NCBI GenBank assembly: GCA_964604715.1
Contig: CAZRZR010000002.1
Span: 1 to 48,279 of the forward strand
Source of the DNA: Candidatus Woesearchaeota archaeon
Lineage (GTDB): Archaea; Nanobdellota; Nanobdellia; Pacearchaeales; GW2011-AR1
DNA length: 48,279 nucleotides
Direction: 5' to 3'
Part shown: positions 1-48,279 of the stretch, one piece after another
Layout: each line of letters opens with the position of its first letter
Numbering within the stretch: the first letter of the stretch is position 1
The notes under the pieces: generated by a model
Told to the model about the DNA's origin: nothing
The model's database searches: none
Seen by the model: only the letters and a program-made list of their open reading frames with translations
Made by a program: the position numbers and the translations under genes

Positions 1-54
1 TCCCGAAGGAAACTGGTTCTCAAGACCAGCGCAGTACCATTGTGCCATCCGGGC
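1..54 (-). tRNA. tRNA-Ser(UGA), 5' part only (3' part lies beyond the window edge)
   Basis: Reverse complement of 1-54 reads GCCCGGA TG GCAC AATGGTA CTGC G CTGGT CTTGAGA ACCAG TTTCCTTCGGGA. This gives a 7-nt acceptor strand, a short D stem, a 5-bp anticodon stem and the loop C-T-TGA-G-A. It is followed by the start of a long variable arm (TCC-TTCG-GGA hairpin), as in class II Ser tRNAs. Confidence 0.7.
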
Positions 55-102
55 AATGATGTATGATGAAAAAGAAGGCTTTTAAAGATTATCAATTAGA
101 AG

Positions 103-606
103 TCAAACGGTTCCGGCAACAAGCCCGTTAAATCTATACCCAAAATAATCTTCTTTATCCGCTTTTCTTCTTTGTGAAAGAAGATAACGTCTCCACGCTG
201 CTCCCTCGTGGTTAGCTATGCCTAATTCCCAGCAGCAGAAGGTGCCTACATCCTGAAGGCTTGTGCGAGCAGCAGTCCCTATAGGATTTGAACGTTCAAA
301 GGTATAAACTCTCTGATTGAGTAACGAAGGAAATTTACCTCCCCATGTGCAAATATTAAGTATACCTTCAGACATAATGCTAAATCCTGCGCCTTGACTA
401 GGTTCTGGTAGAATCTCTCCTTGAAATGCTGCTAGTTCAACAATTCCGTTAGCGCTTGCCATTTCCTTAGGGTCAAAGTCTGTTCCATCCATGGGAAACA
501 ATGTATAAGGTTTAATGCGCATATCAATTCCTTTTTCTCTAAAGTCCAATATGGGGTGGGCTCGAGCTAGATGAGGTTTTGCTACATATAATTCAGGTTT
601 TGCCAT
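103..606 (-). CDS. hypothetical protein (no family recognised)
   Basis: 167-aa ATG-initiated ORF with ordinary globular composition (MAKPELYVAKPHLARAHPILDF...CCWELGIANHEGAAW). I cannot name a motif. Confidence 0.55.
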   Translation of the reverse strand: MAKPELYVAKPHLARAHPILDFREKGIDMRIKPYTLFPMDGTDFDPKEMASANGIVELAAFQGEILPEPSQGAGFSIMSEGILNICTWGGKFPSLLNQRVYTFERSNPIGTAARTSLQDVGTFCCWELGIANHEGAAWRRYLLSQRRKADKEDYFGYRFNGLVAGTV

Positions 607-637
607 ATTGAATCGTTCAGAAGGCAGTTTTTAAACT

Positions 638-1105
638 TTATGACTTAAGTGCGTTTGGATTTCTGATGTCCACCTGCTTGTTTGTAAGTGCAAAGTGTAT
701 TTCGTTGTTTCTCCAGATTCTAATCGCTTCCTTAGCAAATGCAAGTAAGTTTGGCTCGGCTTCCTCGTACGTCATCCAGCATGCGCTGCCTTCTTCAGTC
801 TCTTTCGGAACGCCCTCGGCGGTTGTATGAAGCAACATGACAATCTTGTGTTGCTGTATTGCTTCGCTCATTAGTTCACAGAAACCATATGGCACAAAAG
901 GATTTGTAACGTCTATGCCTGTCTCTTCCCAGACTTCACGGCGTGCGGCCTCATGACTTAATTCGCCTTGCATGACGCCTCCGCCCGGAATACATAGTGC
1001 GCCAGCGAAATTGCCTGTCTTTAATTTGACTAAAAGAAACTTTCCCTCTTTATTGGTAACGATCGCGTTAGCGTTTAACTTGATAGGTTTGGTTATAGTG
1101 TGCAC
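638..1105 (-). CDS. NUDIX hydrolase
   Basis: Nudix box GGGVMQGELSHEAARREVWEETGI fits GX5EX7REUXEEXGU. The size (155 aa) is typical. Confidence 0.85.
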   Translation of the reverse strand: MHTITKPIKLNANAIVTNKEGKFLLVKLKTGNFAGALCIPGGGVMQGELSHEAARREVWEETGIDVTNPFVPYGFCELMSEAIQQHKIVMLLHTTAEGVPKETEEGSACWMTYEEAEPNLLAFAKEAIRIWRNNEIHFALTNKQVDIRNPNALKS

Positions 1106-1149
1106 GCCCTTTCTAGATTGAGTTACTTTATAACAATTATTGTGGTATG

Positions 1150-1431
1150 TTAATCTTCCTCTGGCTGATTATCATATGGCCATCCTCTTGGAAAGCGAAG
1201 CCCCTTGCTTTCTTCTCCGCCTCTAGAAGCCTCTCCAAAATATCGTGTCGCCATTGGAACCTTATAGTCTCTTTCGGAAGTTTTAGGTTTTCCAACAGGT
1301 TGTCCGATAGAAGGGGATATGCTGTATAATCGTGCAGGAACAGGCAATTCTACGCCGGTTCTAGTGCCCATGGCTGCTTGAATAAGTTGAGAATGAAACT
1401 CTCTTGTTCCTTTATCTGGTTTCTTAACCAT
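1150..1431 (-). CDS. hypothetical small protein
   Basis: 93-aa ORF between the NUDIX and P1 genes. It is Gly/Pro/Arg-rich with no recognisable motif. A 60-aa antisense ORF (1147..1329) is judged to be a shadow. Confidence 0.4.
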   Translation of the reverse strand: MVKKPDKGTREFHSQLIQAAMGTRTGVELPVPARLYSISPSIGQPVGKPKTSERDYKVPMATRYFGEASRGGEESKGLRFPRGWPYDNQPEED

Positions 1432-1503
1432 GATCTCTCTTAGAAATGAGTATTATAAATCTTATTATAGCTGGTTATAGTACACGTGGTACTATAAAGA
1501 CAT

Positions 1504-1542
1504 CTCTTCGGATTACAATAAAAAATAAATTTATCCGAAGAG
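1504..1542 (-). terminator. possible terminator of the rpl1-rpl10-rpl12 operon (hairpin with oligo-T loop)
   Basis: Arms CTCTTCGGAT (1504-1513) and ATCCGAAGAG (1533-1542) are perfectly complementary. On the minus strand the loop right after the P1 stop reads AAATTTATTTTTTATTGTA, an archaeal-style T-tract. Confidence 0.35.
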
Positions 1543-1818
1543 TGATGCGAGACCAGCAGCAGATTCTTCCTGCTTCTTCTCTTCTTTCTTTTCTTCAACT
1601 TTTGCTTCAGAGTGTCCGTGTGAGGCAGGAGCTGCAGCTGCAATTTGTGCATTTGCTAGTTCGTGCGCAATGTCAACGCCATGCAAGCTTGCAATTAACG
1701 TTTTGACTTTAGCCTCATCAACGTGTCCGCCAGCTGCGTGGATAACTTTTTTCAAATTTTCCTCGTTTACTGGTTGTCCGAGCTTATGCAAAAGCAAAGC
1801 GCCGTAGATATATTCCAT
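1531..1818 (-). CDS. rpl12: ribosomal stalk protein P1 (aL12/L12Ae)
   Basis: N-terminus MEYIYGALLLH. There is an Ala-rich hinge and an acidic/Lys tail ending EEKKEEKKQEESAAGLASLFG, the canonical P-stalk C-terminus. The start overlaps the P0 stop by 1 nt (TAATG). Confidence 0.92.
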   Translation of the reverse strand: MEYIYGALLLHKLGQPVNEENLKKVIHAAGGHVDEAKVKTLIASLHGVDIAHELANAQIAAAAPASHGHSEAKVEEKKEEKKQEESAAGLASLFG

Positions 1819-2621
1819 TAGATGCCCTCCTTTGTAGTTGTGTGAGCTTTTTCATAGAGGTGAGCAAGTGCTTTTTCTTCCATCGCTGCCTTTGAGATGA
1901 AATATTTAACAGTCTCTGCTGTTGTATAGTTAAGTTTAACTGCAAATGCTGTTGCCCTTCTTATAAGATCTCTTAGTTCTTCTAGGGTTGCATGCTTGTC
2001 AATTCGTATTCCTACATATACTTTATCGTCATTCGCATCGTACGCAGCAAGCGGAATAAATCCAACACGCATTGGACTGATGCCTAATTTTCCTAGAACG
2101 CTTGCAACATTTTCTTTAACAGGTTCGCCTTTCTTAACTACGACTGCACCTTTGATGATTTCTAGCTTTCCTTCTTTAACAGCCACTTTCAAGCCAACAC
2201 CTGATAATTCAGAGATAGCAGGTCCAGGAACGAGTTCAGTAGGGCCAGGTTGGATTTCAATGTCTTCAGGGGAAATATCGCCTGCTCGTGCTTTACTAGG
2301 AATTTGATTGTCTGTTAAAATTCCAGAAAGCTCAAATGCGTCCCTGTCAGAAAAGAAAAAAGCAATATCTGCTACAAGTTGTTGTTTTAATGTTTCAAGG
2401 GCTTTCTTGCCTGTTGCATCGATTGCACGTATTGCTGCCTTCTTCTTAACCATAGTAACTTCTGAAATGCCTCTAAGGCTCTTCTTAATAGAATGAAATT
2501 GAGAGCTTGGCAAACCTCTGCAAGATGCAATCAAAATAGTACGGTGCTTCTTCATATTGTCTGCAAGTTTCTTTACAAGTGCGACTTTCTCTTTCGGTAT
2601 TGCCTTTTCACGTGACGTCAT
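1818..2621 (-). CDS. rpl10: ribosomal protein uL10 (P0)
   Basis: 267 aa, located between L1 and P1 as in the conserved archaeal L1-L10-L12 operon. The N-terminal uL10-like region reads VKKLADNMKKHRTILIASCRGLPSSQFHSIKKSLRG. ATGA overlap with the L1 stop at 2618-2621. Confidence 0.85.
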   Translation of the reverse strand: MTSREKAIPKEKVALVKKLADNMKKHRTILIASCRGLPSSQFHSIKKSLRGISEVTMVKKKAAIRAIDATGKKALETLKQQLVADIAFFFSDRDAFELSGILTDNQIPSKARAGDISPEDIEIQPGPTELVPGPAISELSGVGLKVAVKEGKLEIIKGAVVVKKGEPVKENVASVLGKLGISPMRVGFIPLAAYDANDDKVYVGIRIDKHATLEELRDLIRRATAFAVKLNYTTAETVKYFISKAAMEEKALAHLYEKAHTTTKEGI

Positions 2622-3235
2622 TTGATCTCCACCACAAGAGGCTTGCTCATTGTGAATTTAATCATAACTTTTCGTACGTTCTCTTTCTTAGCAGGTAATG
2701 TGTTAATAATATCGTTGAAGACAGCGCGTATATTTGCAATAATATGGTCATCACTCATGCTTTCTTTTGCAATGGCTACTTTTATCGCAGGTTCTTTAGC
2801 TCGTATCTTTATAGATTTGGAAATTCTTTCTAACAATGCCTTTATGGCTTCAGGAGTCTCTTGCATAATAACTCCAAGTTGCGGGGATGGCATTTTTCCA
2901 GCAGGTCCAAGAGCTTTACCAAACGTTGTAGCTACGGACGGCATCAGTTTTGCGCTTGCTATAAAGAAGTCATAATCTCGTACCAATAGTTTCAATGCTT
3001 TCTTGTCTTTATACTTGTCAAATTCAGGCTTAGTTACTGTCTTAACAAGATCGCTTTTCTGCTCTAGAAAACCGCAAACTTTCTTTTCACGAATTTTATG
3101 AGGTATGGTGCTGACCAGTGAAATGTTATCTTTTCTCAAGTCAATACCTTTAAGGCTGACTAGCAAGTCAATAGTTTGATCAAACTTTCTTTTCTCGTTC
3201 TTTCGTAGTTCGCTAAGTGCTTCTTTAAGTTCCAT
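2618..3235 (-). CDS. rpl1: ribosomal protein uL1
   Basis: 205 aa. The sequence MELKEALSELRKNEKRKFDQTIDLLVSLKGIDLRKD...FFIASAKLMPSVATTFGKALGPAGKMP is typical uL1, and the operon position fits. Confidence 0.9.
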   Translation of the reverse strand: MELKEALSELRKNEKRKFDQTIDLLVSLKGIDLRKDNISLVSTIPHKIREKKVCGFLEQKSDLVKTVTKPEFDKYKDKKALKLLVRDYDFFIASAKLMPSVATTFGKALGPAGKMPSPQLGVIMQETPEAIKALLERISKSIKIRAKEPAIKVAIAKESMSDDHIIANIRAVFNDIINTLPAKKENVRKVMIKFTMSKPLVVEIK

Positions 3236-3250
3236 TGGTTGTGTCTCCTA

Positions 3251-3286
3251 CGTCAGGACCTTCGCGCCCAGAAGTTGGACGTGACG
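3251..3286 (-). promoter_or_regulatory. GC-rich hairpin in the rpl1 5' leader (candidate L1 autoregulatory site)
   Basis: Outer stem is CGTCA (3251-3255) with TGACG (3282-3286). Inner stem is CTTC (3260-3263) with GAAG (3271-3274), around the loop GCGCCCA. The TATA-like CTTTATAAAC at 3322-3331 implies a leader of about 65 nt, unlike the mostly leaderless genes here. Confidence 0.25.
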
Positions 3287-3339
3287 GTACGTAGTATGCG
3301 ACTAGTTCTGATCTTTTGAGGCTTTATAAACTTTATTGG

Positions 3340-3792
3340 TTAGTTCGCATCCTCGACTTTACCTAAGTACTCTTTAACTCGTTCTATTGTTTGAGGAATA
3401 AGAAAGCCTTCAAGATTCTTTTCGAACAACACACTAAGGGGCTCGAATTCTGAAAGTCTATAGTTATTATTCTTTTTATCGACCAACATTAGATCCCTCA
3501 GCCTCTTTAATTGTCTGCGAATGTTGCTTTCTGCAAGACCTTTTTCTTCAAGCGCATGCTCTTTTCGTAACGCGCTTATTCTATCGATTATATCAAAAGA
3601 CGTTAACTCTTTCTTTTCTTTACGAGATTCGTCAAGTACAAGAAGAACATCTACCATCACGTCTCTAGAATCGCCAGGCTGTAACAAACCAAGGCTCAAA
3701 CATATTTTTTTAACAATCTCGCGTTTAGACGCGTTATAGGGTTTCTCATAACGTCTCAGTGTAATTTCGCTCAAAGGAACATCTCTTGCCAT
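3340..3792 (-). CDS. predicted winged-helix DNA-binding protein
   Basis: 150 aa. The sequence MARDVPLSEITLRRYEKPYN...REIVKKICLSLGLLQPGDSRDVMVDVLLVL...NIRRQLKRLRDLMLVDKK has a helix-turn-helix-like pattern. The family was not identified precisely. Confidence 0.55.
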   Translation of the reverse strand: MARDVPLSEITLRRYEKPYNASKREIVKKICLSLGLLQPGDSRDVMVDVLLVLDESRKEKKELTSFDIIDRISALRKEHALEEKGLAESNIRRQLKRLRDLMLVDKKNNNYRLSEFEPLSVLFEKNLEGFLIPQTIERVKEYLGKVEDAN

Positions 3793-3810
3793 GTATCTAG
3801 AGATATAACA

Positions 3811-3822
3811 ATAATTATAAAC
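3811..3822. promoter_or_regulatory. single central TATA-like box shared by divergent genes 3792(-) and 3843(+)
   Basis: The intergenic spacer is 50 nt. The near-palindromic ATAATTATAAAC lies about 25 nt from each ATG. Confidence 0.4.
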
Positions 3823-3842
3823 TTACTCATATCGCATCTGAA

Positions 3843-4196
3843 ATGGAATTGGTTGCATTAATTGGCACAGACAAGGAAGCATGGGGCCAAGTTACAGGAT
3901 TAATAAATCGTGGAACTTGGGAAAAAGTAATTCTTATCAAGACAAAGGACGGCCGTGAATACGTATCTCCCCAGACTACAGAAGAAATAATAATTGATTC
4001 TTCTCGTCCCTTGCTCGAATTGAAAAAAGAAATTGCAGATAAGCTAAAACCTCATCTTTCAGGGTTCGAAGCAATATTGTCTGTCGCATCAGGCAATGGC
4101 AAGGAGCATATGGCCTTGATTGCTGCACTACTATCTATTCCTGTAGGCATACGATTGGCAGCGTTTACTAAGAACGGTGTTGAGTTTATTAATTAA
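3843..4196 (+). CDS. hypothetical protein
   Basis: 117-aa ORF with ATG about 26 nt downstream of the TATA box. No motif recognised. Its stop overlaps the convergent S2P stop within the palindrome TTAATTAA (4189-4196). Confidence 0.6.
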   Translation: MELVALIGTDKEAWGQVTGLINRGTWEKVILIKTKDGREYVSPQTTEEIIIDSSRPLLELKKEIADKLKPHLSGFEAILSVASGNGKEHMALIAALLSIPVGIRLAAFTKNGVEFIN

Positions 4197-5598
4197 CAAA
4201 CAGCAACAACCAACGAACCATCATTAATCCAAGTAGTATAATAAAGAACCAAGTTGCTATGCTATACGCACGTTTGCCCCACACTTCTTTGCCTGTTATT
4301 CCCCATATAGTAAGATAAAAGAATCTGCCACCGTCAAGCATTCCAAGCGGCAACATATTGAATAATGCAACTAAAATATTAATTATCACTACCCACCACA
4401 ACAGATAATAAACAAACCAAGCAAATTCTCCGCCCCATGTTGGCTCGTAGTAAATAAATGGGTCTTTCACTTTGTAGACTAACATTCTTATTTTTGCCAT
4501 AATTCCTTTCTGGGATGGCGTAACGACTCCTATTCCAAGATAGGGTTTGCCGTCTTTATCTCCCAGTTTAAGATTAGTGTCTACACGAGTTTTATTTTGG
4601 ATAGTTGTAACTATCACGCTTTCGCCTGGCTGATGTTCGAGAATGCGCGATTTTAATTCAGTCAAACTTCTTGTCGGTTCTCCACCTATAGAAACAATAG
4701 GGCTAGTTATTCTATGTTCCAGTGCGGGCGCCCCTTCATAAACGGTAAAGAGTTCGATTTTATTAGTAATGGATGCATTCAGAGAGGCAGGCGCAGCAAA
4801 ATAAACCGAGTTTCCAATGGTTATTTTAGTTAAACTTTCATTTAACATGCTAGGTATGTTTGATACTTCCGTTACAGATACGCCATTAACGCTATCTATT
4901 TGAGAGCTATTGATTACAGATGTACTGTAAGCATTAAAGTTTACTCCAGCAGGTGTAAAGCTTGCTGCAAAGAATCCCCACAAAATAAGTCCGAAGAGTA
5001 TAGTCATCAGCACGTTCGCAAAAGTGCCTGCAGCCAGTATGGCAAGTTGAGGAACTTTTTTCGCTTTGTTCATATCCTTGTCATCTTGTTCAACAAATGC
5101 TCCAAAGAATGGTCCGAAGAATGCAAGTCCTGTTGATTTGATACGTATGTTGTTAAGTCGAGCGAATAGCCCATGTGCAAATTCGTGACTCAATGCAACG
5201 ATGGCAAGAGCTACTAAAAAGTACGTAAAATAGAAAGGAGGGAATAACGAGTCTAATTTGAATATTTGTGGAAAATAAGGAAATAGAGGTAACAATGGAG
5301 GAATTTTAATCGCTTGGGCTAAACCGGGCGAGGTGATATAGGTATATGCTGTTTGTACGAGTAATGCAGTCATTGAAATAAGTAATACGTAACCTGAAGT
5401 TATTACAACGTATTGTAATGGTTTCAAGATACGCGAATATTTCTTTGCCAGCACATTCATATAATGTAAGCCAACTTGGGTATGATAAAGGAAAATCCAT
5501 CCTTGTCTCTTCAAATTCTTCTTTCGCTTTGATAGAAAAAGAATAACGACAACGGTAAACAAAATAAGAAATGCTACATCGTATATGATAAAACTCAT
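4189..5598 (-). CDS. site-2 protease family (M50) membrane metalloprotease with PDZ-like insert
   Basis: HEFAHGLFA (HExxH) sits in a TM helix, and NMLPLGMLDGG matches the NxxPxxxLDG motif near the C-terminus. There are multiple TM segments. The ATG at 5598 is preferred over the GTG at 5604 used by the track. Confidence 0.85.
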   Translation of the reverse strand: MSFIIYDVAFLILFTVVVILFLSKRKKNLKRQGWIFLYHTQVGLHYMNVLAKKYSRILKPLQYVVITSGYVLLISMTALLVQTAYTYITSPGLAQAIKIPPLLPLFPYFPQIFKLDSLFPPFYFTYFLVALAIVALSHEFAHGLFARLNNIRIKSTGLAFFGPFFGAFVEQDDKDMNKAKKVPQLAILAAGTFANVLMTILFGLILWGFFAASFTPAGVNFNAYSTSVINSSQIDSVNGVSVTEVSNIPSMLNESLTKITIGNSVYFAAPASLNASITNKIELFTVYEGAPALEHRITSPIVSIGGEPTRSLTELKSRILEHQPGESVIVTTIQNKTRVDTNLKLGDKDGKPYLGIGVVTPSQKGIMAKIRMLVYKVKDPFIYYEPTWGGEFAWFVYYLLWWVVIINILVALFNMLPLGMLDGGRFFYLTIWGITGKEVWGKRAYSIATWFFIILLGLMMVRWLLLFVN

Positions 5599-5604
5599 GT
5601 TCAC

Positions 5605-5775
5605 CTATTTCTTTTTCGACCTTACTGGTCTGAATGATCTGCTATTGCAACGACGGCAAGAAACTTGTTTCTGGACAACTCTGATTGGATCTGTTCGTAT
5701 GCGTTGACTGCATCGTTTACATACAAATATGTTTTTGAACAGCCTTTTCTGAGCCGCAGGTAGTTTAGCAGCCAT
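5605..5775 (-). CDS. rpl40e: ribosomal protein eL40 (L40e); small ORF absent from the supplied track
   Basis: My translation is MAAKLPAAQKRLFKNIFVCKRCSQRIRTDPIRVVQKQVSCRRCNSRSFRPVRSKKK, 56 aa. It has the CxxC...CxxC zinc ribbon and basic composition of L40e. The ATG overlaps the aIF5A stop by 1 nt (TAATG), and the stop abuts the S2P start. Confidence 0.8.
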   Translation of the reverse strand: MAAKLPAAQKRLFKNIFVCKRCSQRIRTDPIRVVQKQVSCRRCNSRSFRPVRSKKK

Positions 5776-6164
5776 TAAAGCACTCTCCTTATTGCCTTCT
5801 TTCCTTCAACTTCCCAGTACTCTACGTGTTTTTCTGCCTCAATAGTATCTTTAAGCTCTTCTGGGTAAGACAACTCCATTGTTTCAAAGCTCTCAAGATC
5901 CATAACTGTTGCAGTTCCATCGCTGACGCTCATTACTTGGGCCTTTCTCTTATTGATAGTTGGAACTTCAAATCTTTCATGTCCTGGTACGGCAACAACT
6001 TTCTTTTTTCCAGTGAATATTTCAATAGCTTCGATACGACATTTACTCGCGCCATGTTTTCCAGTCTTGCTAATATCGTTGGAGCGCACAGTACAAGCTT
6101 CTCCATCCACCAAAATAGTTACACCTGTACGAGCTTCAGTAGCATTAATTAATTTTAAAGTCAT
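5775..6164 (-). CDS. eif5a: translation initiation factor 5A (aIF5A)
   Basis: Hypusination-loop motif SKTGKHGASKCRIEAI. 129 aa with an OB-fold C-terminal half. Confidence 0.92.
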   Translation of the reverse strand: MTLKLINATEARTGVTILVDGEACTVRSNDISKTGKHGASKCRIEAIEIFTGKKKVVAVPGHERFEVPTINKRKAQVMSVSDGTATVMDLESFETMELSYPEELKDTIEAEKHVEYWEVEGKKAIRRVL

Positions 6165-6185
6165 TCCTCACGTTACCAAGAAACG

Positions 6186-6194
6186 TTTATAAAA
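6186..6194 (+). promoter_or_regulatory. TATA box of FKBP gene (leaderless spacing)
   Basis: TTTATAAAA is centred about 25 nt upstream of the ATG at 6215. Confidence 0.45.
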
Positions 6195-6214
6195 CTTACT
6201 AAACAAACGTCTTG

Positions 6215-6871
6215 ATGAAATTCATAGCAAAAGGAGATTTTGTCGAGCTCGAATTTACTGGCAAGGTCAATGGAAAAGTCTTCGATTCCAACAACGCAGA
6301 GGATCTAAAACAAGTTGATTCGAAGGCAGAACCAAGAAAAACATTCATCATTATTGGAGAAAACATGACTGTCAAGGGCCTGGATGAAGCTCTTGTAGGA
6401 AAAGAGTTAGACAAACAATATGAAATCCATATCTCGCCTAATGAGGGATTTGGTGCACGTAAGCCTTCATTGGTCAGAACCATTCCTCTCAGAGTATTTA
6501 CACAACAAGGAGTAAGTCCTCGACCAGGCATGAGCTTTGCACTAGACAATGCTCTCGTTCAGATAAGGGCAGTCTCAGGAGCTAGAGTAATTGCAGACTT
6601 TAACAACCCTCTTGCTGGAAAAGAATTGGATTACTCATTCAAGATACTAAGAAAAATAGACTCTCCAGAAGAGAAATCAAGAATATTTTTCCAATTATTC
6701 TTACGAAGTGTACCAGAATTTGAAGTTAGTGATAAGGTAGTAGTCAAGGCAGCGAAGCAATTTGAGCCACTTGTCAAGTTATTATCAAAAAAATTCCATG
6801 AACTGGTGGGTAAAGAGCTTTCATTTTCTTTAGTAGAAAAATCAGTCGATAAAGAAAACACTTCAAGTTGA
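6215..6871 (+). CDS. FKBP-type peptidyl-prolyl cis-trans isomerase (SlyD-like, with insert-in-flap domain)
   Basis: GDFVELEFTGKVNGKVFDSN at the N-terminus and DFNNPLAGKELDYSFKIL closing the FKBP fold. The ATG at 6215 is preferred to the TTG at 6212. Confidence 0.85.
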   Translation: MKFIAKGDFVELEFTGKVNGKVFDSNNAEDLKQVDSKAEPRKTFIIIGENMTVKGLDEALVGKELDKQYEIHISPNEGFGARKPSLVRTIPLRVFTQQGVSPRPGMSFALDNALVQIRAVSGARVIADFNNPLAGKELDYSFKILRKIDSPEEKSRIFFQLFLRSVPEFEVSDKVVVKAAKQFEPLVKLLSKKFHELVGKELSFSLVEKSVDKENTSS

Positions 6872-6881
6872 ATACAGCAAT

Positions 6882-6890
6882 CCTTATAAA
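6882..6890 (+). promoter_or_regulatory. TATA box of ftsZ
   Basis: CCTTATAAA is centred about 26 nt upstream of the ATG at 6912. Confidence 0.45.
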
Positions 6891-6911
6891 CGTTTTTTAA
6901 CTCATTAGTGA

Positions 6912-7997
6912 ATGGCTTTATCTATAGAAAAAACGAGGTCTGCTCCACATCCTATCGACAAGGAACTTGAGACGTTATTGCAAAATCAAATTTCTCGTAT
7001 AAAAGTAGTTGGTTGTGGTGGGGGCGGAGGCAATTCTGTTTCGCGTATGAAAGAAATTGGAATTAAAGGATGCGAAGTAATTGCAATTAATACGGATGCG
7101 CAAGACCTTTTATATTGTAATGCAGATCATAAAATCCTGATTGGTCGCGAACTTACACATGGCCTAGGTGCAGGAAGCAACCCTAAGATCGGTGAAGAGG
7201 CTGCACGAGAGTCGGAACAAGAACTTCGTAAGAATCTTGCTAACAGCGATATGGTTTTCATTACATGCGGTCTTGGTGGAGGTACTGGAACAGGAGCCGC
7301 ACCAGTAGTTGCAGAACTGGCAAAGAAACAAGGTGCGTTGACAATAGGGATTGTAACTCTGCCATTTACGGTTGAAGGCCAAAAGCGTATAGAGAACTCT
7401 CAGTATGGTCTAGAACGCATGGCCTCGGTAGCAGACACGCTTATTGTAATTCCGAACGATAAACTTCTTGAGCTTGCACCAGAACTTCCGTTGCACACAG
7501 CCTTCAAAGTAGCAGATGAGATTCTGACTAATTCAGTTAAAGGGATTGCAGAACTTATCACAACCTCTGGATTGGTGAACCTAGACTTTGCAGATATTAA
7601 AGCAGTAATGTCTAACGGCGGCGTTTCACTTATAGGCATAGGAGAATCGGACGCAACGTCTGGTCGTGCACTTGAGGCAGTCGAAAGGGCAATTAATAAT
7701 CCGTTACTTGACGTGAATATAAAAGAGGCAAAGGGTGCACTAATCAATATTATCGGTGGCCCCGATATGACTTTAGAAGAATACAAAATAGTAATGGAAG
7801 AAATAGGCAGTAAAATTGCTCCGGACGCAAAAATAATCTCAGGAGCACAAATCTCTGCAGATATGGAAAAGTCAATAAAAGTCTTGCTGATAGTTACTGG
7901 AGTTCAAAGCTCGCAGATTTTGGGGTCTACGACTCTTGCCAAGAATTCTGACAGCACGTTAGGAAACGAATTAGGCATTGATTTCCTAGATAACTAA
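6912..7997 (+). CDS. ftsZ: cell division GTPase FtsZ
   Basis: Tubulin signature GGGTGTGAAPVVA, plus VVGCGGGGGNSVSRM and NTDAQDL. Confidence 0.95.
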   Translation: MALSIEKTRSAPHPIDKELETLLQNQISRIKVVGCGGGGGNSVSRMKEIGIKGCEVIAINTDAQDLLYCNADHKILIGRELTHGLGAGSNPKIGEEAARESEQELRKNLANSDMVFITCGLGGGTGTGAAPVVAELAKKQGALTIGIVTLPFTVEGQKRIENSQYGLERMASVADTLIVIPNDKLLELAPELPLHTAFKVADEILTNSVKGIAELITTSGLVNLDFADIKAVMSNGGVSLIGIGESDATSGRALEAVERAINNPLLDVNIKEAKGALINIIGGPDMTLEEYKIVMEEIGSKIAPDAKIISGAQISADMEKSIKVLLIVTGVQSSQILGSTTLAKNSDSTLGNELGIDFLDN

Positions 7998-8026
7998 ATT
8001 TAAAAATAGCCTTGCGGTGTATCCCT

Positions 8027-8197
8027 ATGCGAGAAAAAATAAAATCCTTCTTTTTACAGTCGGTTCGTGTATGGAGAGTATTGAGAAAACCGAACATGAT
8101 GGAATATAAAACTGTTGCAAAAGTTTCTGTAATAGGGATTTTACTACTAGGTCTTTTCGGATTTATTATTGCAGCTATAATAAAGGCGATTGCATAA
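8027..8197 (+). CDS. secE: protein translocase subunit SecE / Sec61-gamma
   Basis: MREKIKSFFLQSVRVWRVLRKPNMMEYKTVAKVSVIGILLLGLFGFIIAAIIKAIA is a basic amphipathic N-terminus plus a single C-terminal TM. It sits directly upstream of spt5, the conserved order. The ATG at 8027 lies about 24 nt from an AATTTAAAAATA box. Confidence 0.8.
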   Translation: MREKIKSFFLQSVRVWRVLRKPNMMEYKTVAKVSVIGILLLGLFGFIIAAIIKAIA

Positions 8198-8261
8198 GAT
8201 TTATAAACCTCGTAAAAACTATCTTAGTACTACTTCTTCAATATTAGAGGTAGTGTGTACA

Positions 8262-8729
8262 ATGATTTTTGTTATAAAGGTAACAACCAACAAGGAAGAG
8301 AAAGCAATCGAAATGATTACTGACCGTGCCAATAAAAAACAACTAAGTGTTTTTTCTGTTGTTAGGCCTCATGGGCTGCGCGGATATATTTTACTGGAAG
8401 CTGCAGATAGAGATTCAGCTGAAGAATCTGTTTTTAATCTCCCTTATGTAAAAGGCATCATTGGCAAAACTCTTGCCTACGATGAAATCAAAAATATGGT
8501 TCAACCAGAGGTTGAAGACTTTAATATTGAAATTGGAGACATAGTCGAGATGATTGCCGACTTGTTCAAAAAAGAAAAAGGAAAGGTAATTCGCGTCGAC
8601 AAACAAAAGCGAGAGGTCGTTGTATCTCTTCTTGGGGCTGCGGTTCCTATCCCAGTAACAGTTAAAATGGATAACGTAAGAGTTATAAGGCGAGAAAACG
8701 AGCCGGCAAGTGAGGAAGACAAAGAATGA
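8262..8729 (+). CDS. spt5: transcription elongation factor Spt5 (NusG)
   Basis: NGN domain MIFVIKVTTNKEEKAIEMI...GYILLEA and KOW motif IGDIVEMIADLFKKEKGKVIRVD. The internal ATG at 8262 is preceded by GAGGT. The upstream 24 codons of the track ORF overlap secE. Confidence 0.85.
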   Translation: MIFVIKVTTNKEEKAIEMITDRANKKQLSVFSVVRPHGLRGYILLEAADRDSAEESVFNLPYVKGIIGKTLAYDEIKNMVQPEVEDFNIEIGDIVEMIADLFKKEKGKVIRVDKQKREVVVSLLGAAVPIPVTVKMDNVRVIRRENEPASEEDKE

Positions 8730-9448
8730 TCGTAAAATTAATTGTTGAGGGCGGAGGCATGAAGCCAGGTCCTTCTGTAGCTCAGCAACTTGGGCCTATG
8801 GGTATCAATCTTGGAAAAGTAATTGCAGATGTAAATGCCGCTACTGCCGGATTTAAGGGCGTTAAGGTTCCTGTCGAAATCGATGTCAATCCAAAAAGCA
8901 AACAATTCACTATTAAAGTTTTCTCTCCTCCTGTTGCTGAGTTGATTAAAAAAGAACTTTCTCTTGACAAGGGTTCAGGACAACCACATGAGACTAAAGT
9001 AGGCAATCTTGCAATAGAGCAAGTCATTTTCATTGCAAAAACTAAACTACCTAACATGTTGGCTCGCGATTTGAAGGCGGCAGTAAAATTAGTGGTCGGT
9101 AGTTGCGTTTCTCTCGGTGTCTTAATTGAGGATAAAGAAGCAAAACAAGTCGAAAAAGATATTGACCTAGGAATGTACGATAAAGAAATAAAACATGAAA
9201 AAACAGATGTTAGTGCCGAGAAGAAAGCACATCTTATTCAAACATTCTCGAGTGTTAAATCTCAACAGGAAGCTAAAGCGAAGGCTGCAGAAGCTGCTAA
9301 ACTTGCAGAAGAAGCTGTTAAGGCTGCCGCACTTGCCGCTGCGCCTGCTACAGGGGCTCCAGCAACGGGAGCTGCTGCCGCACCAGGAAAAGCTCCTGAA
9401 GCTGTAGCTGCAAAGAAAGAAGAAGCTAAACCTGCAAAAAAGAAATAA
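8726..9448 (+). CDS. rpl11: ribosomal protein uL11 with ~100-aa Ala/Lys/Glu-rich C-terminal extension
   Basis: The uL11 core reads KLIVEGGGMKPGPSVAQQLGPMGINLGKVIADVNAAT...VPVEIDV. ATGA overlap with the spt5 stop. The tail AAPATGAPATGAAAAPGKAPEAVAAKKEEAKPAKKK is not part of normal ~160-aa archaeal uL11. Confidence 0.85.
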   Translation: MIVKLIVEGGGMKPGPSVAQQLGPMGINLGKVIADVNAATAGFKGVKVPVEIDVNPKSKQFTIKVFSPPVAELIKKELSLDKGSGQPHETKVGNLAIEQVIFIAKTKLPNMLARDLKAAVKLVVGSCVSLGVLIEDKEAKQVEKDIDLGMYDKEIKHEKTDVSAEKKAHLIQTFSSVKSQQEAKAKAAEAAKLAEEAVKAAALAAAPATGAPATGAAAAPGKAPEAVAAKKEEAKPAKKK

Positions 9449-9455
9449 TTTTATT

Positions 9456-9806
9456 TTACTTTCTATTAGATGTATCGCAATAGTACCAAACACTTGAACT
9501 ATCGTTCCACATATGGATACTATCAATCATTACAGGAGAGTTAGCTTCACAGTAAGCATCATGTCGTCCTTCATAACATGTTCCAACTACCGTCTCATTA
9601 TCTACCGCATAAAAATAGGTAATCTTCTGAAATTCCGGCTTTCCATCTATAACTCTACATTTAGCTATTGGAAGTTTTTCGCTATCATGTCTATAATAGT
9701 AAGTGCCGTCTTCCGAATCAGGGTTGGATGAAATGCCTTGCTTTAAAGCTGCGAAGGCTATAATAAATATAATTACTAGAAAAAAGATGATCTGTTCCTT
9801 ACGCAT
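9456..9806 (-). CDS. small N-terminally anchored Cys-containing protein, hypothetical
   Basis: MRKEQIIFFLVIIFIIAFAALKQ is a TM segment, followed by about 90 aa with 5 Cys. I shortened the track ORF (9456..9911) to the internal ATG because its first 35 codons run through tRNA-Pro. Confidence 0.55.
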   Translation of the reverse strand: MRKEQIIFFLVIIFIIAFAALKQGISSNPDSEDGTYYYRHDSEKLPIAKCRVIDGKPEFQKITYFYAVDNETVVGTCYEGRHDAYCEANSPVMIDSIHMWNDSSSVWYYCDTSNRK

Positions 9807-9881
9807 AACAATGTTAACTAAATTGCTATAAAAATTTATCTGCGAATCTTTAAATACCACCGTGGCTCGATTTTCATCAAG

Positions 9882-9955
9882 GGGCTGTGGTGCAGCTTGG
9901 TTAACATTCAAGATTTGGGATCTTGCGACCCCGGTTCAAATCCGGGCAGCCCCAT
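9882..9955 (+). tRNA. tRNA-Pro(UGG)
   Basis: GGGGCTG TG GTGC AGCTTGGTTA ACAT T CAAGA TTTGGGA TCTTG CGAC CCCGG TTCAAAT CCGGG CAGCCCC A. It has a perfect 7-bp acceptor, a 5-bp anticodon stem, a T-loop TTCAAAT and anticodon TGG. 74 nt, with no encoded CCA. Confidence 0.85.
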
Positions 9956-10010
9956 ATAAATAAATATTATTCGTATGGAGTCTAACTATTTTGTTAAAAA
10001 TATATAGGCA

Positions 10011-10020
10011 AATTTATAAG
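10011..10020 (+). promoter_or_regulatory. TATA box of methyltransferase gene
   Basis: AATTTATAAG is centred about 26 nt upstream of the ATG at 10042. Confidence 0.45.
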
Positions 10021-10041
10021 GAAGACTTTTCTTAAAATCTT

Positions 10042-10632
10042 ATGAAGGAAGAGAGAGTAAGAAAAAAATTAAATTTAGGTAGCGGATTAAATAAACTAAA
10101 AGGGTATGTAAATCTAGATTATAATAAGCAGTACAAGCCAGATGTTGTTTGGGATCTAACTAAATTTCCTCTTCCATTTAAGAATGACGAATTTGATATG
10201 ATTCTTGCAAGCCATATAATAGAGCATTTTGATAACCCTGTTAAATTAATGGAAGAATTGTGGAGGATAACTAAAGAAGGCGGAAAGATAATTGTTTATA
10301 CTCCTCACTGTTCTCATGTCTTTGCTTTTGGCGACTTGACCCATAAGTGGTATCCTAATGGGTATTCATTCGATCGTTTTGAAAATTCTCCCGGATACTA
10401 CAGCGAATTTGCAAGTTTTAAAATAAAAAAAGTAAGGTATTCTTGCATCAGACATCAAAATCGAGGCCTGATTAAAATAGTCGCTTCTCCAATAAATTTC
10501 TTACTTAATTTAAGTAGGTTTTTTACAGAGTTTGTTTTGTGTAGATTCTTACCGATCATAGAAACATATTACGAATTGGAAGTGGATAAGAGACCTCTTA
10601 ACCGAGAAAAAGACAAAAATAGCTATATTTAA
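10042..10632 (+). CDS. class I SAM-dependent methyltransferase
   Basis: Motif I-like KLNLGSGLNKLKGYVNLD, then FDMILASHIIEHF and LKEGGKIIVYTP, typical of the Methyltransf_11/23 type. Confidence 0.75.
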   Translation: MKEERVRKKLNLGSGLNKLKGYVNLDYNKQYKPDVVWDLTKFPLPFKNDEFDMILASHIIEHFDNPVKLMEELWRITKEGGKIIVYTPHCSHVFAFGDLTHKWYPNGYSFDRFENSPGYYSEFASFKIKKVRYSCIRHQNRGLIKIVASPINFLLNLSRFFTEFVLCRFLPIIETYYELEVDKRPLNREKDKNSYI

Positions 10633-10749
10633 GGATCATGAGTTCTAGCGAAAAGACTATTTGAGTCTTATAAGATGAGCCTTGGATTTTCTGAAAACCA
10701 ATGGAATAGTTTAAAAACACTCATTTTTACATCATTTCATTATAACACA

Positions 10750-10974
10750 ATGGGATCAAAGACAAAGAAGATTCAAGCATTCGGTAAATTTGGTGCAGGA
10801 TATGGCACACGAGTCAGAAATAAGTATAATCAAATAGAATCTGTACAAAGACAAAGACAAATTTGCCCTCATTGTTCTAAGGCAGGCACAAAACGCGTAG
10901 CTGCTGGAATTTGGCATTGCCCTCGATGTAAAAAAACATTCGCAAGTCACGCATACATCCTAAACGCAAGTTAG
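10750..10974 (+). CDS. rpl37ae: ribosomal protein eL43 (L37Ae)
   Basis: MGSKTKKIQAFGKFGAGYGTRVRNKYNQIE...CPHCSKAGTKRVAAGIWHCPRCKKTFASHAY has the C4 zinc ribbon of L37Ae. The upstream 25 codons of the track ORF are discarded. Confidence 0.85.
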   Translation: MGSKTKKIQAFGKFGAGYGTRVRNKYNQIESVQRQRQICPHCSKAGTKRVAAGIWHCPRCKKTFASHAYILNAS

Positions 10975-11017
10975 TTGTTAACAACAAATTTAAAAACCCA
11001 ATCATTCCCTATATTCA

Positions 11018-11155
11018 ATGGCTCAATATAAATGTTTTAAATGCGGAAAAGTTTTGACAAGTAAAATTCTTGAAAAGCGTTTCGTTTGCCCTGCGTGCAA
11101 TTCTAAAATCTTTTACAAACCACGTAAGCACGTTGTGAAGATTAAGGCAGTATGA
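11018..11155 (+). CDS. rpoP: DNA-directed RNA polymerase subunit P (Rpo12); small ORF absent from the supplied track
   Basis: My translation is MAQYKCFKCGKVLTSKILEKRFVCPACNSKIFYKPRKHVVKIKAV, 45 aa, with a CxxC...CxxC ribbon. It sits in the conserved archaeal rpl37ae-rpoP-pfdB order. ATGA overlap with the prefoldin start. Confidence 0.8.
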   Translation: MAQYKCFKCGKVLTSKILEKRFVCPACNSKIFYKPRKHVVKIKAV

Positions 11156-11481
11156 GTTCTCAAGATACGACCATAAGAGAGCTTCAATTTCTTGAAAATA
11201 ACCTCCAGCAAATACTTATGCAAAAACAATCTCTAGAAATAGAGCTTAACGAGGCATCTAATGCACTAAAAGAATTAGAAAAATCGCCTGACGAGGTGTA
11301 TAAAGTGATAGGAAATATCATGCTTCGCACCAATAAGTCTGATCTTAAGAAGGAACTTGAAGAGAAAAAACGCATCATCGGATTACATGTTAGTGCTACG
11401 GAGAAACAAGAGGCATTAATTGAAATGAAAGTGTCTGAATTGCGTAAAAAGCCGTCGTCATCGCATAATGAAATAAAGTAG
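11152..11481 (+). CDS. pfdB: prefoldin beta subunit
   Basis: 109 aa, with two coiled-coil arms (LQFLENNLQQILMQKQSLEIELNEASNALKELEK ... EKQEALIEMKVSELRKK) flanking VYKVIGNIMLRT. Operon context fits. Confidence 0.8.
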   Translation: MSSQDTTIRELQFLENNLQQILMQKQSLEIELNEASNALKELEKSPDEVYKVIGNIMLRTNKSDLKKELEEKKRIIGLHVSATEKQEALIEMKVSELRKKPSSSHNEIK

Positions 11482-11506
11482 ATTATGTAGAGAATCAAGC
11501 ACGATA

Positions 11507-11517
11507 ATATTTATAAA
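11507..11517 (+). promoter_or_regulatory. TATA box of sepF
   Basis: ATATTTATAAA is centred about 26 nt upstream of the ATG at 11539. Confidence 0.45.
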
Positions 11518-11538
11518 CTGTATAACGTTCCATCTCCT

Positions 11539-11922
11539 ATGGCATTCAGCTTAAAAAAGATGTTCGGAAAAGAAGGTGGACAAGAAGACTACCTTGAAAT
11601 TGATGTTGGTCAAGCTCAAGAAGTTAAAAGCAAAGTTATTGTTCGACCATTTGTACTTAAACAGTACGATGACATTACAGAAATTCTTAACTCATTAAGA
11701 GAAGGGTACACTATTGCAGTTATTGATATAAAGACAATCAAGTCTAAGGATGTTATTGAATTAAAGCGCGCTATCGCTAAGATAAAGAAAACAGTCGAAG
11801 CAATGGAAGGATCTATTGCAGGCTTTGGCGAGAATACAATTATAGCGACTCCTCCATTTGCAGAAGTGCATAAGGCTCAAGACAAGGCAATGCCTAAGAA
11901 AGATAGTTTAGAGCTATATTAA
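11539..11922 (+). CDS. sepF: SepF-like cell division protein (FtsZ membrane anchor)
   Basis: 127 aa. An N-terminal amphipathic MAFSLKKMFGK is followed by DYLEIDV...VIVRPFVLKQYDDITEILNSLREGYTIAVIDIKTI...IAGFGENTIIATP, the SepF/DUF552 pattern. Confidence 0.72.
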   Translation: MAFSLKKMFGKEGGQEDYLEIDVGQAQEVKSKVIVRPFVLKQYDDITEILNSLREGYTIAVIDIKTIKSKDVIELKRAIAKIKKTVEAMEGSIAGFGENTIIATPPFAEVHKAQDKAMPKKDSLELY

Positions 11923-11991
11923 CGTTCTTTAGCCTGGTTTATTTTCATACTTTTCTTTAAGACGGTAGTCTATTAATTTCTCTACTGCCTA

Positions 11992-12369
11992 TTATCTTCT
12001 AGCCAGCGAGAATAAACTCTTTATTGCAACCACTATTGTTGCAGGCACGAGTAAAACGAGAAGCCCTGCAAGAGTGGAAGAGACTAGCGTACCGATACTA
12101 ATTCCTATAATTTGAACGCCTGCAATGCCCTGTTGACCTGCAAAGCTCACAATAACAAGAGATACTGCTATCATCAAGAACGTTGAGCCTTTGTTCTCGC
12201 TTACGTCAACAAAAAATCCTGCAACTAAACCAATTATGGCCAGAAGGGCCAATATAAGAGGGTTAACCGAATATCCAAAGCTGAGTATCACACCACCAAC
12301 AATCGCGACGATAACGCCGATAAGAAAGGCCCAAGCGCCCACAATGTTCTCTTTAGCCCTAATAACCAT
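11992..12369 (-). CDS. small polytopic membrane protein, hypothetical
   Basis: 125 aa with about 4 hydrophobic helices rich in Gly/Ile/Val. GGAAGGAAG precedes the ATG. Confidence 0.6.
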   Translation of the reverse strand: MVIRAKENIVGAWAFLIGVIVAIVGGVILSFGYSVNPLILALLAIIGLVAGFFVDVSENKGSTFLMIAVSLVIVSFAGQQGIAGVQIIGISIGTLVSSTLAGLLVLLVPATIVVAIKSLFSLARR

Positions 12370-12431
12370 CTTCCTTCCTAGGCGAGAGAATTATATAAAG
12401 ATTCTCCTCGATAAAATAACTTACATCGAAA

Positions 12432-12442
12432 GATTTATAAAG
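12432..12442 (+). promoter_or_regulatory. TATA box of surface-protein/archaeosortase unit
   Basis: GATTTATAAAG lies about 29 nt upstream of the ATG at 12466. Confidence 0.4.
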
Positions 12443-12465
12443 TAGTGTAATTGTCAAGTTACAAC

Positions 12466-14115
12466 ATGAAAAGATCAGTCAGCTTATTACTTTTGACTTT
12501 TGTACTATCCTTAGCTCTAGTTTCCACAATGGTAATTGCAGTAGATACATCATCTTTGATTCTAACTGCCTCAGACTCTCATATAGTAATTGGTCAAAAT
12601 ACAAGCCTTACACTGACTAATGTTAACAGCTCGGCCGCAGTTACTTCTATCTTTTTCACCACAACTGGCTCAAGTGGCGGATTTAATCTTAAATTTACAC
12701 CTTCAACAATCTCAACGCTAGATGCTAACACTGCTCAAACAATAAATATCACTCCTATTAATATAAACGGTCTTTCATTCGGTAATCACGAAATAACTGT
12801 AAACGCGGTAGGTAATATTTCTGGCAGTCAAACAGTGCAGACTTCTGTGCCTTTAACCCTTGATAAAGGATTATGTGAAGCTGGACCACGCGGAACAAAT
12901 CTTACGTTATCCCGAGTTAAAATAAGAAGCAGTGGCGATAAAGATGAAGAATGGAAACTTCTTGACACTGTAGAAGTTGAAGTAAAAGTAGAAGATCGTG
13001 GTGAAGATATAAATGACGTATTCGTTGACCTTGTATTATATGATGGCTCAGGAAATGACGTTACTGGAAGCCTTGAATTCTCGAATGCTGATGAAGACCA
13101 AATTGAATTGGGCGACTTTGGACACAATGATGATGATACTGCAACATTTGAATTCCAAGTTCCTGCAGACTTTGACACTGGAAGTTATAAACTAGCTGTG
13201 AAGGCCTACTCTGATGGAAACGAAGACAAGGATTGTATAGACTCTTCAGGCAACCTTAACAATCGCATTTTCCAATCAATAAGCGTTAAACAGGAAAACG
13301 ATGATGACAAGCTTATCACAATCGATAATGTGCATTTACCAAGCGAAACAACCTGCGCAGAATCAGCATCAGGATCATTTGAAGTCTTCAATGTTGGAGA
13401 TAAAGATCAAGACCAAGTAAGAATCACAATGTTCAACAAAGAGCTTGGGCTTAATCAAGAATTTGAAATCAGAAACAATCTAGACAGAGGAGATAGCGAA
13501 GTCATAGACTTTACTCTAGACTTACCTAGCAATATGCAGAATAAGAAATATCCTATTATGTTTAGAGCGGAATATGGCTATCGAAATGGAAACTATCAAG
13601 ATCGTTCCGATGATCTTACCAGGGGAAGTCTCAATATAATCGGTTGTGCTAGTTCAGGATCTGGTTCAAACACAGGATCAGGAAACTTGAATGATGTTGA
13701 TATCAGTCCAACTCTAAAGTCTTCTGCTCAAGCAGGCTCAAAGCTTGTAGTCGACGCGATAATCACCAATACAGGTTCGCAGCCAGTTACTCTTGCACTC
13801 GATGCTTCAGGATATCAATCATGGGCAAAACTTGATTCTGTATCGAGTAGAACATTATCCTTAGACTCAGGAGACAGCCAGACAGTTACTTTCACTTTCA
13901 CTGTAGATGACACTGCCGCAGGAGCTCAATCATTCACTCTTCAAGCTAGAGGCAATGGAGATTCAATCTCTCAACCTGTAGAAGTTAACCTTGAATCAAA
14001 ATCAAGTGGATTCAGTTTCAGTGGAAATGCAAGCCTCTTGTGGATAATCGGAATAATCAATGTAGTTTTGATTGTGCTTATCATTATTGTTGCAGTACGT
14101 TTATCACGCAGATAA
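12466..14115 (+). CDS. secreted cell-surface protein with beta-sandwich (CARDB-like) repeats and C-terminal TM + basic tail
   Basis: Signal peptide MKRSVSLLLLTFVLSLALVSTMVIA. Repeated patterns of the form VEVKVEDRGEDINDVFVDLVLYD / FEVFNVGDKDQDQVRITMF / AIITNTGSQPVTLALDAS. The extreme C-terminus is SGFSFSGNASLLWIIGIINVVLIVLIIIVAVRLSRR. Confidence 0.8.
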   Translation: MKRSVSLLLLTFVLSLALVSTMVIAVDTSSLILTASDSHIVIGQNTSLTLTNVNSSAAVTSIFFTTTGSSGGFNLKFTPSTISTLDANTAQTINITPININGLSFGNHEITVNAVGNISGSQTVQTSVPLTLDKGLCEAGPRGTNLTLSRVKIRSSGDKDEEWKLLDTVEVEVKVEDRGEDINDVFVDLVLYDGSGNDVTGSLEFSNADEDQIELGDFGHNDDDTATFEFQVPADFDTGSYKLAVKAYSDGNEDKDCIDSSGNLNNRIFQSISVKQENDDDKLITIDNVHLPSETTCAESASGSFEVFNVGDKDQDQVRITMFNKELGLNQEFEIRNNLDRGDSEVIDFTLDLPSNMQNKKYPIMFRAEYGYRNGNYQDRSDDLTRGSLNIIGCASSGSGSNTGSGNLNDVDISPTLKSSAQAGSKLVVDAIITNTGSQPVTLALDASGYQSWAKLDSVSSRTLSLDSGDSQTVTFTFTVDDTAAGAQSFTLQARGNGDSISQPVEVNLESKSSGFSFSGNASLLWIIGIINVVLIVLIIIVAVRLSRR

Positions 14116-14149
14116 ACACCTTTTTTAACTATCCTTTAGTGGATGAGTA

Positions 14150-14689
14150 ATGAATAAACACTATCTTAGTTCATTAGGTTTAAGATATGGATTGCTTATT
14201 CTTATAGGTATCCTCAACCTTATATTAAGCGAGAAAGGCCTGTTCTATGTTATATTTACTCCACTTACCGTTTATCCTTCCTATTTCTTTTTGCATTTTA
14301 TGTATGATGCAACTATGATCTCCTCCTCAGTATTGTTTTTTAAGGGATATTACGCGACAATTATTCCAGCATGTATCGCCGGTTCAGCCTATTATTTATT
14401 GCTTATCCTTGCAATGGCTACACCAATGAACCGTATAAAGCGTCTAGAAGTAATCACGTTCGTTTTTGCACTCTTCCTCAGTCTAAATATATTTCGTATT
14501 GTTTTTTTTAGTTCTCTTCTCTTTACCGGTTATACCTACTTTGACTTCGCCCATAGGGCTATATGGTACTTTGGCAGCACTATTCTTGTCGCGCTATTAT
14601 GGTTTGCTACAGTCTTTTCTTTTAGTATAAAAGAAGTTCCATTTTACAGCGACGTCAAAAAGTTGATAAAAGAAATATATTCTAAGTAA
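14150..14689 (+). CDS. short exosortase/archaeosortase-family protein (putative)
   Basis: 179 aa and polytopic. It has spaced Cys/Arg/His motifs resembling the family's catalytic triad context: IIPACIAGSAYY, SLNIFRIVFF and FAHRAIWYFGS. It lies 35 nt downstream of a protein with a sortase-type C-terminal tripartite signal. Confidence 0.6.
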   Translation: MNKHYLSSLGLRYGLLILIGILNLILSEKGLFYVIFTPLTVYPSYFFLHFMYDATMISSSVLFFKGYYATIIPACIAGSAYYLLLILAMATPMNRIKRLEVITFVFALFLSLNIFRIVFFSSLLFTGYTYFDFAHRAIWYFGSTILVALLWFATVFSFSIKEVPFYSDVKKLIKEIYSK

Positions 14690-15356
14690 GTAACTGGCTC
14701 GCTGCAGTCGTAGCATTACGTGCATTAAGGATAGATTCTAACTTAAACTTCTCTACAGCTTCTTGTACTTTGCAATCAGGTCCAATAATTATCTGATGGC
14801 AATTACCGTTTACATGTATTTTTGTTTCGTCTCCGCCCTTTAGTTCAATTACTTCTACAGTAGGGGATAGATTACTACAGGAATAATGGGTTTGATTTGT
14901 TATACGTGCTTCTGTTTCGTTCATTAATCCGTTAAAGACTTTGATTTGATTTTGAGTCAAAAAGAGCCCTAGATCTACAACTGCCTGGGTACTATCATTG
15001 CAAGTATTAGGGTAACTTGAGTCAAACGTCATGTAAGCATATGCCTTCTCAAACAGCACAGGATCACCTTCCACAGTTACATTATTAGTTCTAGGGTCAT
15101 GCCTCAAGTACAGATTGAACTGTACGGGTTGCCCAATTTTATTTTTAAAATAATAGTAATAATGGTAGACCGTAAGTTTATCAAATCTCTCTTTAGTGAA
15201 TTCTAGTCCGCGATAGTTAAAATGGCTTAATGATTTGAAGTAAGCTCCCGCAATCCAGTAAATTAAAATAAGTATTGCAATAAAACCTACTACTTTGAGT
15301 ATATCTTTTTCAAGTATTTTCTCTGTTTTAGTAGCTTTAGTTACCGTCGGTTTCAT
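14682..15356 (-). CDS. N-terminally anchored extracytoplasmic protein, hypothetical
   Basis: 224 aa with TM VVGFIAILILIYWIAGAYF and an ectodomain with 4 Cys and N-x-S/T sequons. The stop overlaps the convergent archaeosortase stop by 8 nt. Confidence 0.65.
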   Translation of the reverse strand: MKPTVTKATKTEKILEKDILKVVGFIAILILIYWIAGAYFKSLSHFNYRGLEFTKERFDKLTVYHYYYYFKNKIGQPVQFNLYLRHDPRTNNVTVEGDPVLFEKAYAYMTFDSSYPNTCNDSTQAVVDLGLFLTQNQIKVFNGLMNETEARITNQTHYSCSNLSPTVEVIELKGGDETKIHVNGNCHQIIIGPDCKVQEAVEKFKLESILNARNATTAASQLLT

Positions 15357-15391
15357 ACGCTATAAGGTATCATTCGACTTTTAAACTTTTC

Positions 15392-15928
15392 CTAACTTAT
15401 TCCGAAGAATCTATAGAGGAATGCTTCTACAGCTAATGAATCTCCATCGATAAATACGCACGAATCATTAACATATACTCTGTTTGTCTTACTTGGAGTC
15501 CAAACGATAAGTACATCTGCGCATGTTTTTTCAGGCAAGCTCTGATCTTCACATGCCCCGTAGCAAGCTTGTTGTACTCTCTCTGCCTGGGTGCTTGCTG
15601 CTGCGGCAATCTGCTGAAAAACAGCAATGTCGCTTGCAGCAATATATACAGGTTTGTTTACATAGTCCTGGCCAGAGAAACTGCCTTCTATGGGCACTTG
15701 GCGAGTTTCATTAGTAGAGTGAATAAAACTGAATTGTACACCATTAGCGTTCACTATATGCGAGGAATCTTCTAAGTTCGTAGACCCAACACTATCTTTT
15801 GAGCCTATAAGTGAAAGAGCATAACCAAGGACGCTTCCAAACATAAGCAATACAAGTAAGACTCCTAGAATAACTTGCTTTCTCTTCTGTCCTTCTTCGC
15901 GCGAGCTTTCATTGCCTATTCGTTTCAT
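15392..15928 (-). CDS. N-terminally anchored extracytoplasmic protein, hypothetical
   Basis: 178 aa with TM VILGVLLVLLMFGSVLGYALSLIG, followed by a Cys-containing domain. It lies directly downstream of the S-layer gene. Confidence 0.65.
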   Translation of the reverse strand: MKRIGNESSREEGQKRKQVILGVLLVLLMFGSVLGYALSLIGSKDSVGSTNLEDSSHIVNANGVQFSFIHSTNETRQVPIEGSFSGQDYVNKPVYIAASDIAVFQQIAAAASTQAERVQQACYGACEDQSLPEKTCADVLIVWTPSKTNRVYVNDSCVFIDGDSLAVEAFLYRFFGIS

Positions 15929-15971
15929 CTAAAAACTTAGAGTTAAGCATTAAAAAAGCTTACGCTAAGAG

Positions 15972-16006
15972 ATAAAAAATAAAAGAAAAAGAAAAAAAAC
16001 AAAAAT
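15972..16006 (-). terminator. oligo-T terminator region after S-layer gene
   Basis: On the minus strand, just after the stop at 16012: TTTTTGTTTTTTTTCTTTTTCTTTTATTTTTT. Confidence 0.45.
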
Positions 16007-16011
16007 TGTCT

Positions 16012-18636
16012 TTAACTAAGTACTGGTGTCACGCTTGTAGCGGTTGATCCGGTATATTTCTTACCAGTCATCGTGTCAATCGTGTTAGACTTAAGAGCGT
16101 TAGCAGCATTCGTTGTGTCTTCAGCATTGTAGCCGGCGACAAGTAAAGCAATTTTACTTGAACTCCAAGGCGATGCAAAGCTTTGAATAACGTACGAACC
16201 AGCATTTACTCCGGTCTTAGCAGAGAAGTCTGCACCGCAAAGCGGTGAAGAGCTACCAAGTAATTTAGATGCAGCTGTATTAATACAACTACCTCCAAGA
16301 ACTACTAGGTTCTTACTGCTCACACTGGATACTTCGCTGTCTTTAACAACAATATTTCCAAGTACTCCGCCATTGCCATTGCTGACACTAGCTTCGCCTT
16401 CTGAAACATACACTTTCGCTTGAACTTGTTCATCAGGATAGCTGATGGTTGCTGTCTTCTGGTCACTTTCAGCATTATCAAGGGTCACTAATGATCCACG
16501 ATATGTGAGTAACTGAGACAAGTCATCATTGCTTTCCATAGTGATAAAGCTATTCGATAGTGCAGACGTACTTCTTACCGTATTAACTCCAAGTCCATCT
16601 GTAGATGTACCTGCGCCTTCTAGAGTTATAATCATAGCAGGCCAGTTGTTATTACGGTCTTCTTCCTCTTCAAATACAACAAGTGCAGGGGAAACGATGT
16701 TACCTCCGTCTACTGGATTTACCAAGTAGATTGTTGTAGTTGCAGGACCTGCATACGTAAAGTTGTAAGTAAGTGCACCTGCCGAAGCAGTAGTTGCATT
16801 AACTAACGCGTTTACTTGAGTTCCACCGACGGTAAAGTTAATACCGTTTGCAGAAACTGCAGTCGCAACCGAACTAGCATAGTCATCCCCGTCAGGGAAC
16901 AAGAAGCTAGATACGTTCTGATAGGTTGTACCAAGGAAGTTTGTTAAGTTGACAGTTAAAGGTTCGTAGAATGCTACTTTAGCACCCTTTGAAGTTTCAA
17001 TTGTTGGATAAGCAACTAGGCCGTTACTTGAGCTGTCTGGATAGTTCAATCGAACAAGGATGTTATCATTGTCTCCTGAAGCACCGACATACGTAACTGT
17101 ATAGGTTCGTCCACCAACTGTAAGTGTACCCGTACCATCAGCAGTGATAGTAGTGTGATACTCTTTCGAGGTATCGAACACATCTCGGAATACAACTTCG
17201 TCATCCGAATAACCATTACCTGATGTACTGTTTGTTACGGTCTTCAGTTCGAGAAGATACCCCTCGTCCTGATTTCCTACAGTAACGTACATAGATCGGT
17301 TAAGCGGAGCGCCTTCAACAACCTTGATAAGGTCTCTTCCTTGATCACCATGAGCAAGTCTTATAGTTTGCGATTGGTTATTTACAAACTCCATGGCTTT
17401 CTCATTATTTCGATGGTCAGTGAATTCGACTCTCATTCGGTCATCACCTGAATTATCAACTTTAATCATGTCTCTAGATGTTGAGTCTAGATTCTCGTTC
17501 AAAGCTGAAAAGTCAATCTTGAAGCTTCCCCAGACTGGGTCTAAGAAAGTCCCTCCTGCTGCAACAGCGTCTGTATCGCTATCATCAGCATATGTCTGGA
17601 TACGAATTTGTGTTAAAGCGCCGACAGTTCCAATTAAGTCTACTGTAGATCCTTCGATATTATCTTCGTTAGCACCATATTTGACATTTTGTCCATCTTG
17701 AAGGACAATTTTGTTACTTCCAACAGTTACTTCAGCAGTAACAGAACCGAGAGCCTCGGATTCGTCAGCAGAAGTGACTGCGACTTCAACTCCATTTACC
17801 TTTTTGGATTGATCTTCATCAATCTCTTTGCTTTCAACTTTTCCTGAGCTATCAGTAACGCGAAGTGTCGCGCTAGAATCTGATCCAGAAACAAGTTCTA
17901 CGGTATATGTGTTTCCATCTACAGTAACGGTCTTTGATGGGGCAGGCGTACTTCCTCCTAGGGACAAGACAAACTTTTCAGAAGATTTGTAAAGTACAAT
18001 CTCTGAACTTGTTGAGTCTGAACCTACGGTCCACTCTTTTCCGAAAAGGTTAAGAGTTTCTCCTTGTGAGTCAGCATTCGTAAGATTAATTGCGCGATCA
18101 AATACTATAGTGCTATTATACACCGTATTTGATGAAGAAGTACCAAGACGTATGTAGACTTGTGGATCGTTGTCAGTTGTTGGTTCTTTACCGAACAAGA
18201 CTCGTCCATAGCTACTAAGATCAATAGTCTGGGTATAATCAGCATCTACATCTCCTGAGAAGCTACCGTCTGCAAGAACAGATGGAAGATCATCAGCAGT
18301 GATAGAAGCTCGTGCTGCATTAATCGAATCGTTTAGATAAAGTTCTGTGGAGCTAGTAAAGAGCGGGAAAACATCACCAGTCGTAGTTGTGGTACTTGTG
18401 GTTGTTGATGAACTTCCTCCTTGGGAAACAAAAGCTGTTCCAAGGTCTGCGCTCAATGCAGTAGCTGCAGACATATCACTAGTAGCGGCACTTTGTCCTA
18501 CTACTATTGCTACATCAGCCTTACCATTCTGTACGAATGGAGCAGGGTAGTTTGCGGCAGCAGCCAAAGCTACTGTAGAAACTCCTAGCAATAAGGATGA
18601 AGCAGCAGACGCGATTTTTCTAAAATTAAATTTCAT
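16012..18636 (-). CDS. putative S-layer / major surface glycoprotein (paralog 1)
   Basis: Signal peptide MKFNFRKIASAASSLLLGVSTVALAAAANYPAPFV. There is a Thr tract TTTSTTTTTG, many N-x-S/T sequons and almost no Cys. GGAGG lies 9 nt before the ATG at 18636 (the track used TTG at 18645). It has a long structured leader and a strong T-tract terminator, and is a paralog of 46574..48279. Confidence 0.7.
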   Translation of the reverse strand: MKFNFRKIASAASSLLLGVSTVALAAAANYPAPFVQNGKADVAIVVGQSAATSDMSAATALSADLGTAFVSQGGSSSTTTSTTTTTGDVFPLFTSSTELYLNDSINAARASITADDLPSVLADGSFSGDVDADYTQTIDLSSYGRVLFGKEPTTDNDPQVYIRLGTSSSNTVYNSTIVFDRAINLTNADSQGETLNLFGKEWTVGSDSTSSEIVLYKSSEKFVLSLGGSTPAPSKTVTVDGNTYTVELVSGSDSSATLRVTDSSGKVESKEIDEDQSKKVNGVEVAVTSADESEALGSVTAEVTVGSNKIVLQDGQNVKYGANEDNIEGSTVDLIGTVGALTQIRIQTYADDSDTDAVAAGGTFLDPVWGSFKIDFSALNENLDSTSRDMIKVDNSGDDRMRVEFTDHRNNEKAMEFVNNQSQTIRLAHGDQGRDLIKVVEGAPLNRSMYVTVGNQDEGYLLELKTVTNSTSGNGYSDDEVVFRDVFDTSKEYHTTITADGTGTLTVGGRTYTVTYVGASGDNDNILVRLNYPDSSSNGLVAYPTIETSKGAKVAFYEPLTVNLTNFLGTTYQNVSSFLFPDGDDYASSVATAVSANGINFTVGGTQVNALVNATTASAGALTYNFTYAGPATTTIYLVNPVDGGNIVSPALVVFEEEEDRNNNWPAMIITLEGAGTSTDGLGVNTVRSTSALSNSFITMESNDDLSQLLTYRGSLVTLDNAESDQKTATISYPDEQVQAKVYVSEGEASVSNGNGGVLGNIVVKDSEVSSVSSKNLVVLGGSCINTAASKLLGSSSPLCGADFSAKTGVNAGSYVIQSFASPWSSSKIALLVAGYNAEDTTNAANALKSNTIDTMTGKKYTGSTATSVTPVLS

Positions 18637-18645
18637 TTTTTTCAA

Positions 18646-18777
18646 CCTCCTTTCAGCTTTGTACGCTTGACAGTTCCGAAGAACTCCTCTTAGAGGGAGT
18701 TGCGATGCAACCCGTCCGCCGTGAGAATATCACAGCAACGTGTCGTGTAGACACGTGGTACTCTGCTTTACAGAGTA
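18646..18777 (-). promoter_or_regulatory. long, highly structured 5' UTR of the S-layer gene
   Basis: Five hairpins: TACTCTG-CTTTA-CAGAGTA (18759-18777); ACGTGTC-GTGTA-GACACGT (18738-18756); GTTGC-GAT-GCAAC (18699-18711); AACTCC...GGAGTT (18682-18701); AGTTC-CGAA-GAACT (18672-18685, a UUCG tetraloop on the mRNA). The GGAGG SD is at 18646-18650. Confidence 0.5.
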
Positions 18778-18795
18778 ATACCTTTTCTCATTTAG

Positions 18796-18808
18796 GCTTT
18801 AAAAAGTT
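18796..18808 (-). promoter_or_regulatory. TATA box of S-layer gene
   Basis: The minus strand reads CTTTTTAAAGCC. This predicts a TSS near 18775 and a leader of about 130-140 nt. Confidence 0.4.
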
Positions 18809-19019
18809 TTCTATAGTGGCCTATCTTCAACCCTAATTTGTCTTCGAAAGCCTTATTTTGCTTTATAAACCTTATGTCGTTACTACTGTTAGTGACAATT
18901 ATTTCCGCACCAGACGAGTATAGGAATATCATATATCTGGTATTTACAGTAGTATATGGGTCAACAAAACATATATAAACATAAGATCTATTATTCTTAT
19001 ATAGATAAATATAACCTCT

Positions 19020-19379
19020 ATGGCATCAAAGACTAAAACACGCGAGATAACTCTGGTAGATGAGAAAGGCACATTCTCTTTATTGTTCAAAAGACTATAT
19101 GGGGAAAAAGAAGAGCTTAATTTCGAAGGTTTAGCGGCTCTTCGTGCCGTTCTTTCCAATGAAAAGGCGAGAATTATGCACACCATCAAAACCAAAAACC
19201 CTCTTTCAATATATCATCTTGCAAAATTGCTCGGAAGAGATTTTAAATCAGTAAATGAAGACATTAAGTTATTGCAGCGTTTTGGATTCATTGAATTAGT
19301 TTCTGAAAAAACGGGGAAAAGACAACGCTTGAGACCTTTACTGAGCGTAGAGTCCATAAAGATAGAAATTAAGGTTTAA
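19020..19379 (+). CDS. winged-helix transcriptional regulator (HVO_A0114/antitoxin-like HTH family, tentative)
   Basis: 119 aa. LRAVLSNEKARIMHTIKTKNPLSIYHLAKLLGRDFKSVNEDIKLLQRFGFIELV...GKRQRLRP is a wHTH with a C-terminal beta hairpin. Its stop overlaps the stop of the convergent pilin-like gene by 4 nt. Confidence 0.65.
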   Translation: MASKTKTREITLVDEKGTFSLLFKRLYGEKEELNFEGLAALRAVLSNEKARIMHTIKTKNPLSIYHLAKLLGRDFKSVNEDIKLLQRFGFIELVSEKTGKRQRLRPLLSVESIKIEIKV

Positions 19380-19885
19380 GAGCATACTTCTAGTGTGGTG
19401 TGAATAGTGCCGCCCTCAGAAGGCTGAAGCTCACTAGCGCCCCGTAAGGTGCGTCCAGAGGTACAATTTCCATAACTAAAGGCCAGAATAGGCATCCTCT
19501 CAGTACTTCCATTATAAGGCCAGTAAGAAGAGCTAAAATTATATCCTACAAGAGGCCTATCTTGCCCTATATTCAACCCTTGTTTAATAAGCAAGGGTAA
19601 TGTTTCATTAAGAATTTGACAGGCTGATCTTTGATCTACACACGTACTTCCCTCTCTACATTCATTAAACAACTCCTTAACTCTTGCATGTTCTTGTGTT
19701 CTAAGACTACAATCTGTAGTATATTCTAGGGAACTTGCAAGGAATTGTTGTACTGTAACGCTCTTTCGAGTCTCAGGTGTAGAGTGTAGATTGAATGCGA
19801 GAAAAATAAGCATGACAATTGCAAGAAGTATCACTATAACTACAAATCCTACTATCTCTTCTTGTCCCTTTTTCATCGGTTTCAT
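19376..19885 (-). CDS. type IV pilin-like protein (class III signal peptide), P4
   Basis: The N-terminus MKPMKKGQEEIVGFVVIVILLAIVMLIF has a basic-Gly site then a hydrophobic helix. It has 6 Cys in the globular part. ATGA overlap with the upstream gene. Confidence 0.7.
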   Translation of the reverse strand: MKPMKKGQEEIVGFVVIVILLAIVMLIFLAFNLHSTPETRKSVTVQQFLASSLEYTTDCSLRTQEHARVKELFNECREGSTCVDQRSACQILNETLPLLIKQGLNIGQDRPLVGYNFSSSYWPYNGSTERMPILAFSYGNCTSGRTLRGASELQPSEGGTIHTTLEVCS

Positions 19886-20403
19886 GCCGAGTTTACTCCC
19901 ATAACAATCTTTCCTAACTCGCAGTGCGTCTCAGAGTAAATAGAATCAAATCTACATAAAGCAACGAACGCTTCTTCACTAGTATAATTGCTTTTTTTAT
20001 TTATCAGAGTTATTGTGTTACACGAAGGGTAATTTGCCCGAGTACATTCAATAGTCTTGTTATCAGAAGGATATACTTTCTTTATTTGTAGCTTTCCGAT
20101 GTTGTTCCCCCAAAATCCAGTGTAGCTTGTAATGTTTTTCAGGGCAAACACTTTATCTTCATCAACACAGCTTGCACAATCATCAACCGTCCAAGCAAAC
20201 TCAGGAGAGGCAGACATTTTTCTAACGAGTTCTTGGGCTTGCTCGTGACGTATGTCTGTTGCTGCAGACTTCAGTGAATTCAATTTGAAAGAAAAATAAA
20301 AAAGCGCCGCAAGTCCAAAAAGGAGTATAAATGCTACAAGTACAAAAGCCATCTGCTGTATCTTTAGCTGTCCTTTAGAAGAGCGGGCAAATAAGTTTTT
20401 CAT
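19882..20403 (-). CDS. type IV pilin-like protein (class III signal peptide), P3
   Basis: N-terminus MKNLFARSSKGQLKIQQMAFVLVAFILLFGLAALFYF. Cys-containing head domain. Overlaps the upstream gene by 29 nt. Confidence 0.65.
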   Translation of the reverse strand: MKNLFARSSKGQLKIQQMAFVLVAFILLFGLAALFYFSFKLNSLKSAATDIRHEQAQELVRKMSASPEFAWTVDDCASCVDEDKVFALKNITSYTGFWGNNIGKLQIKKVYPSDNKTIECTRANYPSCNTITLINKKSNYTSEEAFVALCRFDSIYSETHCELGKIVMGVNSA

Positions 20404-21304
20404 TTTGATTGGAAAGTTGTTCGGACTCTACGACGAGTGAACTCAATGCGATTCGATTATCTTTTAGATGAGCTGAGTAGGCTTGCAGTTCCGAAGCCAT
20501 GTTAGAAGAGCATCCTTGAGCCGAAAGGGCATTAGTTTTCCCAATATAGACTGATGCAAGTTCGTTAGCACGCTTTCTTAACCGAGTAAGTTGACAGTTG
20601 TATATATCAGGATCCGAGAAAATAGCAGAGTAGAGTAAAGGGCCGTAGTAATCTAAATTTTTCCTTTGGAGAGTGACTTTTCCAGACAAATCACTATTTT
20701 GAGAAACACTGACATTGCAACCAGTCCCAGAAAAACATACGCTTATGCTATCTTTCTTGCAACCAGTCTTGGTTTGACTAGTGCTAATAAGAGGCACGTT
20801 CCATGAGGCAATATCTGAAGCAACATCCTCAGGAGGTTGTACAAAACAATAGTCCTTATCTATGACAATAATCATATCTCCTATTTTATAAGGTAAATTA
20901 ACTGGCTGGACAATAAGATAAAATGCCTGTCCTTGAACTGTTTCTTGAGAGAAAATATACTTATTTGAAAAGCTTGCCGGAGTGCCTGCATCATTCCACG
21001 TTTTTCCAAACGAATTGCGGACGCTAACTTGTAATTGTTGTAAACCAAAAGTGCCTTCTACATTACATATATTCCTCAATCGCGTTTCATCGGGAAATAC
21101 TAGAGGGTATGTTTTACTCGTTTCTAGATTAGTTTCTACAGGATTAAGAATAACCCCCAATTGGGCTGCGACTTTAGTATTATACTCGCGTGAGCTTGTA
21201 TCAACAAGTTGCGTAGCGGTATAAACAGCAAGCGATATTATTGCTATACCTACAAACAAAGCAAAAATCCATGCAAAACTAAACTCAAATCCTTTGTGGT
21301 TCAT
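20375..21304 (-). CDS. type IV pilin-like protein (class III signal peptide), P2
   Basis: N-terminus MNHKGFEFSFAWIFALFVGIAIISLAVYTA. 309 aa with several Cys. ATGA overlap with the upstream gene. Confidence 0.7.
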   Translation of the reverse strand: MNHKGFEFSFAWIFALFVGIAIISLAVYTATQLVDTSSREYNTKVAAQLGVILNPVETNLETSKTYPLVFPDETRLRNICNVEGTFGLQQLQVSVRNSFGKTWNDAGTPASFSNKYIFSQETVQGQAFYLIVQPVNLPYKIGDMIIVIDKDYCFVQPPEDVASDIASWNVPLISTSQTKTGCKKDSISVCFSGTGCNVSVSQNSDLSGKVTLQRKNLDYYGPLLYSAIFSDPDIYNCQLTRLRKRANELASVYIGKTNALSAQGCSSNMASELQAYSAHLKDNRIALSSLVVESEQLSNQNEKLICPLF

Positions 21305-21777
21305 AGAGGTTTTAATAGCACGAGGCTATCTTCGCTGTTCTTCTCAAGCGAAACTGTTGCCTTGCCCTTACTTGTTTTTATGCAAAAGAACGTCGAAAAG
21401 CGCACGTGCTTAAGATTAGCATATTTGACACTACAAGAGGAAGGGGAAATATAATAGAAGAGATTTGCATCTCTTCCTTCATACCTTTTCAGGATATTAT
21501 ATTCTGGTTTATTCTTTGCCTGTGTTACATCGCCCATACAAATTTCATCCACTGATCCAGGAATAACTCCCGTAAATGTATCGTGCACGCTGTCAGAATT
21601 CCATGCATCGTCTATCTTGACCTGTAAATCTCTTGCATATAAACCTAATTCAGTGCATTGCTTGAGTTGTAAAAAATACCTTATTGCATACACTGCCGTT
21701 CCGAGTATTGCAGCAATAATAATAATCGAGAGTATCATTCCAAAAGAGAGCGATATATCTCCTTTTTTTCTCATCAT
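21301..21777 (-). CDS. type IV pilin-like protein (class III signal peptide), P1
   Basis: The N-terminus MMRKKGDISLSFGMILSIIIIAAILGTAVYA resembles the archaeal pilin QxSxExxxL-type motif region. It starts 3 nt after the stop of the 884-aa gene. Confidence 0.7.
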   Translation of the reverse strand: MMRKKGDISLSFGMILSIIIIAAILGTAVYAIRYFLQLKQCTELGLYARDLQVKIDDAWNSDSVHDTFTGVIPGSVDEICMGDVTQAKNKPEYNILKRYEGRDANLFYYISPSSCSVKYANLKHVRFSTFFCIKTSKGKATVSLEKNSEDSLVLLKPL

Positions 21778-21780
21778 CGT

Positions 21781-24435
21781 TTAGGTAAGCGTGGATGCTC
21801 CCACGACAATTGAACATGCATTAGGGCTTGGTTCGTTACCCCAGTCATCTCTACACTTAATGAAATAGCTTTGTTGTGGTTTCCAAGGTGTAGCGTGAAC
21901 GCCTCGCTCTTGCGAATTCAAAAGAAGCATATTAATTCCTTCTTCAAATACAAAATTACAGCTTGAAAGCGAATAAGAGCACTGAGCGTCTTCATTTGTT
22001 ACTAGCTTTAGTGCATCAGATTCTTTATACACACGAGTTACTTGAGGTGCAGATCTATCGGTTAATATTGTGAACGAGGTGTTCTTTTGATCAAGGTTTC
22101 CTCCTGCATCAATACATCTGAAGAAATACGTATAACTTCCACTAGGCAGGCTCAAGATTTGTTTGTGCTTCCAATCATTAGTTTCAAACATAGTAACATA
22201 ATCTCCTTCTTTTCCGGTCGGGCTAAAGTAACAGGTCGCCTTCCCTTCGTCTGCACCATCGTCAGTAGTCGCCGTAAGGTTAACTTGAACGATGGAGGTG
22301 CTCCCAGTAATTGTGCTATTAGGGCCAACTGCGAGTATAGAAAGGCTTTGTGTACCTTTGAGAGTAAATGCATAACTTTCCTGATTGGTATTTCTCTCGT
22401 TTTCAGGTTTTAATGGCTGATCTTTACAACGGAAGAAGAAAGCATTGTCTTCCTTGTCCTTTATGCCTCCAAGTGTCGTCGTACATGGATATAGTTGCTG
22501 TGCATTCTGTTGGTAGACGTGAGATGAACAGCTCATGTTATTTTCCATCAGGTCAAATCCCTTGTCTTGTTTGCTCCATTTACATTCAGAAGGTTCGTTT
22601 ACAAATAACGACAATGTGGTATTTTGTACACCAAACGTAACTGCGCTTCCTGAAGTTATTGATGTGCTCTCAATAACAGGAGGCGTACTATCTGGGCTCT
22701 TATCCACGCACATATTGAATACAAACTCATCTTCATTTACATTTCCATTTGCGTCACGACATCGTACATAGAAGTTGTACAATCCTTCAGAAGGTAATTC
22801 AGGAGATTCAGCAGTCACAGAATCGGGAGAAGGCAACCTTAATTTTTCAGTATGATTGTAAGCAAACAAATTGCTTTCTCCAAAGTAGAACTGCATTTCA
22901 TCAAATGTTTTGTTGCTTATAATATCTATTTTACATTGCGAAGGCTCATCTGTCCTCAAACCAAACTCTAATGCAGTGAATGGCTGTATACATCCGTCAG
23001 TAGATTGAGAATATTTTATTTGTGTTCCTCGCGAAGGTGGTCTGCCGCGCATATCCGTGTACACGTGTTTCTCAGTCAGCACTTCTTTCCAGGGAGTTAT
23101 CAATGGGGACTTGACGTCGTTTCGCGCAATCCAAACACAACGTTCTTGAGTCGTACCTTTATTGACAATATCACATGCTTGTCCTAAAGACTTACATCGA
23201 TACTCTGAACATGGCTTAAGAGGATCTTGATTACATCTCTCACAATCAGCTCCTCCAAGTGGTGCTTCCCAAGGCAAACATTGCAATGTAACTACTTTCT
23301 GTTTTTCTTTCTTGTATAAAAGAATAAACACGACTGCAGCTATACCAACACCAATTAATGCTGCCTGAGGCCCAGTAAGTGTCTGCGTCCATATTCTTTG
23401 ATTTCCTAAGGTGCCTGCACCTTTTCCAAACAATCCATAAATTGCCTGTCCGCCCATAATGCCTGCAAATGCTGCTGCACTTATCGCATTTGTCAGTTTA
23501 GAATCTCCCCCAAACAATGGAACAAGTAATTGTACTGCTCCCACAACAAGAAGAGACCACGTCAGCCCATCAGCTAAATGCCCCAAGAAAAATCCGGGAA
23601 CGTCAATTAATCCGAATAAGCTTCCTTGATATTCGCTTGTACCAACTGCTGATTTTATTAATGCCCCACTTTTCGTATCATAAACTTCCAAGGCCTTTCC
23701 ATCCTTGTCAAGCAGCGTCGTAGTGGTATCCGTTACTCTTACGTCAGCAACATTTTCAAAACCTGGCTTGCCTTGGATATCCTTCAAACTTTTTATGCTA
23801 CTTAAAGCCGGAGCTTCCTGGCCGAAGTGTGCATATTGGTAATCAGAAACTTGCGTCTTAGGAACATAATTAAGATCTCCGCCCTCTAGAGCTTTCTGAG
23901 CAGTGGCTTTATCTACAGGATAGAGGGTTCCTTTGGAATCTATAAGTCCAGCATCGGTATATTTTAACGTTGTACCGGTTGGAATTGTTGATGATCCCAC
24001 TTGAAGAGGTTTAGTTGTACTATACATATTTGTTGCACTATTAGGCGGGATAGGTCTTTTTGTAGAAAGAAGAGATGCTGCTTGAACTAAACCTCCGGCA
24101 GCCCCAACAGGATTAGTTTGTGGAGGAGGAGCAGTTCCAGAAACACTTGGCGCTTGCGATTGAGCAGAAATTGATTTCTGCGCTGCTTCTCGAGAGGTAA
24201 AGAATTTTCCACTTTGCAACTGTGCATCACTTGGCGTACCGCCAATATGTTCTGCGACATAAGGTTCTCCAGTAGTAGGGTCTGTTGTAGTGAAATAATA
24301 ATGTGTAGTATCGGCAGCAGAAACAATATTTGTTTGTCCAATAATAAATGAGATTGCTATAGTCGAAAGAACAATTAGGAAAATTTCACTTAATGCAGCG
24401 GAACGTAACACGTTTGAACCCTCTTTCGACATCAT
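21781..24435 (-). CDS. large modular surface/membrane protein G2 (Cys-free N-domain, Gly/Ala-rich TM block, four Cys-pair beta modules)
   Basis: 884 aa. The N-terminal anchor is RSAALSEIFLIVLSTIAISFIIG. The central hydrophobic Gly-rich block runs LLVVGAVQLLVPLFGG...AAAFAGIMGGQAIYGLFGKGAG...ALIGVGIAAVVFILLY. The C-terminal 520 aa are collinear with the C-terminus of 28343..32182 (TLQCLPWEAPLGGADCERC...FYVRCRDANGN...FFFRCKD...YFFRCIDAGGN...YFIKCRDDWGN). It has its own TATA, TTTATAAAT at 24454-24462. Confidence 0.8.
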   Translation of the reverse strand: MMSKEGSNVLRSAALSEIFLIVLSTIAISFIIGQTNIVSAADTTHYYFTTTDPTTGEPYVAEHIGGTPSDAQLQSGKFFTSREAAQKSISAQSQAPSVSGTAPPPQTNPVGAAGGLVQAASLLSTKRPIPPNSATNMYSTTKPLQVGSSTIPTGTTLKYTDAGLIDSKGTLYPVDKATAQKALEGGDLNYVPKTQVSDYQYAHFGQEAPALSSIKSLKDIQGKPGFENVADVRVTDTTTTLLDKDGKALEVYDTKSGALIKSAVGTSEYQGSLFGLIDVPGFFLGHLADGLTWSLLVVGAVQLLVPLFGGDSKLTNAISAAAFAGIMGGQAIYGLFGKGAGTLGNQRIWTQTLTGPQAALIGVGIAAVVFILLYKKEKQKVVTLQCLPWEAPLGGADCERCNQDPLKPCSEYRCKSLGQACDIVNKGTTQERCVWIARNDVKSPLITPWKEVLTEKHVYTDMRGRPPSRGTQIKYSQSTDGCIQPFTALEFGLRTDEPSQCKIDIISNKTFDEMQFYFGESNLFAYNHTEKLRLPSPDSVTAESPELPSEGLYNFYVRCRDANGNVNEDEFVFNMCVDKSPDSTPPVIESTSITSGSAVTFGVQNTTLSLFVNEPSECKWSKQDKGFDLMENNMSCSSHVYQQNAQQLYPCTTTLGGIKDKEDNAFFFRCKDQPLKPENERNTNQESYAFTLKGTQSLSILAVGPNSTITGSTSIVQVNLTATTDDGADEGKATCYFSPTGKEGDYVTMFETNDWKHKQILSLPSGSYTYFFRCIDAGGNLDQKNTSFTILTDRSAPQVTRVYKESDALKLVTNEDAQCSYSLSSCNFVFEEGINMLLLNSQERGVHATPWKPQQSYFIKCRDDWGNEPSPNACSIVVGASTLT

Positions 24436-24483
24436 TTAGTGAACAAATCTTTGTTTATAAATATTCTCGGTATCTATTCGTCG

Positions 24484-25125
24484 TCAAGGTTTGATAGAAA
24501 AATCGCTTTCTGCATAGGGTGCATTATTTGATCGCCATGTCGCTTTGTAATTCCCAGGTTGGAACTGCCTGCAATTATATATTAATATATGAAAGGAAGT
24601 GTCTATTGTAGCATTAACTGTGGACACATCTGTATGACTGTCAGTATTTGAAAGAGTAAATTTTATATCTCCAGGGTTAGTCTTGTTTATAGCAGGAATA
24701 TAAACGCCAATAGCAAGGTTTTCATTTCTAGAAAAATCCCTCTTAAGTCCTTTAATTTCTACAGCTGCGATAGCTCCATCCTTATCTTCATCAACCCATT
24801 CATTACAAACGAAACTGCGGCCATTTTGAGGAATAAATGCAGTTGAGCTTATAATCGGTGTTGGGGTGGTATATGAAGGCCCGTAAGCAAGAGCGTAATC
24901 GGGAACGTCAGAAGAAGATGAAGTAAGGGTAACGCTATCTCGTTCTGCACCTCGAGCCGCTTGAGCAACGCCAGCAGCAGATAGTATATCGCCCACTGGT
25001 CCTCCAATAGCTGCGCCACTAAGTATGGCCAATCCACCAGGTTTAGGTTTAGCAAATTCTTCACAACCAGTCAGACTTACTAGGCCAGCTAGTCCTGTCG
25101 CCATAAGACTCTTTCTGATATTCAT
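24484..25125 (-). CDS. putative lipoprotein with canonical EF-hand-type Ca2+ loop
   Basis: Lipobox-like LVSLTGCEE after MNIRKSLMATGLAG. DEDKDGAIAAVE (aa 112-123) fits DxDxDGxIxxxE exactly. A TATA-like ATATTTAAATAAT lies about 27 nt upstream. Confidence 0.7.
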   Translation of the reverse strand: MNIRKSLMATGLAGLVSLTGCEEFAKPKPGGLAILSGAAIGGPVGDILSAAGVAQAARGAERDSVTLTSSSSDVPDYALAYGPSYTTPTPIISSTAFIPQNGRSFVCNEWVDEDKDGAIAAVEIKGLKRDFSRNENLAIGVYIPAINKTNPGDIKFTLSNTDSHTDVSTVNATIDTSFHILIYNCRQFQPGNYKATWRSNNAPYAESDFSIKP

Positions 25126-25181
25126 ATCCTGCAGAGGAGTTCGTATTATTTAAATATTTCTGTTACTCTAGAATGGTAACT

Positions 25182-26009
25182 TTACTTGAGTTTACTCGTT
25201 CCATCAAATTCAGAACGCATGCGCTCAAGATCCTTTCGTTCTTGCTCAAGTCGTTGCTCGGTTTCTTCTATCTTTTCCTTCTTTTTTATGCGCTCAAGAT
25301 CTGCGCTAGCTTCTCTGATCTTCCTTTCCGCATCTTCAATTTTAGCTCGCATATCTTCCTTAGGTGCTGGTTGGTTAATAGCAGGCGATAGTCTCGGCAA
25401 ACTCTTTTGGGCAATAGACTCAGGATTGCTTGGAGCTTTTGGTGTTCCTCGAATCTTAGCTCGCACAGCAAATGAAGCAACAAGAAGACCTACAAGCAAT
25501 ACAGCGCCGATAAGATAATATTTATAACTGCCTAATCTCCCATTCTCCGACGTAGCAAAACCAGTAAGCCCTGGAGCAGTAGAATTGGTGCTCTCAAGGG
25601 TTGTTGAAGCAGTATTGTTGCTCTCGTTTACGTCTGAGCTAATATTTTGCTCCTTGTAAATGGCTGGTGCTTCAGCATCATGTTTTTTAGGTAATTGAAC
25701 ATAAATAGGTTCTCCAGCAGTGAACCCTCTGAATCGTTCATAGTAGGCTGTCTCACCGCCTATTTTAACATACACGGCAAGATCAAATTCTTCTTTATCC
25801 CCATTGTAAGTTACTGAAACGTTACCTGTATCGCCCGCAGGCAAGTCATAGAAACTCTGTACGGCGTAGTATGTATCTGCTGTTTCAAGAATAGAAACAG
25901 TCACTGTAACGCCTTGTAAGGTTTCAACATTAATTTGTGTGCTTGCGGCAACAGTAAAAGGGGTAATAAGAATGATTGCGAGCATCAACACTATTTTTTT
26001 ATTCATCAT
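25182..26009 (-). CDS. type I membrane protein: signal peptide, beta-rich ectodomain, S/T/N linker, TM, coiled-coil cytoplasmic tail
   Basis: Signal peptide MMNKKIVLMLAIILITPFTVAAS, TM YYLIGAVLLVGLLVASFAV, and tail EDMRAKIEDAERKIREASADLERIKKKEKIEETEQRLEQERKDLERMRSEF. Confidence 0.75.
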   Translation of the reverse strand: MMNKKIVLMLAIILITPFTVAASTQINVETLQGVTVTVSILETADTYYAVQSFYDLPAGDTGNVSVTYNGDKEEFDLAVYVKIGGETAYYERFRGFTAGEPIYVQLPKKHDAEAPAIYKEQNISSDVNESNNTASTTLESTNSTAPGLTGFATSENGRLGSYKYYLIGAVLLVGLLVASFAVRAKIRGTPKAPSNPESIAQKSLPRLSPAINQPAPKEDMRAKIEDAERKIREASADLERIKKKEKIEETEQRLEQERKDLERMRSEFDGTSKLK

Positions 26010-26049
26010 TTTCTAACTAAAGCCGTATTTTTAAATATTAACTTTTCAG

Positions 26050-27552
26050 CTAACCTCCGTTTATAGTTACTTGTAAGCTATTCTTGTATCCTTTTTTGCT
26101 CAGATAATTTACCTTTGAGCCACAATCCCCTAGGGCTTGACATACTTCTCCATACTTTGCTTCCCAGCCCGGTTGCAAACATTCGCAGTTCTCGGTACAT
26201 TCCTCTCCCCCTAGTAATCCTTTCTCAAATTTCACAACACATACTTTGTTTCCAGCTCCGCATACAATTTTAGATTCTTCACTATTCCAGAAAGCAAGCC
26301 CAGGAGAGTTTTTAGGCAAACATACTGCATTAATCGTCGCATTTCCTAAGGTAACTCCCTCTTTCCAGAAGCAGTCGCGTCTATCAGGGTTTTCGCAATC
26401 TTCTTCAGCTGTCTGGGCTAAGCAATCTTGCCACCGATTAACTCTACACGCTGCCTGTGAAAAGCTTCCTTCAGATGTTTGAATATCTTGTTGTACGCAT
26501 TCCTGTGCTCTAAAATCATCGCATGGTTCAGTTAATACTTCTCCATTCATGCAAATACGTCTGAAGAACCCGCTCCCAACTGTGCTTTTCCCAATAGAAT
26601 TCTTTTTATCATCTGCTATGCACCAGCTTTCTCCATGTTTTCTATCCTTGCCATTCTCATCGGTACAAGAAAGATCTGCACAAATAAGACTTCCAAAACG
26701 AGGTTTGGTTGCTCCAAGAGTCGTAGGCCTGCAATAACTTCCTAAAAGATAATTACAATTCCCGCAGCTTGCACTGTTGGCGTTTGCCGAACCAGGGCTG
26801 CAACTTTCAGATTTAGTTTTGACATTTGTCCAATAATCTTTATCATTTGTTTTTGAAGAGTCGTATATGTTAGCTGCATTTCCACATGTATCTGTATAAT
26901 AGATTTCATCTTTGCCCGGTAAACAAGTCGTTTTTGTGGATGGGCCACAAATGGTGCCTAGTTCTTCTGCAGAACAGAGTTTATCTTTGTAAAACGTACC
27001 AGCAGAGTCGCTTTTATTCAACCTTTCAGAACTACCGTCGCATTCGGCTCGCGTTGTAAATTTACATGTCTTTTGAAATTCGAACTCATATACGCAAGCA
27101 CCCCTGTCTTGTTGTTGAACAGTAGCAATACATGCAAGTTCATTAGATATTGTTTTATCATAATTTGTTTGTAGACCTAAGAATGAAGAAAGTTTTTTAC
27201 ATCGTACAAGTGATGTAAATGCTGCTTGATCGCCTAAAATACAACATCCAAGTTGACATTGGGGAGGCGTTTGCTCACTCCAAGTGCCTCCGTTATTATT
27301 ACATACAAGCTGTGGCGTATTATCTAAGCAAGTGCCTTCATTTGAGTCATAACAGGTGCCTGCTTTACAATAACTAGTAGATTCACAACTCGTTGGAACT
27401 TGACGTGAACTTGGATCGCACGCATCTGCAGGTACATTCTGACAAAAAGCGCCAGTCTTTGTCTTTTCACAACACACGGTAGCAGTCAGATCAGCAGCAC
27501 TAACAAAGCTTAGCAGGAGAATAAGAAACATAAGACCAAATAAATACCTCAT
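26050..27552 (-). CDS. secreted Cys-rich protein C1 (paralog of the N-terminal ectodomain of G1)
   Basis: Signal peptide MRYLFGLMFLILLLSFVSA (the ATG at 27552 forms an ATGA overlap with the upstream stop). About 50 Cys. Collinear matches to G1 include GCCILGDQAAF/GCCLIGNQALY, CGNCNYLLGSYC/CGNCNYLAGSVC, DLSCTDENGKDRKHGESWC/DLSCTDENGNKRKHGESWC and ACRVNRWQDC/ACRANQWQLC. No TM anchor. Confidence 0.85.
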   Translation of the reverse strand: MRYLFGLMFLILLLSFVSAADLTATVCCEKTKTGAFCQNVPADACDPSSRQVPTSCESTSYCKAGTCYDSNEGTCLDNTPQLVCNNNGGTWSEQTPPQCQLGCCILGDQAAFTSLVRCKKLSSFLGLQTNYDKTISNELACIATVQQQDRGACVYEFEFQKTCKFTTRAECDGSSERLNKSDSAGTFYKDKLCSAEELGTICGPSTKTTCLPGKDEIYYTDTCGNAANIYDSSKTNDKDYWTNVKTKSESCSPGSANANSASCGNCNYLLGSYCRPTTLGATKPRFGSLICADLSCTDENGKDRKHGESWCIADDKKNSIGKSTVGSGFFRRICMNGEVLTEPCDDFRAQECVQQDIQTSEGSFSQAACRVNRWQDCLAQTAEEDCENPDRRDCFWKEGVTLGNATINAVCLPKNSPGLAFWNSEESKIVCGAGNKVCVVKFEKGLLGGEECTENCECLQPGWEAKYGEVCQALGDCGSKVNYLSKKGYKNSLQVTINGG

Positions 27553-28346
27553 GAAAGTACTCCATACCCTTGTGGCCAAACTAAACTTCGGGTTGCAAAT
27601 CTAAATTTTTCTTGGCTTATCACGTTTCTTAATGTGTATAACGTGTCATCGCCCTTTTTGAGCTTTTCTATAACGAGGTTTGGATAATATCTAACATATA
27701 ATGAAGTATCAGAATCTCCAAGCGTAGACTCAAATTGTACAATACTTAATGCAGTCGTTAATAAATCATAGCTTTGGCTTGGCAGTCTAACTACAAATTT
27801 ACTAAATGTCTGTTTGCTATCTTTTGAAATAGTCATCGCTGCGTTGACATCTACTATTACCGCTTCAGGCACAATACTGACGTTTACCGAAGGTTGAGCA
27901 ACCGTAACTTGATATCCTTTTTGTTCATAGTTCTGTTGTAAAGACTGAATACAATTGCGAGCAGTCTGCGTTAATCGCTGTTCTAATTGCTTTTCAACAT
28001 GTGAAACCAGTAACGGTTGTTGTACAAGACAAGGCTTATAATTTTCGCTTGTATAACAGAGATAAGAAAATTGTAAATCATTGTTAAGTACATAACTTGT
28101 CGGGGTATAGTCGCCTCCGTGTTCCATAATAATAGGTAACGCTTTTTTTAGTTCTGGTTCTATACATTGGCGTACATAGCTTGAAGGGTCGACTTCATTG
28201 GTAAAGACAGTCAAATTAGGTCGCACCAAGAACCAAATCACTGCTGCAATAATTACAACAGCGACAATTACGAATATCGCAACTTGACCTCTTTTTTGCA
28301 TACTTTCAAAAGATCTAGTTTGTTTATAACGTTTTCTAGATATCAT
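27549..28346 (-). CDS. type IV pilin-like protein (class III signal peptide), A2 (paralog of A1)
   Basis: The class III-like N-terminus is MQKRGQVAIFVIVAVVIIAAVIWFL. It is collinear with 32182..32937 (YLCYTSENYKPCLVQQP vs YLCKNINYYEPCINQYP, and so on). The ATG at 28346 forms an ATGA overlap with the G1 stop. Confidence 0.75.
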   Translation of the reverse strand: MISRKRYKQTRSFESMQKRGQVAIFVIVAVVIIAAVIWFLVRPNLTVFTNEVDPSSYVRQCIEPELKKALPIIMEHGGDYTPTSYVLNNDLQFSYLCYTSENYKPCLVQQPLLVSHVEKQLEQRLTQTARNCIQSLQQNYEQKGYQVTVAQPSVNVSIVPEAVIVDVNAAMTISKDSKQTFSKFVVRLPSQSYDLLTTALSIVQFESTLGDSDTSLYVRYYPNLVIEKLKKGDDTLYTLRNVISQEKFRFATRSLVWPQGYGVLS

Positions 28347-31300
28347 GTTATCCTCGCTTGCTGTACACTTATGCATGCACTAGGATTATTGAAAACATCT
28401 TTACAAATAATATAATGTTTGACATCTGCCGCAAAGTTGCTCGTGTGTGTTAATTCCTGTCCTTGCATTAGCGTTCCATTTGCAAAATTGAAGCTACAGG
28501 AATTCAAACTAAATGCGCATTGGGATTTTTCATTGGTAATAATAGTTAGTCCGTTCAAATTGTATGCTCGGGTAATCATCGGCCCTTTATCGTCTACTAT
28601 CACACTAAATGAGGCGCTACCTCCTGCGTTGTTACCTGCAGCATCTTCACACGTTATTGGAATTGTATAATTGCCCTCAACAAATATATTCAGGTTTCTC
28701 TGTCTGTGCGTGTCTGCCCCAGTTTCAAAGAACAGCACTGATTGAGTTCCCCATTTGAAGGAACACGTCCTTGAGAGTTCAGGAACTCCTCCGCGCGTTA
28801 CCACTGTGAGATCTATTTTAGCAGGCAGCCCATTAGTGGAAATTATCTTTCCTTGAGGGTCTATAGAAACAATACTTAGTGGCGTTTGTGTCTTTCTCAG
28901 TACGTAACTTACACTCTGTTGATTTGCATTTCTTCCCGTCGCATTCTCCAAAAACGGTTGATCGTTGCAACGCACATAGAATGTTTTATCTCCAGTCGCA
29001 GGCGTAGGCAAGGTCATATTACATGGCCATCCCAGCAACGTAGACTCTGCAAGCTCTCCAGCACACGTCGCGTTATGCGTCATTGCATTGTAAGCAACGT
29101 CTTGTTCATTCCATCTACATTCCGCAGGCTCATTCAGAAAGAACTTTACGTTTTTCGAACTAGCGTTCAGCGAAACATATCCTGGACTTGCTGGACTAAA
29201 CCCACTTATTACAGGTGGAGTTCTATCAGGCTCAGGTGAGACGCAGAAGTTAATTGCATATTCTTGCACGTTCTTTCTTCCAGCAGCATCGGTACATCTA
29301 ACATACAAATTAACATTTCCGCTTTGATCAGGCTCAAATAGTTCGGGGTCAAATACTTCATCAGAAGCATGCTCTGCGTTTTCTGCATTCCGATTGTCGA
29401 TTGCCTGTTTGCTTGGAATAGTAAACGTCATAGTATGATTTTTTCTGAATAAGCTGCTTTGTATTCCTCCAGCTTGATGGAAGAAAGTATTCATATCATC
29501 ATAACTAGCTGTGTGTTTATTCGTCACCTTACATTGTGACAGTTCGTTTGTCGCAATACCCAGCCTTATCTGATTAAACACTGGAACACATCCATTTGGT
29601 TCCGAGCCTTGTAAATGATATCCCTGACCAGATACTTGAGTGTATTGATATCCGCCCAATAAAACAGACTTATCTTCGCTAATAATTGGAGGAGTGACAT
29701 CGTTAGGGCTTGAATCGACGCACTTCCCTTCAGCGCTATCATCGACAAAAGTACAACTTTGTCCTAAACTCTGACATTTATAGCGTGAGCACGGCAATCC
29801 ATCCGCTCCGCATTGAGTACACTTCGCTCCTCCCAAAGGCGGCTGCCATGCCATACACTGGAACGTTACCTTTGTCTCACTCTTCTTTCCTATGCCTAGG
29901 AATTTCAATACAAAAATAATTATTACAACTACTGCTACGATAATAAGCCCTATTCCTGTTGCAGCAAGACTTCCTGCAACCACGAGTGCTCCTCCATTTA
30001 CAAGTCCATATCCAATAAACGCTCCTCCAACAGCTCCCGCTGCGATCAATGCGTACGTTACTGCGGGAGGCAAACCTGCATCAATTCCTAATGCATGAAT
30101 AAGGTAAGCAGTTCCAGCGGCACCTATAAGTGCTCCAGCAGCTGCTCCTGCAAAAGCTCCTATTCCTGGACTTGCTGCACCTCCGCCTGCAAGGTTTGCC
30201 GCTTGTGTTGGGCCGACCGCTCCTGCTAGAGCAGTTGTATCAACTGCAGCAGCTGCTCCTGCAGAACCAATCCATCCAGCATACACAGCATATGCTAACA
30301 ATATTCCGCTTGCTCCGCTAATTTTAGCGAAGTTAGTCAGCATTTTTCCATAACTATTTTTAACATTTGGGTCTTGTAAATTTCCTATGAGACCATAAAG
30401 CGAAACAAGCTCGCTTTCATTTAGCGGCGACACATGTTGTCCTTCTTTTGGTGTAGTCAGTAGTTTAAGTGCGGCAATATAACTTTGTCCTACTTTAGGC
30501 GCGTTTGTAACGCGGTAACCGTCATCAGTAAAATCGCCTTCTATAGAAACTTTACCGCCACAATCGCCCATGCTCATGCACAAGTTATTCATAGCCTCGG
30601 TGAATGCAGCAGTCCTACATACTTTATTATATTCTGATTTTCCAAATAACTTTTTCACTTTCACGTATGTACATGGTGCAGTAGCCATACCACAAATTGT
30701 TTCGGCAACTTCTCCACCATTTGGAACGCCTAAATCAAATCCAGGAGGGTTGCGAGGAACGCATACGTTAAACGCAAACGTATCTTTTCCGCCAGAACGT
30801 AAATCAGTACCTTTCAATACGCAATCAGTATATTTGCTGCATTCTTTTTTTACTAGCTCAGCAGCAGTTCCAGGATCCGGAGCATCTTTACCTGCATCGT
30901 TTGCCTGCACACACAATTGCCATTGATTAGCGCGACATGCGGCAGAAGAAAACTTTGCTTGCTCGTCCCGTGACTCAACACATAAGCTATTTCTAGCTAC
31001 GCCGCAGGTTTCAGTTCTTACCTCTCCATTGATACACGATTTACGGTACTGCTCGCTTCCTGGCAAGTCAACACTTCTTTGTAAGTTTCCTAGACCTTGA
31101 ACACCAATCTGGCTGTCAAATGCACACCAACTCTCTCCGTGCTTGCGTTTATTACCGTTCTCATCGGTACAAGACAGATCTCTGCATACAAAATCTCCTA
31201 CAGAAGGTTTATCATCAATTCCCACACGCTGTGTACCACAAACACTTCCTGCTAAATAATTACAATTTCCACAGCTTGATTGTTTACTTAATGGATTTAA

Positions 31301-32182
31301 GCTAGTTCCCAACTCGCAACTCTGATTCTTTGCCAACACAATACCATTATTCCAACTTTGATCCTTATGAAGGGAGTCATAAATATTTTCTCGATTACCA
31401 CAACTATCAAACCAATATACTTCATCTTTACCGTCAACACACCCGGTACGCTTTTGTTTAACGCACGCAGTGCCTAGGCTAGGGTTTGAGCAAAGCATTC
31501 CTTTGTAAAAGTTACCGCTTAGAGTAGTGCACTGTTCTTTGGTAGTAAACTTGCAATTATTTTTATCAAAATCAACTGTTTCCAATACACAGGCTCCTTC
31601 TTCCCCTTTATTAGCCATCGCGATACATTGTAACTCGCTGTCGACGGGGGTAAATATAATAGGTTGCCCTAATCTATCTCTGAGTGTGTTACACTGCTGT
31701 TCCGTCTTGTAAAGTGCCTGATTTCCTATAAGGCAACAGCCTTCTCGACATTCAGTTATTTCACTTTTCTGACGAGCATCCCATGATCCTCCTTGTTGCT
31801 CACATGCAGCTTTTGGAGAATTCGGAGAACATGTCCCTTCAGTTGCATCTAAGCACGTTCCCAGTTTACATTCCGCAAAGTCTGCTCTCAATCCTGGAAA
31901 ACAACTGGTAGTACATAGGCTGTTACAGATCTGTGCTTGGTACTCTTGACATCGTGTACCATTTTTATCCAAGGCGCAAGTCCATAACCCTTCTTCAGCA
32001 GCAGAAACTAGGTTGCCTCCGAATACGTTAATGAACCCTGTTCTTATCTTTTGTATTAAGCTGCTTTCGCTCATTTCAGAATAAATCGGAATAATTTCTT
32101 GAGCGTCGCTTAAAATATAGGCAAAGGCAACGCTAGCACAAACAATCAAGAAGATTTCAAATAATGCAATGTTTTTCCTCAT
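28343..32182 (-). CDS. giant modular surface/membrane protein G1 (C1-like Cys-rich ectodomain + Gly/Ala-rich TM block + four Cys-pair beta modules)
   Basis: About 1279 aa from the ATG at 32182 (TAATG overlap with the A1 stop). The N-terminal anchor RKNIALFEIFLIVCASVAFAYIL shares ALxEIFLIV with G2. Roughly aa 70-560 are paralogous to C1. The central block is ILLAYAVYAGWIGSAGAAAA...GAFAGAAAGALIGAAGTAYLIHALG...LIIVAVVVIIIFVL. The C-terminal ~500 aa are paralogous to G2. Confidence 0.85.
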   Translation of the reverse strand: MRKNIALFEIFLIVCASVAFAYILSDAQEIIPIYSEMSESSLIQKIRTGFINVFGGNLVSAAEEGLWTCALDKNGTRCQEYQAQICNSLCTTSCFPGLRADFAECKLGTCLDATEGTCSPNSPKAACEQQGGSWDARQKSEITECREGCCLIGNQALYKTEQQCNTLRDRLGQPIIFTPVDSELQCIAMANKGEEGACVLETVDFDKNNCKFTTKEQCTTLSGNFYKGMLCSNPSLGTACVKQKRTGCVDGKDEVYWFDSCGNRENIYDSLHKDQSWNNGIVLAKNQSCELGTSLNPLSKQSSCGNCNYLAGSVCGTQRVGIDDKPSVGDFVCRDLSCTDENGNKRKHGESWCAFDSQIGVQGLGNLQRSVDLPGSEQYRKSCINGEVRTETCGVARNSLCVESRDEQAKFSSAACRANQWQLCVQANDAGKDAPDPGTAAELVKKECSKYTDCVLKGTDLRSGGKDTFAFNVCVPRNPPGFDLGVPNGGEVAETICGMATAPCTYVKVKKLFGKSEYNKVCRTAAFTEAMNNLCMSMGDCGGKVSIEGDFTDDGYRVTNAPKVGQSYIAALKLLTTPKEGQHVSPLNESELVSLYGLIGNLQDPNVKNSYGKMLTNFAKISGASGILLAYAVYAGWIGSAGAAAAVDTTALAGAVGPTQAANLAGGGAASPGIGAFAGAAAGALIGAAGTAYLIHALGIDAGLPPAVTYALIAAGAVGGAFIGYGLVNGGALVVAGSLAATGIGLIIVAVVVIIIFVLKFLGIGKKSETKVTFQCMAWQPPLGGAKCTQCGADGLPCSRYKCQSLGQSCTFVDDSAEGKCVDSSPNDVTPPIISEDKSVLLGGYQYTQVSGQGYHLQGSEPNGCVPVFNQIRLGIATNELSQCKVTNKHTASYDDMNTFFHQAGGIQSSLFRKNHTMTFTIPSKQAIDNRNAENAEHASDEVFDPELFEPDQSGNVNLYVRCTDAAGRKNVQEYAINFCVSPEPDRTPPVISGFSPASPGYVSLNASSKNVKFFLNEPAECRWNEQDVAYNAMTHNATCAGELAESTLLGWPCNMTLPTPATGDKTFYVRCNDQPFLENATGRNANQQSVSYVLRKTQTPLSIVSIDPQGKIISTNGLPAKIDLTVVTRGGVPELSRTCSFKWGTQSVLFFETGADTHRQRNLNIFVEGNYTIPITCEDAAGNNAGGSASFSVIVDDKGPMITRAYNLNGLTIITNEKSQCAFSLNSCSFNFANGTLMQGQELTHTSNFAADVKHYIICKDVFNNPSACISVQQARIT

Positions 32183-32937
32183 TAGAATCCTGCAGGCAAT
32201 GCACACCCCCGTATAGCGATATTCATCACGTTCTCTGTCGGTATATGTTTGATAGTATAAACCTTTGTGCTGTCAGAAAACGTTTTGAGTTTAATATTAA
32301 AGTCGGAATAAATAAGACTATAGCCGACGTACTCAAAATAACAATACTGAGCTTCCTGAGAAGCTATTTCCTGCGCTACCGATCCCAAGTCATAAACCGG
32401 GCTTCGTACAAAATTTGAAAATTGATCATATGTCTTAGTCTCGCTGCTTTTCGTAGCTTTAAGATGTGCAGGTACTCGAGCCTCAACGATTCCTGGTTTA
32501 AGAATAAGTTGTACTGGTTCAGCACTCATAGACACATCATAATTTCTTTTTTCCAGCTCGCTTTTTAACGTGCTAATGCATCCAGCAACGTCATCTTTCA
32601 CAGCGCCAGAAAGTTCTTGTTGAAGGTGAGTAATATAGCGAGGGTATTGATTAATGCAAGGCTCATAATAATTTATATTTTTACAAAGATAAGTCGCCTT
32701 TACGTTCTCACTTAATTTATAGTCGGTAGGATCTATCAAGCCGCCTTGTTCAAGTAAAAGCGGAGCCTTATCATTAATTGCTTTTTTCACGCAGCTGTCC
32801 ATGTATTGCTCAGAATCAAATCCTTGTGCAAAAGAGATAATTGGCTTATCTTGCCTTAAGAATAAAGCTAATCCTATCCCAATAACAAGAATGATTGCCA
32901 CAATAACGAATATGGCCATCTGTCCTTTCTTATTCAT
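32182..32937 (-). CDS. type IV pilin-like protein (class III signal peptide), A1
   Basis: N-terminus MNKKGQMAIFVIVAIILVIGIGLALFL. 251 aa with 6 Cys. Its start overlaps the RHH gene end by 8 nt. Confidence 0.75.
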   Translation of the reverse strand: MNKKGQMAIFVIVAIILVIGIGLALFLRQDKPIISFAQGFDSEQYMDSCVKKAINDKAPLLLEQGGLIDPTDYKLSENVKATYLCKNINYYEPCINQYPRYITHLQQELSGAVKDDVAGCISTLKSELEKRNYDVSMSAEPVQLILKPGIVEARVPAHLKATKSSETKTYDQFSNFVRSPVYDLGSVAQEIASQEAQYCYFEYVGYSLIYSDFNIKLKTFSDSTKVYTIKHIPTENVMNIAIRGCALPAGF

Positions 32938-33073
32938 TTTTATCCTCCATAATGAATCTCTTGAGGGCTTCTTCTATAATATGAGACTTATTACGATGTT
33001 TTCCTTTTTTTAGAATTTTTTCTAGTCCTTGATCAGTTATTGGATCTATAGTCGCGGAAATTCTTATTTTCAC
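32930..33073 (-). CDS. ribbon-helix-helix (CopG/Arc-like) DNA-binding protein; small ORF absent from the supplied track
   Basis: My translation (GTG start) is VKIRISATIDPITDQGLEKILKKGKHRNKSHIIEEALKRFIMEDKNE, 47 aa. It shows an N-terminal beta strand (KIRISATID) followed by two helices with the typical S-H-IIEEAL pattern. It is the first gene of the cluster. Confidence 0.6.
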   Translation of the reverse strand: MKIRISATIDPITDQGLEKILKKGKHRNKSHIIEEALKRFIMEDKNE

Positions 33074-33112
33074 ATATTACTTTATAATACTAAGTATTTA
33101 AAAGTTTACAAA

Positions 33113-33138
33113 GTAATAATTAGTAATATATCGTAATA
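33113..33138. repeat. three direct GTAATA repeats phased exactly 10 bp apart (candidate operator)
   Basis: GTAATA occurs at 33113-33118, 33123-33128 and 33133-33138. An inverted copy, TATTAC, sits at 33075-33080 next to the RHH start codon. ACAAAGTA (33109-33116) and TACTTTGT (33136-33143) form an 8-nt inverted repeat around them. Confidence 0.5.
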
Positions 33139-33176
33139 CTTTGTCTTGGCCTCTTGAAAATCTAATTGTTAGAATC

Positions 33177-33905
33177 TTAGTCGCCTTGTTCAACACGAGG
33201 TGCTAAAACAAAAGACAGCAAGACTTTTCCGGTTGGGAAGTTTATCCTCATCGGATGATTGTCGGAAAAGTTTATTTCAACTTTATTTGCAATCTTTGCA
33301 CCCTTTATGAATTTACTGAGATACTCGAGCGAAAAGCGTGCTGTTCCATCGTCTGAATAAATCTCTACTTCATCACTTGAAAACTCTGCACGTGCAGAAT
33401 TAAGTCCGCGTGCTTCAACAATAAACTTATTTGGTTGCGCGATAAAGGTACATGCATCCGACACCACAAGGCAATCTTCAATAACCTCAACAAATGCCTG
33501 CGCATCCATCTTGATAACGCTCTTAAATTCCCATTTAGGCAACTCTCTGTCCTCGCCTTCAACATTAATCAATGCGAGCGTAAAGTCTCTTTTGATTTTG
33601 TCTTGTATAGTCATCTTAAGTAAATGCTCTTCTTTTGATAGAATCAATGAACTGCCTAAGCCGCAGCGCCGTAAAATCGAGCTTAAATTATCTAAATTGA
33701 CTCCTAAAACTTCATCTTTTTCAACTTCAAATTGTGAAAAAAGTTCAGCCGGAATGCTGAAGTATACCATTGCAACATTAGCAGGATCAAGTGCAACAAG
33801 ATGCATGCCTTCCTTAGTTATTTTAAGACGAACTTCTGTTACAAGTTCTGAAATAATGCTGATGAGTGTTGCGAAAAAACGAGGATCATCTAACTTGAGT
33901 AGCAT
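33177..33905 (-). CDS. pcn: DNA polymerase sliding clamp PCNA
   Basis: 242 aa. MLLKLDDPRFFATLISIISELVTEVRLKITKEGMHLVALDPANVAMVYFSIP... shows the two-domain PCNA pattern. It is divergent from the primase gene. Confidence 0.88.
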   Translation of the reverse strand: MLLKLDDPRFFATLISIISELVTEVRLKITKEGMHLVALDPANVAMVYFSIPAELFSQFEVEKDEVLGVNLDNLSSILRRCGLGSSLILSKEEHLLKMTIQDKIKRDFTLALINVEGEDRELPKWEFKSVIKMDAQAFVEVIEDCLVVSDACTFIAQPNKFIVEARGLNSARAEFSSDEVEIYSDDGTARFSLEYLSKFIKGAKIANKVEINFSDNHPMRINFPTGKVLLSFVLAPRVEQGD

Positions 33906-34007
33906 TGAAATCCCTCGCCTCGAATGCTTTTAAGCTTTATTATGCTCCAGTCCCACACTTAGAAACACTATAACAAACCATAAAAATACATCCCATCATA
34001 GATTCTG

Positions 34008-35558
34008 ATGGCAGAAGAGGCGATTTCTACTAATGAGGCACGTATTCGTTCACTTACGAGGCTATACTATTCAAAACCTGCGATTCAGCAAGCCCTCTTA
34101 GATTTCGCCAAGTCGCGTGAAGTAGTTCCCAGATATTTCGAAGGATTTGGCAAGCGACCCGACTTGCTACAATATCCTGCAGATATCCAAGGCCTGGTAC
34201 AACGTGGTGCTACTTCATTTCACAGTTCTCAAGAGCTTTGGAGAGACGTGTTGCAAATTGATGTCGATATGAAATCTTCTCAATTAGACGACTTAAGAGA
34301 AGGATGGGATCTGCTTATTGATATTGACTCGCCCTATCTAGATTACTCAAAGATAGCTGCTCGCCTTGTATGTGAAGTGCTTGAGAGATATGGCATTACA
34401 AGTTTTGGGATTAAATTCTCTGGAAGTAAGGGCTTTCATATCATTGTTCCATGTGCGGCTTTTCCAGTTATATTTGAAGGCAAGGAAACGCGCCGTATGT
34501 TTCCCGAGTGGCCAAGGGCAATAACTCAGTATATTTTGCAAGAAATAAAAAATTCCTATAATCGAGAAATAACCCAGTTAGGCGTAGACTTTAGTGCGTT
34601 AGAAAGGCGTACTAAGATGAAAAAAGAAGATATTGTAGAAACTCGTTGCCCGACCTGCGGAAATGCTACTAGGAAAAGCCTCATTGTGTTTTTTGAATGC
34701 CCTCGTTGTCACACTCCATTTGTCAGACCAGACGTTAAACCTAGTGCAAGAAAACTGAAGTGCACAAATAGTCTCTGCTCAGGTTTCTTCGAGATTAAAG
34801 AGCAGAAAGACTATTTTGTATGTGATCACTGTAAACATAACTCTTTTGACAAACGCAATGAGTCGTTCTCTGAAGAATTCGTAGAAGAACTTGCAGGAGA
34901 TAAGCTCGGTTCGCTAGACTTGGTTTTAGTATCTTCACGTCATCTATTCAGAATGCCTTATTCACTTCATGAAAAAACTTCTCTTTCAAGTGCTGTCTTA
35001 ATGAAATCTGAGTTAGCCAATTTTTCCCCAAAGGATGCTGATCCTCTGAAAGTAGTTGTTCGCCCATATTATCCTGTTGCTCGCCCAGGAGAAGCTATTT
35101 TTCTTCTTGAACGAGCACTACAAGAGAAAAAATCTCAGGAACTGGTCGAAGAGAAAAAGCACCAGTCATATAAGGAATTCGAAAAAGTTAATCTTTCAGG
35201 AGTAACTGACGAAATGTTTCCAGCACCAATTAAGAAATTGCTTAAGGGATTATCTGAGGGTAGAAAAAGAGGACTATTCATCCTTATCACTTTTCTCAAA
35301 TCTCTCGATTTCTCTCCAGAATCAATTACGTCTCGTATCTACGAGTGGAATAAAAAGAACGAACCTGCATTAAAAGAAGGATACGTAAAAAGCCAGTTAG
35401 AATGGCATTTACGACAAGCGAAAAAAATCCTTCCTCCTAATTATGATAATGCGAGTTTTTACAAGGATTTGAATTTGCTCGACAAACCTCCAACAGTTAA
35501 GAACCCTATTGTGGAAGTAATGCGACTTCTTCGTAAAAAGAATGCTCAATCTTTATAA
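34008..35558 (+). CDS. priS: DNA primase catalytic subunit PriS with Zn-ribbon insert and C-terminal PriL-CTD-like helical domain
   Basis: AEP motifs are WDLLIDIDSP (DxD), IKFSGSKGFHIIVP (sGxGyH) and SSRHLFRMPYSLHEKTSL (motif III). The insert carries CPTCG...CPRCH and C-x4-C...CDHCKH. The C-terminal ~130 aa are FPAPIKKLLKGLSEGRKRGLFILITFLKSLDFSPESI...ILPPNYD. Confidence 0.85.
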   Translation: MAEEAISTNEARIRSLTRLYYSKPAIQQALLDFAKSREVVPRYFEGFGKRPDLLQYPADIQGLVQRGATSFHSSQELWRDVLQIDVDMKSSQLDDLREGWDLLIDIDSPYLDYSKIAARLVCEVLERYGITSFGIKFSGSKGFHIIVPCAAFPVIFEGKETRRMFPEWPRAITQYILQEIKNSYNREITQLGVDFSALERRTKMKKEDIVETRCPTCGNATRKSLIVFFECPRCHTPFVRPDVKPSARKLKCTNSLCSGFFEIKEQKDYFVCDHCKHNSFDKRNESFSEEFVEELAGDKLGSLDLVLVSSRHLFRMPYSLHEKTSLSSAVLMKSELANFSPKDADPLKVVVRPYYPVARPGEAIFLLERALQEKKSQELVEEKKHQSYKEFEKVNLSGVTDEMFPAPIKKLLKGLSEGRKRGLFILITFLKSLDFSPESITSRIYEWNKKNEPALKEGYVKSQLEWHLRQAKKILPPNYDNASFYKDLNLLDKPPTVKNPIVEVMRLLRKKNAQSL

Positions 35559-35560
35559 AT
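35551..35560 (+). promoter_or_regulatory. TATA box of 35581 gene, embedded in the last primase codons
   Basis: CTTTATAAAT contains the primase TAA stop. Its centre is about 26 nt upstream of the ATG at 35581. Confidence 0.4.
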
Positions 35561-35580
35561 GCGTATCTCGTATGAATTCC

Positions 35581-37413
35581 ATGAACAAAATTGGTGTGTT
35601 GTCTATAGTTCTCTTGCTTTTTACTTGTTCATTAGTTTCTGCAGCCCTAAACGACTCGGATAGTTCGTTAATAGACAAAGCATATACTTGTCTTGAAAAC
35701 TCAATTAACAACAAAACAACGTCCTCCCCACCTTCCCTACAGGAATCTATTTTCACTATTCTCGCGCTCGGCTCCAATAAAAAAGCAGAAGAAAAAATTG
35801 AAAACGAAAAGAGAACTAATACGAATAACAGCATTTGTTGGCCAAAAGCTGCCTGTTCTCTAAAAGATACTGCCCAGGCTTTGCTTGCATATGATCAACT
35901 CGGCAAAGACACCACATCGATAGAGAATTATCTCACTTCCAAAACTGGCCCAACAACAGGTCTCGCATGGTACTTACTTATCGATATCGACAATCACGAA
36001 CCTGCATCTTGTACGATAAAATCTAGCAACACACAGAGCACAATCACCATAGGATCAGATATGAAGCTTTCAGGTAGCGTAGGGGGCACTTGCTTATCCA
36101 TTACTCCAGAAGGATATTGGCTCGAAATATCTAATTCTTGCCTTGACAAATCTTACGAAGTTTCATGTAACAATGATTTCATTACCACGATACTCTACAA
36201 AAAATCCGGATCAGACACGCTTTTTGTTTCACCCAACACACATTCGGCAAGCAGTTCAGGATACACCAATGAATCGATAAAATCTCGATGCTTTAAACTA
36301 AACGCAGATTGCGACTACGAATCAAGTTTATGGGCCACGCTAGCTCTTGACAAGGCAGGAAAAGATATTTCTGTCTACGTTCCCTATCTCGTTGCGACAC
36401 AACCAGACAATGAACAATTCTTGCCTGCAAGTTTCCTCTATAAGCTTACCAACGGACAGGATCATTATAACGATCTTATTCAAGCCCAGAAGTCTAGCCA
36501 ATATTGGCAGGCTCCTACAACTCATTACAATAAATTCTATGACACTGCTCTTGCGCTTCTGGCTCTCCAAGGTAAAGACTCTGTAGAGGCCTCAAAATCA
36601 AAAGATTACTTACTGAGTGTGCAAGGTTCGAGCGGATGTTGGAATAATAATAATCTAAGGGATACTGCTTTCTTGCTTTATGCGGGTTGGCCTGATGCTT
36701 CTCGCACACCTTCACAAGGTTCTGGCAACGGCACAGTAAACATAGAAAATTGTGAGTCTGCAAGCCTTCAATATTCATGTGTTTCTTCGCTTCTCGCTTG
36801 TGCTGATGCGGGCGGAGACAGCCTGAGGAACTACGTTTGCCCTGGTTCATTAAAATGCTGTTCGGTAATAATTCCTCAATTAACCTGTGCAGAACAAAAT
36901 GGAAATGTTTGTTCAGATACTGAAGTTTGTTCCGGTACCGAAGCAGATTCTTCAGATGGCTCCTGTTGTTTAGGTCAATGTAAGCCAGTTGCACAAGAAT
37001 CTAATCAGTGTGAAGCAGTAGGCGGCACATGCCAGTCGTCGTGTGATTCTGATACTGAAGATGAGCTATCCGAAATTTGTCCATCCTCGGGCGATTTATG
37101 TTGTTCTGTTAAATCTGATCCATCTTCTAACTCCAGCAGCTCAAGCGGTATATGGATTACCTTATTGGTAATTTTGATAATCCTTGTGGTCCTTGCAATA
37201 GTCTTCAGAAATAGAATAAAGCTGTGGCTTTTCAAATCAAAGAAGGCATCAGGAGTATCGTCCTCGCCTATGACTATTAGAAGACCTCCTTTCCCTCCAA
37301 GTTCTTCCTCTCCTCAAAGGTACGTTCAACGACCTATGCCTGCTAGAAAGCCTTCTCAACCTGATAAGGAAATGGAAGAAACGTTACGTAAGTTGAAAGA
37401 GATGACTAAGTAA
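35581..37413 (+). CDS. surface protein: alpha/alpha-toroid-like repeats + three Cys-knot modules + TM + Pro/Ser-rich cytoplasmic tail
   Basis: Signal peptide MNKIGVLSIVLLLFTCSLVSA. Recurrent helical-hairpin motifs are ESIFTILALGS, DTAQALLAYDQLGK, SLWATLALDKAGKD, YDTALALLALQGKDS and LRDTAFLLYAGWP, like prenyltransferase/terpene-cyclase repeats. Cys modules occupy 36750-37115. The TM is IWITLLVILIILVVLAIVF. Confidence 0.75.
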   Translation: MNKIGVLSIVLLLFTCSLVSAALNDSDSSLIDKAYTCLENSINNKTTSSPPSLQESIFTILALGSNKKAEEKIENEKRTNTNNSICWPKAACSLKDTAQALLAYDQLGKDTTSIENYLTSKTGPTTGLAWYLLIDIDNHEPASCTIKSSNTQSTITIGSDMKLSGSVGGTCLSITPEGYWLEISNSCLDKSYEVSCNNDFITTILYKKSGSDTLFVSPNTHSASSSGYTNESIKSRCFKLNADCDYESSLWATLALDKAGKDISVYVPYLVATQPDNEQFLPASFLYKLTNGQDHYNDLIQAQKSSQYWQAPTTHYNKFYDTALALLALQGKDSVEASKSKDYLLSVQGSSGCWNNNNLRDTAFLLYAGWPDASRTPSQGSGNGTVNIENCESASLQYSCVSSLLACADAGGDSLRNYVCPGSLKCCSVIIPQLTCAEQNGNVCSDTEVCSGTEADSSDGSCCLGQCKPVAQESNQCEAVGGTCQSSCDSDTEDELSEICPSSGDLCCSVKSDPSSNSSSSSGIWITLLVILIILVVLAIVFRNRIKLWLFKSKKASGVSSSPMTIRRPPFPPSSSSPQRYVQRPMPARKPSQPDKEMEETLRKLKEMTK

Positions 37414-37423
37414 TTGTGACAAT

Positions 37424-37433
37424 CTTTATATAA
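37424..37433 (+). promoter_or_regulatory. TATA box of 37454 gene
   Basis: CTTTATATAA is centred about 26 nt upstream of the ATG at 37454. Confidence 0.45.
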
Positions 37434-37453
37434 TAATCTTCTCTAGGGTTTCT

Positions 37454-38656
37454 ATGAAAAAGTTTAGTCTTATTTTATTTTTAATGATTCTATTGCCGCT
37501 TACATCGGGGTTAAGTTCAGATCTTCATACAACTTATCAACCTGCCGAAACAATGCTAGTTGAGTTACAAGGATCTATTTTAGAAGGAATTCCAAAAGAA
37601 AATGTTTTCTTTCTGAGAGGTCATGTTCAAACAGTAGTTGAGTATGACTTAAAAAAATTAGGGAACCGTTATTTCTTATATGCCGTTGCACCTTTAGCTG
37701 AAAATAACTTCACTTTAGAAATAAAAAACGTTCATACTACTATCAACGGTCAGCCAAAGGTGATTGATTATGTTCAAAATTTCTCAGTAATTGGTACAAT
37801 TGCCCCATATACTCTCAAACCTTCTTTTGTTCTGACTCCCTCAGATTTCACTGTTATGATAATTTCTAATAAAGACGAGCAACAAGAAATTTCAATTGGC
37901 AATGCAAACGAAACTCAGCAAACTATCAACCCTGGTGAAAATCAAATTTCCTTTTCAATAGATCAATTTAACCAAGGGCTAACTATCTTGCCAGTTGGGA
38001 TGTATGAATTAGCAGTATATAATCAGAAAGCAGTTCAAGTAGCCGAATCGCGTCATCTGAGATTAACTCCTGGATATATCGAAGAAAGATTTTTTTATGG
38101 GGGAGAACGAATTATCTCGTTTAGTATTGCAAATATTGGTCAAACAGATTTATCGGATATAACGCTTGATTATAATGTTACTCGCTATAAAATAACGCCT
38201 GAAAAGATTACCAAGTTACGCGTTAATGAAACTGCCATATTTAATCTAACACTGATAAGTAAAAATGCTTCTATTGATGACCTATTAAGAATTAGTTCAT
38301 CCAACGAAACCTTAGATATGCCTATCAGAATAAGTTATAGCTCTAATCTTACTTCAACCAACACCAGTTCTTCTAATGTAAGCGCCCCTGCAACAGGTTA
38401 CTATTGCAGAGAATTAAGCGGAACTCTATGTCAAGCAGCCGAAGTCTGTTCAGGACAAACGCGAGATTCTCTTGATGGCAATTGTTGTATTGGAACGTGC
38501 ACAGCACAAAAAGCAACGAGCTACGCATGGATAGGATATCTTTTAGGAGCCCTTATCTTAGTGCTTATTGTAATAATTGGCGGGCGTTATCTCAAATCTA
38601 AGTCCAGCGGAAATATCTTTCAGAAACGAGTTGCTCAAGTGGAGCGAAAAATTTAG
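37454..38656 (+). CDS. surface protein with beta-sandwich domains, one Cys-knot module and C-terminal TM
   Basis: Signal peptide MKKFSLILFLMILLPLTSG. A CARDB-like segment FSIANIGQTDLSDITLDYN...AIFNLTLIS. The Cys module is YCRELSGTLCQAAEVCSGQTRDSLDGNCCIGTC, and the TM is YAWIGYLLGALILVLIVIIGG. Confidence 0.75.
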   Translation: MKKFSLILFLMILLPLTSGLSSDLHTTYQPAETMLVELQGSILEGIPKENVFFLRGHVQTVVEYDLKKLGNRYFLYAVAPLAENNFTLEIKNVHTTINGQPKVIDYVQNFSVIGTIAPYTLKPSFVLTPSDFTVMIISNKDEQQEISIGNANETQQTINPGENQISFSIDQFNQGLTILPVGMYELAVYNQKAVQVAESRHLRLTPGYIEERFFYGGERIISFSIANIGQTDLSDITLDYNVTRYKITPEKITKLRVNETAIFNLTLISKNASIDDLLRISSSNETLDMPIRISYSSNLTSTNTSSSNVSAPATGYYCRELSGTLCQAAEVCSGQTRDSLDGNCCIGTCTAQKATSYAWIGYLLGALILVLIVIIGGRYLKSKSSGNIFQKRVAQVERKI

Positions 38657-39138
38657 TTCTTCTTTTTCTTCTTTTTAGTAGTTTTTGCCTTAGCTTTTTT
38701 TACCTGTGATTGTTCAGGTTGAATCGGCACATGCGCTTCTTTTAGCCTGTTAAGAAGAATGTCTCTTTCGCCGAGAAGTCTCTTCGTTATCGATTCATAC
38801 ATGTGTAGTTTTGCAATTATTGCATTTCCCACAGAGCCCAATTCCTCGCTACTAAGCTTAAAGTTAGGGGGCGAAATAACATCTACGTTTGAAGGCATAT
38901 ACGCAAATATAACTCCTAGAAACATTTCAATGGAATCAAACTTCGCTTCCATTTCAGCGAAAGTAGTGAAAAGATTAGTAGACTTCTCAACTGGTCTAGG
39001 TTCATGAACCTTATGTGTGGTGATATGAACTCCTTTTTCACTACCTATCTTTTCAATGAGGTTCTGCATAGTTAACTTGATGTGCTCTGCAGGGCGGCCC
39101 ATTATTTCAATAATAAATCGTGCTTCAATAGCTTCCAT
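38653..39138 (-). CDS. hypothetical cytoplasmic protein with poly-Lys tail
   Basis: The ORF starts MEAIEARFIIEIMGRPAEHIKL... and ends KKAKAKTTKKKKKKN. The ATG at 39138 lies 26 nt from a TTAAAAAA box, so it is preferred to 39147. No family recognised. Confidence 0.55.
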   Translation of the reverse strand: MEAIEARFIIEIMGRPAEHIKLTMQNLIEKIGSEKGVHITTHKVHEPRPVEKSTNLFTTFAEMEAKFDSIEMFLGVIFAYMPSNVDVISPPNFKLSSEELGSVGNAIIAKLHMYESITKRLLGERDILLNRLKEAHVPIQPEQSQVKKAKAKTTKKKKKKN

Positions 39139-39174
39139 TTCACACATAATAAAATGGCCTTTAAAAAACTACCT

Positions 39175-40002
39175 TCAGACTTTCCTTAAGGATAATAATA
39201 TGATCAGCAAGACGCAAAATCCGGCAAAAGCATAAATCACTGTTTGTTGTACAATGCCTTCTCGAGATATGATTGGTTTTTCGTATTTTGCAGAGCCAGA
39301 AACTTCATTGAGGACGATCTTCGCTTTCTTCGAATTATGTGTGCCAGAGTTTGATTTACTGCTCAATGCAGCACTATCTGTTTCTTGATGGGCGGACGAA
39401 GTAACTACAAGGTCATCTATGTTTTCATCTTGATTTTGGTCCTCTTCGGAACTATCTGTGCTCGTACTATTCCCTTCGTCATTGCTCGAAGAGTCATCTG
39501 ATTCATTATTATCTGTTTCATCGTCCTGATCGTCTCCGTCATCTTGCTCACACGCGTTTTCTTCGCCCTTAGTGGATACAATAAAAACCCATTCGCTAGA
39601 GCATTTGCTCCATGCAAACCCTTTCTTCTCCTTTTCTTCTTCTAACCACGCTGTCTTGTCAATCTCTTCATCTTTCCACAATGCGATACTATCATTTTTA
39701 TTAGTAATCCATCCACTGGAAGTAGTATTGATAGTTACAGTGAGGTATCCAGAAAACTCTCCGCTTAGGTTGTAATGTTTATTTGCCTTATTCGTCAGAT
39801 AATATCCATCAAGATTTATAGTAGTTTCAGAATAAAGCTCAACCCATTCGTTCCCAGTATCATCTCCATCAGGGTTTTGTTCAACCTCGCTTATCTGAAG
39901 GGCAGTACTTGTTTGAGCTACCAAGGCACTAATAGCCATAACTGCTGTAAAAAACAAGATTGCTCGAAGAGTCGCGGATAAAGAGAGAGTCCTTGTCGTC
40001 AT
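39175..40002 (-). CDS. lamin-tail-domain (LTD) surface protein with acidic low-complexity region and C-terminal TM
   Basis: Signal MTTRTLSLSATLRAILFFTAVMAISALVAQ and LTD signature LQISEVEQNPDGDDTGNEWVELYS. There is a D/E/S/N-rich stretch. The C-terminus is VIYAFAGFCVLLIILLSLRKV. The start is uncertain: 40002 overlaps the nuclease gene by 74 nt, and 39939 is the alternative. Confidence 0.65.
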   Translation of the reverse strand: MTTRTLSLSATLRAILFFTAVMAISALVAQTSTALQISEVEQNPDGDDTGNEWVELYSETTINLDGYYLTNKANKHYNLSGEFSGYLTVTINTTSSGWITNKNDSIALWKDEEIDKTAWLEEEKEKKGFAWSKCSSEWVFIVSTKGEENACEQDDGDDQDDETDNNESDDSSSNDEGNSTSTDSSEEDQNQDENIDDLVVTSSAHQETDSAALSSKSNSGTHNSKKAKIVLNEVSGSAKYEKPIISREGIVQQTVIYAFAGFCVLLIILLSLRKV

Positions 40003-40663
40003 TCCAGACGTTTCCTTTATTCCAATATAGTTTGTTTTCAGTGTCCTTTCCTTCAGAGGAGTATAAGGTGAATTCGCGTGCATTGATGTCTGAGAATTTG
40101 TACTTCTTGGTACTCTCGTCCTGAAGCGTCCAATGTGCAAGGCTAACATCACACTCCCTTGTTAATATCACGTATTCGTCCTTTTTATTAATTTCTGCCC
40201 TGAGGCATTCATAATATTGAGAACGTTTCCATATGCCTCGTTCATTAATCCGAGCATCTTCTTGCGCTTGTTTGAACTCAGTCAATTCCTTTTCATTCAC
40301 TAAAAACATTCGCGCATTGCCTTGCCTAACCTGTTCAAGATTCACATAATCTGGAGAATATACGCGGGCAAGCAGCCTACCATATTTTTCTGTTCCAGTT
40401 ATTTCTAGCTCTACAGTTTTATTTTCCAACGCACTGAGAAATTGTTTAGCTTCCTGAGAGCCTTTTTCAGTTTTCTCAGGAGTGTTTATATTCAAAAGCC
40501 TAATGTGTCTTCCGTCTTTTAGTTCTAATGTGTCCCCATCAATAGCTCGAGCAACAATTGCTTTCTCTCTTGTCCCGTGTGTAAATTCATTAAAAAATAA
40601 ATAATTTCCTACGAGTACTATAAGAATAGATAAAGTCAAGAATAAGGCTGCCTTTTTCTTCAC
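39929..40663 (-). CDS. secreted/anchored staphylococcal-nuclease-like thermonuclease fused to a lamin-tail domain
   Basis: N-terminal TM KKAALFLTLSILIVLVGNY. The SNase core is AIDGDTLELKDGRHIRLLNINTPEK...GRLLARVY...VNLEQVRQGNA. The C-terminal LTD-like segment is EYVILTRECDVSLAHWTLQDES...FIRDSSSNLV. GTG start. Confidence 0.8.
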   Translation of the reverse strand: MKKKAALFLTLSILIVLVGNYLFFNEFTHGTREKAIVARAIDGDTLELKDGRHIRLLNINTPEKTEKGSQEAKQFLSALENKTVELEITGTEKYGRLLARVYSPDYVNLEQVRQGNARMFLVNEKELTEFKQAQEDARINERGIWKRSQYYECLRAEINKKDEYVILTRECDVSLAHWTLQDESTKKYKFSDINAREFTLYSSEGKDTENKLYWNKGNVWNDDKDSLFIRDSSSNLVFYSSYGY

Positions 40664-40679
40664 TATTAAAGAAAAGAAA

Positions 40680-40692
40680 GGTTATTAAAAAC
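40680..40692. promoter_or_regulatory. single central TATA-like box shared by divergent genes 40663(-) and 40710(+)
   Basis: The spacer is 46 nt. GGTTATTAAAAAC lies about 23-24 nt from both start codons. Confidence 0.35.
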
Positions 40693-40709
40693 ACTTTCTC
40701 TCTAAGAAG

Positions 40710-40988
40710 ATGGCCGATGCATTAAATCTTACAGAACTAACAAGGGCAATGTGGAGTACCTTGCCTTCAGACATGTTCGGAGGAATTACGTTCTTGTTGT
40801 CTATTGCAAAAATCGCAGGAATTTTAGTTCTTGTTTATCTTGGATTTCTTATCATTCAAACAGTAGTTAAAATACGGCAAGCGTTAAGACTTAAACAAAT
40901 ACAACAAGATATTGCAGAAATACGGGATAATATTGCATTACTTGTTGGAAAGCGCGTGAAAAAGGACAAAGATAAAAAATCTAAATAG
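40710..40988 (+). CDS. small membrane protein, hypothetical
   Basis: 92 aa with TM ITFLLSIAKIAGILVLVYLGFLII and a basic coiled tail. Confidence 0.55.
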   Translation: MADALNLTELTRAMWSTLPSDMFGGITFLLSIAKIAGILVLVYLGFLIIQTVVKIRQALRLKQIQQDIAEIRDNIALLVGKRVKKDKDKKSK

Positions 40989-41463
40989 CAACTATTTCTT
41001 TCTTATTGGTCAAGGAATTATAGAATTTTTCTAAATCCTTATGCTTTATTTCGAGTGTTTCTGTATTTATATTAGGGTGAAATCCCACAAGTTTCGCCTT
41101 CCACACTTCTTCATCCAGAATAAAGTACGTTCGTGAAGAATAAATTATTCCAAAGATGCTGACGCTTCCAGGCGTCAAGTGAATTTCTCGCAAAAGTTCT
41201 TCAGCAGATGCAAAACGTATTTTTTTCACTTGTAAATGTTGTTCGAGTTTCTTAGTATCAAGTCGTTTATTTGCAGGCATCCCCATAAGATAAAACGCTC
41301 CTTTTTCATCTTTCAAAAATAGCGTTTTACAATGCAAACTCTCAGAGTTAAATAATTCCCTGTGTTTCTTGGATTCCTCAACGGTAAAAACTGCAGGATG
41401 TTTGACAGAAACGTACGTAATTCCATGCTCGTGTAAATACGATTCGAGCTTTTTGTCTTCCAT
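40981..41463 (-). CDS. YbaK/ProX-family aminoacyl-tRNA trans-editing (deacylase) domain protein
   Basis: 160 aa. HPAVFTVEESKKH...LHCKTLFLKDEKGAFYLMGMPANKRLDTKKL...ASAEELLREIHLTPGSVSIFG is the typical ProX/YbaK pattern with the conserved Lys. Confidence 0.75.
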   Translation of the reverse strand: MEDKKLESYLHEHGITYVSVKHPAVFTVEESKKHRELFNSESLHCKTLFLKDEKGAFYLMGMPANKRLDTKKLEQHLQVKKIRFASAEELLREIHLTPGSVSIFGIIYSSRTYFILDEEVWKAKLVGFHPNINTETLEIKHKDLEKFYNSLTNKKEIVAI

Positions 41464-41464
41464 A

Positions 41465-42472
41465 TTACTTATCTAATGACAGTCCCGATGGATCTACCTC
41501 TTCATACGCTCGAGGAGTTAATTCGATTAAAGACACTCTTTTTTTAGGATTATTTTTATTCCATACTTCAAGATTATCTTTTGTAGATAATCGTCCAGCA
41601 AGCGAGTATTCTGGCCCACATGACTTTTTCCCACCTAATGCATGGAGCGCTCCAAGATCAGTAACTGCAAAAATATCGTCGTAACTTGTAATCTTGTCCA
41701 AGAGGCGGTCTTCTCTTCCTTCAGAATTACTTTTTGCTTCAATATTAAAATCTCTACTGCTAAGTACGTTGCCCCGACGCATAATTTCAGGATCTTCCCA
41801 TCCTACTAACCTGATCTTCTCTTCCGCTCTTAATAGACAATCCGCGCCAGGAGCATATTTAAATTTCTCAAATTCTTCAACCTTTGTATGAACAAATTTT
41901 TTATCGCCCAATCGCTGCTCATATTTTAGCTCTTGTTGGGGATCGATATATCCCAAAAAAGCAAGTCTTTGGAGCAGACCTAAATGGGTTATAGATGCTT
42001 TTTGTGCATCTATTTCTACTCCTTGTGCTAGCCCGTCTGTATAGAGGTTAAGTCGCCCGTATCTAGAGTACAATTCTTTTTCTATCTGGTATATGTCTCT
42101 TTGTATATCATTAATTCGTGCAGTAAGTTCTTTTTGCACTAAAGTATCATCACTTAAGGGCAGTCCTGCTCTTTTCAGGTCAGCTTCTCTCAAAATTTTG
42201 TTAATATTAAGATGAGCTTGCCGTATATGAACAAGACAATACTTTGCATCGGGAGTTTCATACTTCTTCACTTCTCGAGCTTCAGGAAAGCTATCTGGAA
42301 AAGCATGTAGAAACTCATTTGCAGCTTGCGTTTTTGTTGGAGCAGTGCGAGCAGCAGGAGTGGCTGGAGTATAAGTCGGTTTCGTGCCAGTAGGCGAGCT
42401 AAAAATTGTTGCCCCTATGGCCATTCCTGCAGCAGCCAGGGCAATTCCATTTCTTACGTGTTTGTTCATCAC
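41465..42472 (-). CDS. hypothetical protein with N-terminal signal/anchor
   Basis: 335 aa. IALAAAGMAIGATIF is followed by a Pro/Thr/Ala linker and then a globular domain. No family recognised. Confidence 0.6.
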   Translation of the reverse strand: MMNKHVRNGIALAAAGMAIGATIFSSPTGTKPTYTPATPAARTAPTKTQAANEFLHAFPDSFPEAREVKKYETPDAKYCLVHIRQAHLNINKILREADLKRAGLPLSDDTLVQKELTARINDIQRDIYQIEKELYSRYGRLNLYTDGLAQGVEIDAQKASITHLGLLQRLAFLGYIDPQQELKYEQRLGDKKFVHTKVEEFEKFKYAPGADCLLRAEEKIRLVGWEDPEIMRRGNVLSSRDFNIEAKSNSEGREDRLLDKITSYDDIFAVTDLGALHALGGKKSCGPEYSLAGRLSTKDNLEVWNKNNPKKRVSLIELTPRAYEEVDPSGLSLDK

Positions 42473-42555
42473 GAACGTGATTAATCGCGTCTTAAAAACC
42501 TTTTTACTCAGTAAGTTTTATATAGCAACAATGAAGTTTATGGCTAAGAGGAAGC

Positions 42556-42798
42556 ATGTCAGTTACAGTCTATTCAACACAGTTTTGTCCATGGTGTCAT
42601 AAGGCAAAGGAATTTCTTAAATCTCATAAAGTTAAATTCACCAGTTTGGATGTAGGCAATGACAGTAAAGCTGCAAAGAAAATGATCGAGCTATCAGGTC
42701 AGTCTGGAGTGCCTGTGATAGACGTAAACGGTACAATTATAATTGGATTTGAAGAAGCTAAATTGCGCGAGGTGCTAAAGATAAATGACAAAAAATGA
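42556..42798 (+). CDS. glutaredoxin-like protein
   Basis: VTVYSTQFCPWCHKAKEFL (CPxC active site) and GVPVIDVNGTIIIGF. 80 aa. Confidence 0.85.
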   Translation: MSVTVYSTQFCPWCHKAKEFLKSHKVKFTSLDVGNDSKAAKKMIELSGQSGVPVIDVNGTIIIGFEEAKLREVLKINDKK

Positions 42799-43735
42799 CT
42801 ATGACTTTGGAATCATAGGTGCAGGAGGTACAGGTCTAGCCGCTGCAATGTATGCTGCGCGTTTAGGTTTGAAGACAATCGCATTTGGCGCATCACATGG
42901 CTCAGAGTTGCCCATAGGAGGCGTAATAACTACGACAAACGTAGTAGAAAACTATCCAGGATTTATTCGTCTCACGGGCACAGAACTCGCAGATAAAATA
43001 CGAGAGCACGCTCAATCATACGACCTAGTTACTATAAAAGAAGAAAAAGTTGAATCGGTAAAAAAATCGACTTCTGGATTTACTATTAAAACAAATGAAT
43101 CTACGTATACGGTAAAGGCAGTGTTGTTCGCAACAGGTACTAAATGGCGCCGTTTAGAAGTGCCTGGCGCGGTAGAATTTGAGAATAAAGGTGTCGCATA
43201 TTGCGCATTATGCGACGGTCCTCTCTATAGAAACAAAATTGTTGGAGTCGTAGGCGGTTCTGATTCAGCCGCAAAAGACGCATTATTGCTCGCGGAACAC
43301 GCGAAGAAGGTCTACATTATTTACAGAGGCGATCAAATTAGATCAGAACCAATTAATACTGCTCGAATAGCTCAGAACAAAAAAATAGAAGTGATTACCA
43401 AAACCAACGTAGTTGAAGTAAAGGGGTCGCAGTTTATCGAACGCGTTGTGTTGGATAAAGCATATCAGAGATCAAAGGAACTAGCCTTAAACGGATTATT
43501 TATTGCAATAGGCCATATAGTCTTATCTGACTTAGCTAAACCTCTTGGCGTCAAGTTAAACGAAAAAAATGAGATTATTCTAGATCATAAAACGTCTGAA
43601 ACAAACGTACCAGGCGTATTTGCTGCTGGGGACGTCGCTGATAAACCGTTCAAGCAAGCCATCACTGGTGTTGCAGAGGGCTGCACGGCCGCATACAGTG
43701 CTTATGAGTATATTACAAAGAAATCCTTCAACTAA
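42785..43735 (+). CDS. trxB: thioredoxin-disulfide reductase
   Basis: FAD motif [17 protein letters not shown], redox CALCDG, NAD(P)H motif [12 protein letters not shown], and C-terminal GVFAAGDV. Overlaps the grx end by 14 nt. Confidence 0.88.
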
Positions 43736-43781
43736 TGTAAAAGCAAAGCTTTATATGCCTAGTTTAGCAGCAATTTATACA

Positions 43782-43973
43782 ATGAAAGGCAAAGTAAAAT
43801 TTTTCAACGAATCGAAAGGCTTCGGCTTTATAATCGGTGAAGACGGAAAGCAATATTTCGTCCATAGCACTGGTTTAGAGTCTGGCACGTCTCTACGTGA
43901 AAACGATTCAGTTACCTTTGAAGTAACTGAAGGCGAAAAAGGCCCTAAGGCCGTTAAAGTCGCTAAAGGTTAA
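43782..43973 (+). CDS. csp: cold-shock domain protein
   Basis: [32 protein letters not shown] carries RNP1 KGFGFI and an RNP2-like FVH. 63 aa. The longer track ORF (from 43620) overlaps trxB and is rejected. Confidence 0.88.
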
Positions 43974-44009
43974 ACTTCTTTACAACTAATTATGAGTCAA
44001 ATCTTAGCG

Positions 44010-44402
44010 TTAGCCCTCGAAAAACTGACCGAAACGCTTCCCGTGTGATTTAACTCGTTCAAGACTCACTACCCAGTTATTACCTGTATCCTCAAGGTGC
44101 TCTGGATGTAAAAAATGCCACCCTTCTCTATTGAAACGAGTTGCAATAACTGGCTTTAAGCCCATCATATGCGCAAATAAAAGAAAATCTTCAACTTGTG
44201 CCTTTGTAATATAAATTCTTGATTTCTTGCTTGATTTAGCTTCAACAGCATAACCTCCTAGGCCAATTTTGCCTGCAACGATGTCGCATGGTGAATTGTC
44301 ATTTACGCCCGAACCAGCAACACGTGCAGCGCGCCATCCTTGATCACTGAACAATTGTACCAGCTCACGCTCTGCTTTCGACCCCTTTGCCTTATTTGAC
44401 AT
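44010..44402 (-). CDS. hjc: Holliday junction resolvase Hjc
   Basis: KGSKAERELVQLFSDQGWRAARVAGSG...CDIVAGK...AVEAKSSKK shows the E...D...E-x-K nuclease pattern of archaeal Hjc. 130 aa. A TATA-like TTTAAATAA lies about 27 nt upstream. Confidence 0.82.
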   Translation of the reverse strand: MSNKAKGSKAERELVQLFSDQGWRAARVAGSGVNDNSPCDIVAGKIGLGGYAVEAKSSKKSRIYITKAQVEDFLLFAHMMGLKPVIATRFNREGWHFLHPEHLEDTGNNWVVSLERVKSHGKRFGQFFEG

Positions 44403-44438
44403 ACGCCAAAAAGTAAATCTCTCTTTAAATAACTAGCT

Positions 44439-44469
44439 AAAAATAAAAAGAAAATAAAAAAATAAAAAC
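44439..44469 (-). terminator. oligo-T terminator region after 44473..45354
   Basis: The minus strand reads TTTTTATTTTTTTATTTTCTTTTTATTTTT immediately after the stop. Confidence 0.45.
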
Positions 44470-44472
44470 TTC

Positions 44473-45354
44473 TTAATTGCTTGGTTGAGCTGTTACAGCT
44501 TGAGCTTTTATTCTAGCTTCAGCATTAGCTCTTTCTAAGTTCCCGCCGAATACGCGTTTCCATAGCCCTCTAAATCCTCCAACTTGTTCGGCTGGTAAAG
44601 GTCCGACACTACCTTTTCCACTATTAACTGAGTCAGAACTTCCCGAGTTGCCATTGTCTCCGCTCTTTACAGAACCTCGCCCGCTATTTTCATGCTTTGG
44701 CTTCTGCGAAAGTAGCTTTGTCTTAACAGCTAATGTTAAATCTATATTTCCAGAGTCAAGTTTTAACGTACCCGTATAGATAGTTAAGCCAGTGTATTTC
44801 TTATCAGCATTCAATGTTAATGTGCCAACTTTGTTTTTCTCTCGATAAACATCAAAAGTTGCGCTATCTTCGATTACATTCTCTCCTGAAGTTATAGTTC
44901 TTATAAGACGATATTTTTTATCACCTGCTAGGGAAAGACGACCTGCAGATATAATCCTAACATCGTTCGTATCTGTAGAGCTGACAAACTTCTTTTGAAC
45001 AATTGCAATGCCTGCAAAACCTGCCTCATTATTAGAGTTCACATAATATCCAGAGCCTACAGCTGCTAAAATATTTGGGAATGCCTTATATTTTGCATCT
45101 ATTCCAACAGCAGTCTGATCATCCAGCGTAGCTAGTTCATCTTCTTGTACAGAACTAGCACTCACTTCAGAGCTAACTGTTGCAGCATCGGTTGTTATAG
45201 CTGCGGGAATACTTGAATCATCATACCCGTTATCCGAAGAGTCGTCAAACTCATCATCTCCCGAATCGTCAGATCCTTCTCGCGCAATTACAAATCCTGT
45301 TGCAAAAATGCTCAGCATAAGCATAGTTATTACAAATAATTGTGTTTTCTTCAT
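44473..45354 (-). CDS. secreted protein with acidic N-terminal region, hypothetical
   Basis: Signal peptide MKKTQLFVITMLMLSIFATGFVIA, then SDDSGDDEFDDSSDNGYDDSS, then a beta-rich domain. Confidence 0.65.
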   Translation of the reverse strand: MKKTQLFVITMLMLSIFATGFVIAREGSDDSGDDEFDDSSDNGYDDSSIPAAITTDAATVSSEVSASSVQEDELATLDDQTAVGIDAKYKAFPNILAAVGSGYYVNSNNEAGFAGIAIVQKKFVSSTDTNDVRIISAGRLSLAGDKKYRLIRTITSGENVIEDSATFDVYREKNKVGTLTLNADKKYTGLTIYTGTLKLDSGNIDLTLAVKTKLLSQKPKHENSGRGSVKSGDNGNSGSSDSVNSGKGSVGPLPAEQVGGFRGLWKRVFGGNLERANAEARIKAQAVTAQPSN

Positions 45355-45468
45355 TGTTTCATACCTCCTTTCATCTTTGTATAATCCATAGTTTCCTAAA
45401 GAAAGAGTTCTTTATAAGAGTCGACTGGAACGTTAAGTGGAACGATACTGAAACTAAGATTTCAAGAT

Positions 45469-45795
45469 TTATCTAACACGAGGAGCCATCGCATCGTCCA
45501 ATGCTTTAACACCAATTGCTCTTTTCGCAACTACTCGTGTCGGTTGAGCTTTAAATTTACCTACGAATCTAGATAATCTTCCTTTTCCGCTGACATCGCT
45601 AACAACGCGTGCACTAATAGATCTAGCTTTGGCTTTTGTGGTTGAATCTTTTGATGCGACTGCCTTGCCTGCGATAGATGCCTTGCCTTTGGATTTTACT
45701 GATCCCGCTTTAGCAAAACTATATGCACTCACCATGCTGATTGCAAGAATAACTACTAATAAGACTGCAATAATCATATAGCTTTTTGATTTCAT
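45469..45795 (-). CDS. small secreted/anchored basic protein, hypothetical
   Basis: MKSKSYMIIAVLLVVILAISMVSA, then a Lys/Ala/Ser-rich 80 aa. Confidence 0.5.
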   Translation of the reverse strand: MKSKSYMIIAVLLVVILAISMVSAYSFAKAGSVKSKGKASIAGKAVASKDSTTKAKARSISARVVSDVSGKGRLSRFVGKFKAQPTRVVAKRAIGVKALDDAMAPRVR

Positions 45796-45826
45796 AGTGC
45801 TCGATGTAATTTCTTCTTTATATAGT

Positions 45827-46537
45827 TTATCGTAAACTAACGAACTTGTTTTTACCTTCTCCCTCTAGTTTAACAAGTTTCTTACGCTCTAGTTCATGCA
45901 CATGTCGTGAGAACGCGGCCTTAGGAATATCGGTTTGTTTTCGTAAGTACGACATTTTTGCATGCTTCAAGGCTTTCAATTCATTAATTATCAATCTTTC
46001 TCGATCGTTGAGAACTCCTTCTACAAGCCTAAGTTTATCTATTTCCTTTATGACTTGCTTTTTATCAAATTTCGATTGGCTTTTCGTTTTCTTCTTCAGA
46101 TAAAAATAAACTAATAGCAAGACAATAATTGCTACGACTATCCATAAGCTCAGAGAGCTTTCATTATCTTCAATATGATATCTTACTTCAATAGACTCAC
46201 CATCGCTTATAGCTATCTGTCCTCTCTCTAGAAATACCTCTCCCGCGTTATACGAATCAAGAACGGCATTTTGAGGCAGTATAACTGTAATCTTGCTATT
46301 AGCTAGCTTATAAGAGAATTTCCATTCATTCCCTTGCTTACTCGTAAGTATACTAGTTTTTCCGCTAATCGTTCCATCTTCAAGCGTAACGCCTTGTGGC
46401 AAACTAATGTGCTCATTAGTATCTCCTAAAAACAGCGCATCGCCTCTCTCATCAAGATAAATATTAAGTTGCGTAGCAGCAGAGGCTTGCGCAATTACAA
46501 AAATAAAAATAACTAACGCCAGAAAGGCTTTCTTCAT
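45827..46537 (-). CDS. membrane-anchored winged-helix regulator (extracytoplasmic domain - TM - cytoplasmic wHTH)
   Basis: Signal MKKAFLALVIFIFVIAQASA, an ectodomain of about 110 aa, TM LWIVVAIIVLLLVYFYL, and a C-terminal wHTH ERLIINELKALKHAKMSYLRKQTDIPKAAFSRHVHELERKKLVKLEGEGKNKF. Confidence 0.65.
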   Translation of the reverse strand: MKKAFLALVIFIFVIAQASAATQLNIYLDERGDALFLGDTNEHISLPQGVTLEDGTISGKTSILTSKQGNEWKFSYKLANSKITVILPQNAVLDSYNAGEVFLERGQIAISDGESIEVRYHIEDNESSLSLWIVVAIIVLLLVYFYLKKKTKSQSKFDKKQVIKEIDKLRLVEGVLNDRERLIINELKALKHAKMSYLRKQTDIPKAAFSRHVHELERKKLVKLEGEGKNKFVSLR

Positions 46538-46573
46538 CTTACGTTAAGTTAAAAGTAATTTATATAGATGACG

Positions 46574-48279
46574 TTAGATTTCCTGGAGGTAAACTTTAGC
46601 GTAGACCTGTTCTTTCGGATAAAATATCCCTGAAATCCATTGATCTGAATCTGTTCTATCAGTCCACACGAATGTTCCATATCTATCCACACTTCGGTAC
46701 ACATTAGGCTTGCTTTCCATATTAAGTTCATCAAACTTCAAATCTTGACCCCATGTTGTTTCAACGTCTGAAAGGCCTGCTCCTTTCGGTCCTGTAAATT
46801 CTGGTTTTACTATAAGGGCCTCATATCCTGTATCGCTTTTGTTTTCAAATATAACTAATGCAGGAGTCATAACTCCTCCAACGCCACCCACAGGTTCAAG
46901 GTAAATTAACGCACGATGCAATGTCTCGGTTTTAACAATTTTCCAGTTTAGCTTGCCACTATTCCCACTTTGGAAGTTAATATTTGTGTTATTATTGCTA
47001 GTAGGTCTTGTATCCAAAACAAATGCTTGCAAATTAGGAACAATTACTACGTAAACGCCCGTAGTATTAGTTGGAGTAAACGTTATTTCGTCATAGTTAT
47101 TTCCATTCGGTATTCTTATTTTCAATACGCCACCTACTGTTCCACCAAAGTATGGCGGCAACGTATTAAGATTCATATATATCGGTTCATAATACATCAC
47201 CTTTGCTCCTAATATGTTTTTAAATACAGGGTAAAATATTCCAGTTCCATCATTAGGGCTCTGTGGATAATTTAACCTAACGAAGAGACTACCGCTTCCA
47301 GAAGACCCAGAGTAAGTTATTTCATAGATTTTACCTTGAATATTAATGGTTCCATGTCCTTCTGAAGTTATTGTTGCATGATATGAATCTCCTGTTCCAC
47401 TTAATCTATCTATAAACCAAACTTCATCGTCCGAATAGCCATTACCAGAGGTTGCATTGTTGATGTCTATTAATTCTAGCAATCTTCCATTGTCGTGATC
47501 TCCAACAACTAAAAATTCTCCTTTCTTTACATCACGCGTCTCTGTGATTCTAATTTGTTTTGTGGGCCCATACCCTAAATAAGGAGTTCCGTTCACATCA
47601 ACAACAAACGGAACACCCACAGCGTAATTAAAGGAGTCTACTTTTAGATCCATCTCTAATTCGTGCGGTACGTAGTCATGAGTTATCCCTATTATCTGTC
47701 TTTCGATTGTGCCATGATCTAATTCATTCAGGTCAGGTATGCTCAATCCCTCATAACTTATCTGGAAAGTGCCAAAAACAGGATCAATAAAAGGTTGTCC
47801 TAAGGTAATCGCATCTCGATCTGAATCTGGAGCGGCTATAAAGATATGAAGGTTTAGAAGATCATTACCAACTCCATCAAAGTCAACTAAAGTTCCATCG
47901 ATGTCTTCTTCATCAAAACCTCTTGAAACTTCTTGACCGTCTTCTAGATTAATTATATCGTTAGGGTTATTGGTATTAACAAGCACTATCTGATACTGTG
48001 TTGTAGATGGATGCACTTTGTAAGTCTTGCCAAACAAAACAATGTTTTTGCCTTTTGACATGGAGCTAGTAAAATCAACATGAGGATTAAAATTAACTGT
48101 CGAAATATACGCCCTGTTAGATTGAGCATTTAATCCAATATTTATTCCATCTATGGGCTCGCTATCTACGGTGGGTTGCTTAGCATACACAATACGAGAA
48201 TAAATTGAGTCTAGGGCAGGTGGGCCTATAATTATTCCTTGTTTATAATTAGACACAACATTGCCTGAAAATTTTCCGT
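46574..48279 (-). CDS. putative S-layer / surface protein paralog 2 (5' end beyond window)
   Basis: The reading frame stays open to the window edge. Collinear matches to 16012..18636 include NATSGNGYSDDEVWF/NSTSGNGYSDDEVVF, LFVRLNYPQSPNDG/ILVRLNYPDSSSNG, FIDPVFGTFQISY/FLDPVWGSFKIDF, PALVIFEN/PALVVFEE and FYPKEQVYAKVYL/SYPDEQVQAKVYV. Confidence 0.75.
   Translation of the reverse strand, partial: GKFSGNVVSNYKQGIIIGPPALDSIYSRIVYAKQPTVDSEPIDGINIGLNAQSNRAYISTVNFNPHVDFTSSMSKGKNIVLFGKTYKVHPSTTQYQIVLVNTNNPNDIINLEDGQEVSRGFDEEDIDGTLVDFDGVGNDLLNLHIFIAAPDSDRDAITLGQPFIDPVFGTFQISYEGLSIPDLNELDHGTIERQIIGITHDYVPHELEMDLKVDSFNYAVGVPFVVDVNGTPYLGYGPTKQIRITETRDVKKGEFLVVGDHDNGRLLELIDINNATSGNGYSDDEVWFIDRLSGTGDSYHATITSEGHGTINIQGKIYEITYSGSSGSGSLFVRLNYPQSPNDGTGIFYPVFKNILGAKVMYYEPIYMNLNTLPPYFGGTVGGVLKIRIPNGNNYDEITFTPTNTTGVYVVIVPNLQAFVLDTRPTSNNNTNINFQSGNSGKLNWKIVKTETLHRALIYLEPVGGVGGVMTPALVIFENKSDTGYEALIVKPEFTGPKGAGLSDVETTWGQDLKFDELNMESKPNVYRSVDRYGTFVWTDRTDSDQWISGIFYPKEQVYAKVYLQEI

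Follow-up and report, generated by a model that had tools for sequence, protein, structure and literature searches.

A two-module gene cluster conserved in Pacearchaeota-type archaea may encode an envelope or adhesion apparatus related to type IV filaments

Our analysis of a 48,279-nt stretch of Candidatus Woesearchaeota DNA (the window) points, tentatively, to an undescribed, lineage-wide envelope or adhesion apparatus of Pacearchaeota-type DPANN archaea that is related to type IV filaments and encoded by two adjacent modules. Judged from gene order in related genomes, the cluster falls into two conserved modules that can be separated, A1-G1-A2-C1-lipoprotein-G2 and P1-P4. Module I, optionally headed by an RHH gene, would code for two paralogous surface complexes, and module II for four small pilin-like proteins. 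The initial annotation had described a single 13.7-kb cluster; synteny instead shows the two modules and a lineage-specific insert in the first.

Gene content and layout of the cluster

Twelve co-oriented minus-strand ORFs, from the RHH gene to P4, were confirmed at positions 19376-33073, with the sizes, overlaps, and paralogies that the initial annotation had given them. They are listed below with a promoter-like element, the domains of G1, and two neighboring genes; slashes mark predicted processing sites.

33095..33103, minus strand: TATA-like box TTTTAAATA, about 26 nt upstream of the RHH start
32931..33073, minus strand: RHH (CopG-type) regulator, GTG start, 47 aa; first gene of transcription unit 1
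32182..32937, minus strand: A1, 251 aa; class III signal MNKKG/QMAIFVIVA...
28343..32182, minus strand: G1, 1279 aa from the conserved start MRKNIALFEI
30383..31945, minus strand: G1 head domain (aa 80-600), C1 paralogue; 39 conserved Cys
29900..30361, minus strand: Gly/Ala-rich hydrophobic segment of G1 (aa 608-761), with one strong helix and two or three weak ones
28346..29857, minus strand: G1 C-terminal domain (aa 776-1279), Cys knot and four or five beta-sandwich domains; homologue of the G2 C-terminus
27549..28346 (alternative start 28301), minus strand: A2, A1 paralogue; class III signal ..MQKRG/QVAIFVIVA
26050..27552, minus strand: C1, 500 aa from MRYLF; secreted, Cys-rich; Sec signal ...SFVSA/A
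25182..26009, minus strand: type I membrane protein whose coiled-coil tail is charged; a TATA-like box of its own at 26026-26035
24484..25125, minus strand: lipoprotein; lipobox LTGC; DxDxDG EF-hand-like loop DEDKDGAIAAVE; own TATA-like box at 25147-25154
21781..24435, minus strand: G2, 884 aa; TATA-like box at 24454-24461
21301..21777, minus strand: P1, pilin-like, 158 aa; MMRKKG/DISLSFGMIL
20375..21304, minus strand: P2, pilin-like, 309 aa; MNHKG/FEFSFAWIF
19882..20403, minus strand: P3, pilin-like, 173 aa; ..SSKG/QLKIQQMAF
19376..19885, minus strand: P4, pilin-like, 169 aa; MKPMKKG/QEEIVGF
19020..19379, plus strand: HTH protein of the HVO_A0114 family, convergent with P4; Pfam PF25212, 64.5 bits
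16012..18645, minus strand: S-layer-like protein, 877 aa; Pfam S_layer_C, E 8.5e-9

Translational coupling of two blocks through ATGA or TAATG overlaps had been proposed. Such overlaps are present at A1/G1 (TAATG) and at A2/C1, P1/P2, and P3/P4 (ATGA), and G1/A2 shares an ATGA if A2 starts at MISRK, the alternative being a 41-nt gap; RHH and A1 instead overlap by 8 nt, G2 and P1 are separated by a 3-nt spacer, and P2 and P3 overlap by 29 nt. The RHH product scores 19.9 bits against Pfam RHH_1, below the cutoff of 20.5, and its orthologue in locus L038 scores 22.1 bits; the gene precedes A1 in about 35 of 77 related loci. Read by the general rule for the position of archaeal promoters, the TATA-like box ahead of RHH suggests a leaderless transcript RHH-A1-G1-A2-C1.

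Prepilin-type N-termini

A1, A2, and P1 to P4 carry a conserved N-terminal [KR][GA]-Q/F motif followed by a hydrophobic stretch (20 to 75 orthologues per family). The [KR][GAS]Q motif is found in 75/75 orthologues of A1 and 72/72 of A2; in P4 orthologues, Q at +1, E at +3, G at +6, and four Cys are all invariant, and P2 orthologues share 8 invariant Cys. The class III motifs of the cluster are the same as the processing sites of the Epd pilins of Methanococcus maripaludis, namely, KGQV, KGQL, KGQI, and RAQI (PMC4371748). In hhalign comparisons the six N-termini were alike (87 to 97%; P1 and P2, 97%), against 29% or less for the Sec signal peptides of neighboring genes. A search of the 48-kb window with the [KR][GAS]-plus-hydrophobic N-terminal pattern returned the six cluster proteins, G2, and four generic ORFs (two signal peptides, one multipass membrane ORF, and one antisense ORF).

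At the level of sequence, these observations establish predicted prepilin-type N-termini of the +1-Gln (EppA-substrate) kind on six cluster proteins. The motif is kept in every orthologue family, which speaks against ordinary signal anchors lacking a conserved cleavage site. The class III-type N-termini of the initial annotation are thereby upheld for the six small and medium-sized proteins and not for G1 and G2, which are not class III-like by hhalign. Pilin family models in Pfam and NCBIfam matched neither the six cluster proteins nor 87 P-family orthologues, P2 has no sequence relative in PDB, and no candidate major pilin is present in the window.

A1 and A2 are related at 26% identity (E 9e-27; hhalign, 100%). 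The A1 family, which among 1.84 billion representatives grows from 530 clusters at E<=1e-30 to 5470 at E<=1e-3, has six invariant Cys, and the AlphaFold2 model of A1 (pLDDT 91.8) consists of a membrane helix, a linker, and an alpha/beta domain. Foldseek returned no match to this model in PDB or BFVD; the modeled ectodomain is a disulfide-stabilized alpha/beta domain matching no solved fold. A pilin fold was rejected for A1, as the alpha/beta domain of this confident model resembles no pilin.

Large surface proteins of module I

G1 is built of a signal or anchor, a Cys-rich head, a Gly/Ala-rich membrane segment, and an Ig/cadherin-like array, and G2 combines a signal, a variable Ser/Thr/Pro-rich region, a hydrophobic segment (aa 281-374), and an Ig/cadherin-like array (aa 386-884). 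Residues 77-565 of G1 align with C1 (36% identity, E 7e-78), and residues 660-1280 align with residues 260-874 of G2 (33% identity, E 6e-93). On these alignments, C1 is a free-standing G1 head, and C1 plus G2 proves to be the equivalent of G1. Because other lineages fuse C1 and G2 independently (loci L053, L071, L074, and L077), the sets appear to be A1 plus G1 and A2 plus C1 plus G2; the paralogous pairs A1-G1 and A2-C1, together with the repeated C1.G2 fusions, argue for functional coupling.

In G1, 60 Cys are conserved at 90% or more, and the head has a lineage-specific insertion site (0-150 aa) after a GESWCA motif. The Cys of the C-terminal domain are paired per domain, two sequons are about 70% conserved, and the composition of the G1 and G2 C-terminal arrays resembles that of extracellular or secreted proteins. 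The last helix is followed by about 3 Lys/Arg, and the weak first helix is missing from G2. The AlphaFold2 model of G1 (pLDDT 85.1) matched tandem Ig/cadherin ectodomains in Foldseek at E about 1e-9 (cadherin, protocadherin, desmoglein, and Ig-CAM ectodomains, as well as the Deinococcus S-layer protein HPI), a fold-level likeness only, with TM-scores of 0.31 or lower and identity of about 10%. Pfam Big_13 scores fell under the cutoff. All 459 G1 homologues are unnamed or "hypothetical," and the large cluster proteins have no Pfam, NCBIfam, or PDB relatives, in agreement with the earlier view that they fit no named family; no profile assigned them to a characterized family with an unrelated role. 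The suggested likeness to minor pilins plus a PilY1-type tip adhesin needs amending for the large proteins: G1 and G2 are predicted to be membrane embedded, with Ig/cadherin-like arrays, and unable to leave the membrane on a filament, and were rejected as PilY1-type tip adhesins.

The membrane segments bear on an improbable reading, a host-contact conduit in which G1 and G2 would oligomerize via glycine-zipper-like helices into a symbiont-host channel, the Cys-rich heads and A1/A2 binding the host envelope and P1 to P4 forming a piercing or priming stem. Gly/Ala-rich (GxxxG-type) helices are conserved in G1 and G2, the hypervariable insertion site of the head and the variable G2 N-region fit partner recognition, and Pacearchaeota are metabolically minimal and strongly attached to their hosts; on ultrasmall cells, appendages resembling pili have been observed that appear to penetrate hosts (PMC7906910). 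However, only one helix is strongly hydrophobic, the G1 model has no cytoplasmic domain to gate or energize transport, and both oligomerization and a pore are purely conjectural. Such a conduit would serve a DPANN cell of minimal metabolism in taking up material from its host.

Between C1 and G2, at least one lipoprotein gene is found in most loci with intervening genes, and 9/19 members of the lipoprotein family retain the EF-hand-like loop. The coiled-coil membrane protein, for which no orthologue was detected in 77 related loci, is by this comparison a lineage-specific insert within module I.

Conservation of the modules and motor genes

The cluster is single copy and near universal in the lineage. 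Gene order in related genomes, a point the initial annotation had set out for checking, is conserved: more than 400 species genomes retain A1-G1-A2-C1-lipoprotein-G2, with 436 matching stretches among species-representative genomes. Across 77 loci, G1 is preceded by an A-type gene in 66/73 and followed by A2 in 63/67, with C1 or a fused form after A2 in 58/59 and G2 or a fused form present in 43/49. That unrelated secreted and membrane proteins of no common function are held together only by the rigid gene order of a small genome is very improbable and already disfavored. The surrounding housekeeping genes (PCNA, primase, and two secreted proteins) are also syntenic in many loci, but the genes of module I are ordered alike in two housekeeping contexts unrelated to each other, neighboring genes overlap at their start and stop codons, and a rare N-terminal motif is common to six proteins.

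The 48-kb window encodes neither an ATPase nor a platform protein nor a prepilin peptidase, as had been noted earlier, and among about 150 related loci none of the three adjoins the cluster except in L112. In this one Pacearchaeota lineage (13 contigs), a PilB/GspE-type ATPase gene (PF00437, E 2.7e-109) lies 183 nt from P1 in divergent orientation; the enzyme is of bacterial type and lacks a PilC partner.

The P1-P4 module is always followed by the HTH gene and has the S-layer gene as a constant neighbor. It adjoins both in most long loci, and in about 15 loci it is preceded by unrelated housekeeping genes, module I not being upstream. This arrangement favors a possible, though rather unlikely, alternative: an envelope or S-layer scaffold without a filament, in which the prepilin-like N-termini are mere membrane anchors or the proteins are FlaF/FlaG-like (S-layer binding). 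P1 to P4, A1/A2, and the G1/G2 Ig arrays would then be pillars or an anchor lattice that keep the S-layer protein, which lacks an anchor, evenly spaced from the membrane. In keeping with this, no C-terminal membrane segment accompanies the signal peptide of the 877-aa S-layer-like protein, the G1 Foldseek matches include HPI, the motor genes are unlinked, and a near-universal single-copy cluster is expected of core envelope architecture. However, a Gly/Ala followed directly by an invariant Gln (+1) and Glu (+2/+3) is a peptidase-processing signature unneeded by a plain anchor, module I also occurs far from the S-layer gene, and a PilB-type ATPase lies beside P1 in L112.

Relation to known systems

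The cluster shares with the EppA-dependent Epd type IV pili of M. maripaludis the site [KR][GA]/Q[VIL] with its obligatory +1 Gln. As in Epd and euryarchaeal T4P loci (Makarova et al. 2016), several distinct small pilin-like genes occur per operon, large surface proteins lie alongside, and an S-layer-like gene is often near. Unlike those loci, the cluster has no linked ATPase, TadC-like platform, or EppA; its large proteins have no DUF2341/PilY-like domain and are predicted to be membrane embedded, with a Cys-rich head and an Ig array; and the ectodomain of A1/A2 does not have a pilin fold, Pfam pilin models being unmatched.

Some generally known features of bacterial minor-pilin and tip modules (FimU-PilVWX-PilY1 of T4aP and GspH-I-J-K of type II secretion) recur here: four small pilin-like proteins are encoded in fixed order by overlapping genes, one of them is much larger (P2, 309 aa), very large proteins adjoin, the P2 N-terminus (G/FEFSF) is bacterial-looking, and a bacterial-type PilB/GspE lies beside P1 in one lineage. 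The likeness is of logic only, with no sequence or profile similarity, and the cluster giants, predicted to stay in the membrane, are not beta-propeller/vWA PilY1 proteins.

The Sulfolobus bindosome consists of sugar-binding proteins with class III signals; it and the archaellum proteins FlaF/FlaG are envelope embedded, and FlaF interacts with the S-layer. A1 and A2 are similar in placing non-pilin globular domains on prepilin-type N-termini. Bindosome subunits have been mentioned as PibD substrates (PMC4371748). A1 and A2 differ in being homologous neither to substrate-binding proteins nor to the beta-sandwich of FlaF/FlaG, and no archaellum or Bas genes lie near the cluster. The C-halves of G1 and G2, with four or five predicted tandem beta-sandwich domains, resemble cadherin/Ig-array adhesins and Ig-domain S-layer proteins but depart from these families in their disulfide pattern, Cys knot, and Gly-rich membrane segment.

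Proposed organization and role

In the envelope or adhesion apparatus that we tentatively favor, each surface complex would combine a protein bearing a class III signal (A1 or A2) with a head rich in disulfides, either the G1 N-domain or free C1, and with a membrane-embedded protein that displays the Ig/cadherin-like array, either the G1 C-half or G2. The short basic leader would be cut off by a prepilin peptidase whose gene lies elsewhere, and the freed hydrophobic N-terminal helices would let P1 to P4, a set analogous to minor pilins, pack with A1/A2 into a short pilus or pseudopilus stem assembled by a secretion-type ATPase and platform also encoded elsewhere. A1 and A2 may join the Cys-rich heads to the stem, G1 and G2 would remain in the membrane displaying adhesive Ig arrays, and the whole apparatus would mediate cell-cell or cell-surface attachment.

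The class III motifs in six families, the related N-termini, the C1.G2 fusions, the conserved order, the extracellular adhesin-like domains, and the L112 ATPase speak for such an apparatus. Against it stand the unlinked motor genes, the unmatched pilin models, the non-pilin A1, the lack of a candidate major pilin in the window, the membrane topology of G1 and G2, with few basic residues after the last helix and no weak first helix in G2, and the association of P1-P4 with the S-layer gene in preference to module I.

There is precedent for archaeal T4P loci that combine several minor pilins with large adhesin-like proteins (PMC4858521), and an unusually strong attachment to hosts has been reported for Pacearchaeota (PMC7906910). 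Of the undescribed attachment or contact apparatus first proposed, the large proteins outside named families and the conserved order stand as described; an attachment or contact role we infer from the domain types and the literature on the lifestyle of the lineage. The cluster probably builds the attachment surface of the cell, and the block is conserved in hundreds of uncultivated Pacearchaeota, which are tiny, probably host-attached archaea.

Gene organization and putative transcription units

ORF calling on the window recovered 12 consecutive minus-strand ORFs (19376-33073), with the sizes proposed in the initial annotation. These encode a small regulator, the pilin-like A1, the giant G1, the pilin-like A2, the secreted Cys-rich protein C1, a coiled-coil membrane protein, a lipoprotein, the giant G2 (884 aa), and four further pilin-like proteins, P1-P4. 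The first gene starts with GTG at 33073 and encodes 47 aa. Its product scores 19.9 bits on the Pfam RHH_1 model (cut-off, 20.5) and an orthologue at the related locus L038 scores 22.1 bits, placing the protein among the ribbon-helix-helix (CopG) regulators. This was the sole family that Pfam and NCBIfam identified among all twelve proteins, in agreement with the earlier statement that the large proteins belong to no named family.

By alignment with orthologues, G1 begins at MRKNIALFEI (window 32182) and has 1279 aa; C1 starts at MRYLF (500 aa). The junctions are as first read, with TAATG at A1/G1 and ATGA at A2/C1, P1/P2, and P3/P4. RHH and A1 overlap by 8 nt, P2 and P3 overlap by 29 nt, and a 3-nt spacer separates G2 from P1. 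The G1/A2 junction is ATGA if A2 starts at MISRK, or else a 41-nt gap from a start nearer the conserved leader. TATA-like boxes precede four of the genes.

TATA-like A/T-rich boxes (AATATTTAAA/TTTATAAA) in the cluster
33095-33103, minus strand: upstream of the RHH start
26026-26035, minus strand: upstream of the coiled-coil membrane protein start
25147-25154, minus strand: upstream of the lipoprotein start
24454-24461, minus strand: upstream of the G2 start

Since all four boxes lie 26-29 nt 5' of their start codons, the sequence suggests that the cluster is read as four transcription units with leaderless or near-leaderless transcripts.

Conservation of the cluster as two modules

A total of 459 G1 homologues are detectable, and 436 stretches encode a G1 relative in a scan of one genome per GTDB species. 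The 120 homologues listed of the 459 are nearly all full length (~1200-1390 aa) and 35-97% identical; they come from Pacearchaeota, Woesearchaeota, or Nanoarchaeota MAGs and are "hypothetical" or unnamed, bar one "Yip1 family" label. The cluster thus appears to be near-universal in Pacearchaeota.

Gene order was surveyed by calling ORFs in 77 non-redundant loci and classing them with HMMs built from the window proteins. The order A-G1-A2-C1-G2 is kept: the gene immediately upstream of G1 is of A type in 66/73 loci, the gene after G1 is A2 in 63/67, C1 or a fused giant comes after A2 in 58/59, and in 43/49 a G2 or a fused giant is present within 10 kb. The cluster occurs in two genomic contexts. 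One is that of the window, PCNA-(RHH)-A1...G2-P1-P4-HTH-S-layer; the other has different housekeeping flanks and no P1-P4 after G2. In nearly all long loci, the genes after P1-P4 are an HVO_A0114-type HTH gene, encoded on the opposite strand, and an S-layer gene, in that order. At locus L085 and ~15 metagenome loci found by scanning with the P2 profile, unrelated genes such as RNase J precede P1-P4. The occurrence of the second context without P1-P4, and of P1-P4 elsewhere without the A1-to-G2 genes, therefore defines two separately conserved modules: module I, (RHH)-A1-G1-A2-C1-lipoprotein-G2, and module II, P1-P4 with the HTH and S-layer genes. The gene set and order of the 13.7-kb cluster described at the outset hold, but its unity does not, as the two modules only abut in this genome.

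The C1-G2 gap usually holds one or more fast-evolving lipoproteins, and the DxDxDG calcium-type loop is kept in 9 of 19 recognisable relatives of the window lipoprotein. The coiled-coil membrane protein has no orthologue in the other loci of the 77-locus survey. Toxin-antitoxin-like pairs (PemK/MazE, or a nucleotidyltransferase-like gene with a small partner gene) are repeatedly inserted in or beside the cluster in different lineages (L003:8359-8917; the C1-G2 gaps of L041, L045, L080, L081, and L083; L084:11423-12414).

Prepilin-type N-termini of A1, A2, and P1-P4

Class III signal peptides combine a short basic leader, Gly/Ala/Ser at position -1, and a hydrophobic stretch of ~20 residues at the extreme N-terminus. 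We collected the sequence surrounding the first hydrophobic segment in all orthologues of A1 (n=75), A2 (n=72), P1 (n=26), P2 (n=22), P3 (n=21), and P4 (n=20), and all six families show this arrangement, as the initial annotation had claimed. Every A1 (75/75) and A2 (72/72) orthologue has [KR][G/A/S]-Q followed by (V/I/M)(A/T)I(F/W)(V/I)I. The P families read [KR][GAS]-Q/F/D..S(F/L)(G/S)F in P1, [KR][GA]-(F/Y/L)E(F/V)SF(A/T)W in P2, [KR][GA]-Q(L/M)K(I/M)QQMAF in P3, and [KR][GA]-QEE(I/M)(V/I)GF in P4, where Q, E, and G are invariant. At +1, Gln never varies in A1, A2, P3, or P4 and occurs in the majority of P1 orthologues; P2 instead has F/Y/I/L.

Profile-profile comparison finds the six families alike only in their first ~50 residues, and pilins likewise share only their N-terminal region. 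When N-terminal profiles alone were compared, the A1-P4, P1-P2, and P3-A2 pairs reached 87-97%, whereas the Sec signal peptides of neighbouring secreted proteins reached at most 29% against the pilin-like N-termini. The G1 and G2 N-termini are homologous (98%) and cluster with the Sec signals, apart from the pilin-like set. We had considered G1 and G2 as giant pilins on account of a conserved Glu/Gln in the hydrophobic stretch, and dropped the idea because of this placement. The +1 Gln motif is identical in form to the EppA sites mapped by experiment in the Epd pilins of Methanococcus maripaludis, KGQV, KGQL, KGQI, and RAQI (PMC4371748).

Besides the six cluster proteins, a lenient motif scan of all window ORFs picked up G2, two ORFs with ordinary signal peptides, a multi-pass membrane ORF, and an antisense ORF. 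No window protein matched the curated pilin or class III N-terminal models of Pfam and NCBIfam at E≤0.1, and 87 P-family orthologues gave no consistent Pfam family. What the sequences of A1, A2, and P1-P4 show is a targeting and processing signature; membership in a described pilin family is unsupported because no curated pilin model matches them. The public gene call for A1 (P0121, 245 aa; A1 start at window 32919-32937) begins at an internal Met and drops the conserved MNKKGQ leader, so automatic annotation conceals the class III signal of this family.

The predicted fold of A1

In pilins, a long unbroken N-terminal helix packs against a beta-sheet or an Ig-like head. The AlphaFold2 model of A1 (109 sequences; pLDDT, 91.8) instead predicts a membrane helix (residues 3-27), a low-confidence linker (32-37), and a compact alpha/beta domain, which as modelled is not a pilin fold. 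Six Cys are invariant in the family. Foldseek found no significant match to the model in the PDB (best E, 4e-3; TM, 0.12) and no pilin, and nothing meaningful among the viral models of BFVD (TM≤0.24). Sequence profile searches gave no PDB relatives of the A1 and P2 families. Among 1.84 billion representatives, the A family comprises 530 clusters at E≤1e-30 and 5470 at E≤1e-3. A1/A2 thus offer at least one confidently predicted fold without a solved relative.

Modular architecture of the giant proteins

G1 residues 77-565 match C1 (36% identity; E, 7e-78) and residues 660-1280 match G2 residues 260-874 (33% identity; E, 6e-93), so that G1 consists of a C1-like head and a G2-like body. A1 and A2 are likewise paralogous, at 26% identity (E, 9e-27). 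The cluster therefore resolves into two paralogous sets, A1+G1 and A2+C1+G2. The giants of L053, L071, L074, and L077 (~1230-1270 aa) score higher with the C1 profile than with the G1 head, and far higher with the G2 than with the G1 C-terminus; they are therefore taken as separate C1.G2 fusions and, by sequence comparison, provide independent support for the two-set reading. Lineages with a single set also exist, carrying A2-C1-G2 or an A2-type gene and a fused giant. That C1+G2 equals G1 makes a Rosetta-stone argument on which parts bind one another. Synteny alone, with no shared function, is an unlikely explanation of the cluster in view of these fusions, the paralogous pairs, and the second genomic context.

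The AlphaFold2 model of G1 residues 80-1279 (98 sequences; pLDDT, 85.1) runs from a confident mixed alpha/beta head through a Gly/Ala-rich segment of poor order, in which four stretches are helical, to a confident all-beta C-half. Its closest PDB folds in Foldseek are tandem Ig/cadherin-type ectodomains (CELSR1, C-cadherin, protocadherins, desmogleins, KIT, and contactin), and the Deinococcus HPI S-layer protein is also among the best matches. E values range from ~5e-10 to 1e-7 with low TM-scores, and the Ig arrays dominate the match list over the head. The modelled likeness of the C-half therefore indicates a fold class and no family assignment. Big_13 (Pfam) scores 24.8 bits in G2 and 20.0 bits in G1, both below the cut-off of 27, and a profile search found no PDB sequence relatives of the G1 family. 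The initial annotation likened the gene layout to minor pilins plus a PilY1-type tip adhesin but saw the proteins as unrelated to those. Pfam finds none of the defining domains of PilY1/DUF2341 adhesins (the PilY1 C-terminal beta-propeller, vWA, or DUF2341) in G1, G2, or C1, and the G1 model comprises a Cys-rich head, helices, and Ig-like domains.

The G1 family has 60 Cys conserved at ≥90%, 39 in the head and 21 in the C-half; in the C-half, an initial knot of seven is followed along the domain by groups of two and four. The C-half also carries two N-glycosylation sequons with ~70% conservation. The G1 and G2 C-halves are low in Lys+Glu and high in Ser+Thr+Asn, like the secreted and unlike the cytoplasmic proteins of the window. 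The Cys pattern, sequons, and composition argue that both large domains are extracellular. However, across the G1 family, only the last helix is strongly hydrophobic, the first stretch being weak and charged; G2 lacks the stretch aligned to this weak first helix. A positive-inside check found ~3 Lys/Arg after the last helix of the G1/G2 membrane segment.

An invariant Val-Ser-Ala lies directly before the Cys-rich head of G1 (window ~31976-31984; aa 67-69 in the numbering of a 1287-aa ORF), ~50 residues past the N-terminal hydrophobic segment. The same VSA|A-type motif also terminates the signals of G2 (aa ~36-42) and C1, and that of G1 looks like a retained signal-peptidase I site. Two hotspots of insertion were seen in G1, one in the head after GESWCA (window ~31100; alignment A1 columns 440-600), with lineage-specific insertions of 0 to ~150 residues, and one in the C-terminal array (alignment columns 1430-1500). 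The N-terminal region of G2 is highly length-variable, with totals of 671-1003 aa.

Genomic surroundings

The rest of the window is core genome, encoding FtsZ, SepF, ribosomal proteins L1/L10/L11, NusG, PCNA, primase, and S-layer-like and other secreted proteins. A mobile-element or viral origin of the cluster was rejected in view of even base composition, core-gene neighbours, and lineage-wide synteny. At 29000-32000, GC rises to 0.44 over a background of ~0.39, with strongly negative GC skew. The rise falls inside the G1 gene, may come from its Gly/Ala-rich segment, and is no evidence of foreign DNA.

Genes near the cluster in the window
6912-7997 and 11539-11922, plus strand: FtsZ and SepF genes, 7-12 kb from the cluster
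35542-37413, plus strand: secreted protein of 623 aa, ~5% Cys, no Pfam match, adjoining the primase gene
37454-38656, plus strand: secreted protein of 400 aa, no Pfam match, near the primase gene

We saw no evidence of a functional tie of FtsZ/SepF to the cluster. The 623-aa and 400-aa proteins are syntenic with it in many loci. Downstream of the S-layer-like gene, the order of a conserved set of small membrane proteins and of an NPCBM_assoc/MG2-like surface protein of 554 aa is the same in most loci (window 12451-18645 and 14150-15928). Taken together, the stretch between ~12 kb and 33 kb of the window behaves like an island of envelope genes.

Search for a motor and a peptidase

In type IV filament systems, the genes for a PilB/FlaI-family assembly ATPase and a PilC/TadC/FlaJ platform protein usually sit near those for the pilins. 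The window was said to lack a pilus motor, and indeed secretion ATPase, platform protein, and A24 peptidase are all absent from it. ORFs from ~150 related loci, each taken with 10 kb on either side, were scanned for the Walker box of PilB/FlaI and the GxGD motif of A24 peptidases. No A24 prepilin peptidase was found in these flanks, and the single real match was an ATPase at locus L112.

L112:7489-9318, minus strand: T2SSE-family ATPase of 609 aa (PF00437; E, 2.7e-109)

This gene lies 183 nt from P1 (L112:9502) on the opposite strand, divergent from the P1-P4 operon. Its product belongs with the bacterial GspE/PilB/PilF ATPases (E, 8e-89 to Vibrio GspE), and its sequence shows a tetracysteine motif. 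It is deposited as Pacearchaeota protein MBS3071638.1 and present on 13 contigs, so an assembly artefact is unlikely. Otherwise it is surrounded by genes for a trypsin-like protease and an RNase P subunit, which are not pilus genes, and no platform gene (PilC/TadC/FlaJ) was found at L112 or in the window. The ATPase may have been acquired horizontally. A GspE/PilB-type ATPase is thus present, and placed beside P1-P4, in at least one member of the lineage; one case in ~150 loci is weak evidence.

The main rival to a filament-related function is an envelope or S-layer scaffold without any filament. Such a scaffold, which we regard as less probable than the filament-related model, is favoured by three points: P1-P4 have a fixed neighbourhood with the HTH and S-layer genes, no motor genes are linked, and the fold of A1 is not that of a pilin.

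Proposed function and significance

The explanation best supported by the comparisons is that the cluster encodes an undescribed, Pacearchaeales-wide envelope apparatus whose six small or medium subunits would use the prepilin pathway. For its function, we tentatively propose a filament-related model in which P1-P4, a set analogous to minor pilins, A1/A2, acting as class III-signal adaptors partnered with the Cys-rich heads, and G1/G2, as membrane-embedded Ig-array proteins, would jointly serve adhesion or contact. The model fits the logic of archaeal T4P loci, where several minor pilins are combined with large adhesin-like proteins (PMC4858521), and the strong host attachment reported for Pacearchaeota (PMC7906910).

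A quite improbable alternative is that module I is a host-contact conduit. The Cys-rich heads and A1/A2 would recognise the host envelope, the Ig arrays would set the intercellular spacing, and the Gly-rich helices of G1/G2 would form an oligomeric conduit for the uptake of lipids and metabolites by the symbiont, with a P1-P4 pseudopilus to prime it. If true, the long-sought host-contact machine of a major DPANN lineage would have been found in module I, an intercellular apparatus of a new class with only its prepilin targeting signal borrowed from type IV filaments.

Literature searches on Pacearchaeota pili, pilins, and Cys-rich surface proteins turned up no description of the cluster or its families. 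A type IV prepilin signal appears to be in use, perhaps with its machinery, and all structural parts belong to undescribed families. Few DPANN archaea of groundwater and sediments are as abundant, or as poorly understood, as the Pacearchaeota; to our knowledge, none has been cultivated and no attachment genes are known. The cluster provides candidates suited to metaproteomics, immuno-EM, and cryo-ET of enrichment cultures: the six proteins predicted to be substrates of a prepilin peptidase, the two giant membrane proteins with Ig arrays, and the Cys-rich head that is secreted on its own.

Follow-up and report, generated by a model that had tools for sequence, protein, structure and literature searches.

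A conserved operon of candidate class III pilin-like proteins beside S-layer and pacearchaeosortase genes in a Pacearchaeota/Woesearchaeota-type archaeon

The window (the whole stretch of DNA analysed, 48,279 nucleotides, which is an entire 48-kb contig) belongs to an uncultivated, tiny archaeon of the Pacearchaeota/Woesearchaeota type (DPANN). A first-pass annotation had singled out six proteins, P1–P4, A1 and A2, for N-termini in which a short basic segment ending in Gly precedes a hydrophobic helix, for the tandem arrangement of four of their genes, and for the several Cys in each. All six ORFs were found where it had placed them, on the minus strand, and begin as quoted, with a basic leader, [KR]-[G/A/S] and a hydrophobic helix of at least 20 residues; in every one of them a single hydrophobic stretch, at the N-terminus, is accompanied by 4–8 Cys. 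These genes and their neighbours are listed below (a slash marks the predicted cut).

12451-14115, plus strand: PACE-CTERM putative S-layer protein (NCBIfam NF033506, E 2e-148, above cut-off)
14150-14689, plus strand: pacearchaeosortase (NCBIfam NF033505, E 4.8e-55, above cut-off)
14682-15356, minus strand: d2, an N-terminally anchored, Cys-containing paralogue of d1 without a [KR][GAS]Q site, used as a control
15392-15928, minus strand: d1, the corresponding paralogue of d2, likewise N-terminally anchored, Cys-containing, without a [KR][GAS]Q site and used as a control
16012-18645, minus strand: S-layer-like protein (S_layer_C) that carries a Sec signal and lacks a membrane anchor
19020-19379, plus strand: small HTH protein of the HVO_A0114 family (Pfam PF25212, E 7.5e-18), convergent with P4
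19376-19885, minus strand: P4, 169 aa, MKPMKKG/QEEIVGFVVIVILL
19882-20403, minus strand: P3, 173 aa, ...SSKG/QLKIQQMAFVLVAF
20375-21304, minus strand: P2, 309 aa, MNHKG/FEFSFAWIFALFVG
21301-21777, minus strand: P1, 158 aa, MMRKKG/DISLSFGMILSIIII, the first gene of the P operon
21781-24435, minus strand: G2, an 884-aa surface protein directly upstream of P1
26050-27579, minus strand: C509, 509 aa with 43 Cys and a Sec-type signal peptide
27549-28301, minus strand: A2, 250 aa from its likely start, MQKRG/QVAIFVIVAVVII, directly upstream of the Cys-rich C509
28343-32206, minus strand: G1, 1287 aa with 65 Cys, likely start MRKNIALFEIFLIV at about 32182
32182-32937, minus strand: A1, 251 aa, MNKKG/QMAIFVIVAIILV, directly upstream of the giant protein G1 and a paralogue of A2

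The tandem array P1-P2-P3-P4 (19376-21777) consists of overlapping or abutting genes, with overlaps of 4, 29 and 4 nt and a P1 start 3 nt after G2. For A2, the ATG at 28301 is favoured by the orthologues; the earlier start at 28346 (ORF 27549-28346) is also possible. A1 and A2 share 27% identity (E 2e-33, BLASTP), and apart from this pair the heads of the P and A proteins are mutually unrelated (BLASTP; profile-profile probability <7%). The common N-terminal helix that had been noted in G1 and G2 was borne out by sequence comparison; in G2 it reads ...AALSEIFLIV, with a conserved E/Q near position 5. G2 also has an internal pair of hydrophobic segments, and its C-terminal region, which is Cys-rich and Ig-like, has a homologous counterpart in G1. 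Within G1, homology to G2 covers residues 660-1278 and homology to C509 covers residues 77-565, C509 being a free-standing version of the N-terminal Cys-rich domain of G1.

Orthologues of P1–P4 and A were drawn from 78 related species. In nearly all of 84 loci the order P1-P2-P3-P4 is fixed, with overlapping stop and start codons; P1 is present in 78 of the 84, each time preceding P2, and a G-type gene lies before P1 in about 40. The operon is part of a conserved island that also holds the S-layer gene, the pacearchaeosortase and its PACE-CTERM target: the S_layer_C gene is the conserved downstream neighbour, the HTH gene keeps its position between it and the P operon, and the PACE-CTERM/pacearchaeosortase pair (12451-14689) marks the far edge. 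No mention of the pacearchaeosortase or of the P operon was found in the literature searched.

The N-termini of the orthologues are conserved at and beyond a cleavage-like site. Position −1 is restricted to Gly, Ala or Ser throughout the P and A orthologues (P2, G 74% and A 22%; P3, A 52%, G 44% and S 4%; P4, G 48%, A 43% and S 6%; A, G 93% and A 6%), Lys or Arg occupies −2 in 81–96%, and Gln is found at +1 in 100% of the P3, P4 and A sequences. The inferred +1 residue of P1 orthologues is Gln in 64%, the P1 of the window itself having Asp, and that of P2 is Phe in the window and Phe, Ile or Leu among the orthologues. Leaders preceding the site differ in length and sequence between orthologues, and conservation sets in abruptly at −2. 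Downstream, each family has a pattern of its own: P1 has the consensus [KR][GA]Q-x-x-x-SFGMIFSIIII, P2 has invariant E7, F10, W12, F14 and G19 together with 8 Cys, P3 has Lys at +3 in 97%, and K-G/A-Q-E-E-x-x-G-F is nearly invariant in P4. The first 32 columns of the P1–P4 alignments have a mean pairwise identity of 0.52–0.61, versus 0.29–0.38 for the heads; in the A family the corresponding values are 0.44 and 0.37.

Control families from the same loci behave differently. The dipeptide [KR][GAS] occurs no more than 8 residues before the helix in 90–97% of P1–P4 and A sequences and in 12–21% of three control families with N-terminal hydrophobic segments; in d1 and d2 it occurs in 15–21%, and [KR][GAS]Q in 0%. 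Two control families show no excess of conservation in the helix (N-terminus versus rest, 0.37/0.34 and 0.20/0.31). When about 1.4 Mb of related loci was scanned for ORFs of at least 35 aa with [KR][GAS]Q and a hydrophobic stretch near the start, 227 of the 236 ORFs found were P1, P3, P4 or A. A chance resemblance among low-complexity hydrophobic N-termini, with no shared biology, might draw on the profile-profile comparison of the N-termini, which was set aside as evidence since control anchors score too (P2 with d2, 86%): owing to transmembrane composition bias, such scores cannot separate P and A proteins from control anchors. That explanation is nonetheless scarcely credible, because the site is kept across 78 species and is nearly exclusive to the P and A families, and at the level of sequence the N-terminal pattern is confirmed as real and beyond chance.

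A match to the cleavage context of prepilin peptidases had been proposed for these N-termini, and here the outcome is divided: the sequence-level resemblance is strengthened by the orthologues, in which −2, −1 and +1 are conserved just as expected of a site for such a peptidase, but curated models of pilin N-termini are unmatched. P1 scored E 0.59 against PF04021 (Class_IIIsignal), and among 138 orthologues there were no PF04021 matches and two weak matches to PF07790 (Pilin_N), the better with E 0.021 and neither significant. The suggested comparison with the DUF361-type motif Q-x-S-x-E-y-x-x-L gave a negative result, as column statistics revealed no conserved Glu at +5; this residue is Gln in P3 and Ser in P1, and P2 and P4 have Glu at +2/+3. 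More generally, searches of Pfam, NCBIfam and PDB sequences returned nothing significant for P1–P4, A1/A2 or G1.

Conserved Cys columns (2–8 per family) and N-glycosylation sequons argue that the heads lie outside the cell. P1–P4, A1 and A2 have an N-terminal hydrophobic segment only, and none ends in the transmembrane helix and basic tail that make up a C-terminal sorting signal. The model of P2 (AF2 pLDDT 87, pTM 0.81) has a 44-residue N-terminal helix (residues 10-53) followed by a beta-rich region and then a C-terminal helical region; in that of P4 (AF2 pLDDT 89) the N-terminal helix (7-33) ends at residue 33 and does not continue into the head, an alpha/beta domain with conserved Cys. Foldseek searches of PDB with these two confident models found no pilin or pseudopilin and no meaningful fold match; the best matches of P4 were to ribosomal protein uS3 (TM-score about 0.33) and were treated as noise. 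At E≤1e-3 the P2 family takes in no fewer than 1583 representative clusters, although an exact search for the P2 of the window in public assemblies returned no record.

Heads that are mutually unrelated might belong to proteins that are processed without ever forming a filament, the class III signal serving to anchor or display separate adhesins or binding proteins in the manner of the bindosome. Such signals are known on non-pilin surface proteins (bioRxiv 10.64898/2026.04.22.720090), and a small, headless major pilin was not found in the window; the related loci gave only two isolated candidates, small ORFs of 53 aa (L048 4413-4574) and 63 aa (L038 6537-6728) that were each seen in a single locus. 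We regard this explanation as very unlikely, since P1–P4 occur together in a strict 1:1:1:1 ratio, in fixed order and with overlapping genes in nearly all of the 84 loci, which argues for a stoichiometric complex, and since the families each keep a distinct, strongly conserved helix, the charged residues of which are complementary.

Genes for the remainder of a pilus machine were sought in the window and in related loci. No A24 peptidase, TadC/PilC-type platform protein or ATPase is encoded in the window (Pfam on ORFs of at least 100 aa, with inspection of unannotated ORFs), and no A24 peptidase or platform protein in the related loci, of which about 20 kb was read per relative by motif scan, clustering of all polytopic membrane ORFs and Pfam analysis of clusters without annotation; these analyses turned up only sortase, VTT, SpoIIM, PAP2, GT4 and similar proteins. 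In locus L018 the gene directly upstream of P1 encodes a PilB/GspE-type ATPase (PF00437, E 2.7e-109), an orphan gene of bacterial type in Pacearchaeota, and a PilB-like ATPase is also found near the island in L085 and L092, at two other positions collinear with the window; the linkage covers three genomes, one of them found through a P2-centred locus. A homologue of this ATPase, P0101 (loci L090 and L091), was rejected as it is on a bacterial contig, and the small ORFs that follow the ATPase in L088 were rejected as cytoplasmic.

These results have to be set against the possibility that the proteins are uncleaved signal anchors, that is, type II (N-in) single-pass proteins inserted by Sec/YidC, in which the basic residues reflect the positive-inside rule and the conserved G/A-Q and polar residues serve helix packing in a membrane-embedded complex of the envelope, whose task might for instance be to tether or assemble the product of the adjacent S-layer gene, which has no anchor of its own. 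Consistent with this are the outcome of the search for a peptidase and platform in the window and related loci and for an ATPase in the window, the unmatched class III Pfam models, head folds that are not pilin-like by Foldseek, the tight synteny with S-layer and sortase genes, and a published statement that DPANN genomes lack components of type IV pili (bioRxiv 10.1101/2020.05.14.094862). However, the true anchor families d1 and d2 have neither [KR][GAS]Q nor raised conservation of the helix, the restriction of −1 to Gly, Ala or Ser and the sharp onset of conservation at −2 are as predicted for a protease site and not for a topology signal, and proven EppA sites have an identical sequence (PMC4371748). 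Uncleaved anchors are therefore judged unlikely, although they deserve serious consideration.

The best explanation of the sequences is that P1–P4, A1 and A2 are probably extracytoplasmic, disulfide-containing proteins whose N-termini are of the [K/R]-[G/A/S]-Gln class III signal kind. We favour, with a probability of about 0.6, the reading that they are new families of class III pilin-like subunits that form a heteromeric, pilus-like assembly of the envelope. Cleavage, helix–helix assembly, filament formation and function are inferred, as is retention of the helix in the mature P and A proteins. The basic leader would keep the N-terminus in the cytoplasm, and a membrane aspartyl prepilin peptidase encoded elsewhere is predicted to cut after the small residue, leaving Gln (Phe in P2) as the new N-terminus. 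Since P2 (+1 Phe) and the P1 of the window (+1 Asp) do not suit a strict EppA, processing would call for two enzymes or for one of PibD-like type with broader specificity. The conserved hydrophobic helices could then pack together through their polar residues (E+2 in P2, EE in P4, K+3/Q+5 in P3 and S+5 in P1); from such packing of four co-translated subunits a short heteromeric assembly of the minor-pilin or pseudopilus type is proposed for P1–P4, with the unrelated Cys-rich heads displayed at or through the S-layer. A1 and A2 may have an equivalent role beside the giant Cys-rich G and C proteins, and the purpose of the whole is likely to be envelope organisation, host-cell attachment or both. 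A bolder and distinctly unlikely extension is a Pacearchaeota/Woesearchaeota-specific pilin-based envelope machine (P1–P4 with A and G/C), so far unrecognised, in which a fixed heterotetrameric, pseudopilus-like stalk would be encoded together with S-layer and sortase genes and not with any archaeal TFF motor, and would in at least some lineages be powered by a PilB-type ATPase acquired from CPR bacteria. With it, these obligate symbionts would cross their own S-layer and grip host cells or draw material from them.

Pacearchaeota and Woesearchaeota are archaea of high abundance and minimal metabolism that have not been brought into culture. Firm attachment of Pacearchaeota to hosts has been suggested by size-fractionation data (bioRxiv 10.1101/2020.05.14.094862). 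The class III-type starts and the conservation of the operon beside S-layer genes make the P operon a candidate part of the attachment or envelope apparatus of this lineage, and its position next to S-layer and pacearchaeosortase genes makes it a concrete and testable one in a group, the DPANN archaea, that has been described as having no components of type IV pili. P1–P4 and A amount to five new protein families missed by current pilin models and annotation pipelines, and P2, despite its many clusters, has no annotation and no known fold.

Among known systems, the Epd pili (archaeal TFF system 1, EpdA-E, EppA) offer a close parallel. Epd pilin sites processed by EppA in Methanococcus maripaludis include K-G-Q-[VLI], and EppA requires Gln at +1 (PMC4371748); Epd-type TFF system 1 has been reported in DPANN (bioRxiv 10.64898/2026.04.22.720090). 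The P and A proteins resemble this system in the processing-site sequence K/R-G/A-Q-[VLI] with its obligatory Gln at +1, in the encoding of several distinct pilin-like proteins together, and in a neighbouring S-layer protein of the Methanococcus/Pyrococcus S_layer_C type. They differ from it in that genes for EppA, the ATPase and two platform proteins do not adjoin the P genes, in the absence of a DUF361/PF04021 match and of a conserved +5 Glu, in the +1 Phe of P2, and in Cys-rich P heads of unmatched fold without an accompanying headless major pilin having been found.

Bacterial minor-pilin and pseudopilin sets (FimU-PilVWX-PilE with PilY1; GspH-I-J-K) act as priming or tip complexes. Like them, the P operon has four co-transcribed pilin-like genes, one about twice the size of the others, preceded by a very large surface protein (G2-P1-P2-P3-P4), and a matching layout of 1329, 165, 367 and 186 aa adjoins the PilB of bacterial contig locus L090. 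Unlike bacterial type IV pilins, the P proteins have no G/F-x-x-x-E signature, in full G/F-(T/S)-L-(I/L)-E, with Glu at +2 in P2 and P4 and a G-Phe junction only in P2; neither sequence searches nor Foldseek revealed a resemblance to structures of the GspK or PilX type, and no match to the pilin alpha/beta-roll head was found; and the host is an archaeon, without outer membrane or secretin.

Two archaeal groups share the leader. The sugar-binding proteins of the Sulfolobus bindosome are, as here, large globular proteins with a class III leader; the P and A genes have no ABC transporter context. NCBIfam TIGR04205 (class III signal peptide protein, archaeosortase D/PIP-CTERM system-associated) provides a sortase link comparable to the pacearchaeosortase of the island; its match to P1 is weak (E 0.16 over 22 residues), and the P proteins differ from such sortase systems in lacking a C-terminal sorting signal. 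A further comparison is with ArlF/ArlG (FlaF/FlaG) of the archaellum, which have beta-sandwich heads and are sited in archaellum operons; no sequence match to them was found, and archaellum genes are absent from the window. Both are monotopic, with an N-terminal helix like that of pilins and a soluble domain that touches the S-layer and holds a type IV filament machine in place within the envelope, and this role would fit the S-layer synteny of the P operon.

The six ORFs to which the first-pass annotation had assigned prepilin-like N-termini are present as described, all on the minus strand, and each product has a single N-terminal hydrophobic segment and 4–8 Cys. P1–P4 form a tightly packed operon (overlaps of 4, 29, and 4 nt) immediately behind the giant surface-protein gene G2, whose stop codon lies 3 nt from the P1 start. 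A1 and A2 are paralogues (E 2e-33), and by both BLASTP and profile–profile comparison the heads of the P proteins are unrelated to one another and to A.

Prepilin-like genes, their G/C neighbours and control families
32182..32937 (−), A1, prepilin-like, outside the operon
28343..32206 (−), G1, giant surface protein
27549..28301 (−; alternative start 28346), A2, prepilin-like, outside the operon
26050..27579 (−), C509, Cys-rich, Sec signal
25182-26009, X275, Sec signal and C-terminal anchor
24484-25125 (−), 213-aa protein, lipobox-like LTGC near the N-terminus
21781..24435 (−), G2, giant surface protein
21301..21777 (−), P1
20375..21304 (−), P2
19882..20403 (−), P3
19376..19885 (−), P4
15392-15928 (−), d1, N-terminally anchored, 4 conserved Cys
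14682-15356 (−), d2, N-terminally anchored, 4 conserved Cys

G1 (65 Cys) is a fusion of a Cys-rich, C509-like N-terminal part (36% identity, E 1e-76) and a G2-like C-terminal part (33% identity, E 6e-92), whereas C509 and G2 are separate genes in the second copy of this module, pointing to modular giant Cys-rich surface proteins; X275 and the 213-aa protein are insertions separating C509 from G2 that are confined to this genome, both being missing from most related loci. The conserved N-terminal helix noted earlier for G1 and G2 can be written I-A-[LI]-x-[EQ]-I-[ILF]-[IL]-L and, like that of bacterial pilins, carries E/Q at about the fifth position; the residue preceding it is variable, and [KR][GAS] lies nearby in just 54% of G proteins.

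P2 has 41 close homologues, none annotated, and at E<=1e-3 a P2 profile search recovered 1583 representative clusters, falling to 414 at E<=1e-30. When species-representative genomes were scanned, 78 loci emerged; by BLASTP of the window proteins against locus ORFs, P1 is found in 78, P2 in 84, P3 in 80, and P4 in 76 of 84 loci, and the order P1-P2-P3-P4 is invariable. N-terminal alignments of the orthologues were anchored on intra-helix motifs, and only positions outside these anchors constitute independent evidence.

N-terminal consensus of orthologues
P1, [KR][GA]Q-x-x-x-SFGMIFSIIII
P2, K[KR][GA][FIL]E[FM]SF[AGT]W[LI]FA
P3, [KR][GA]Q[LM]KIQ[QE]MAF
P4, [KR][GA]QEE[IM]VGF
A, [KR]GQ[VI]T[IL]F[IV]I

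Position −1 of the proposed cleavage site is exclusively G, A, or S in P and A orthologues, and position −2 is K or R in 81–96%; Gln occupies +1 in all P3 and P4 and, at the inferred position, in 64% of P1, while its invariance in A falls inside the alignment anchor and is not independent evidence. Leaders ahead of the site differ in length and sequence. The [KR][GAS] pair occurs near the helix in 90–97% of P and A proteins, as against 12–21% of the controls (d1 and d2, which are N-terminally anchored and taken from these same loci, and C509, a family with a Sec signal), and [KR][GAS]Q is absent from all three. In ~1.4 Mb of loci, 227 of the 236 ORFs that begin with [KR][GAS]Q and a hydrophobic stretch are P1, P3, P4, or A. 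Together with the conservation of the N-terminal columns given below, these results show that the class III-like signal is specific and under selection. Class III prediction in the window, made with our own approximate FlaFind-like rule, agreed for A1, A2, P1, and P3; three Sec-like proteins were also picked, so a single-genome pattern match is by itself weak evidence.

We consider it probable (roughly 0.6) that these are new class III pilin-like families, in which P1–P4 would act as a stoichiometric set: the leaders would be removed, and the conserved helices would then come together in the envelope as a short assembly resembling a pilus or pseudopilus, while A1 and A2 would partner the G and C proteins in an analogous way. 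The chief alternative, an uncleaved signal-anchor complex tied to S-layer tethering, is less likely, given that the restriction at −1 is protease-like and that the d1 and d2 controls behave differently: the first 32 aligned columns of P1–P4 are far better conserved than the remainder (0.52–0.61 vs. 0.29–0.38), and d1 and d2 show no such excess. Conserved Cys columns (eight in P2, five in P3, four each in P4 and A, two in P1) and N-glycosylation sequons support a predicted extracytoplasmic location. AF2 models of P2 (pLDDT 87, pTM 0.81; helix 10–53, a beta-rich region and a C-terminal helical region) and P4 (pLDDT 89; helix 7–33, a short break and an alpha/beta head) have no significant PDB neighbour, with pilins absent among the matches, and sequence profiles gave no match in the PDB.

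The operon lies in a conserved envelope island, with the usual gene order [A - Cys-rich C - giant G] - P1-P4 - convergent HTH - S-layer-like gene - d1 - d2 - pacearchaeosortase - PACE-CTERM protein.

Further genes of note in the window
12451-14115 (+), PACE-CTERM putative S-layer protein (NF033506, E 2e-148), C-terminal transmembrane helix and RLSRR tail
14150-14689 (+), pacearchaeosortase (NF033505, E 4.8e-55)
16012-18645 (−), S-layer-like protein 1, Pfam S_layer_C match, no membrane anchor
19020-19379 (+), small HTH protein, HVO_A0114 family (PF25212)
35542-37413 (+), surface protein, Cys-rich stalk motif C..E.CSG...DS.DG.CC.G.C
37454-38656 (+), surface protein, same stalk motif
39175-40152 (−), second lamin-tail-domain protein, overlapping or abutting the next
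39929-40663 (−), secreted staphylococcal-type nuclease fused to a lamin-tail domain
46574-48256 (−), S-layer-like protein 2, no Pfam S_layer_C match, no membrane anchor

The pacearchaeosortase system is complete (12451-14689), both members scoring well beyond NCBIfam cut-offs, and the pair fixes the lineage and delimits one side of the island. The genes of interest have their closest relatives in MAGs labelled Pacearchaeota, Woesearchaeota, or Nanoarchaeota; the window (48,279 bases, G+C ~39%) holds archaeal housekeeping genes (PCNA, primase, ribosomal proteins L1/L10/L11, FtsZ, SepF, Hjc, eIF5A) and numerous surface-protein genes. The HTH protein, convergent with P4, overlapping its end by 4 nt and kept in every locus inspected, is a putative regulator of the region that comprises the S-layer gene and the P operon. 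The two S-layer-like proteins are paralogues (32% identity over 472 aa, E 5e-61); d1 and d2, distant paralogues in their globular part (hhalign probability 92%), separate the S-layer gene from the sortase gene in nearly all loci. The stalk motif (~53% identity over 32 aa) stands just ahead of the C-terminal membrane anchor in two proteins whose genes are kept beside the primase gene in relatives. The nuclease/lamin-tail pair (39175-40663) may serve extracellular DNA scavenging, which, if true, would be in keeping with a pilus-like structure that takes up DNA.

No A24 peptidase, platform protein, or secretion ATPase is encoded in the window, which is the whole contig on record, and neither peptidase nor platform protein was found in any related locus examined; T4P components are said to be missing in DPANN (He et al., bioRxiv 10.1101/2020.05.14.094862). 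One related locus (L018) encodes a 609-aa PF00437 ATPase (E 2.7e-109; 7489-9318, −), divergent from and adjoining P1, of PilB/GspE type with the bacterial tetracysteine motif and with closest relatives in CPR/Patescibacteria. Homologues on other Pacearchaeota contigs are orphan genes.

ATPase insertion points, with window equivalents
L018, 7489-9318, ~21.8 kb
L085, 10001-11821, between FKBP and eIF5A, ~6.2 kb
L092, 4953-6953, between homologues of 35542-37413 and 37454-38656, ~37.4 kb

These three distinct points, in window-collinear loci, each lie <= ~15 kb from the island, a proximity that is suggestive in a small sample in which L018 was found via a P2-centred locus. The orphan bacterial-type ATPase may stem from gene transfer between domains, with CPR bacteria as the donors.

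Epd pilins of M. maripaludis are processed at RAQI, KGQV, KGQV, KGQL, and KGQI; EppA requires Gln at +1, and PibD enzymes are tolerant there (PMC4371748, Table 1 for sites). By this comparison A1, A2, P3, P4, and most P1 orthologues carry a site of the EppA kind, whereas the +1 Phe of P2 and the +1 Asp of the window's P1 do not fit and would need a broader enzyme. Epd-type TFF system 1 is recorded in methanogens, Thermococcales, and DPANN (2026 preprint, bioRxiv 10.64898/2026.04.22.720090). In one relative, a 53-aa ORF (MNKKA/QTGFIIRVIAGVV...; L048, 4413-4574, +) lies between A and G; it is the sole small, headless candidate of pilin-like type that the island yielded, and it was seen at that single locus. 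The literature searched held no mention of pacearchaeosortase or the P1–P4 operon. Archaeal class III signal proteins are an already known kind of protein; apparently new, as far as could be found, are the P and A families, the folds of their heads, which have no match, the four-gene operon of fixed order, and the setting of this operon in an S-layer/pacearchaeosortase island away from any TFF motor.

Follow-up and report, generated by a model that had tools for sequence, protein, structure and literature searches.

A conserved archaeal gene cluster encoding a full-length cysteine-rich surface protein, its two partial paralogues and several pilin-like proteins

The window analyzed here, a 48-kb stretch of DNA from a tiny symbiotic archaeon, carries a cluster of chromosomal cell-envelope genes conserved throughout a large DPANN lineage (Pacearchaeota-type Nanoarchaeia). 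The cluster probably builds an unstudied cell-surface structure. It encodes a full-length protein (G1), two partial paralogues of it (C1 and G2) and two paralogous pilin-like proteins (A1 and A2), all five on the minus strand. Our best overall explanation mixes statements on the evolution, the association and the role of these proteins: duplication and partial loss of a fused ancestor, pairing of the partial paralogues and a pilin-scaffolded function at the cell surface. As a whole, we give it a probability of about 0.6. The features of the cluster are as follows.

32930..33073, minus strand: small RHH/CopG-like ORF, 47 aa (RHH_1 E 6.9e-4, 19.9 bits, cut-off 20.5)
32182..32937, minus strand: A1, 251 aa, type-IV-pilin-like, class III-type signal MNKKG/QMAIFVIV
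28343..32182, minus strand: G1, 1279 aa from the ATG at 32182, full-length ("fused"), start overlapping the A1 stop
32093..32182, minus strand: G1 N-terminal membrane anchor, about aa 1-30, consensus KK.IAlFEI.LLV..SFAFSYiI.ES (profile against G2 N-termini)
30512..31978, minus strand: G1 cysteine-rich ectodomain, aa 69-557 (from the ATG), C1 paralogue
29888..30355, minus strand: G1 Gly/Ala-rich membrane block, about aa 610-765, four hydrophobic segments by family hydropathy
28346..29887, minus strand: G1 C-terminal module, aa 766-1279, paralogous to that of G2
27549..28346, minus strand: A2, 265 aa, pilin-like A1 paralogue, signal ...KRG/QVAIFVIV
26050..27552, minus strand: C1, 500 aa, signal peptide …LLSFVSA/AD, start overlapping the A2 stop
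25182..26009, minus strand: X1, 275 aa, signal peptide, one membrane helix and Lys/Glu-rich coiled-coil tail (hydropathy)
24484..25125, minus strand: X2, 213 aa, lipoprotein-like N-terminus, strain-variable patch
21781..24435, minus strand: G2, 884 aa (homology to G1, AF2, Foldseek), TATA-like box upstream
21301..21777, minus strand: P1, 158 aa, pilin-like, KKG/DISLSF…, conserved N-terminal motif, syntenic
20375..21304, minus strand: P2, 309 aa, pilin-like, HKG/FEFSFAW…, start overlapping the P1 stop, syntenic
19882..20403, minus strand: P3, 173 aa, pilin-like, SKG/QLKIQQMAFVLVA…, syntenic
19376..19885, minus strand: P4, 169 aa, pilin-like, KKG/QEEIVGF…, start overlapping the P3 stop, syntenic
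19020..19379, plus strand: HVO_A0114-family helix-turn-helix protein (PF25212 E 7.5e-18)
16012..18645, minus strand: S-layer-like protein, 877 aa (PF05124 S_layer_C E 8.5e-9)

The genes form two packed units. In the first, (RHH)-A1-G1-A2-C1, stop/start overlaps tie A1, G1, A2 and C1 into one tight operon; the second, G2-P1-P2-P3-P4, is led by G2. Overlaps between cluster genes have the form TAATG or ATGA, and gene calls of related loci show that tight spacing is common among relatives. The likeliest start of G1 is the ATG at 32182, in a TAATG overlap with the A1 stop; the two genes overlap in relatives, too. The true starts of A2 (ATG 28346) and C1 (ATG 27552) lie in ATGA overlaps with the stops of G1 and A2, respectively. 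TATA-like boxes were detected upstream of X1, X2 and G2 only. Since the stop of the small RHH-like ORF overlaps the A1 start, this ORF is probably the first gene and the regulator of the operon. A gene of 47-49 residues is called at the matching site in relatives, and tblastn recovered the ORF in 30 of the 75 loci with sufficient upstream DNA (28 of 31 matches directly upstream of A1). X1 fills a variable slot between C1 and G2 and is absent from most related loci; X2 is present in only a few others. Downstream, the HVO_A0114-family gene, on the strand opposite to the cluster, and the S-layer-like gene are both found at the same sites in relatives.

A first-pass annotation had described the N-terminal ~500 residues of G1 as collinear with the stand-alone secreted protein C1, and the remainder of G1 as collinear with G2. 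The pairwise alignments that it proposed were significant and collinear. By BLASTP, residues 77-565 of G1 (ORF 28343-32206) matched residues 37-499 of C1 (26050-27579) with 36% identity (E 7e-78), and residues 660-1278 matched residues 260-874 of G2 (21781-24435) with 33% identity (E 6e-93), including the membrane blocks of both proteins. The six motifs listed for G1/C1 and the four listed for G1/G2 were each found by regular expression once per protein and in the same order. A1 (32182-32937), which precedes G1, and A2 (27549-28376), which precedes C1, are paralogous as claimed (26% identity over 217 residues, E 9e-27). Given the high cysteine content (C1 has 43 Cys, the 1287-aa G1 ORF 65), the similarity could in principle be an artefact of composition. 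We reject this explanation: BLASTP was composition-adjusted, and Smith-Waterman z-scores relative to 100 composition-preserving shuffles were 80 for the N-terminal part of G1 against C1, 166 for its C-terminal part against G2 and 36 for A1 against A2, whereas C1 and G2, used as a negative control, showed no similarity (z = -0.3). Scores so far above the shuffles indicate similarity beyond cysteine richness alone. In addition, C1 and G1 share 35 invariant Cys columns, along with many invariant columns of other residues.

G1 consists, in order, of the anchor, a presumably disulfide-rich ectodomain of roughly 490 residues, the Gly/Ala-rich membrane block, a 7-Cys juxtamembrane knot and about four Ig-like domains (weak Big_13 match). 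We found 459 homologues, the best 120 of which are all 1199-1386 aa long. C1 starts with a normal, cleavable signal peptide that ends in VSA and lacks any further hydrophobic segment or membrane anchor; it is thus a secreted lone copy of the ectodomain. Its AF2 model (pLDDT 83) had no fold match in PDB or BFVD (viral). G2 turned out to be more than the membrane and C-terminal part of G1. It has a G1-type N-terminal anchor (aa 1-40), then a variable Ser/Thr/Pro-rich linker (aa 41 to about 270), the Gly/Ala-rich membrane block (about 271-378) and the 7-Cys knot with tandem Ig-like domains (379-884). Profiles of the G1 and G2 N-termini aligned with an hhalign probability of 97% (E 4.8e-11), and the G1 profile gave no alignment with C1 signal peptides. 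Because it retains this anchor, G2 looks like a G1 whose ectodomain was swapped for a variable Ser/Thr-rich linker; its orthologues are alignable over the C-terminal roughly 70% only. The AF2 model of residues 250-884 (pLDDT 87) shows three helices followed by beta-sandwich domains, and its tail matched tandem Ig/FN3/cadherin ectodomains by Foldseek (E down to 1e-13, probability 1.0).

Conserved Cys columns number 43 in C1 and 21 in G2, and 41 and 21 in the ectodomain and C-terminal module of G1; two further ectodomain columns occur in 62% of G1 orthologues (41/43 in total). In 10 of 12 patterns of Cys loss among orthologues, two cysteines were lost together, and one homologous pair (248/315 in G1, 203/267 in C1) was lost in both paralogues. 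These paired losses indicate disulfides in both modules, which we also infer to lie outside the cell. Alternatively, the membrane block could be three-pass and the Cys/Ig-like module cytoplasmic, in which case G1 and G2 would connect a domain or linker outside the cell with a module inside it, for instance for anchoring or signaling, and the membrane would lie between C1 and G2, which could then not touch through these modules. The G2 block does show three helices (AF2) or hydrophobic segments, against four in G1. In both families the sole Lys-rich flank comes right after the final, most hydrophobic helix, which by the positive-inside rule would place the module in the cytoplasm, and the 7-Cys knot, with its CxxC motif, could bind zinc. 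We nevertheless consider this topology quite improbable: hydropathy gives G1 four hydrophobic segments, each Ig-like domain has two or four conserved Cys, the module shows the disulfide signature of paired loss (861/976 in four orthologues and 1225/1266), and tandem Ig-like arrays with the D..GN motif (Big_13-like), like the Foldseek matches, all belong to extracellular proteins.

The order PCNA–A1–G1–A2–C1–…–G2–four pilin-like genes–S-layer gene was found across 79 species-level DPANN (Pacearchaeota-type) genomes. All of those with sufficient flanking DNA have A1-G1-A2-C1, usually with G2 downstream, and the arrangement is kept even where PCNA is only about 51-55% identical to that of the window. 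By best bit score, the genes sorted cleanly into orthologues: upstream A genes were A1-type (81/81) and downstream A genes A2-type (75/75), long ORFs were G1-type (82/82), ORFs of 400-700 residues were C1-type (73/73) and those of 590-1000 residues were G2-type (43/43). On these results the duplication is very probably ancient: G1, C1, G2, A1 and A2 were already present in the ancestor shared by the sampled lineage and have been maintained by purifying selection since. They contradict the earlier proposal of a recent duplication followed by diversification typical of surface-interaction genes, which would have given rise to the fused and split editions in this genome. The paralogy itself is real, and the G2 linker, X2 and one Gly/Ala loop of the G1 membrane block (aa 640-677) do vary fast between strains; in a strain with 99-100% identical flanking genes, X2 has 78.5% amino acid identity and dS of 0.53. 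However, fast change is limited to these regions, dN/dS does not exceed 0.29 for any gene in this two-strain comparison, and the paralogues are just 26-36% identical. C1, 100% identical between the two strains, is the most conserved and slowest-evolving protein of the cluster: its orthologues (493-565 aa) are 56-100% identical, and its median identity to the window is 55%, higher than that of either part of G1 (ectodomain 43%, C-terminal module 36-39%). Where it occurs, G2 has orthologues with 45-69% identity. With the synteny, sorting and PCNA divergence described above, a recent origin is hardly credible, and we reject it.

The ancestral form was probably fused. C1 and G2 would then have arisen when an [A-G] pair was duplicated in tandem and complementary parts were lost afterward. 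We favor this fission because G2 keeps the anchor of G1, as expected of a G1 without its ectodomain; we found no single-copy outgroup, so the case for a fused ancestor is this shared anchor. Conversely, a secreted C1-like protein and a G2-like membrane protein might be ancestral, and a C1-like ectodomain might have been inserted into a G2-like gene copy between anchor and membrane block. The G2 linker sits exactly where G1 has its ectodomain, domain insertions are known to occur, and evolution is slower in C1 and in the conserved part of G2 than in G1, as expected if these two had the original function and G1 were derived. Fusion appears unlikely, however. It requires an in-frame internal insertion and a separate duplication of the A gene, whereas A1-G1/A2-C1 is more simply explained by a two-gene tandem duplication with truncation, and no split-only lineage was found among the 79 loci or the top 150 representative clusters.

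The locus was originally read as a fused and a split edition of one module. G1 is indeed full-length and C1 and G2 are partial paralogues, but the editions are not equivalent units: A1, G1, A2 and C1 share one operon, and G2 leads the other. Direct association of C1 with G2 has, in our estimate, slightly less than even chances. The odd number of conserved Cys in each half fits a disulfide between ectodomain and stalk, intrachain in G1 and interchain in C1-G2, with one unpartnered Cys per module. On this view C1-G2 may be the two-chain equivalent of G1, and both would probably be together in one complex. The parity is only suggestive, as there are only two independent parities (chance about 1 in 4) and these cysteines could instead occur as free thiols or bind metal. 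C1 lies in the operon of G1 rather than that of G2, and a few genomes have G2 elsewhere; G1 is just as possible a partner for C1. It is also conceivable, if somewhat unlikely, that the paralogues act separately and that the fused and split forms are a residue of duplication and domain loss; C1 could then be a subunit, either soluble or attached to G1, and G2 could form the base of a P1-P4 structure. Translational coupling of C1 to G1 and A2 but not G2, the loci of some genomes that lack G2 while C1 stays, and the frequency of heteromers between paralogous domains (e.g., the G1 ectodomain with C1) would agree with separate functions. In contrast, G1 joins ectodomain and stalk covalently and both are retained in essentially all genomes examined, and the odd Cys counts of C1 and G2 fit a cross-link.

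Six genes (A1, A2 and P1-P4) encode pilin-like proteins with conserved [KR]G-plus-hydrophobic N-termini. In A1, the signal is followed by a globular domain with conserved Cys, and orthologues keep the [KR]GQ and hydrophobic helix. Pfam and NCBIfam held no matching family for A1, curated pilin families matched none of the six proteins, and the 48-kb window contains no gene for an assembly ATPase, a TadC/FlaJ platform or a prepilin peptidase. The six proteins might assemble into a short scaffold, pilus-like or pseudopilus-like, on which G1, C1 and G2 are carried or placed in or through the S-layer, the likeliest role being surface adhesion or contact with the host cell. We propose this role tentatively, as it has rather less than an even chance of being correct; the negative results above count against it, and so does the strong conservation of C1, which would be unusual in a host-recognition adhesin. 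Such a pilin-scaffolded assembly of G1, C1 and G2 would bear a loose likeness to the minor-pilin/PilY1 tip complex of bacteria.

The full-length membrane protein G1 and its two partial paralogues, the secreted protein C1 and the membrane protein G2, are encoded in a cluster of pilin-like and surface-protein genes, all of which lie on the minus strand except for one HTH gene. PCNA and primase genes are located upstream of the cluster, and the window also encodes FtsZ, the ribosomal proteins L10 and L11 and an M50 peptidase; the region is core archaeal chromosome.

Features of the cluster (coordinates in the window, strand, description)
32930-33073, minus: 47-aa ORF, ribbon-helix-helix (RHH)/CopG-like, directly upstream of A1, its stop overlapping the A1 start
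32182-32937, minus: A1, pilin-like protein preceding G1
28343-32182/32206, minus: G1, full-length fused membrane protein
32093-32182, minus: N-terminal anchor of G1, shared with G2
27549-28346/28376, minus: A2, paralogue of A1 preceding C1
26050-27552/27579, minus: C1, secreted paralogue of the G1 ectodomain
25182-26009, minus: X1, ORF between C1 and G2
24484-25125, minus: X2, ORF between C1 and G2
21781-24435, minus: G2, paralogue of G1 minus the ectodomain, with a variable linker
24316-24435, minus: N-terminal anchor of G2, shared with G1
21301-21777, minus: P1, pilin-like
20375-21304, minus: P2, pilin-like
19882-20403, minus: P3, pilin-like
19376-19885, minus: P4, pilin-like
19020-19379, plus: HVO_A0114-type HTH gene, divergent, syntenic with the cluster in distant relatives
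16012-18645, minus: S-layer-like gene (PF05124), syntenic with the cluster in distant relatives

The cluster is organized in two operon units. Stops and starts overlap throughout RHH-A1-G1-A2-C1: the corrected start of G1 is an ATG at 32182 that overlaps the stop of A1 (TAATG), and the corrected starts of A2 (ATG at 28346) and C1 (ATG at 27552) each overlap the preceding stop (ATGA), all three in agreement with the gene calls of relatives. The second unit, G2-P1-P2-P3-P4, is tightly packed, and tight gene spacing is frequent among relatives. TATA-like boxes are visible ahead of X1, X2 and G2 and constitute our promoter evidence; a scan for sigma-70-type promoters and terminators is not meaningful for an archaeon. 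The 47-aa ORF scored 19.9 bits against the RHH/CopG Pfam model, just under the cut-off of 20.5; of 75 related loci, 30 have it ahead of A1 according to tblastn. A stretch of ~17 kb that includes the S-layer-like (16012-18645) and HTH (19020-19379) genes behaves as a single cell-envelope region. Outside the cluster, two overlapping ORFs (39175-40663, minus strand) encode a staphylococcal-nuclease domain and a lamin-tail domain (LTD). Together they may make up a single secreted LTD-bearing nuclease, which would suit a reduced symbiont that scavenges nucleotides. Beside the primase gene, proteins of 623 and 400 aa (35542-37413 and 37454-38656, both plus strand) belong to no Pfam family; distant relatives have them in synteny, with lengths of 590-623 and 396-400 aa in the loci L001, L002 and L083.

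The first-pass annotation had described G1 as a C1-like ectodomain fused to a G2-like membrane and C-terminal part, and alignments bear this observation out. Non-overlapping parts of G1 are collinear with the two proteins: residues 77-565 align to C1 37-499 (36% identity, BLASTP E 7e-78) and residues 660-1278 to G2 260-874 (33% identity, E 6e-93). Each of the motifs originally quoted occurs once per protein and in identical order. The pilin-like proteins A1 and A2 are likewise paralogous, as had been proposed (26% identity, E 9e-27). Relative to composition-preserving shuffles, alignment scores reached z = 80 for the G1 ectodomain against C1, 166 for the G1 C-terminal part against G2 and 36 for A1 against A2, whereas the local alignment of C1 to G2 yielded z = -0.3, indicating that these two proteins are mutually unrelated. 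The similarity is therefore collinear homology, and an explanation by composition, namely shared cysteine richness, is rejected.

The same annotation had inferred a recent duplication, and this part of its interpretation is refuted. In one genome per species (GTDB), we detected 464 stretches with a gene for a relative; the top 80 of these corresponded to 79 distinct loci. Among these 79 loci, the order was PCNA-A1-G1-A2-C1-(variable)-G2-P1-P2-P3-P4-(HTH)-S-layer wherever enough DNA was available. When genes were assigned by best bit score to the paralogues of the window, they sorted cleanly: the upstream A genes were of A1 type (81/81) and the downstream ones of A2 type (75/75), and the long ORFs were of G1 type (82/82), those of 400-700 aa of C1 type (73/73) and those of 590-1000 aa of G2 type (43/43). 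This arrangement is retained in genomes whose PCNA is only 51-55% identical to that of the window. The conserved order, the clean sorting and the low PCNA identity thus exclude a recent origin; the cluster is ancient and lineage-wide, with G1 as the full-length protein and C1 and G2 as partial paralogues. The MAGs that contributed homologues, close or distant, are labelled Pacearchaeota, Woesearchaeota or Nanoarchaeota, i.e., DPANN archaea. No locus that extends far enough downstream lacks C1, and G2 was found within the locus in at least 43. In a few genomes (L011, L013, L014 and L016) G2 is not located between C1 and P1, and it can sit elsewhere in the genome, as in one MAG where G1, C1 and G2 are AUJ84_00195, AUJ84_00225 and AUJ84_03280. 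One locus (L066, CAYGYN010000025.1) apparently has two consecutive A-G1 pairs before A2-C1-G2, with G1-type ORFs of 1124 and 1261 aa each preceded by an A gene; the [A-G] unit would then have been duplicated once more in that lineage.

G2 is not simply the C-terminal half of G1. When the N-terminal 48 residues of each family were compared as profiles, G1 and G2 aligned with a probability of 97% (E 4.8e-11), with the consensus KK.IAlFEI.LLV..SFAFSYiI.ES in G1 and k.iA.sEIFLLv.stFAFaFIiges..VSA in G2; C1 begins with no more than a standard signal peptide that terminates in VSA. Since both the anchors and the C-terminal parts align, the homology of G2 to G1 covers the regions before and after the ectodomain, and the reading of G2 as a plain C-terminal half is rejected. 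In the anchor common to G1 and G2, a Glu (or Gln) is conserved roughly five residues from the start of the hydrophobic stretch (KK.IAlFEI…), which recalls Glu5 of bacterial type IV pilins; the residue preceding this stretch is variable, which makes prepilin-type cleavage doubtful. The simplest history would be a tandem duplication followed by complementary truncation: the [A-G] pair would have been duplicated in tandem, one G copy would have been truncated after the ectodomain to yield C1, with A2 still in front of it, and the G copy losing its ectodomain would have become G2. Alternatively, G1 itself may have arisen by fusion or insertion, as no single-copy outgroup was found that would set the direction: in a representative protein library searched with a 1104-position G1-like profile, the best 150 of 5228 matches (E ≤ 1e-3) were all fused G1-type proteins. 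We favor the fission of a G copy as the origin of C1 and G2.

The paralogous modules are under purifying selection. C1 is the best-conserved protein of the cluster, with a median identity to the window of 55%; the medians for the ectodomain and the C-terminal module of G1 are 43% and 36-39%. Among deeply diverged genomes, the identity of C1 is 41-51%, which comes close to the 50-55% of PCNA. G2 orthologues are 45-69% identical across their conserved C-terminal two thirds, and the N-terminal third does not align. We computed dN/dS between two strains, the window and the near-identical strain L083 (background dS of 0.003-0.05), as synonymous sites are saturated between the paralogues (26-36% protein identity). 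C1, A2, P1 and PCNA are 100% identical between the two strains, and identity drops to 97.5% for G1, with nearly all changes in the Gly/Ala loop (residues 640-677), to 89.6% for G2, with changes clustered in the linker (residues 42-261), and to 78.5% for X2. Although dS reached 0.32-0.53 in G2 and X2, dN/dS was at most 0.29 for all genes compared. These strain differences in X2, the G2 linker and the G1 loop indicate that fast change is confined to a patch at ~23650-25125 and to one loop.

The patch itself (~23650-25125, minus strand; X2 and G2 residues 42-261) is flanked by genes that are 99-100% identical between strains and, with a dN/dS of ~0.25, resembles an imported or hypervariable segment. 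In the loop (~30150-30265, minus strand; G1 residues 640-677), nearly all residues differ between alleles that are otherwise 99% identical, with a length difference of four residues. Compensating frameshifts or slippage in low-complexity sequence could be the cause.

The cysteines of the three proteins bear on their topology. Defining a conserved column as one with Cys in at least 90% of ~120 orthologues, we found 43 such columns in C1, 21 in G2, all within the C-terminal module, and in G1 41 in the ectodomain (plus two present in 62% of sequences) and 21 in the C-terminal module. Orthologues missing a conserved Cys nearly always miss two, single losses amounting to only two. The paired losses in G1 were 86/94, 240/261, 248/315, 393/416, 516/520 (46 sequences), 861/976 (four sequences) and 1225/1266, and those in C1 were 68/92, 203/267 (10 sequences) and 445/449, the G1 pair 248/315 being homologous to the C1 pair 203/267. 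Paired loss is expected of disulfide partners, and its occurrence in the C-terminal module as well argues that this module is extracellular. The modules of G1, G2 and C1 would be external and disulfide-bonded. The membrane helices carry an opposing signal. The Gly/Ala block contains four hydrophobic segments in G1 and three in G2, where the AF2 model has three helices, and the sole Lys-rich flank in both families comes after the last and most hydrophobic helix, which under the positive-inside rule argues that the C-terminal module is cytoplasmic. Counts of N-glycosylation sequons gave no inside/outside signal, those of the secreted C1 falling below expectation and those of the C-terminal modules at expectation. 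Weighing the disulfide signature and the domain type against the Lys-rich flank, we consider it quite likely that the C-terminal module is external rather than cytoplasmic. Finally, each half has an odd number of conserved Cys and the fused protein an even one. This parity is suggestive only: it would fit a single disulfide between ectodomain and stalk, intrachain in G1 and interchain in a C1-G2 pair, but only two of the parities are independent, and an equal count would also result from a metal site or a free thiol.

Scans of all cluster proteins against Pfam and NCBIfam returned nothing over the cut-offs, leaving G1, C1 and G2 without a curated family. Big_13 (PF19077) scored 24.8 bits on G2 and 20 bits on G1, both under its cut-off of 27, and precomputed PF19077 hits exist for many G2 orthologues. 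The C1 model (71 sequences, mean pLDDT 83) consists mostly of short beta-hairpins with a few helices and had no match in the PDB at E < 0.1 or in the BFVD at E < 0.06; its weak top matches were small disulfide modules (a fibronectin fragment and the F1-G pair of tPA). Based on this model, the G1/C1 ectodomain has no detectable structural relative. Given the lack of a PDB or BFVD fold match, we rejected its reading as a class II fusogen or archaeal fusexin, as a viral glycoprotein or as a known adhesin.

The AF2 model of G2 250-884 (pLDDT 87) starts with three long helices, continues with a cysteine knot and ends in beta-sandwich domains, and its C-terminal module matched tandem Ig/FN3/cadherin ectodomains in Foldseek (E 1e-13 to 1e-9, probability 1.0). 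PTP-delta, desmoglein-2, ICAM-5, KIT and the bacterial grappling-hook protein GhpA share this string of beta-sandwiches, but with only 8-14% identity and TM-scores of 0.13-0.28, low values that result from matching domain by domain. G1 and G2 carry Ig-like stalks; the resemblance of the G2 module to adhesion ectodomains is that of a generic fold class, not of a family. A search of PDB sequences with the G1 profile had AopB (3wxx_B, profile positions 649-759) as its sole match, at chance level (E 0.23, 12.3 bits) and probably driven by Gly/Ala-rich helices, and an AopB/YopB-like type III secretion translocator was rejected for the Gly/Ala membrane block. The same search with A1 returned GlnR at chance level (E 1.7).

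In A1, A2, P1-P4 and their orthologues, a hydrophobic helix of about 20 residues comes after a short charged N-terminus that closes with [KR]G, which is the class III (prepilin-like) pattern; none of the six matched a pilin-related Pfam or NCBIfam family at E up to 0.1. Neither the 48-kb window nor the 10-kb flanks of relatives encode a prepilin peptidase, an assembly ATPase or a TadC/FlaJ platform. Archaeal pilin sets are often encoded apart from the assembly and ATPase genes (PMC4858521).

We infer that the cluster encodes a pilin-associated surface apparatus of archaea whose components are uncharacterised and show fused/split paralogy. C1 and G2 would correspond to G1 in two chains and would probably share a complex with it; the pilin-like proteins would form a scaffold, and the role would be surface adhesion or host contact. 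A bolder reading, to which we assign a probability of about one in four, is that (RHH)-A1-G1-A2-C1/G2-P1-P4, adjoining the S-layer gene, encodes an undescribed envelope organelle of Pacearchaeota-type DPANN archaea. In such an organelle, a short pilin-like scaffold would carry a disulfide-linked complex of G1 and its two-chain twin C1-G2, the cysteine-rich ectodomain, with a new fold, would serve as the conserved head for contact or recognition, an oligomeric membrane assembly would be built from the Gly/Ala-rich helices, and the whole would be the host-contact or exchange machine of the lineage.

The relevance of these results is chiefly to DPANN biology. Pacearchaeota and related archaea are ultra-small, abundant and uncultivated and are thought to be attached to other cells, and we know of no host-contact proteins from any DPANN group. 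The literature we searched gave no description of the proteins of this cluster, and for the one DPANN-host system that has been imaged by cryo-ET, it is not known which proteins make up the contact structures (PMC11329633). The cluster is kept lineage-wide beside an S-layer gene, and its parts, paralogy, likely disulfide pattern and operon structure are now given. If it is a contact apparatus, these organisms could be labelled or enriched by way of C1, which is conserved, secreted and probably exposed.

Rosetta-stone pairs, i.e., genes found fused or split, are an established concept for inferring protein-protein interactions. G1 resembles such a case in being collinear with two separate and mutually unrelated proteins. 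However, the fused and split forms are here ancient paralogues in one genome and at one locus, not in different species, and G2 overlaps G1 at both ends, through the anchor and the C-terminal part, so that there is no clean two-piece split. Ancient paralogues kept side by side mark a limit of Rosetta-stone inference, and suggest a mixed complex rather than alternative editions of one module.

Many lineage-specific families of DPANN archaea are membrane-bound or extracellular, and Castelle et al. (2021) reported a Pacearchaeota-specific set, Module 222, without function prediction (PMC8204110). G1, C1 and G2 fit this description of lineage-specific membrane or extracellular proteins well, but the paper gives no architecture, paralogy or locus. 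The census by Makarova et al. (2016) of archaeal type IV pilus-related loci, some with accessory adhesins and S-layer-like proteins, describes ten variants, and includes euryarchaeal systems in which pilins are located away from ATPase and TadC genes and next to an S-layer-like gene (PMC4858521). Our cluster shares with these archaeal type IV pilus-related loci the class III-type N-termini, the lack of a nearby ATPase or TadC gene and the adjoining S-layer-like gene; it differs in that G1, C1 and G2 match no curated family. The closest working analogy, without homology, is the tip complex of minor pilins and PilY1. In bacteria, fimU-pilVWXY1E is a minor-pilin operon of the type IV pilus that encodes the large tip protein PilY1, a soluble beta-propeller/vWA protein. 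We found no relation in sequence or fold: G1 and G2 are membrane-embedded, cysteine-rich and provided with Ig-like stalks, the organism is an archaeon, and an assembly ATPase or platform gene is absent nearby. Yet in both cases an operon packs several small pilin-like genes with a gene for a large surface protein (~900-1300 aa), and the presumed logic would be alike, a small set of pilins presenting a large binding protein.
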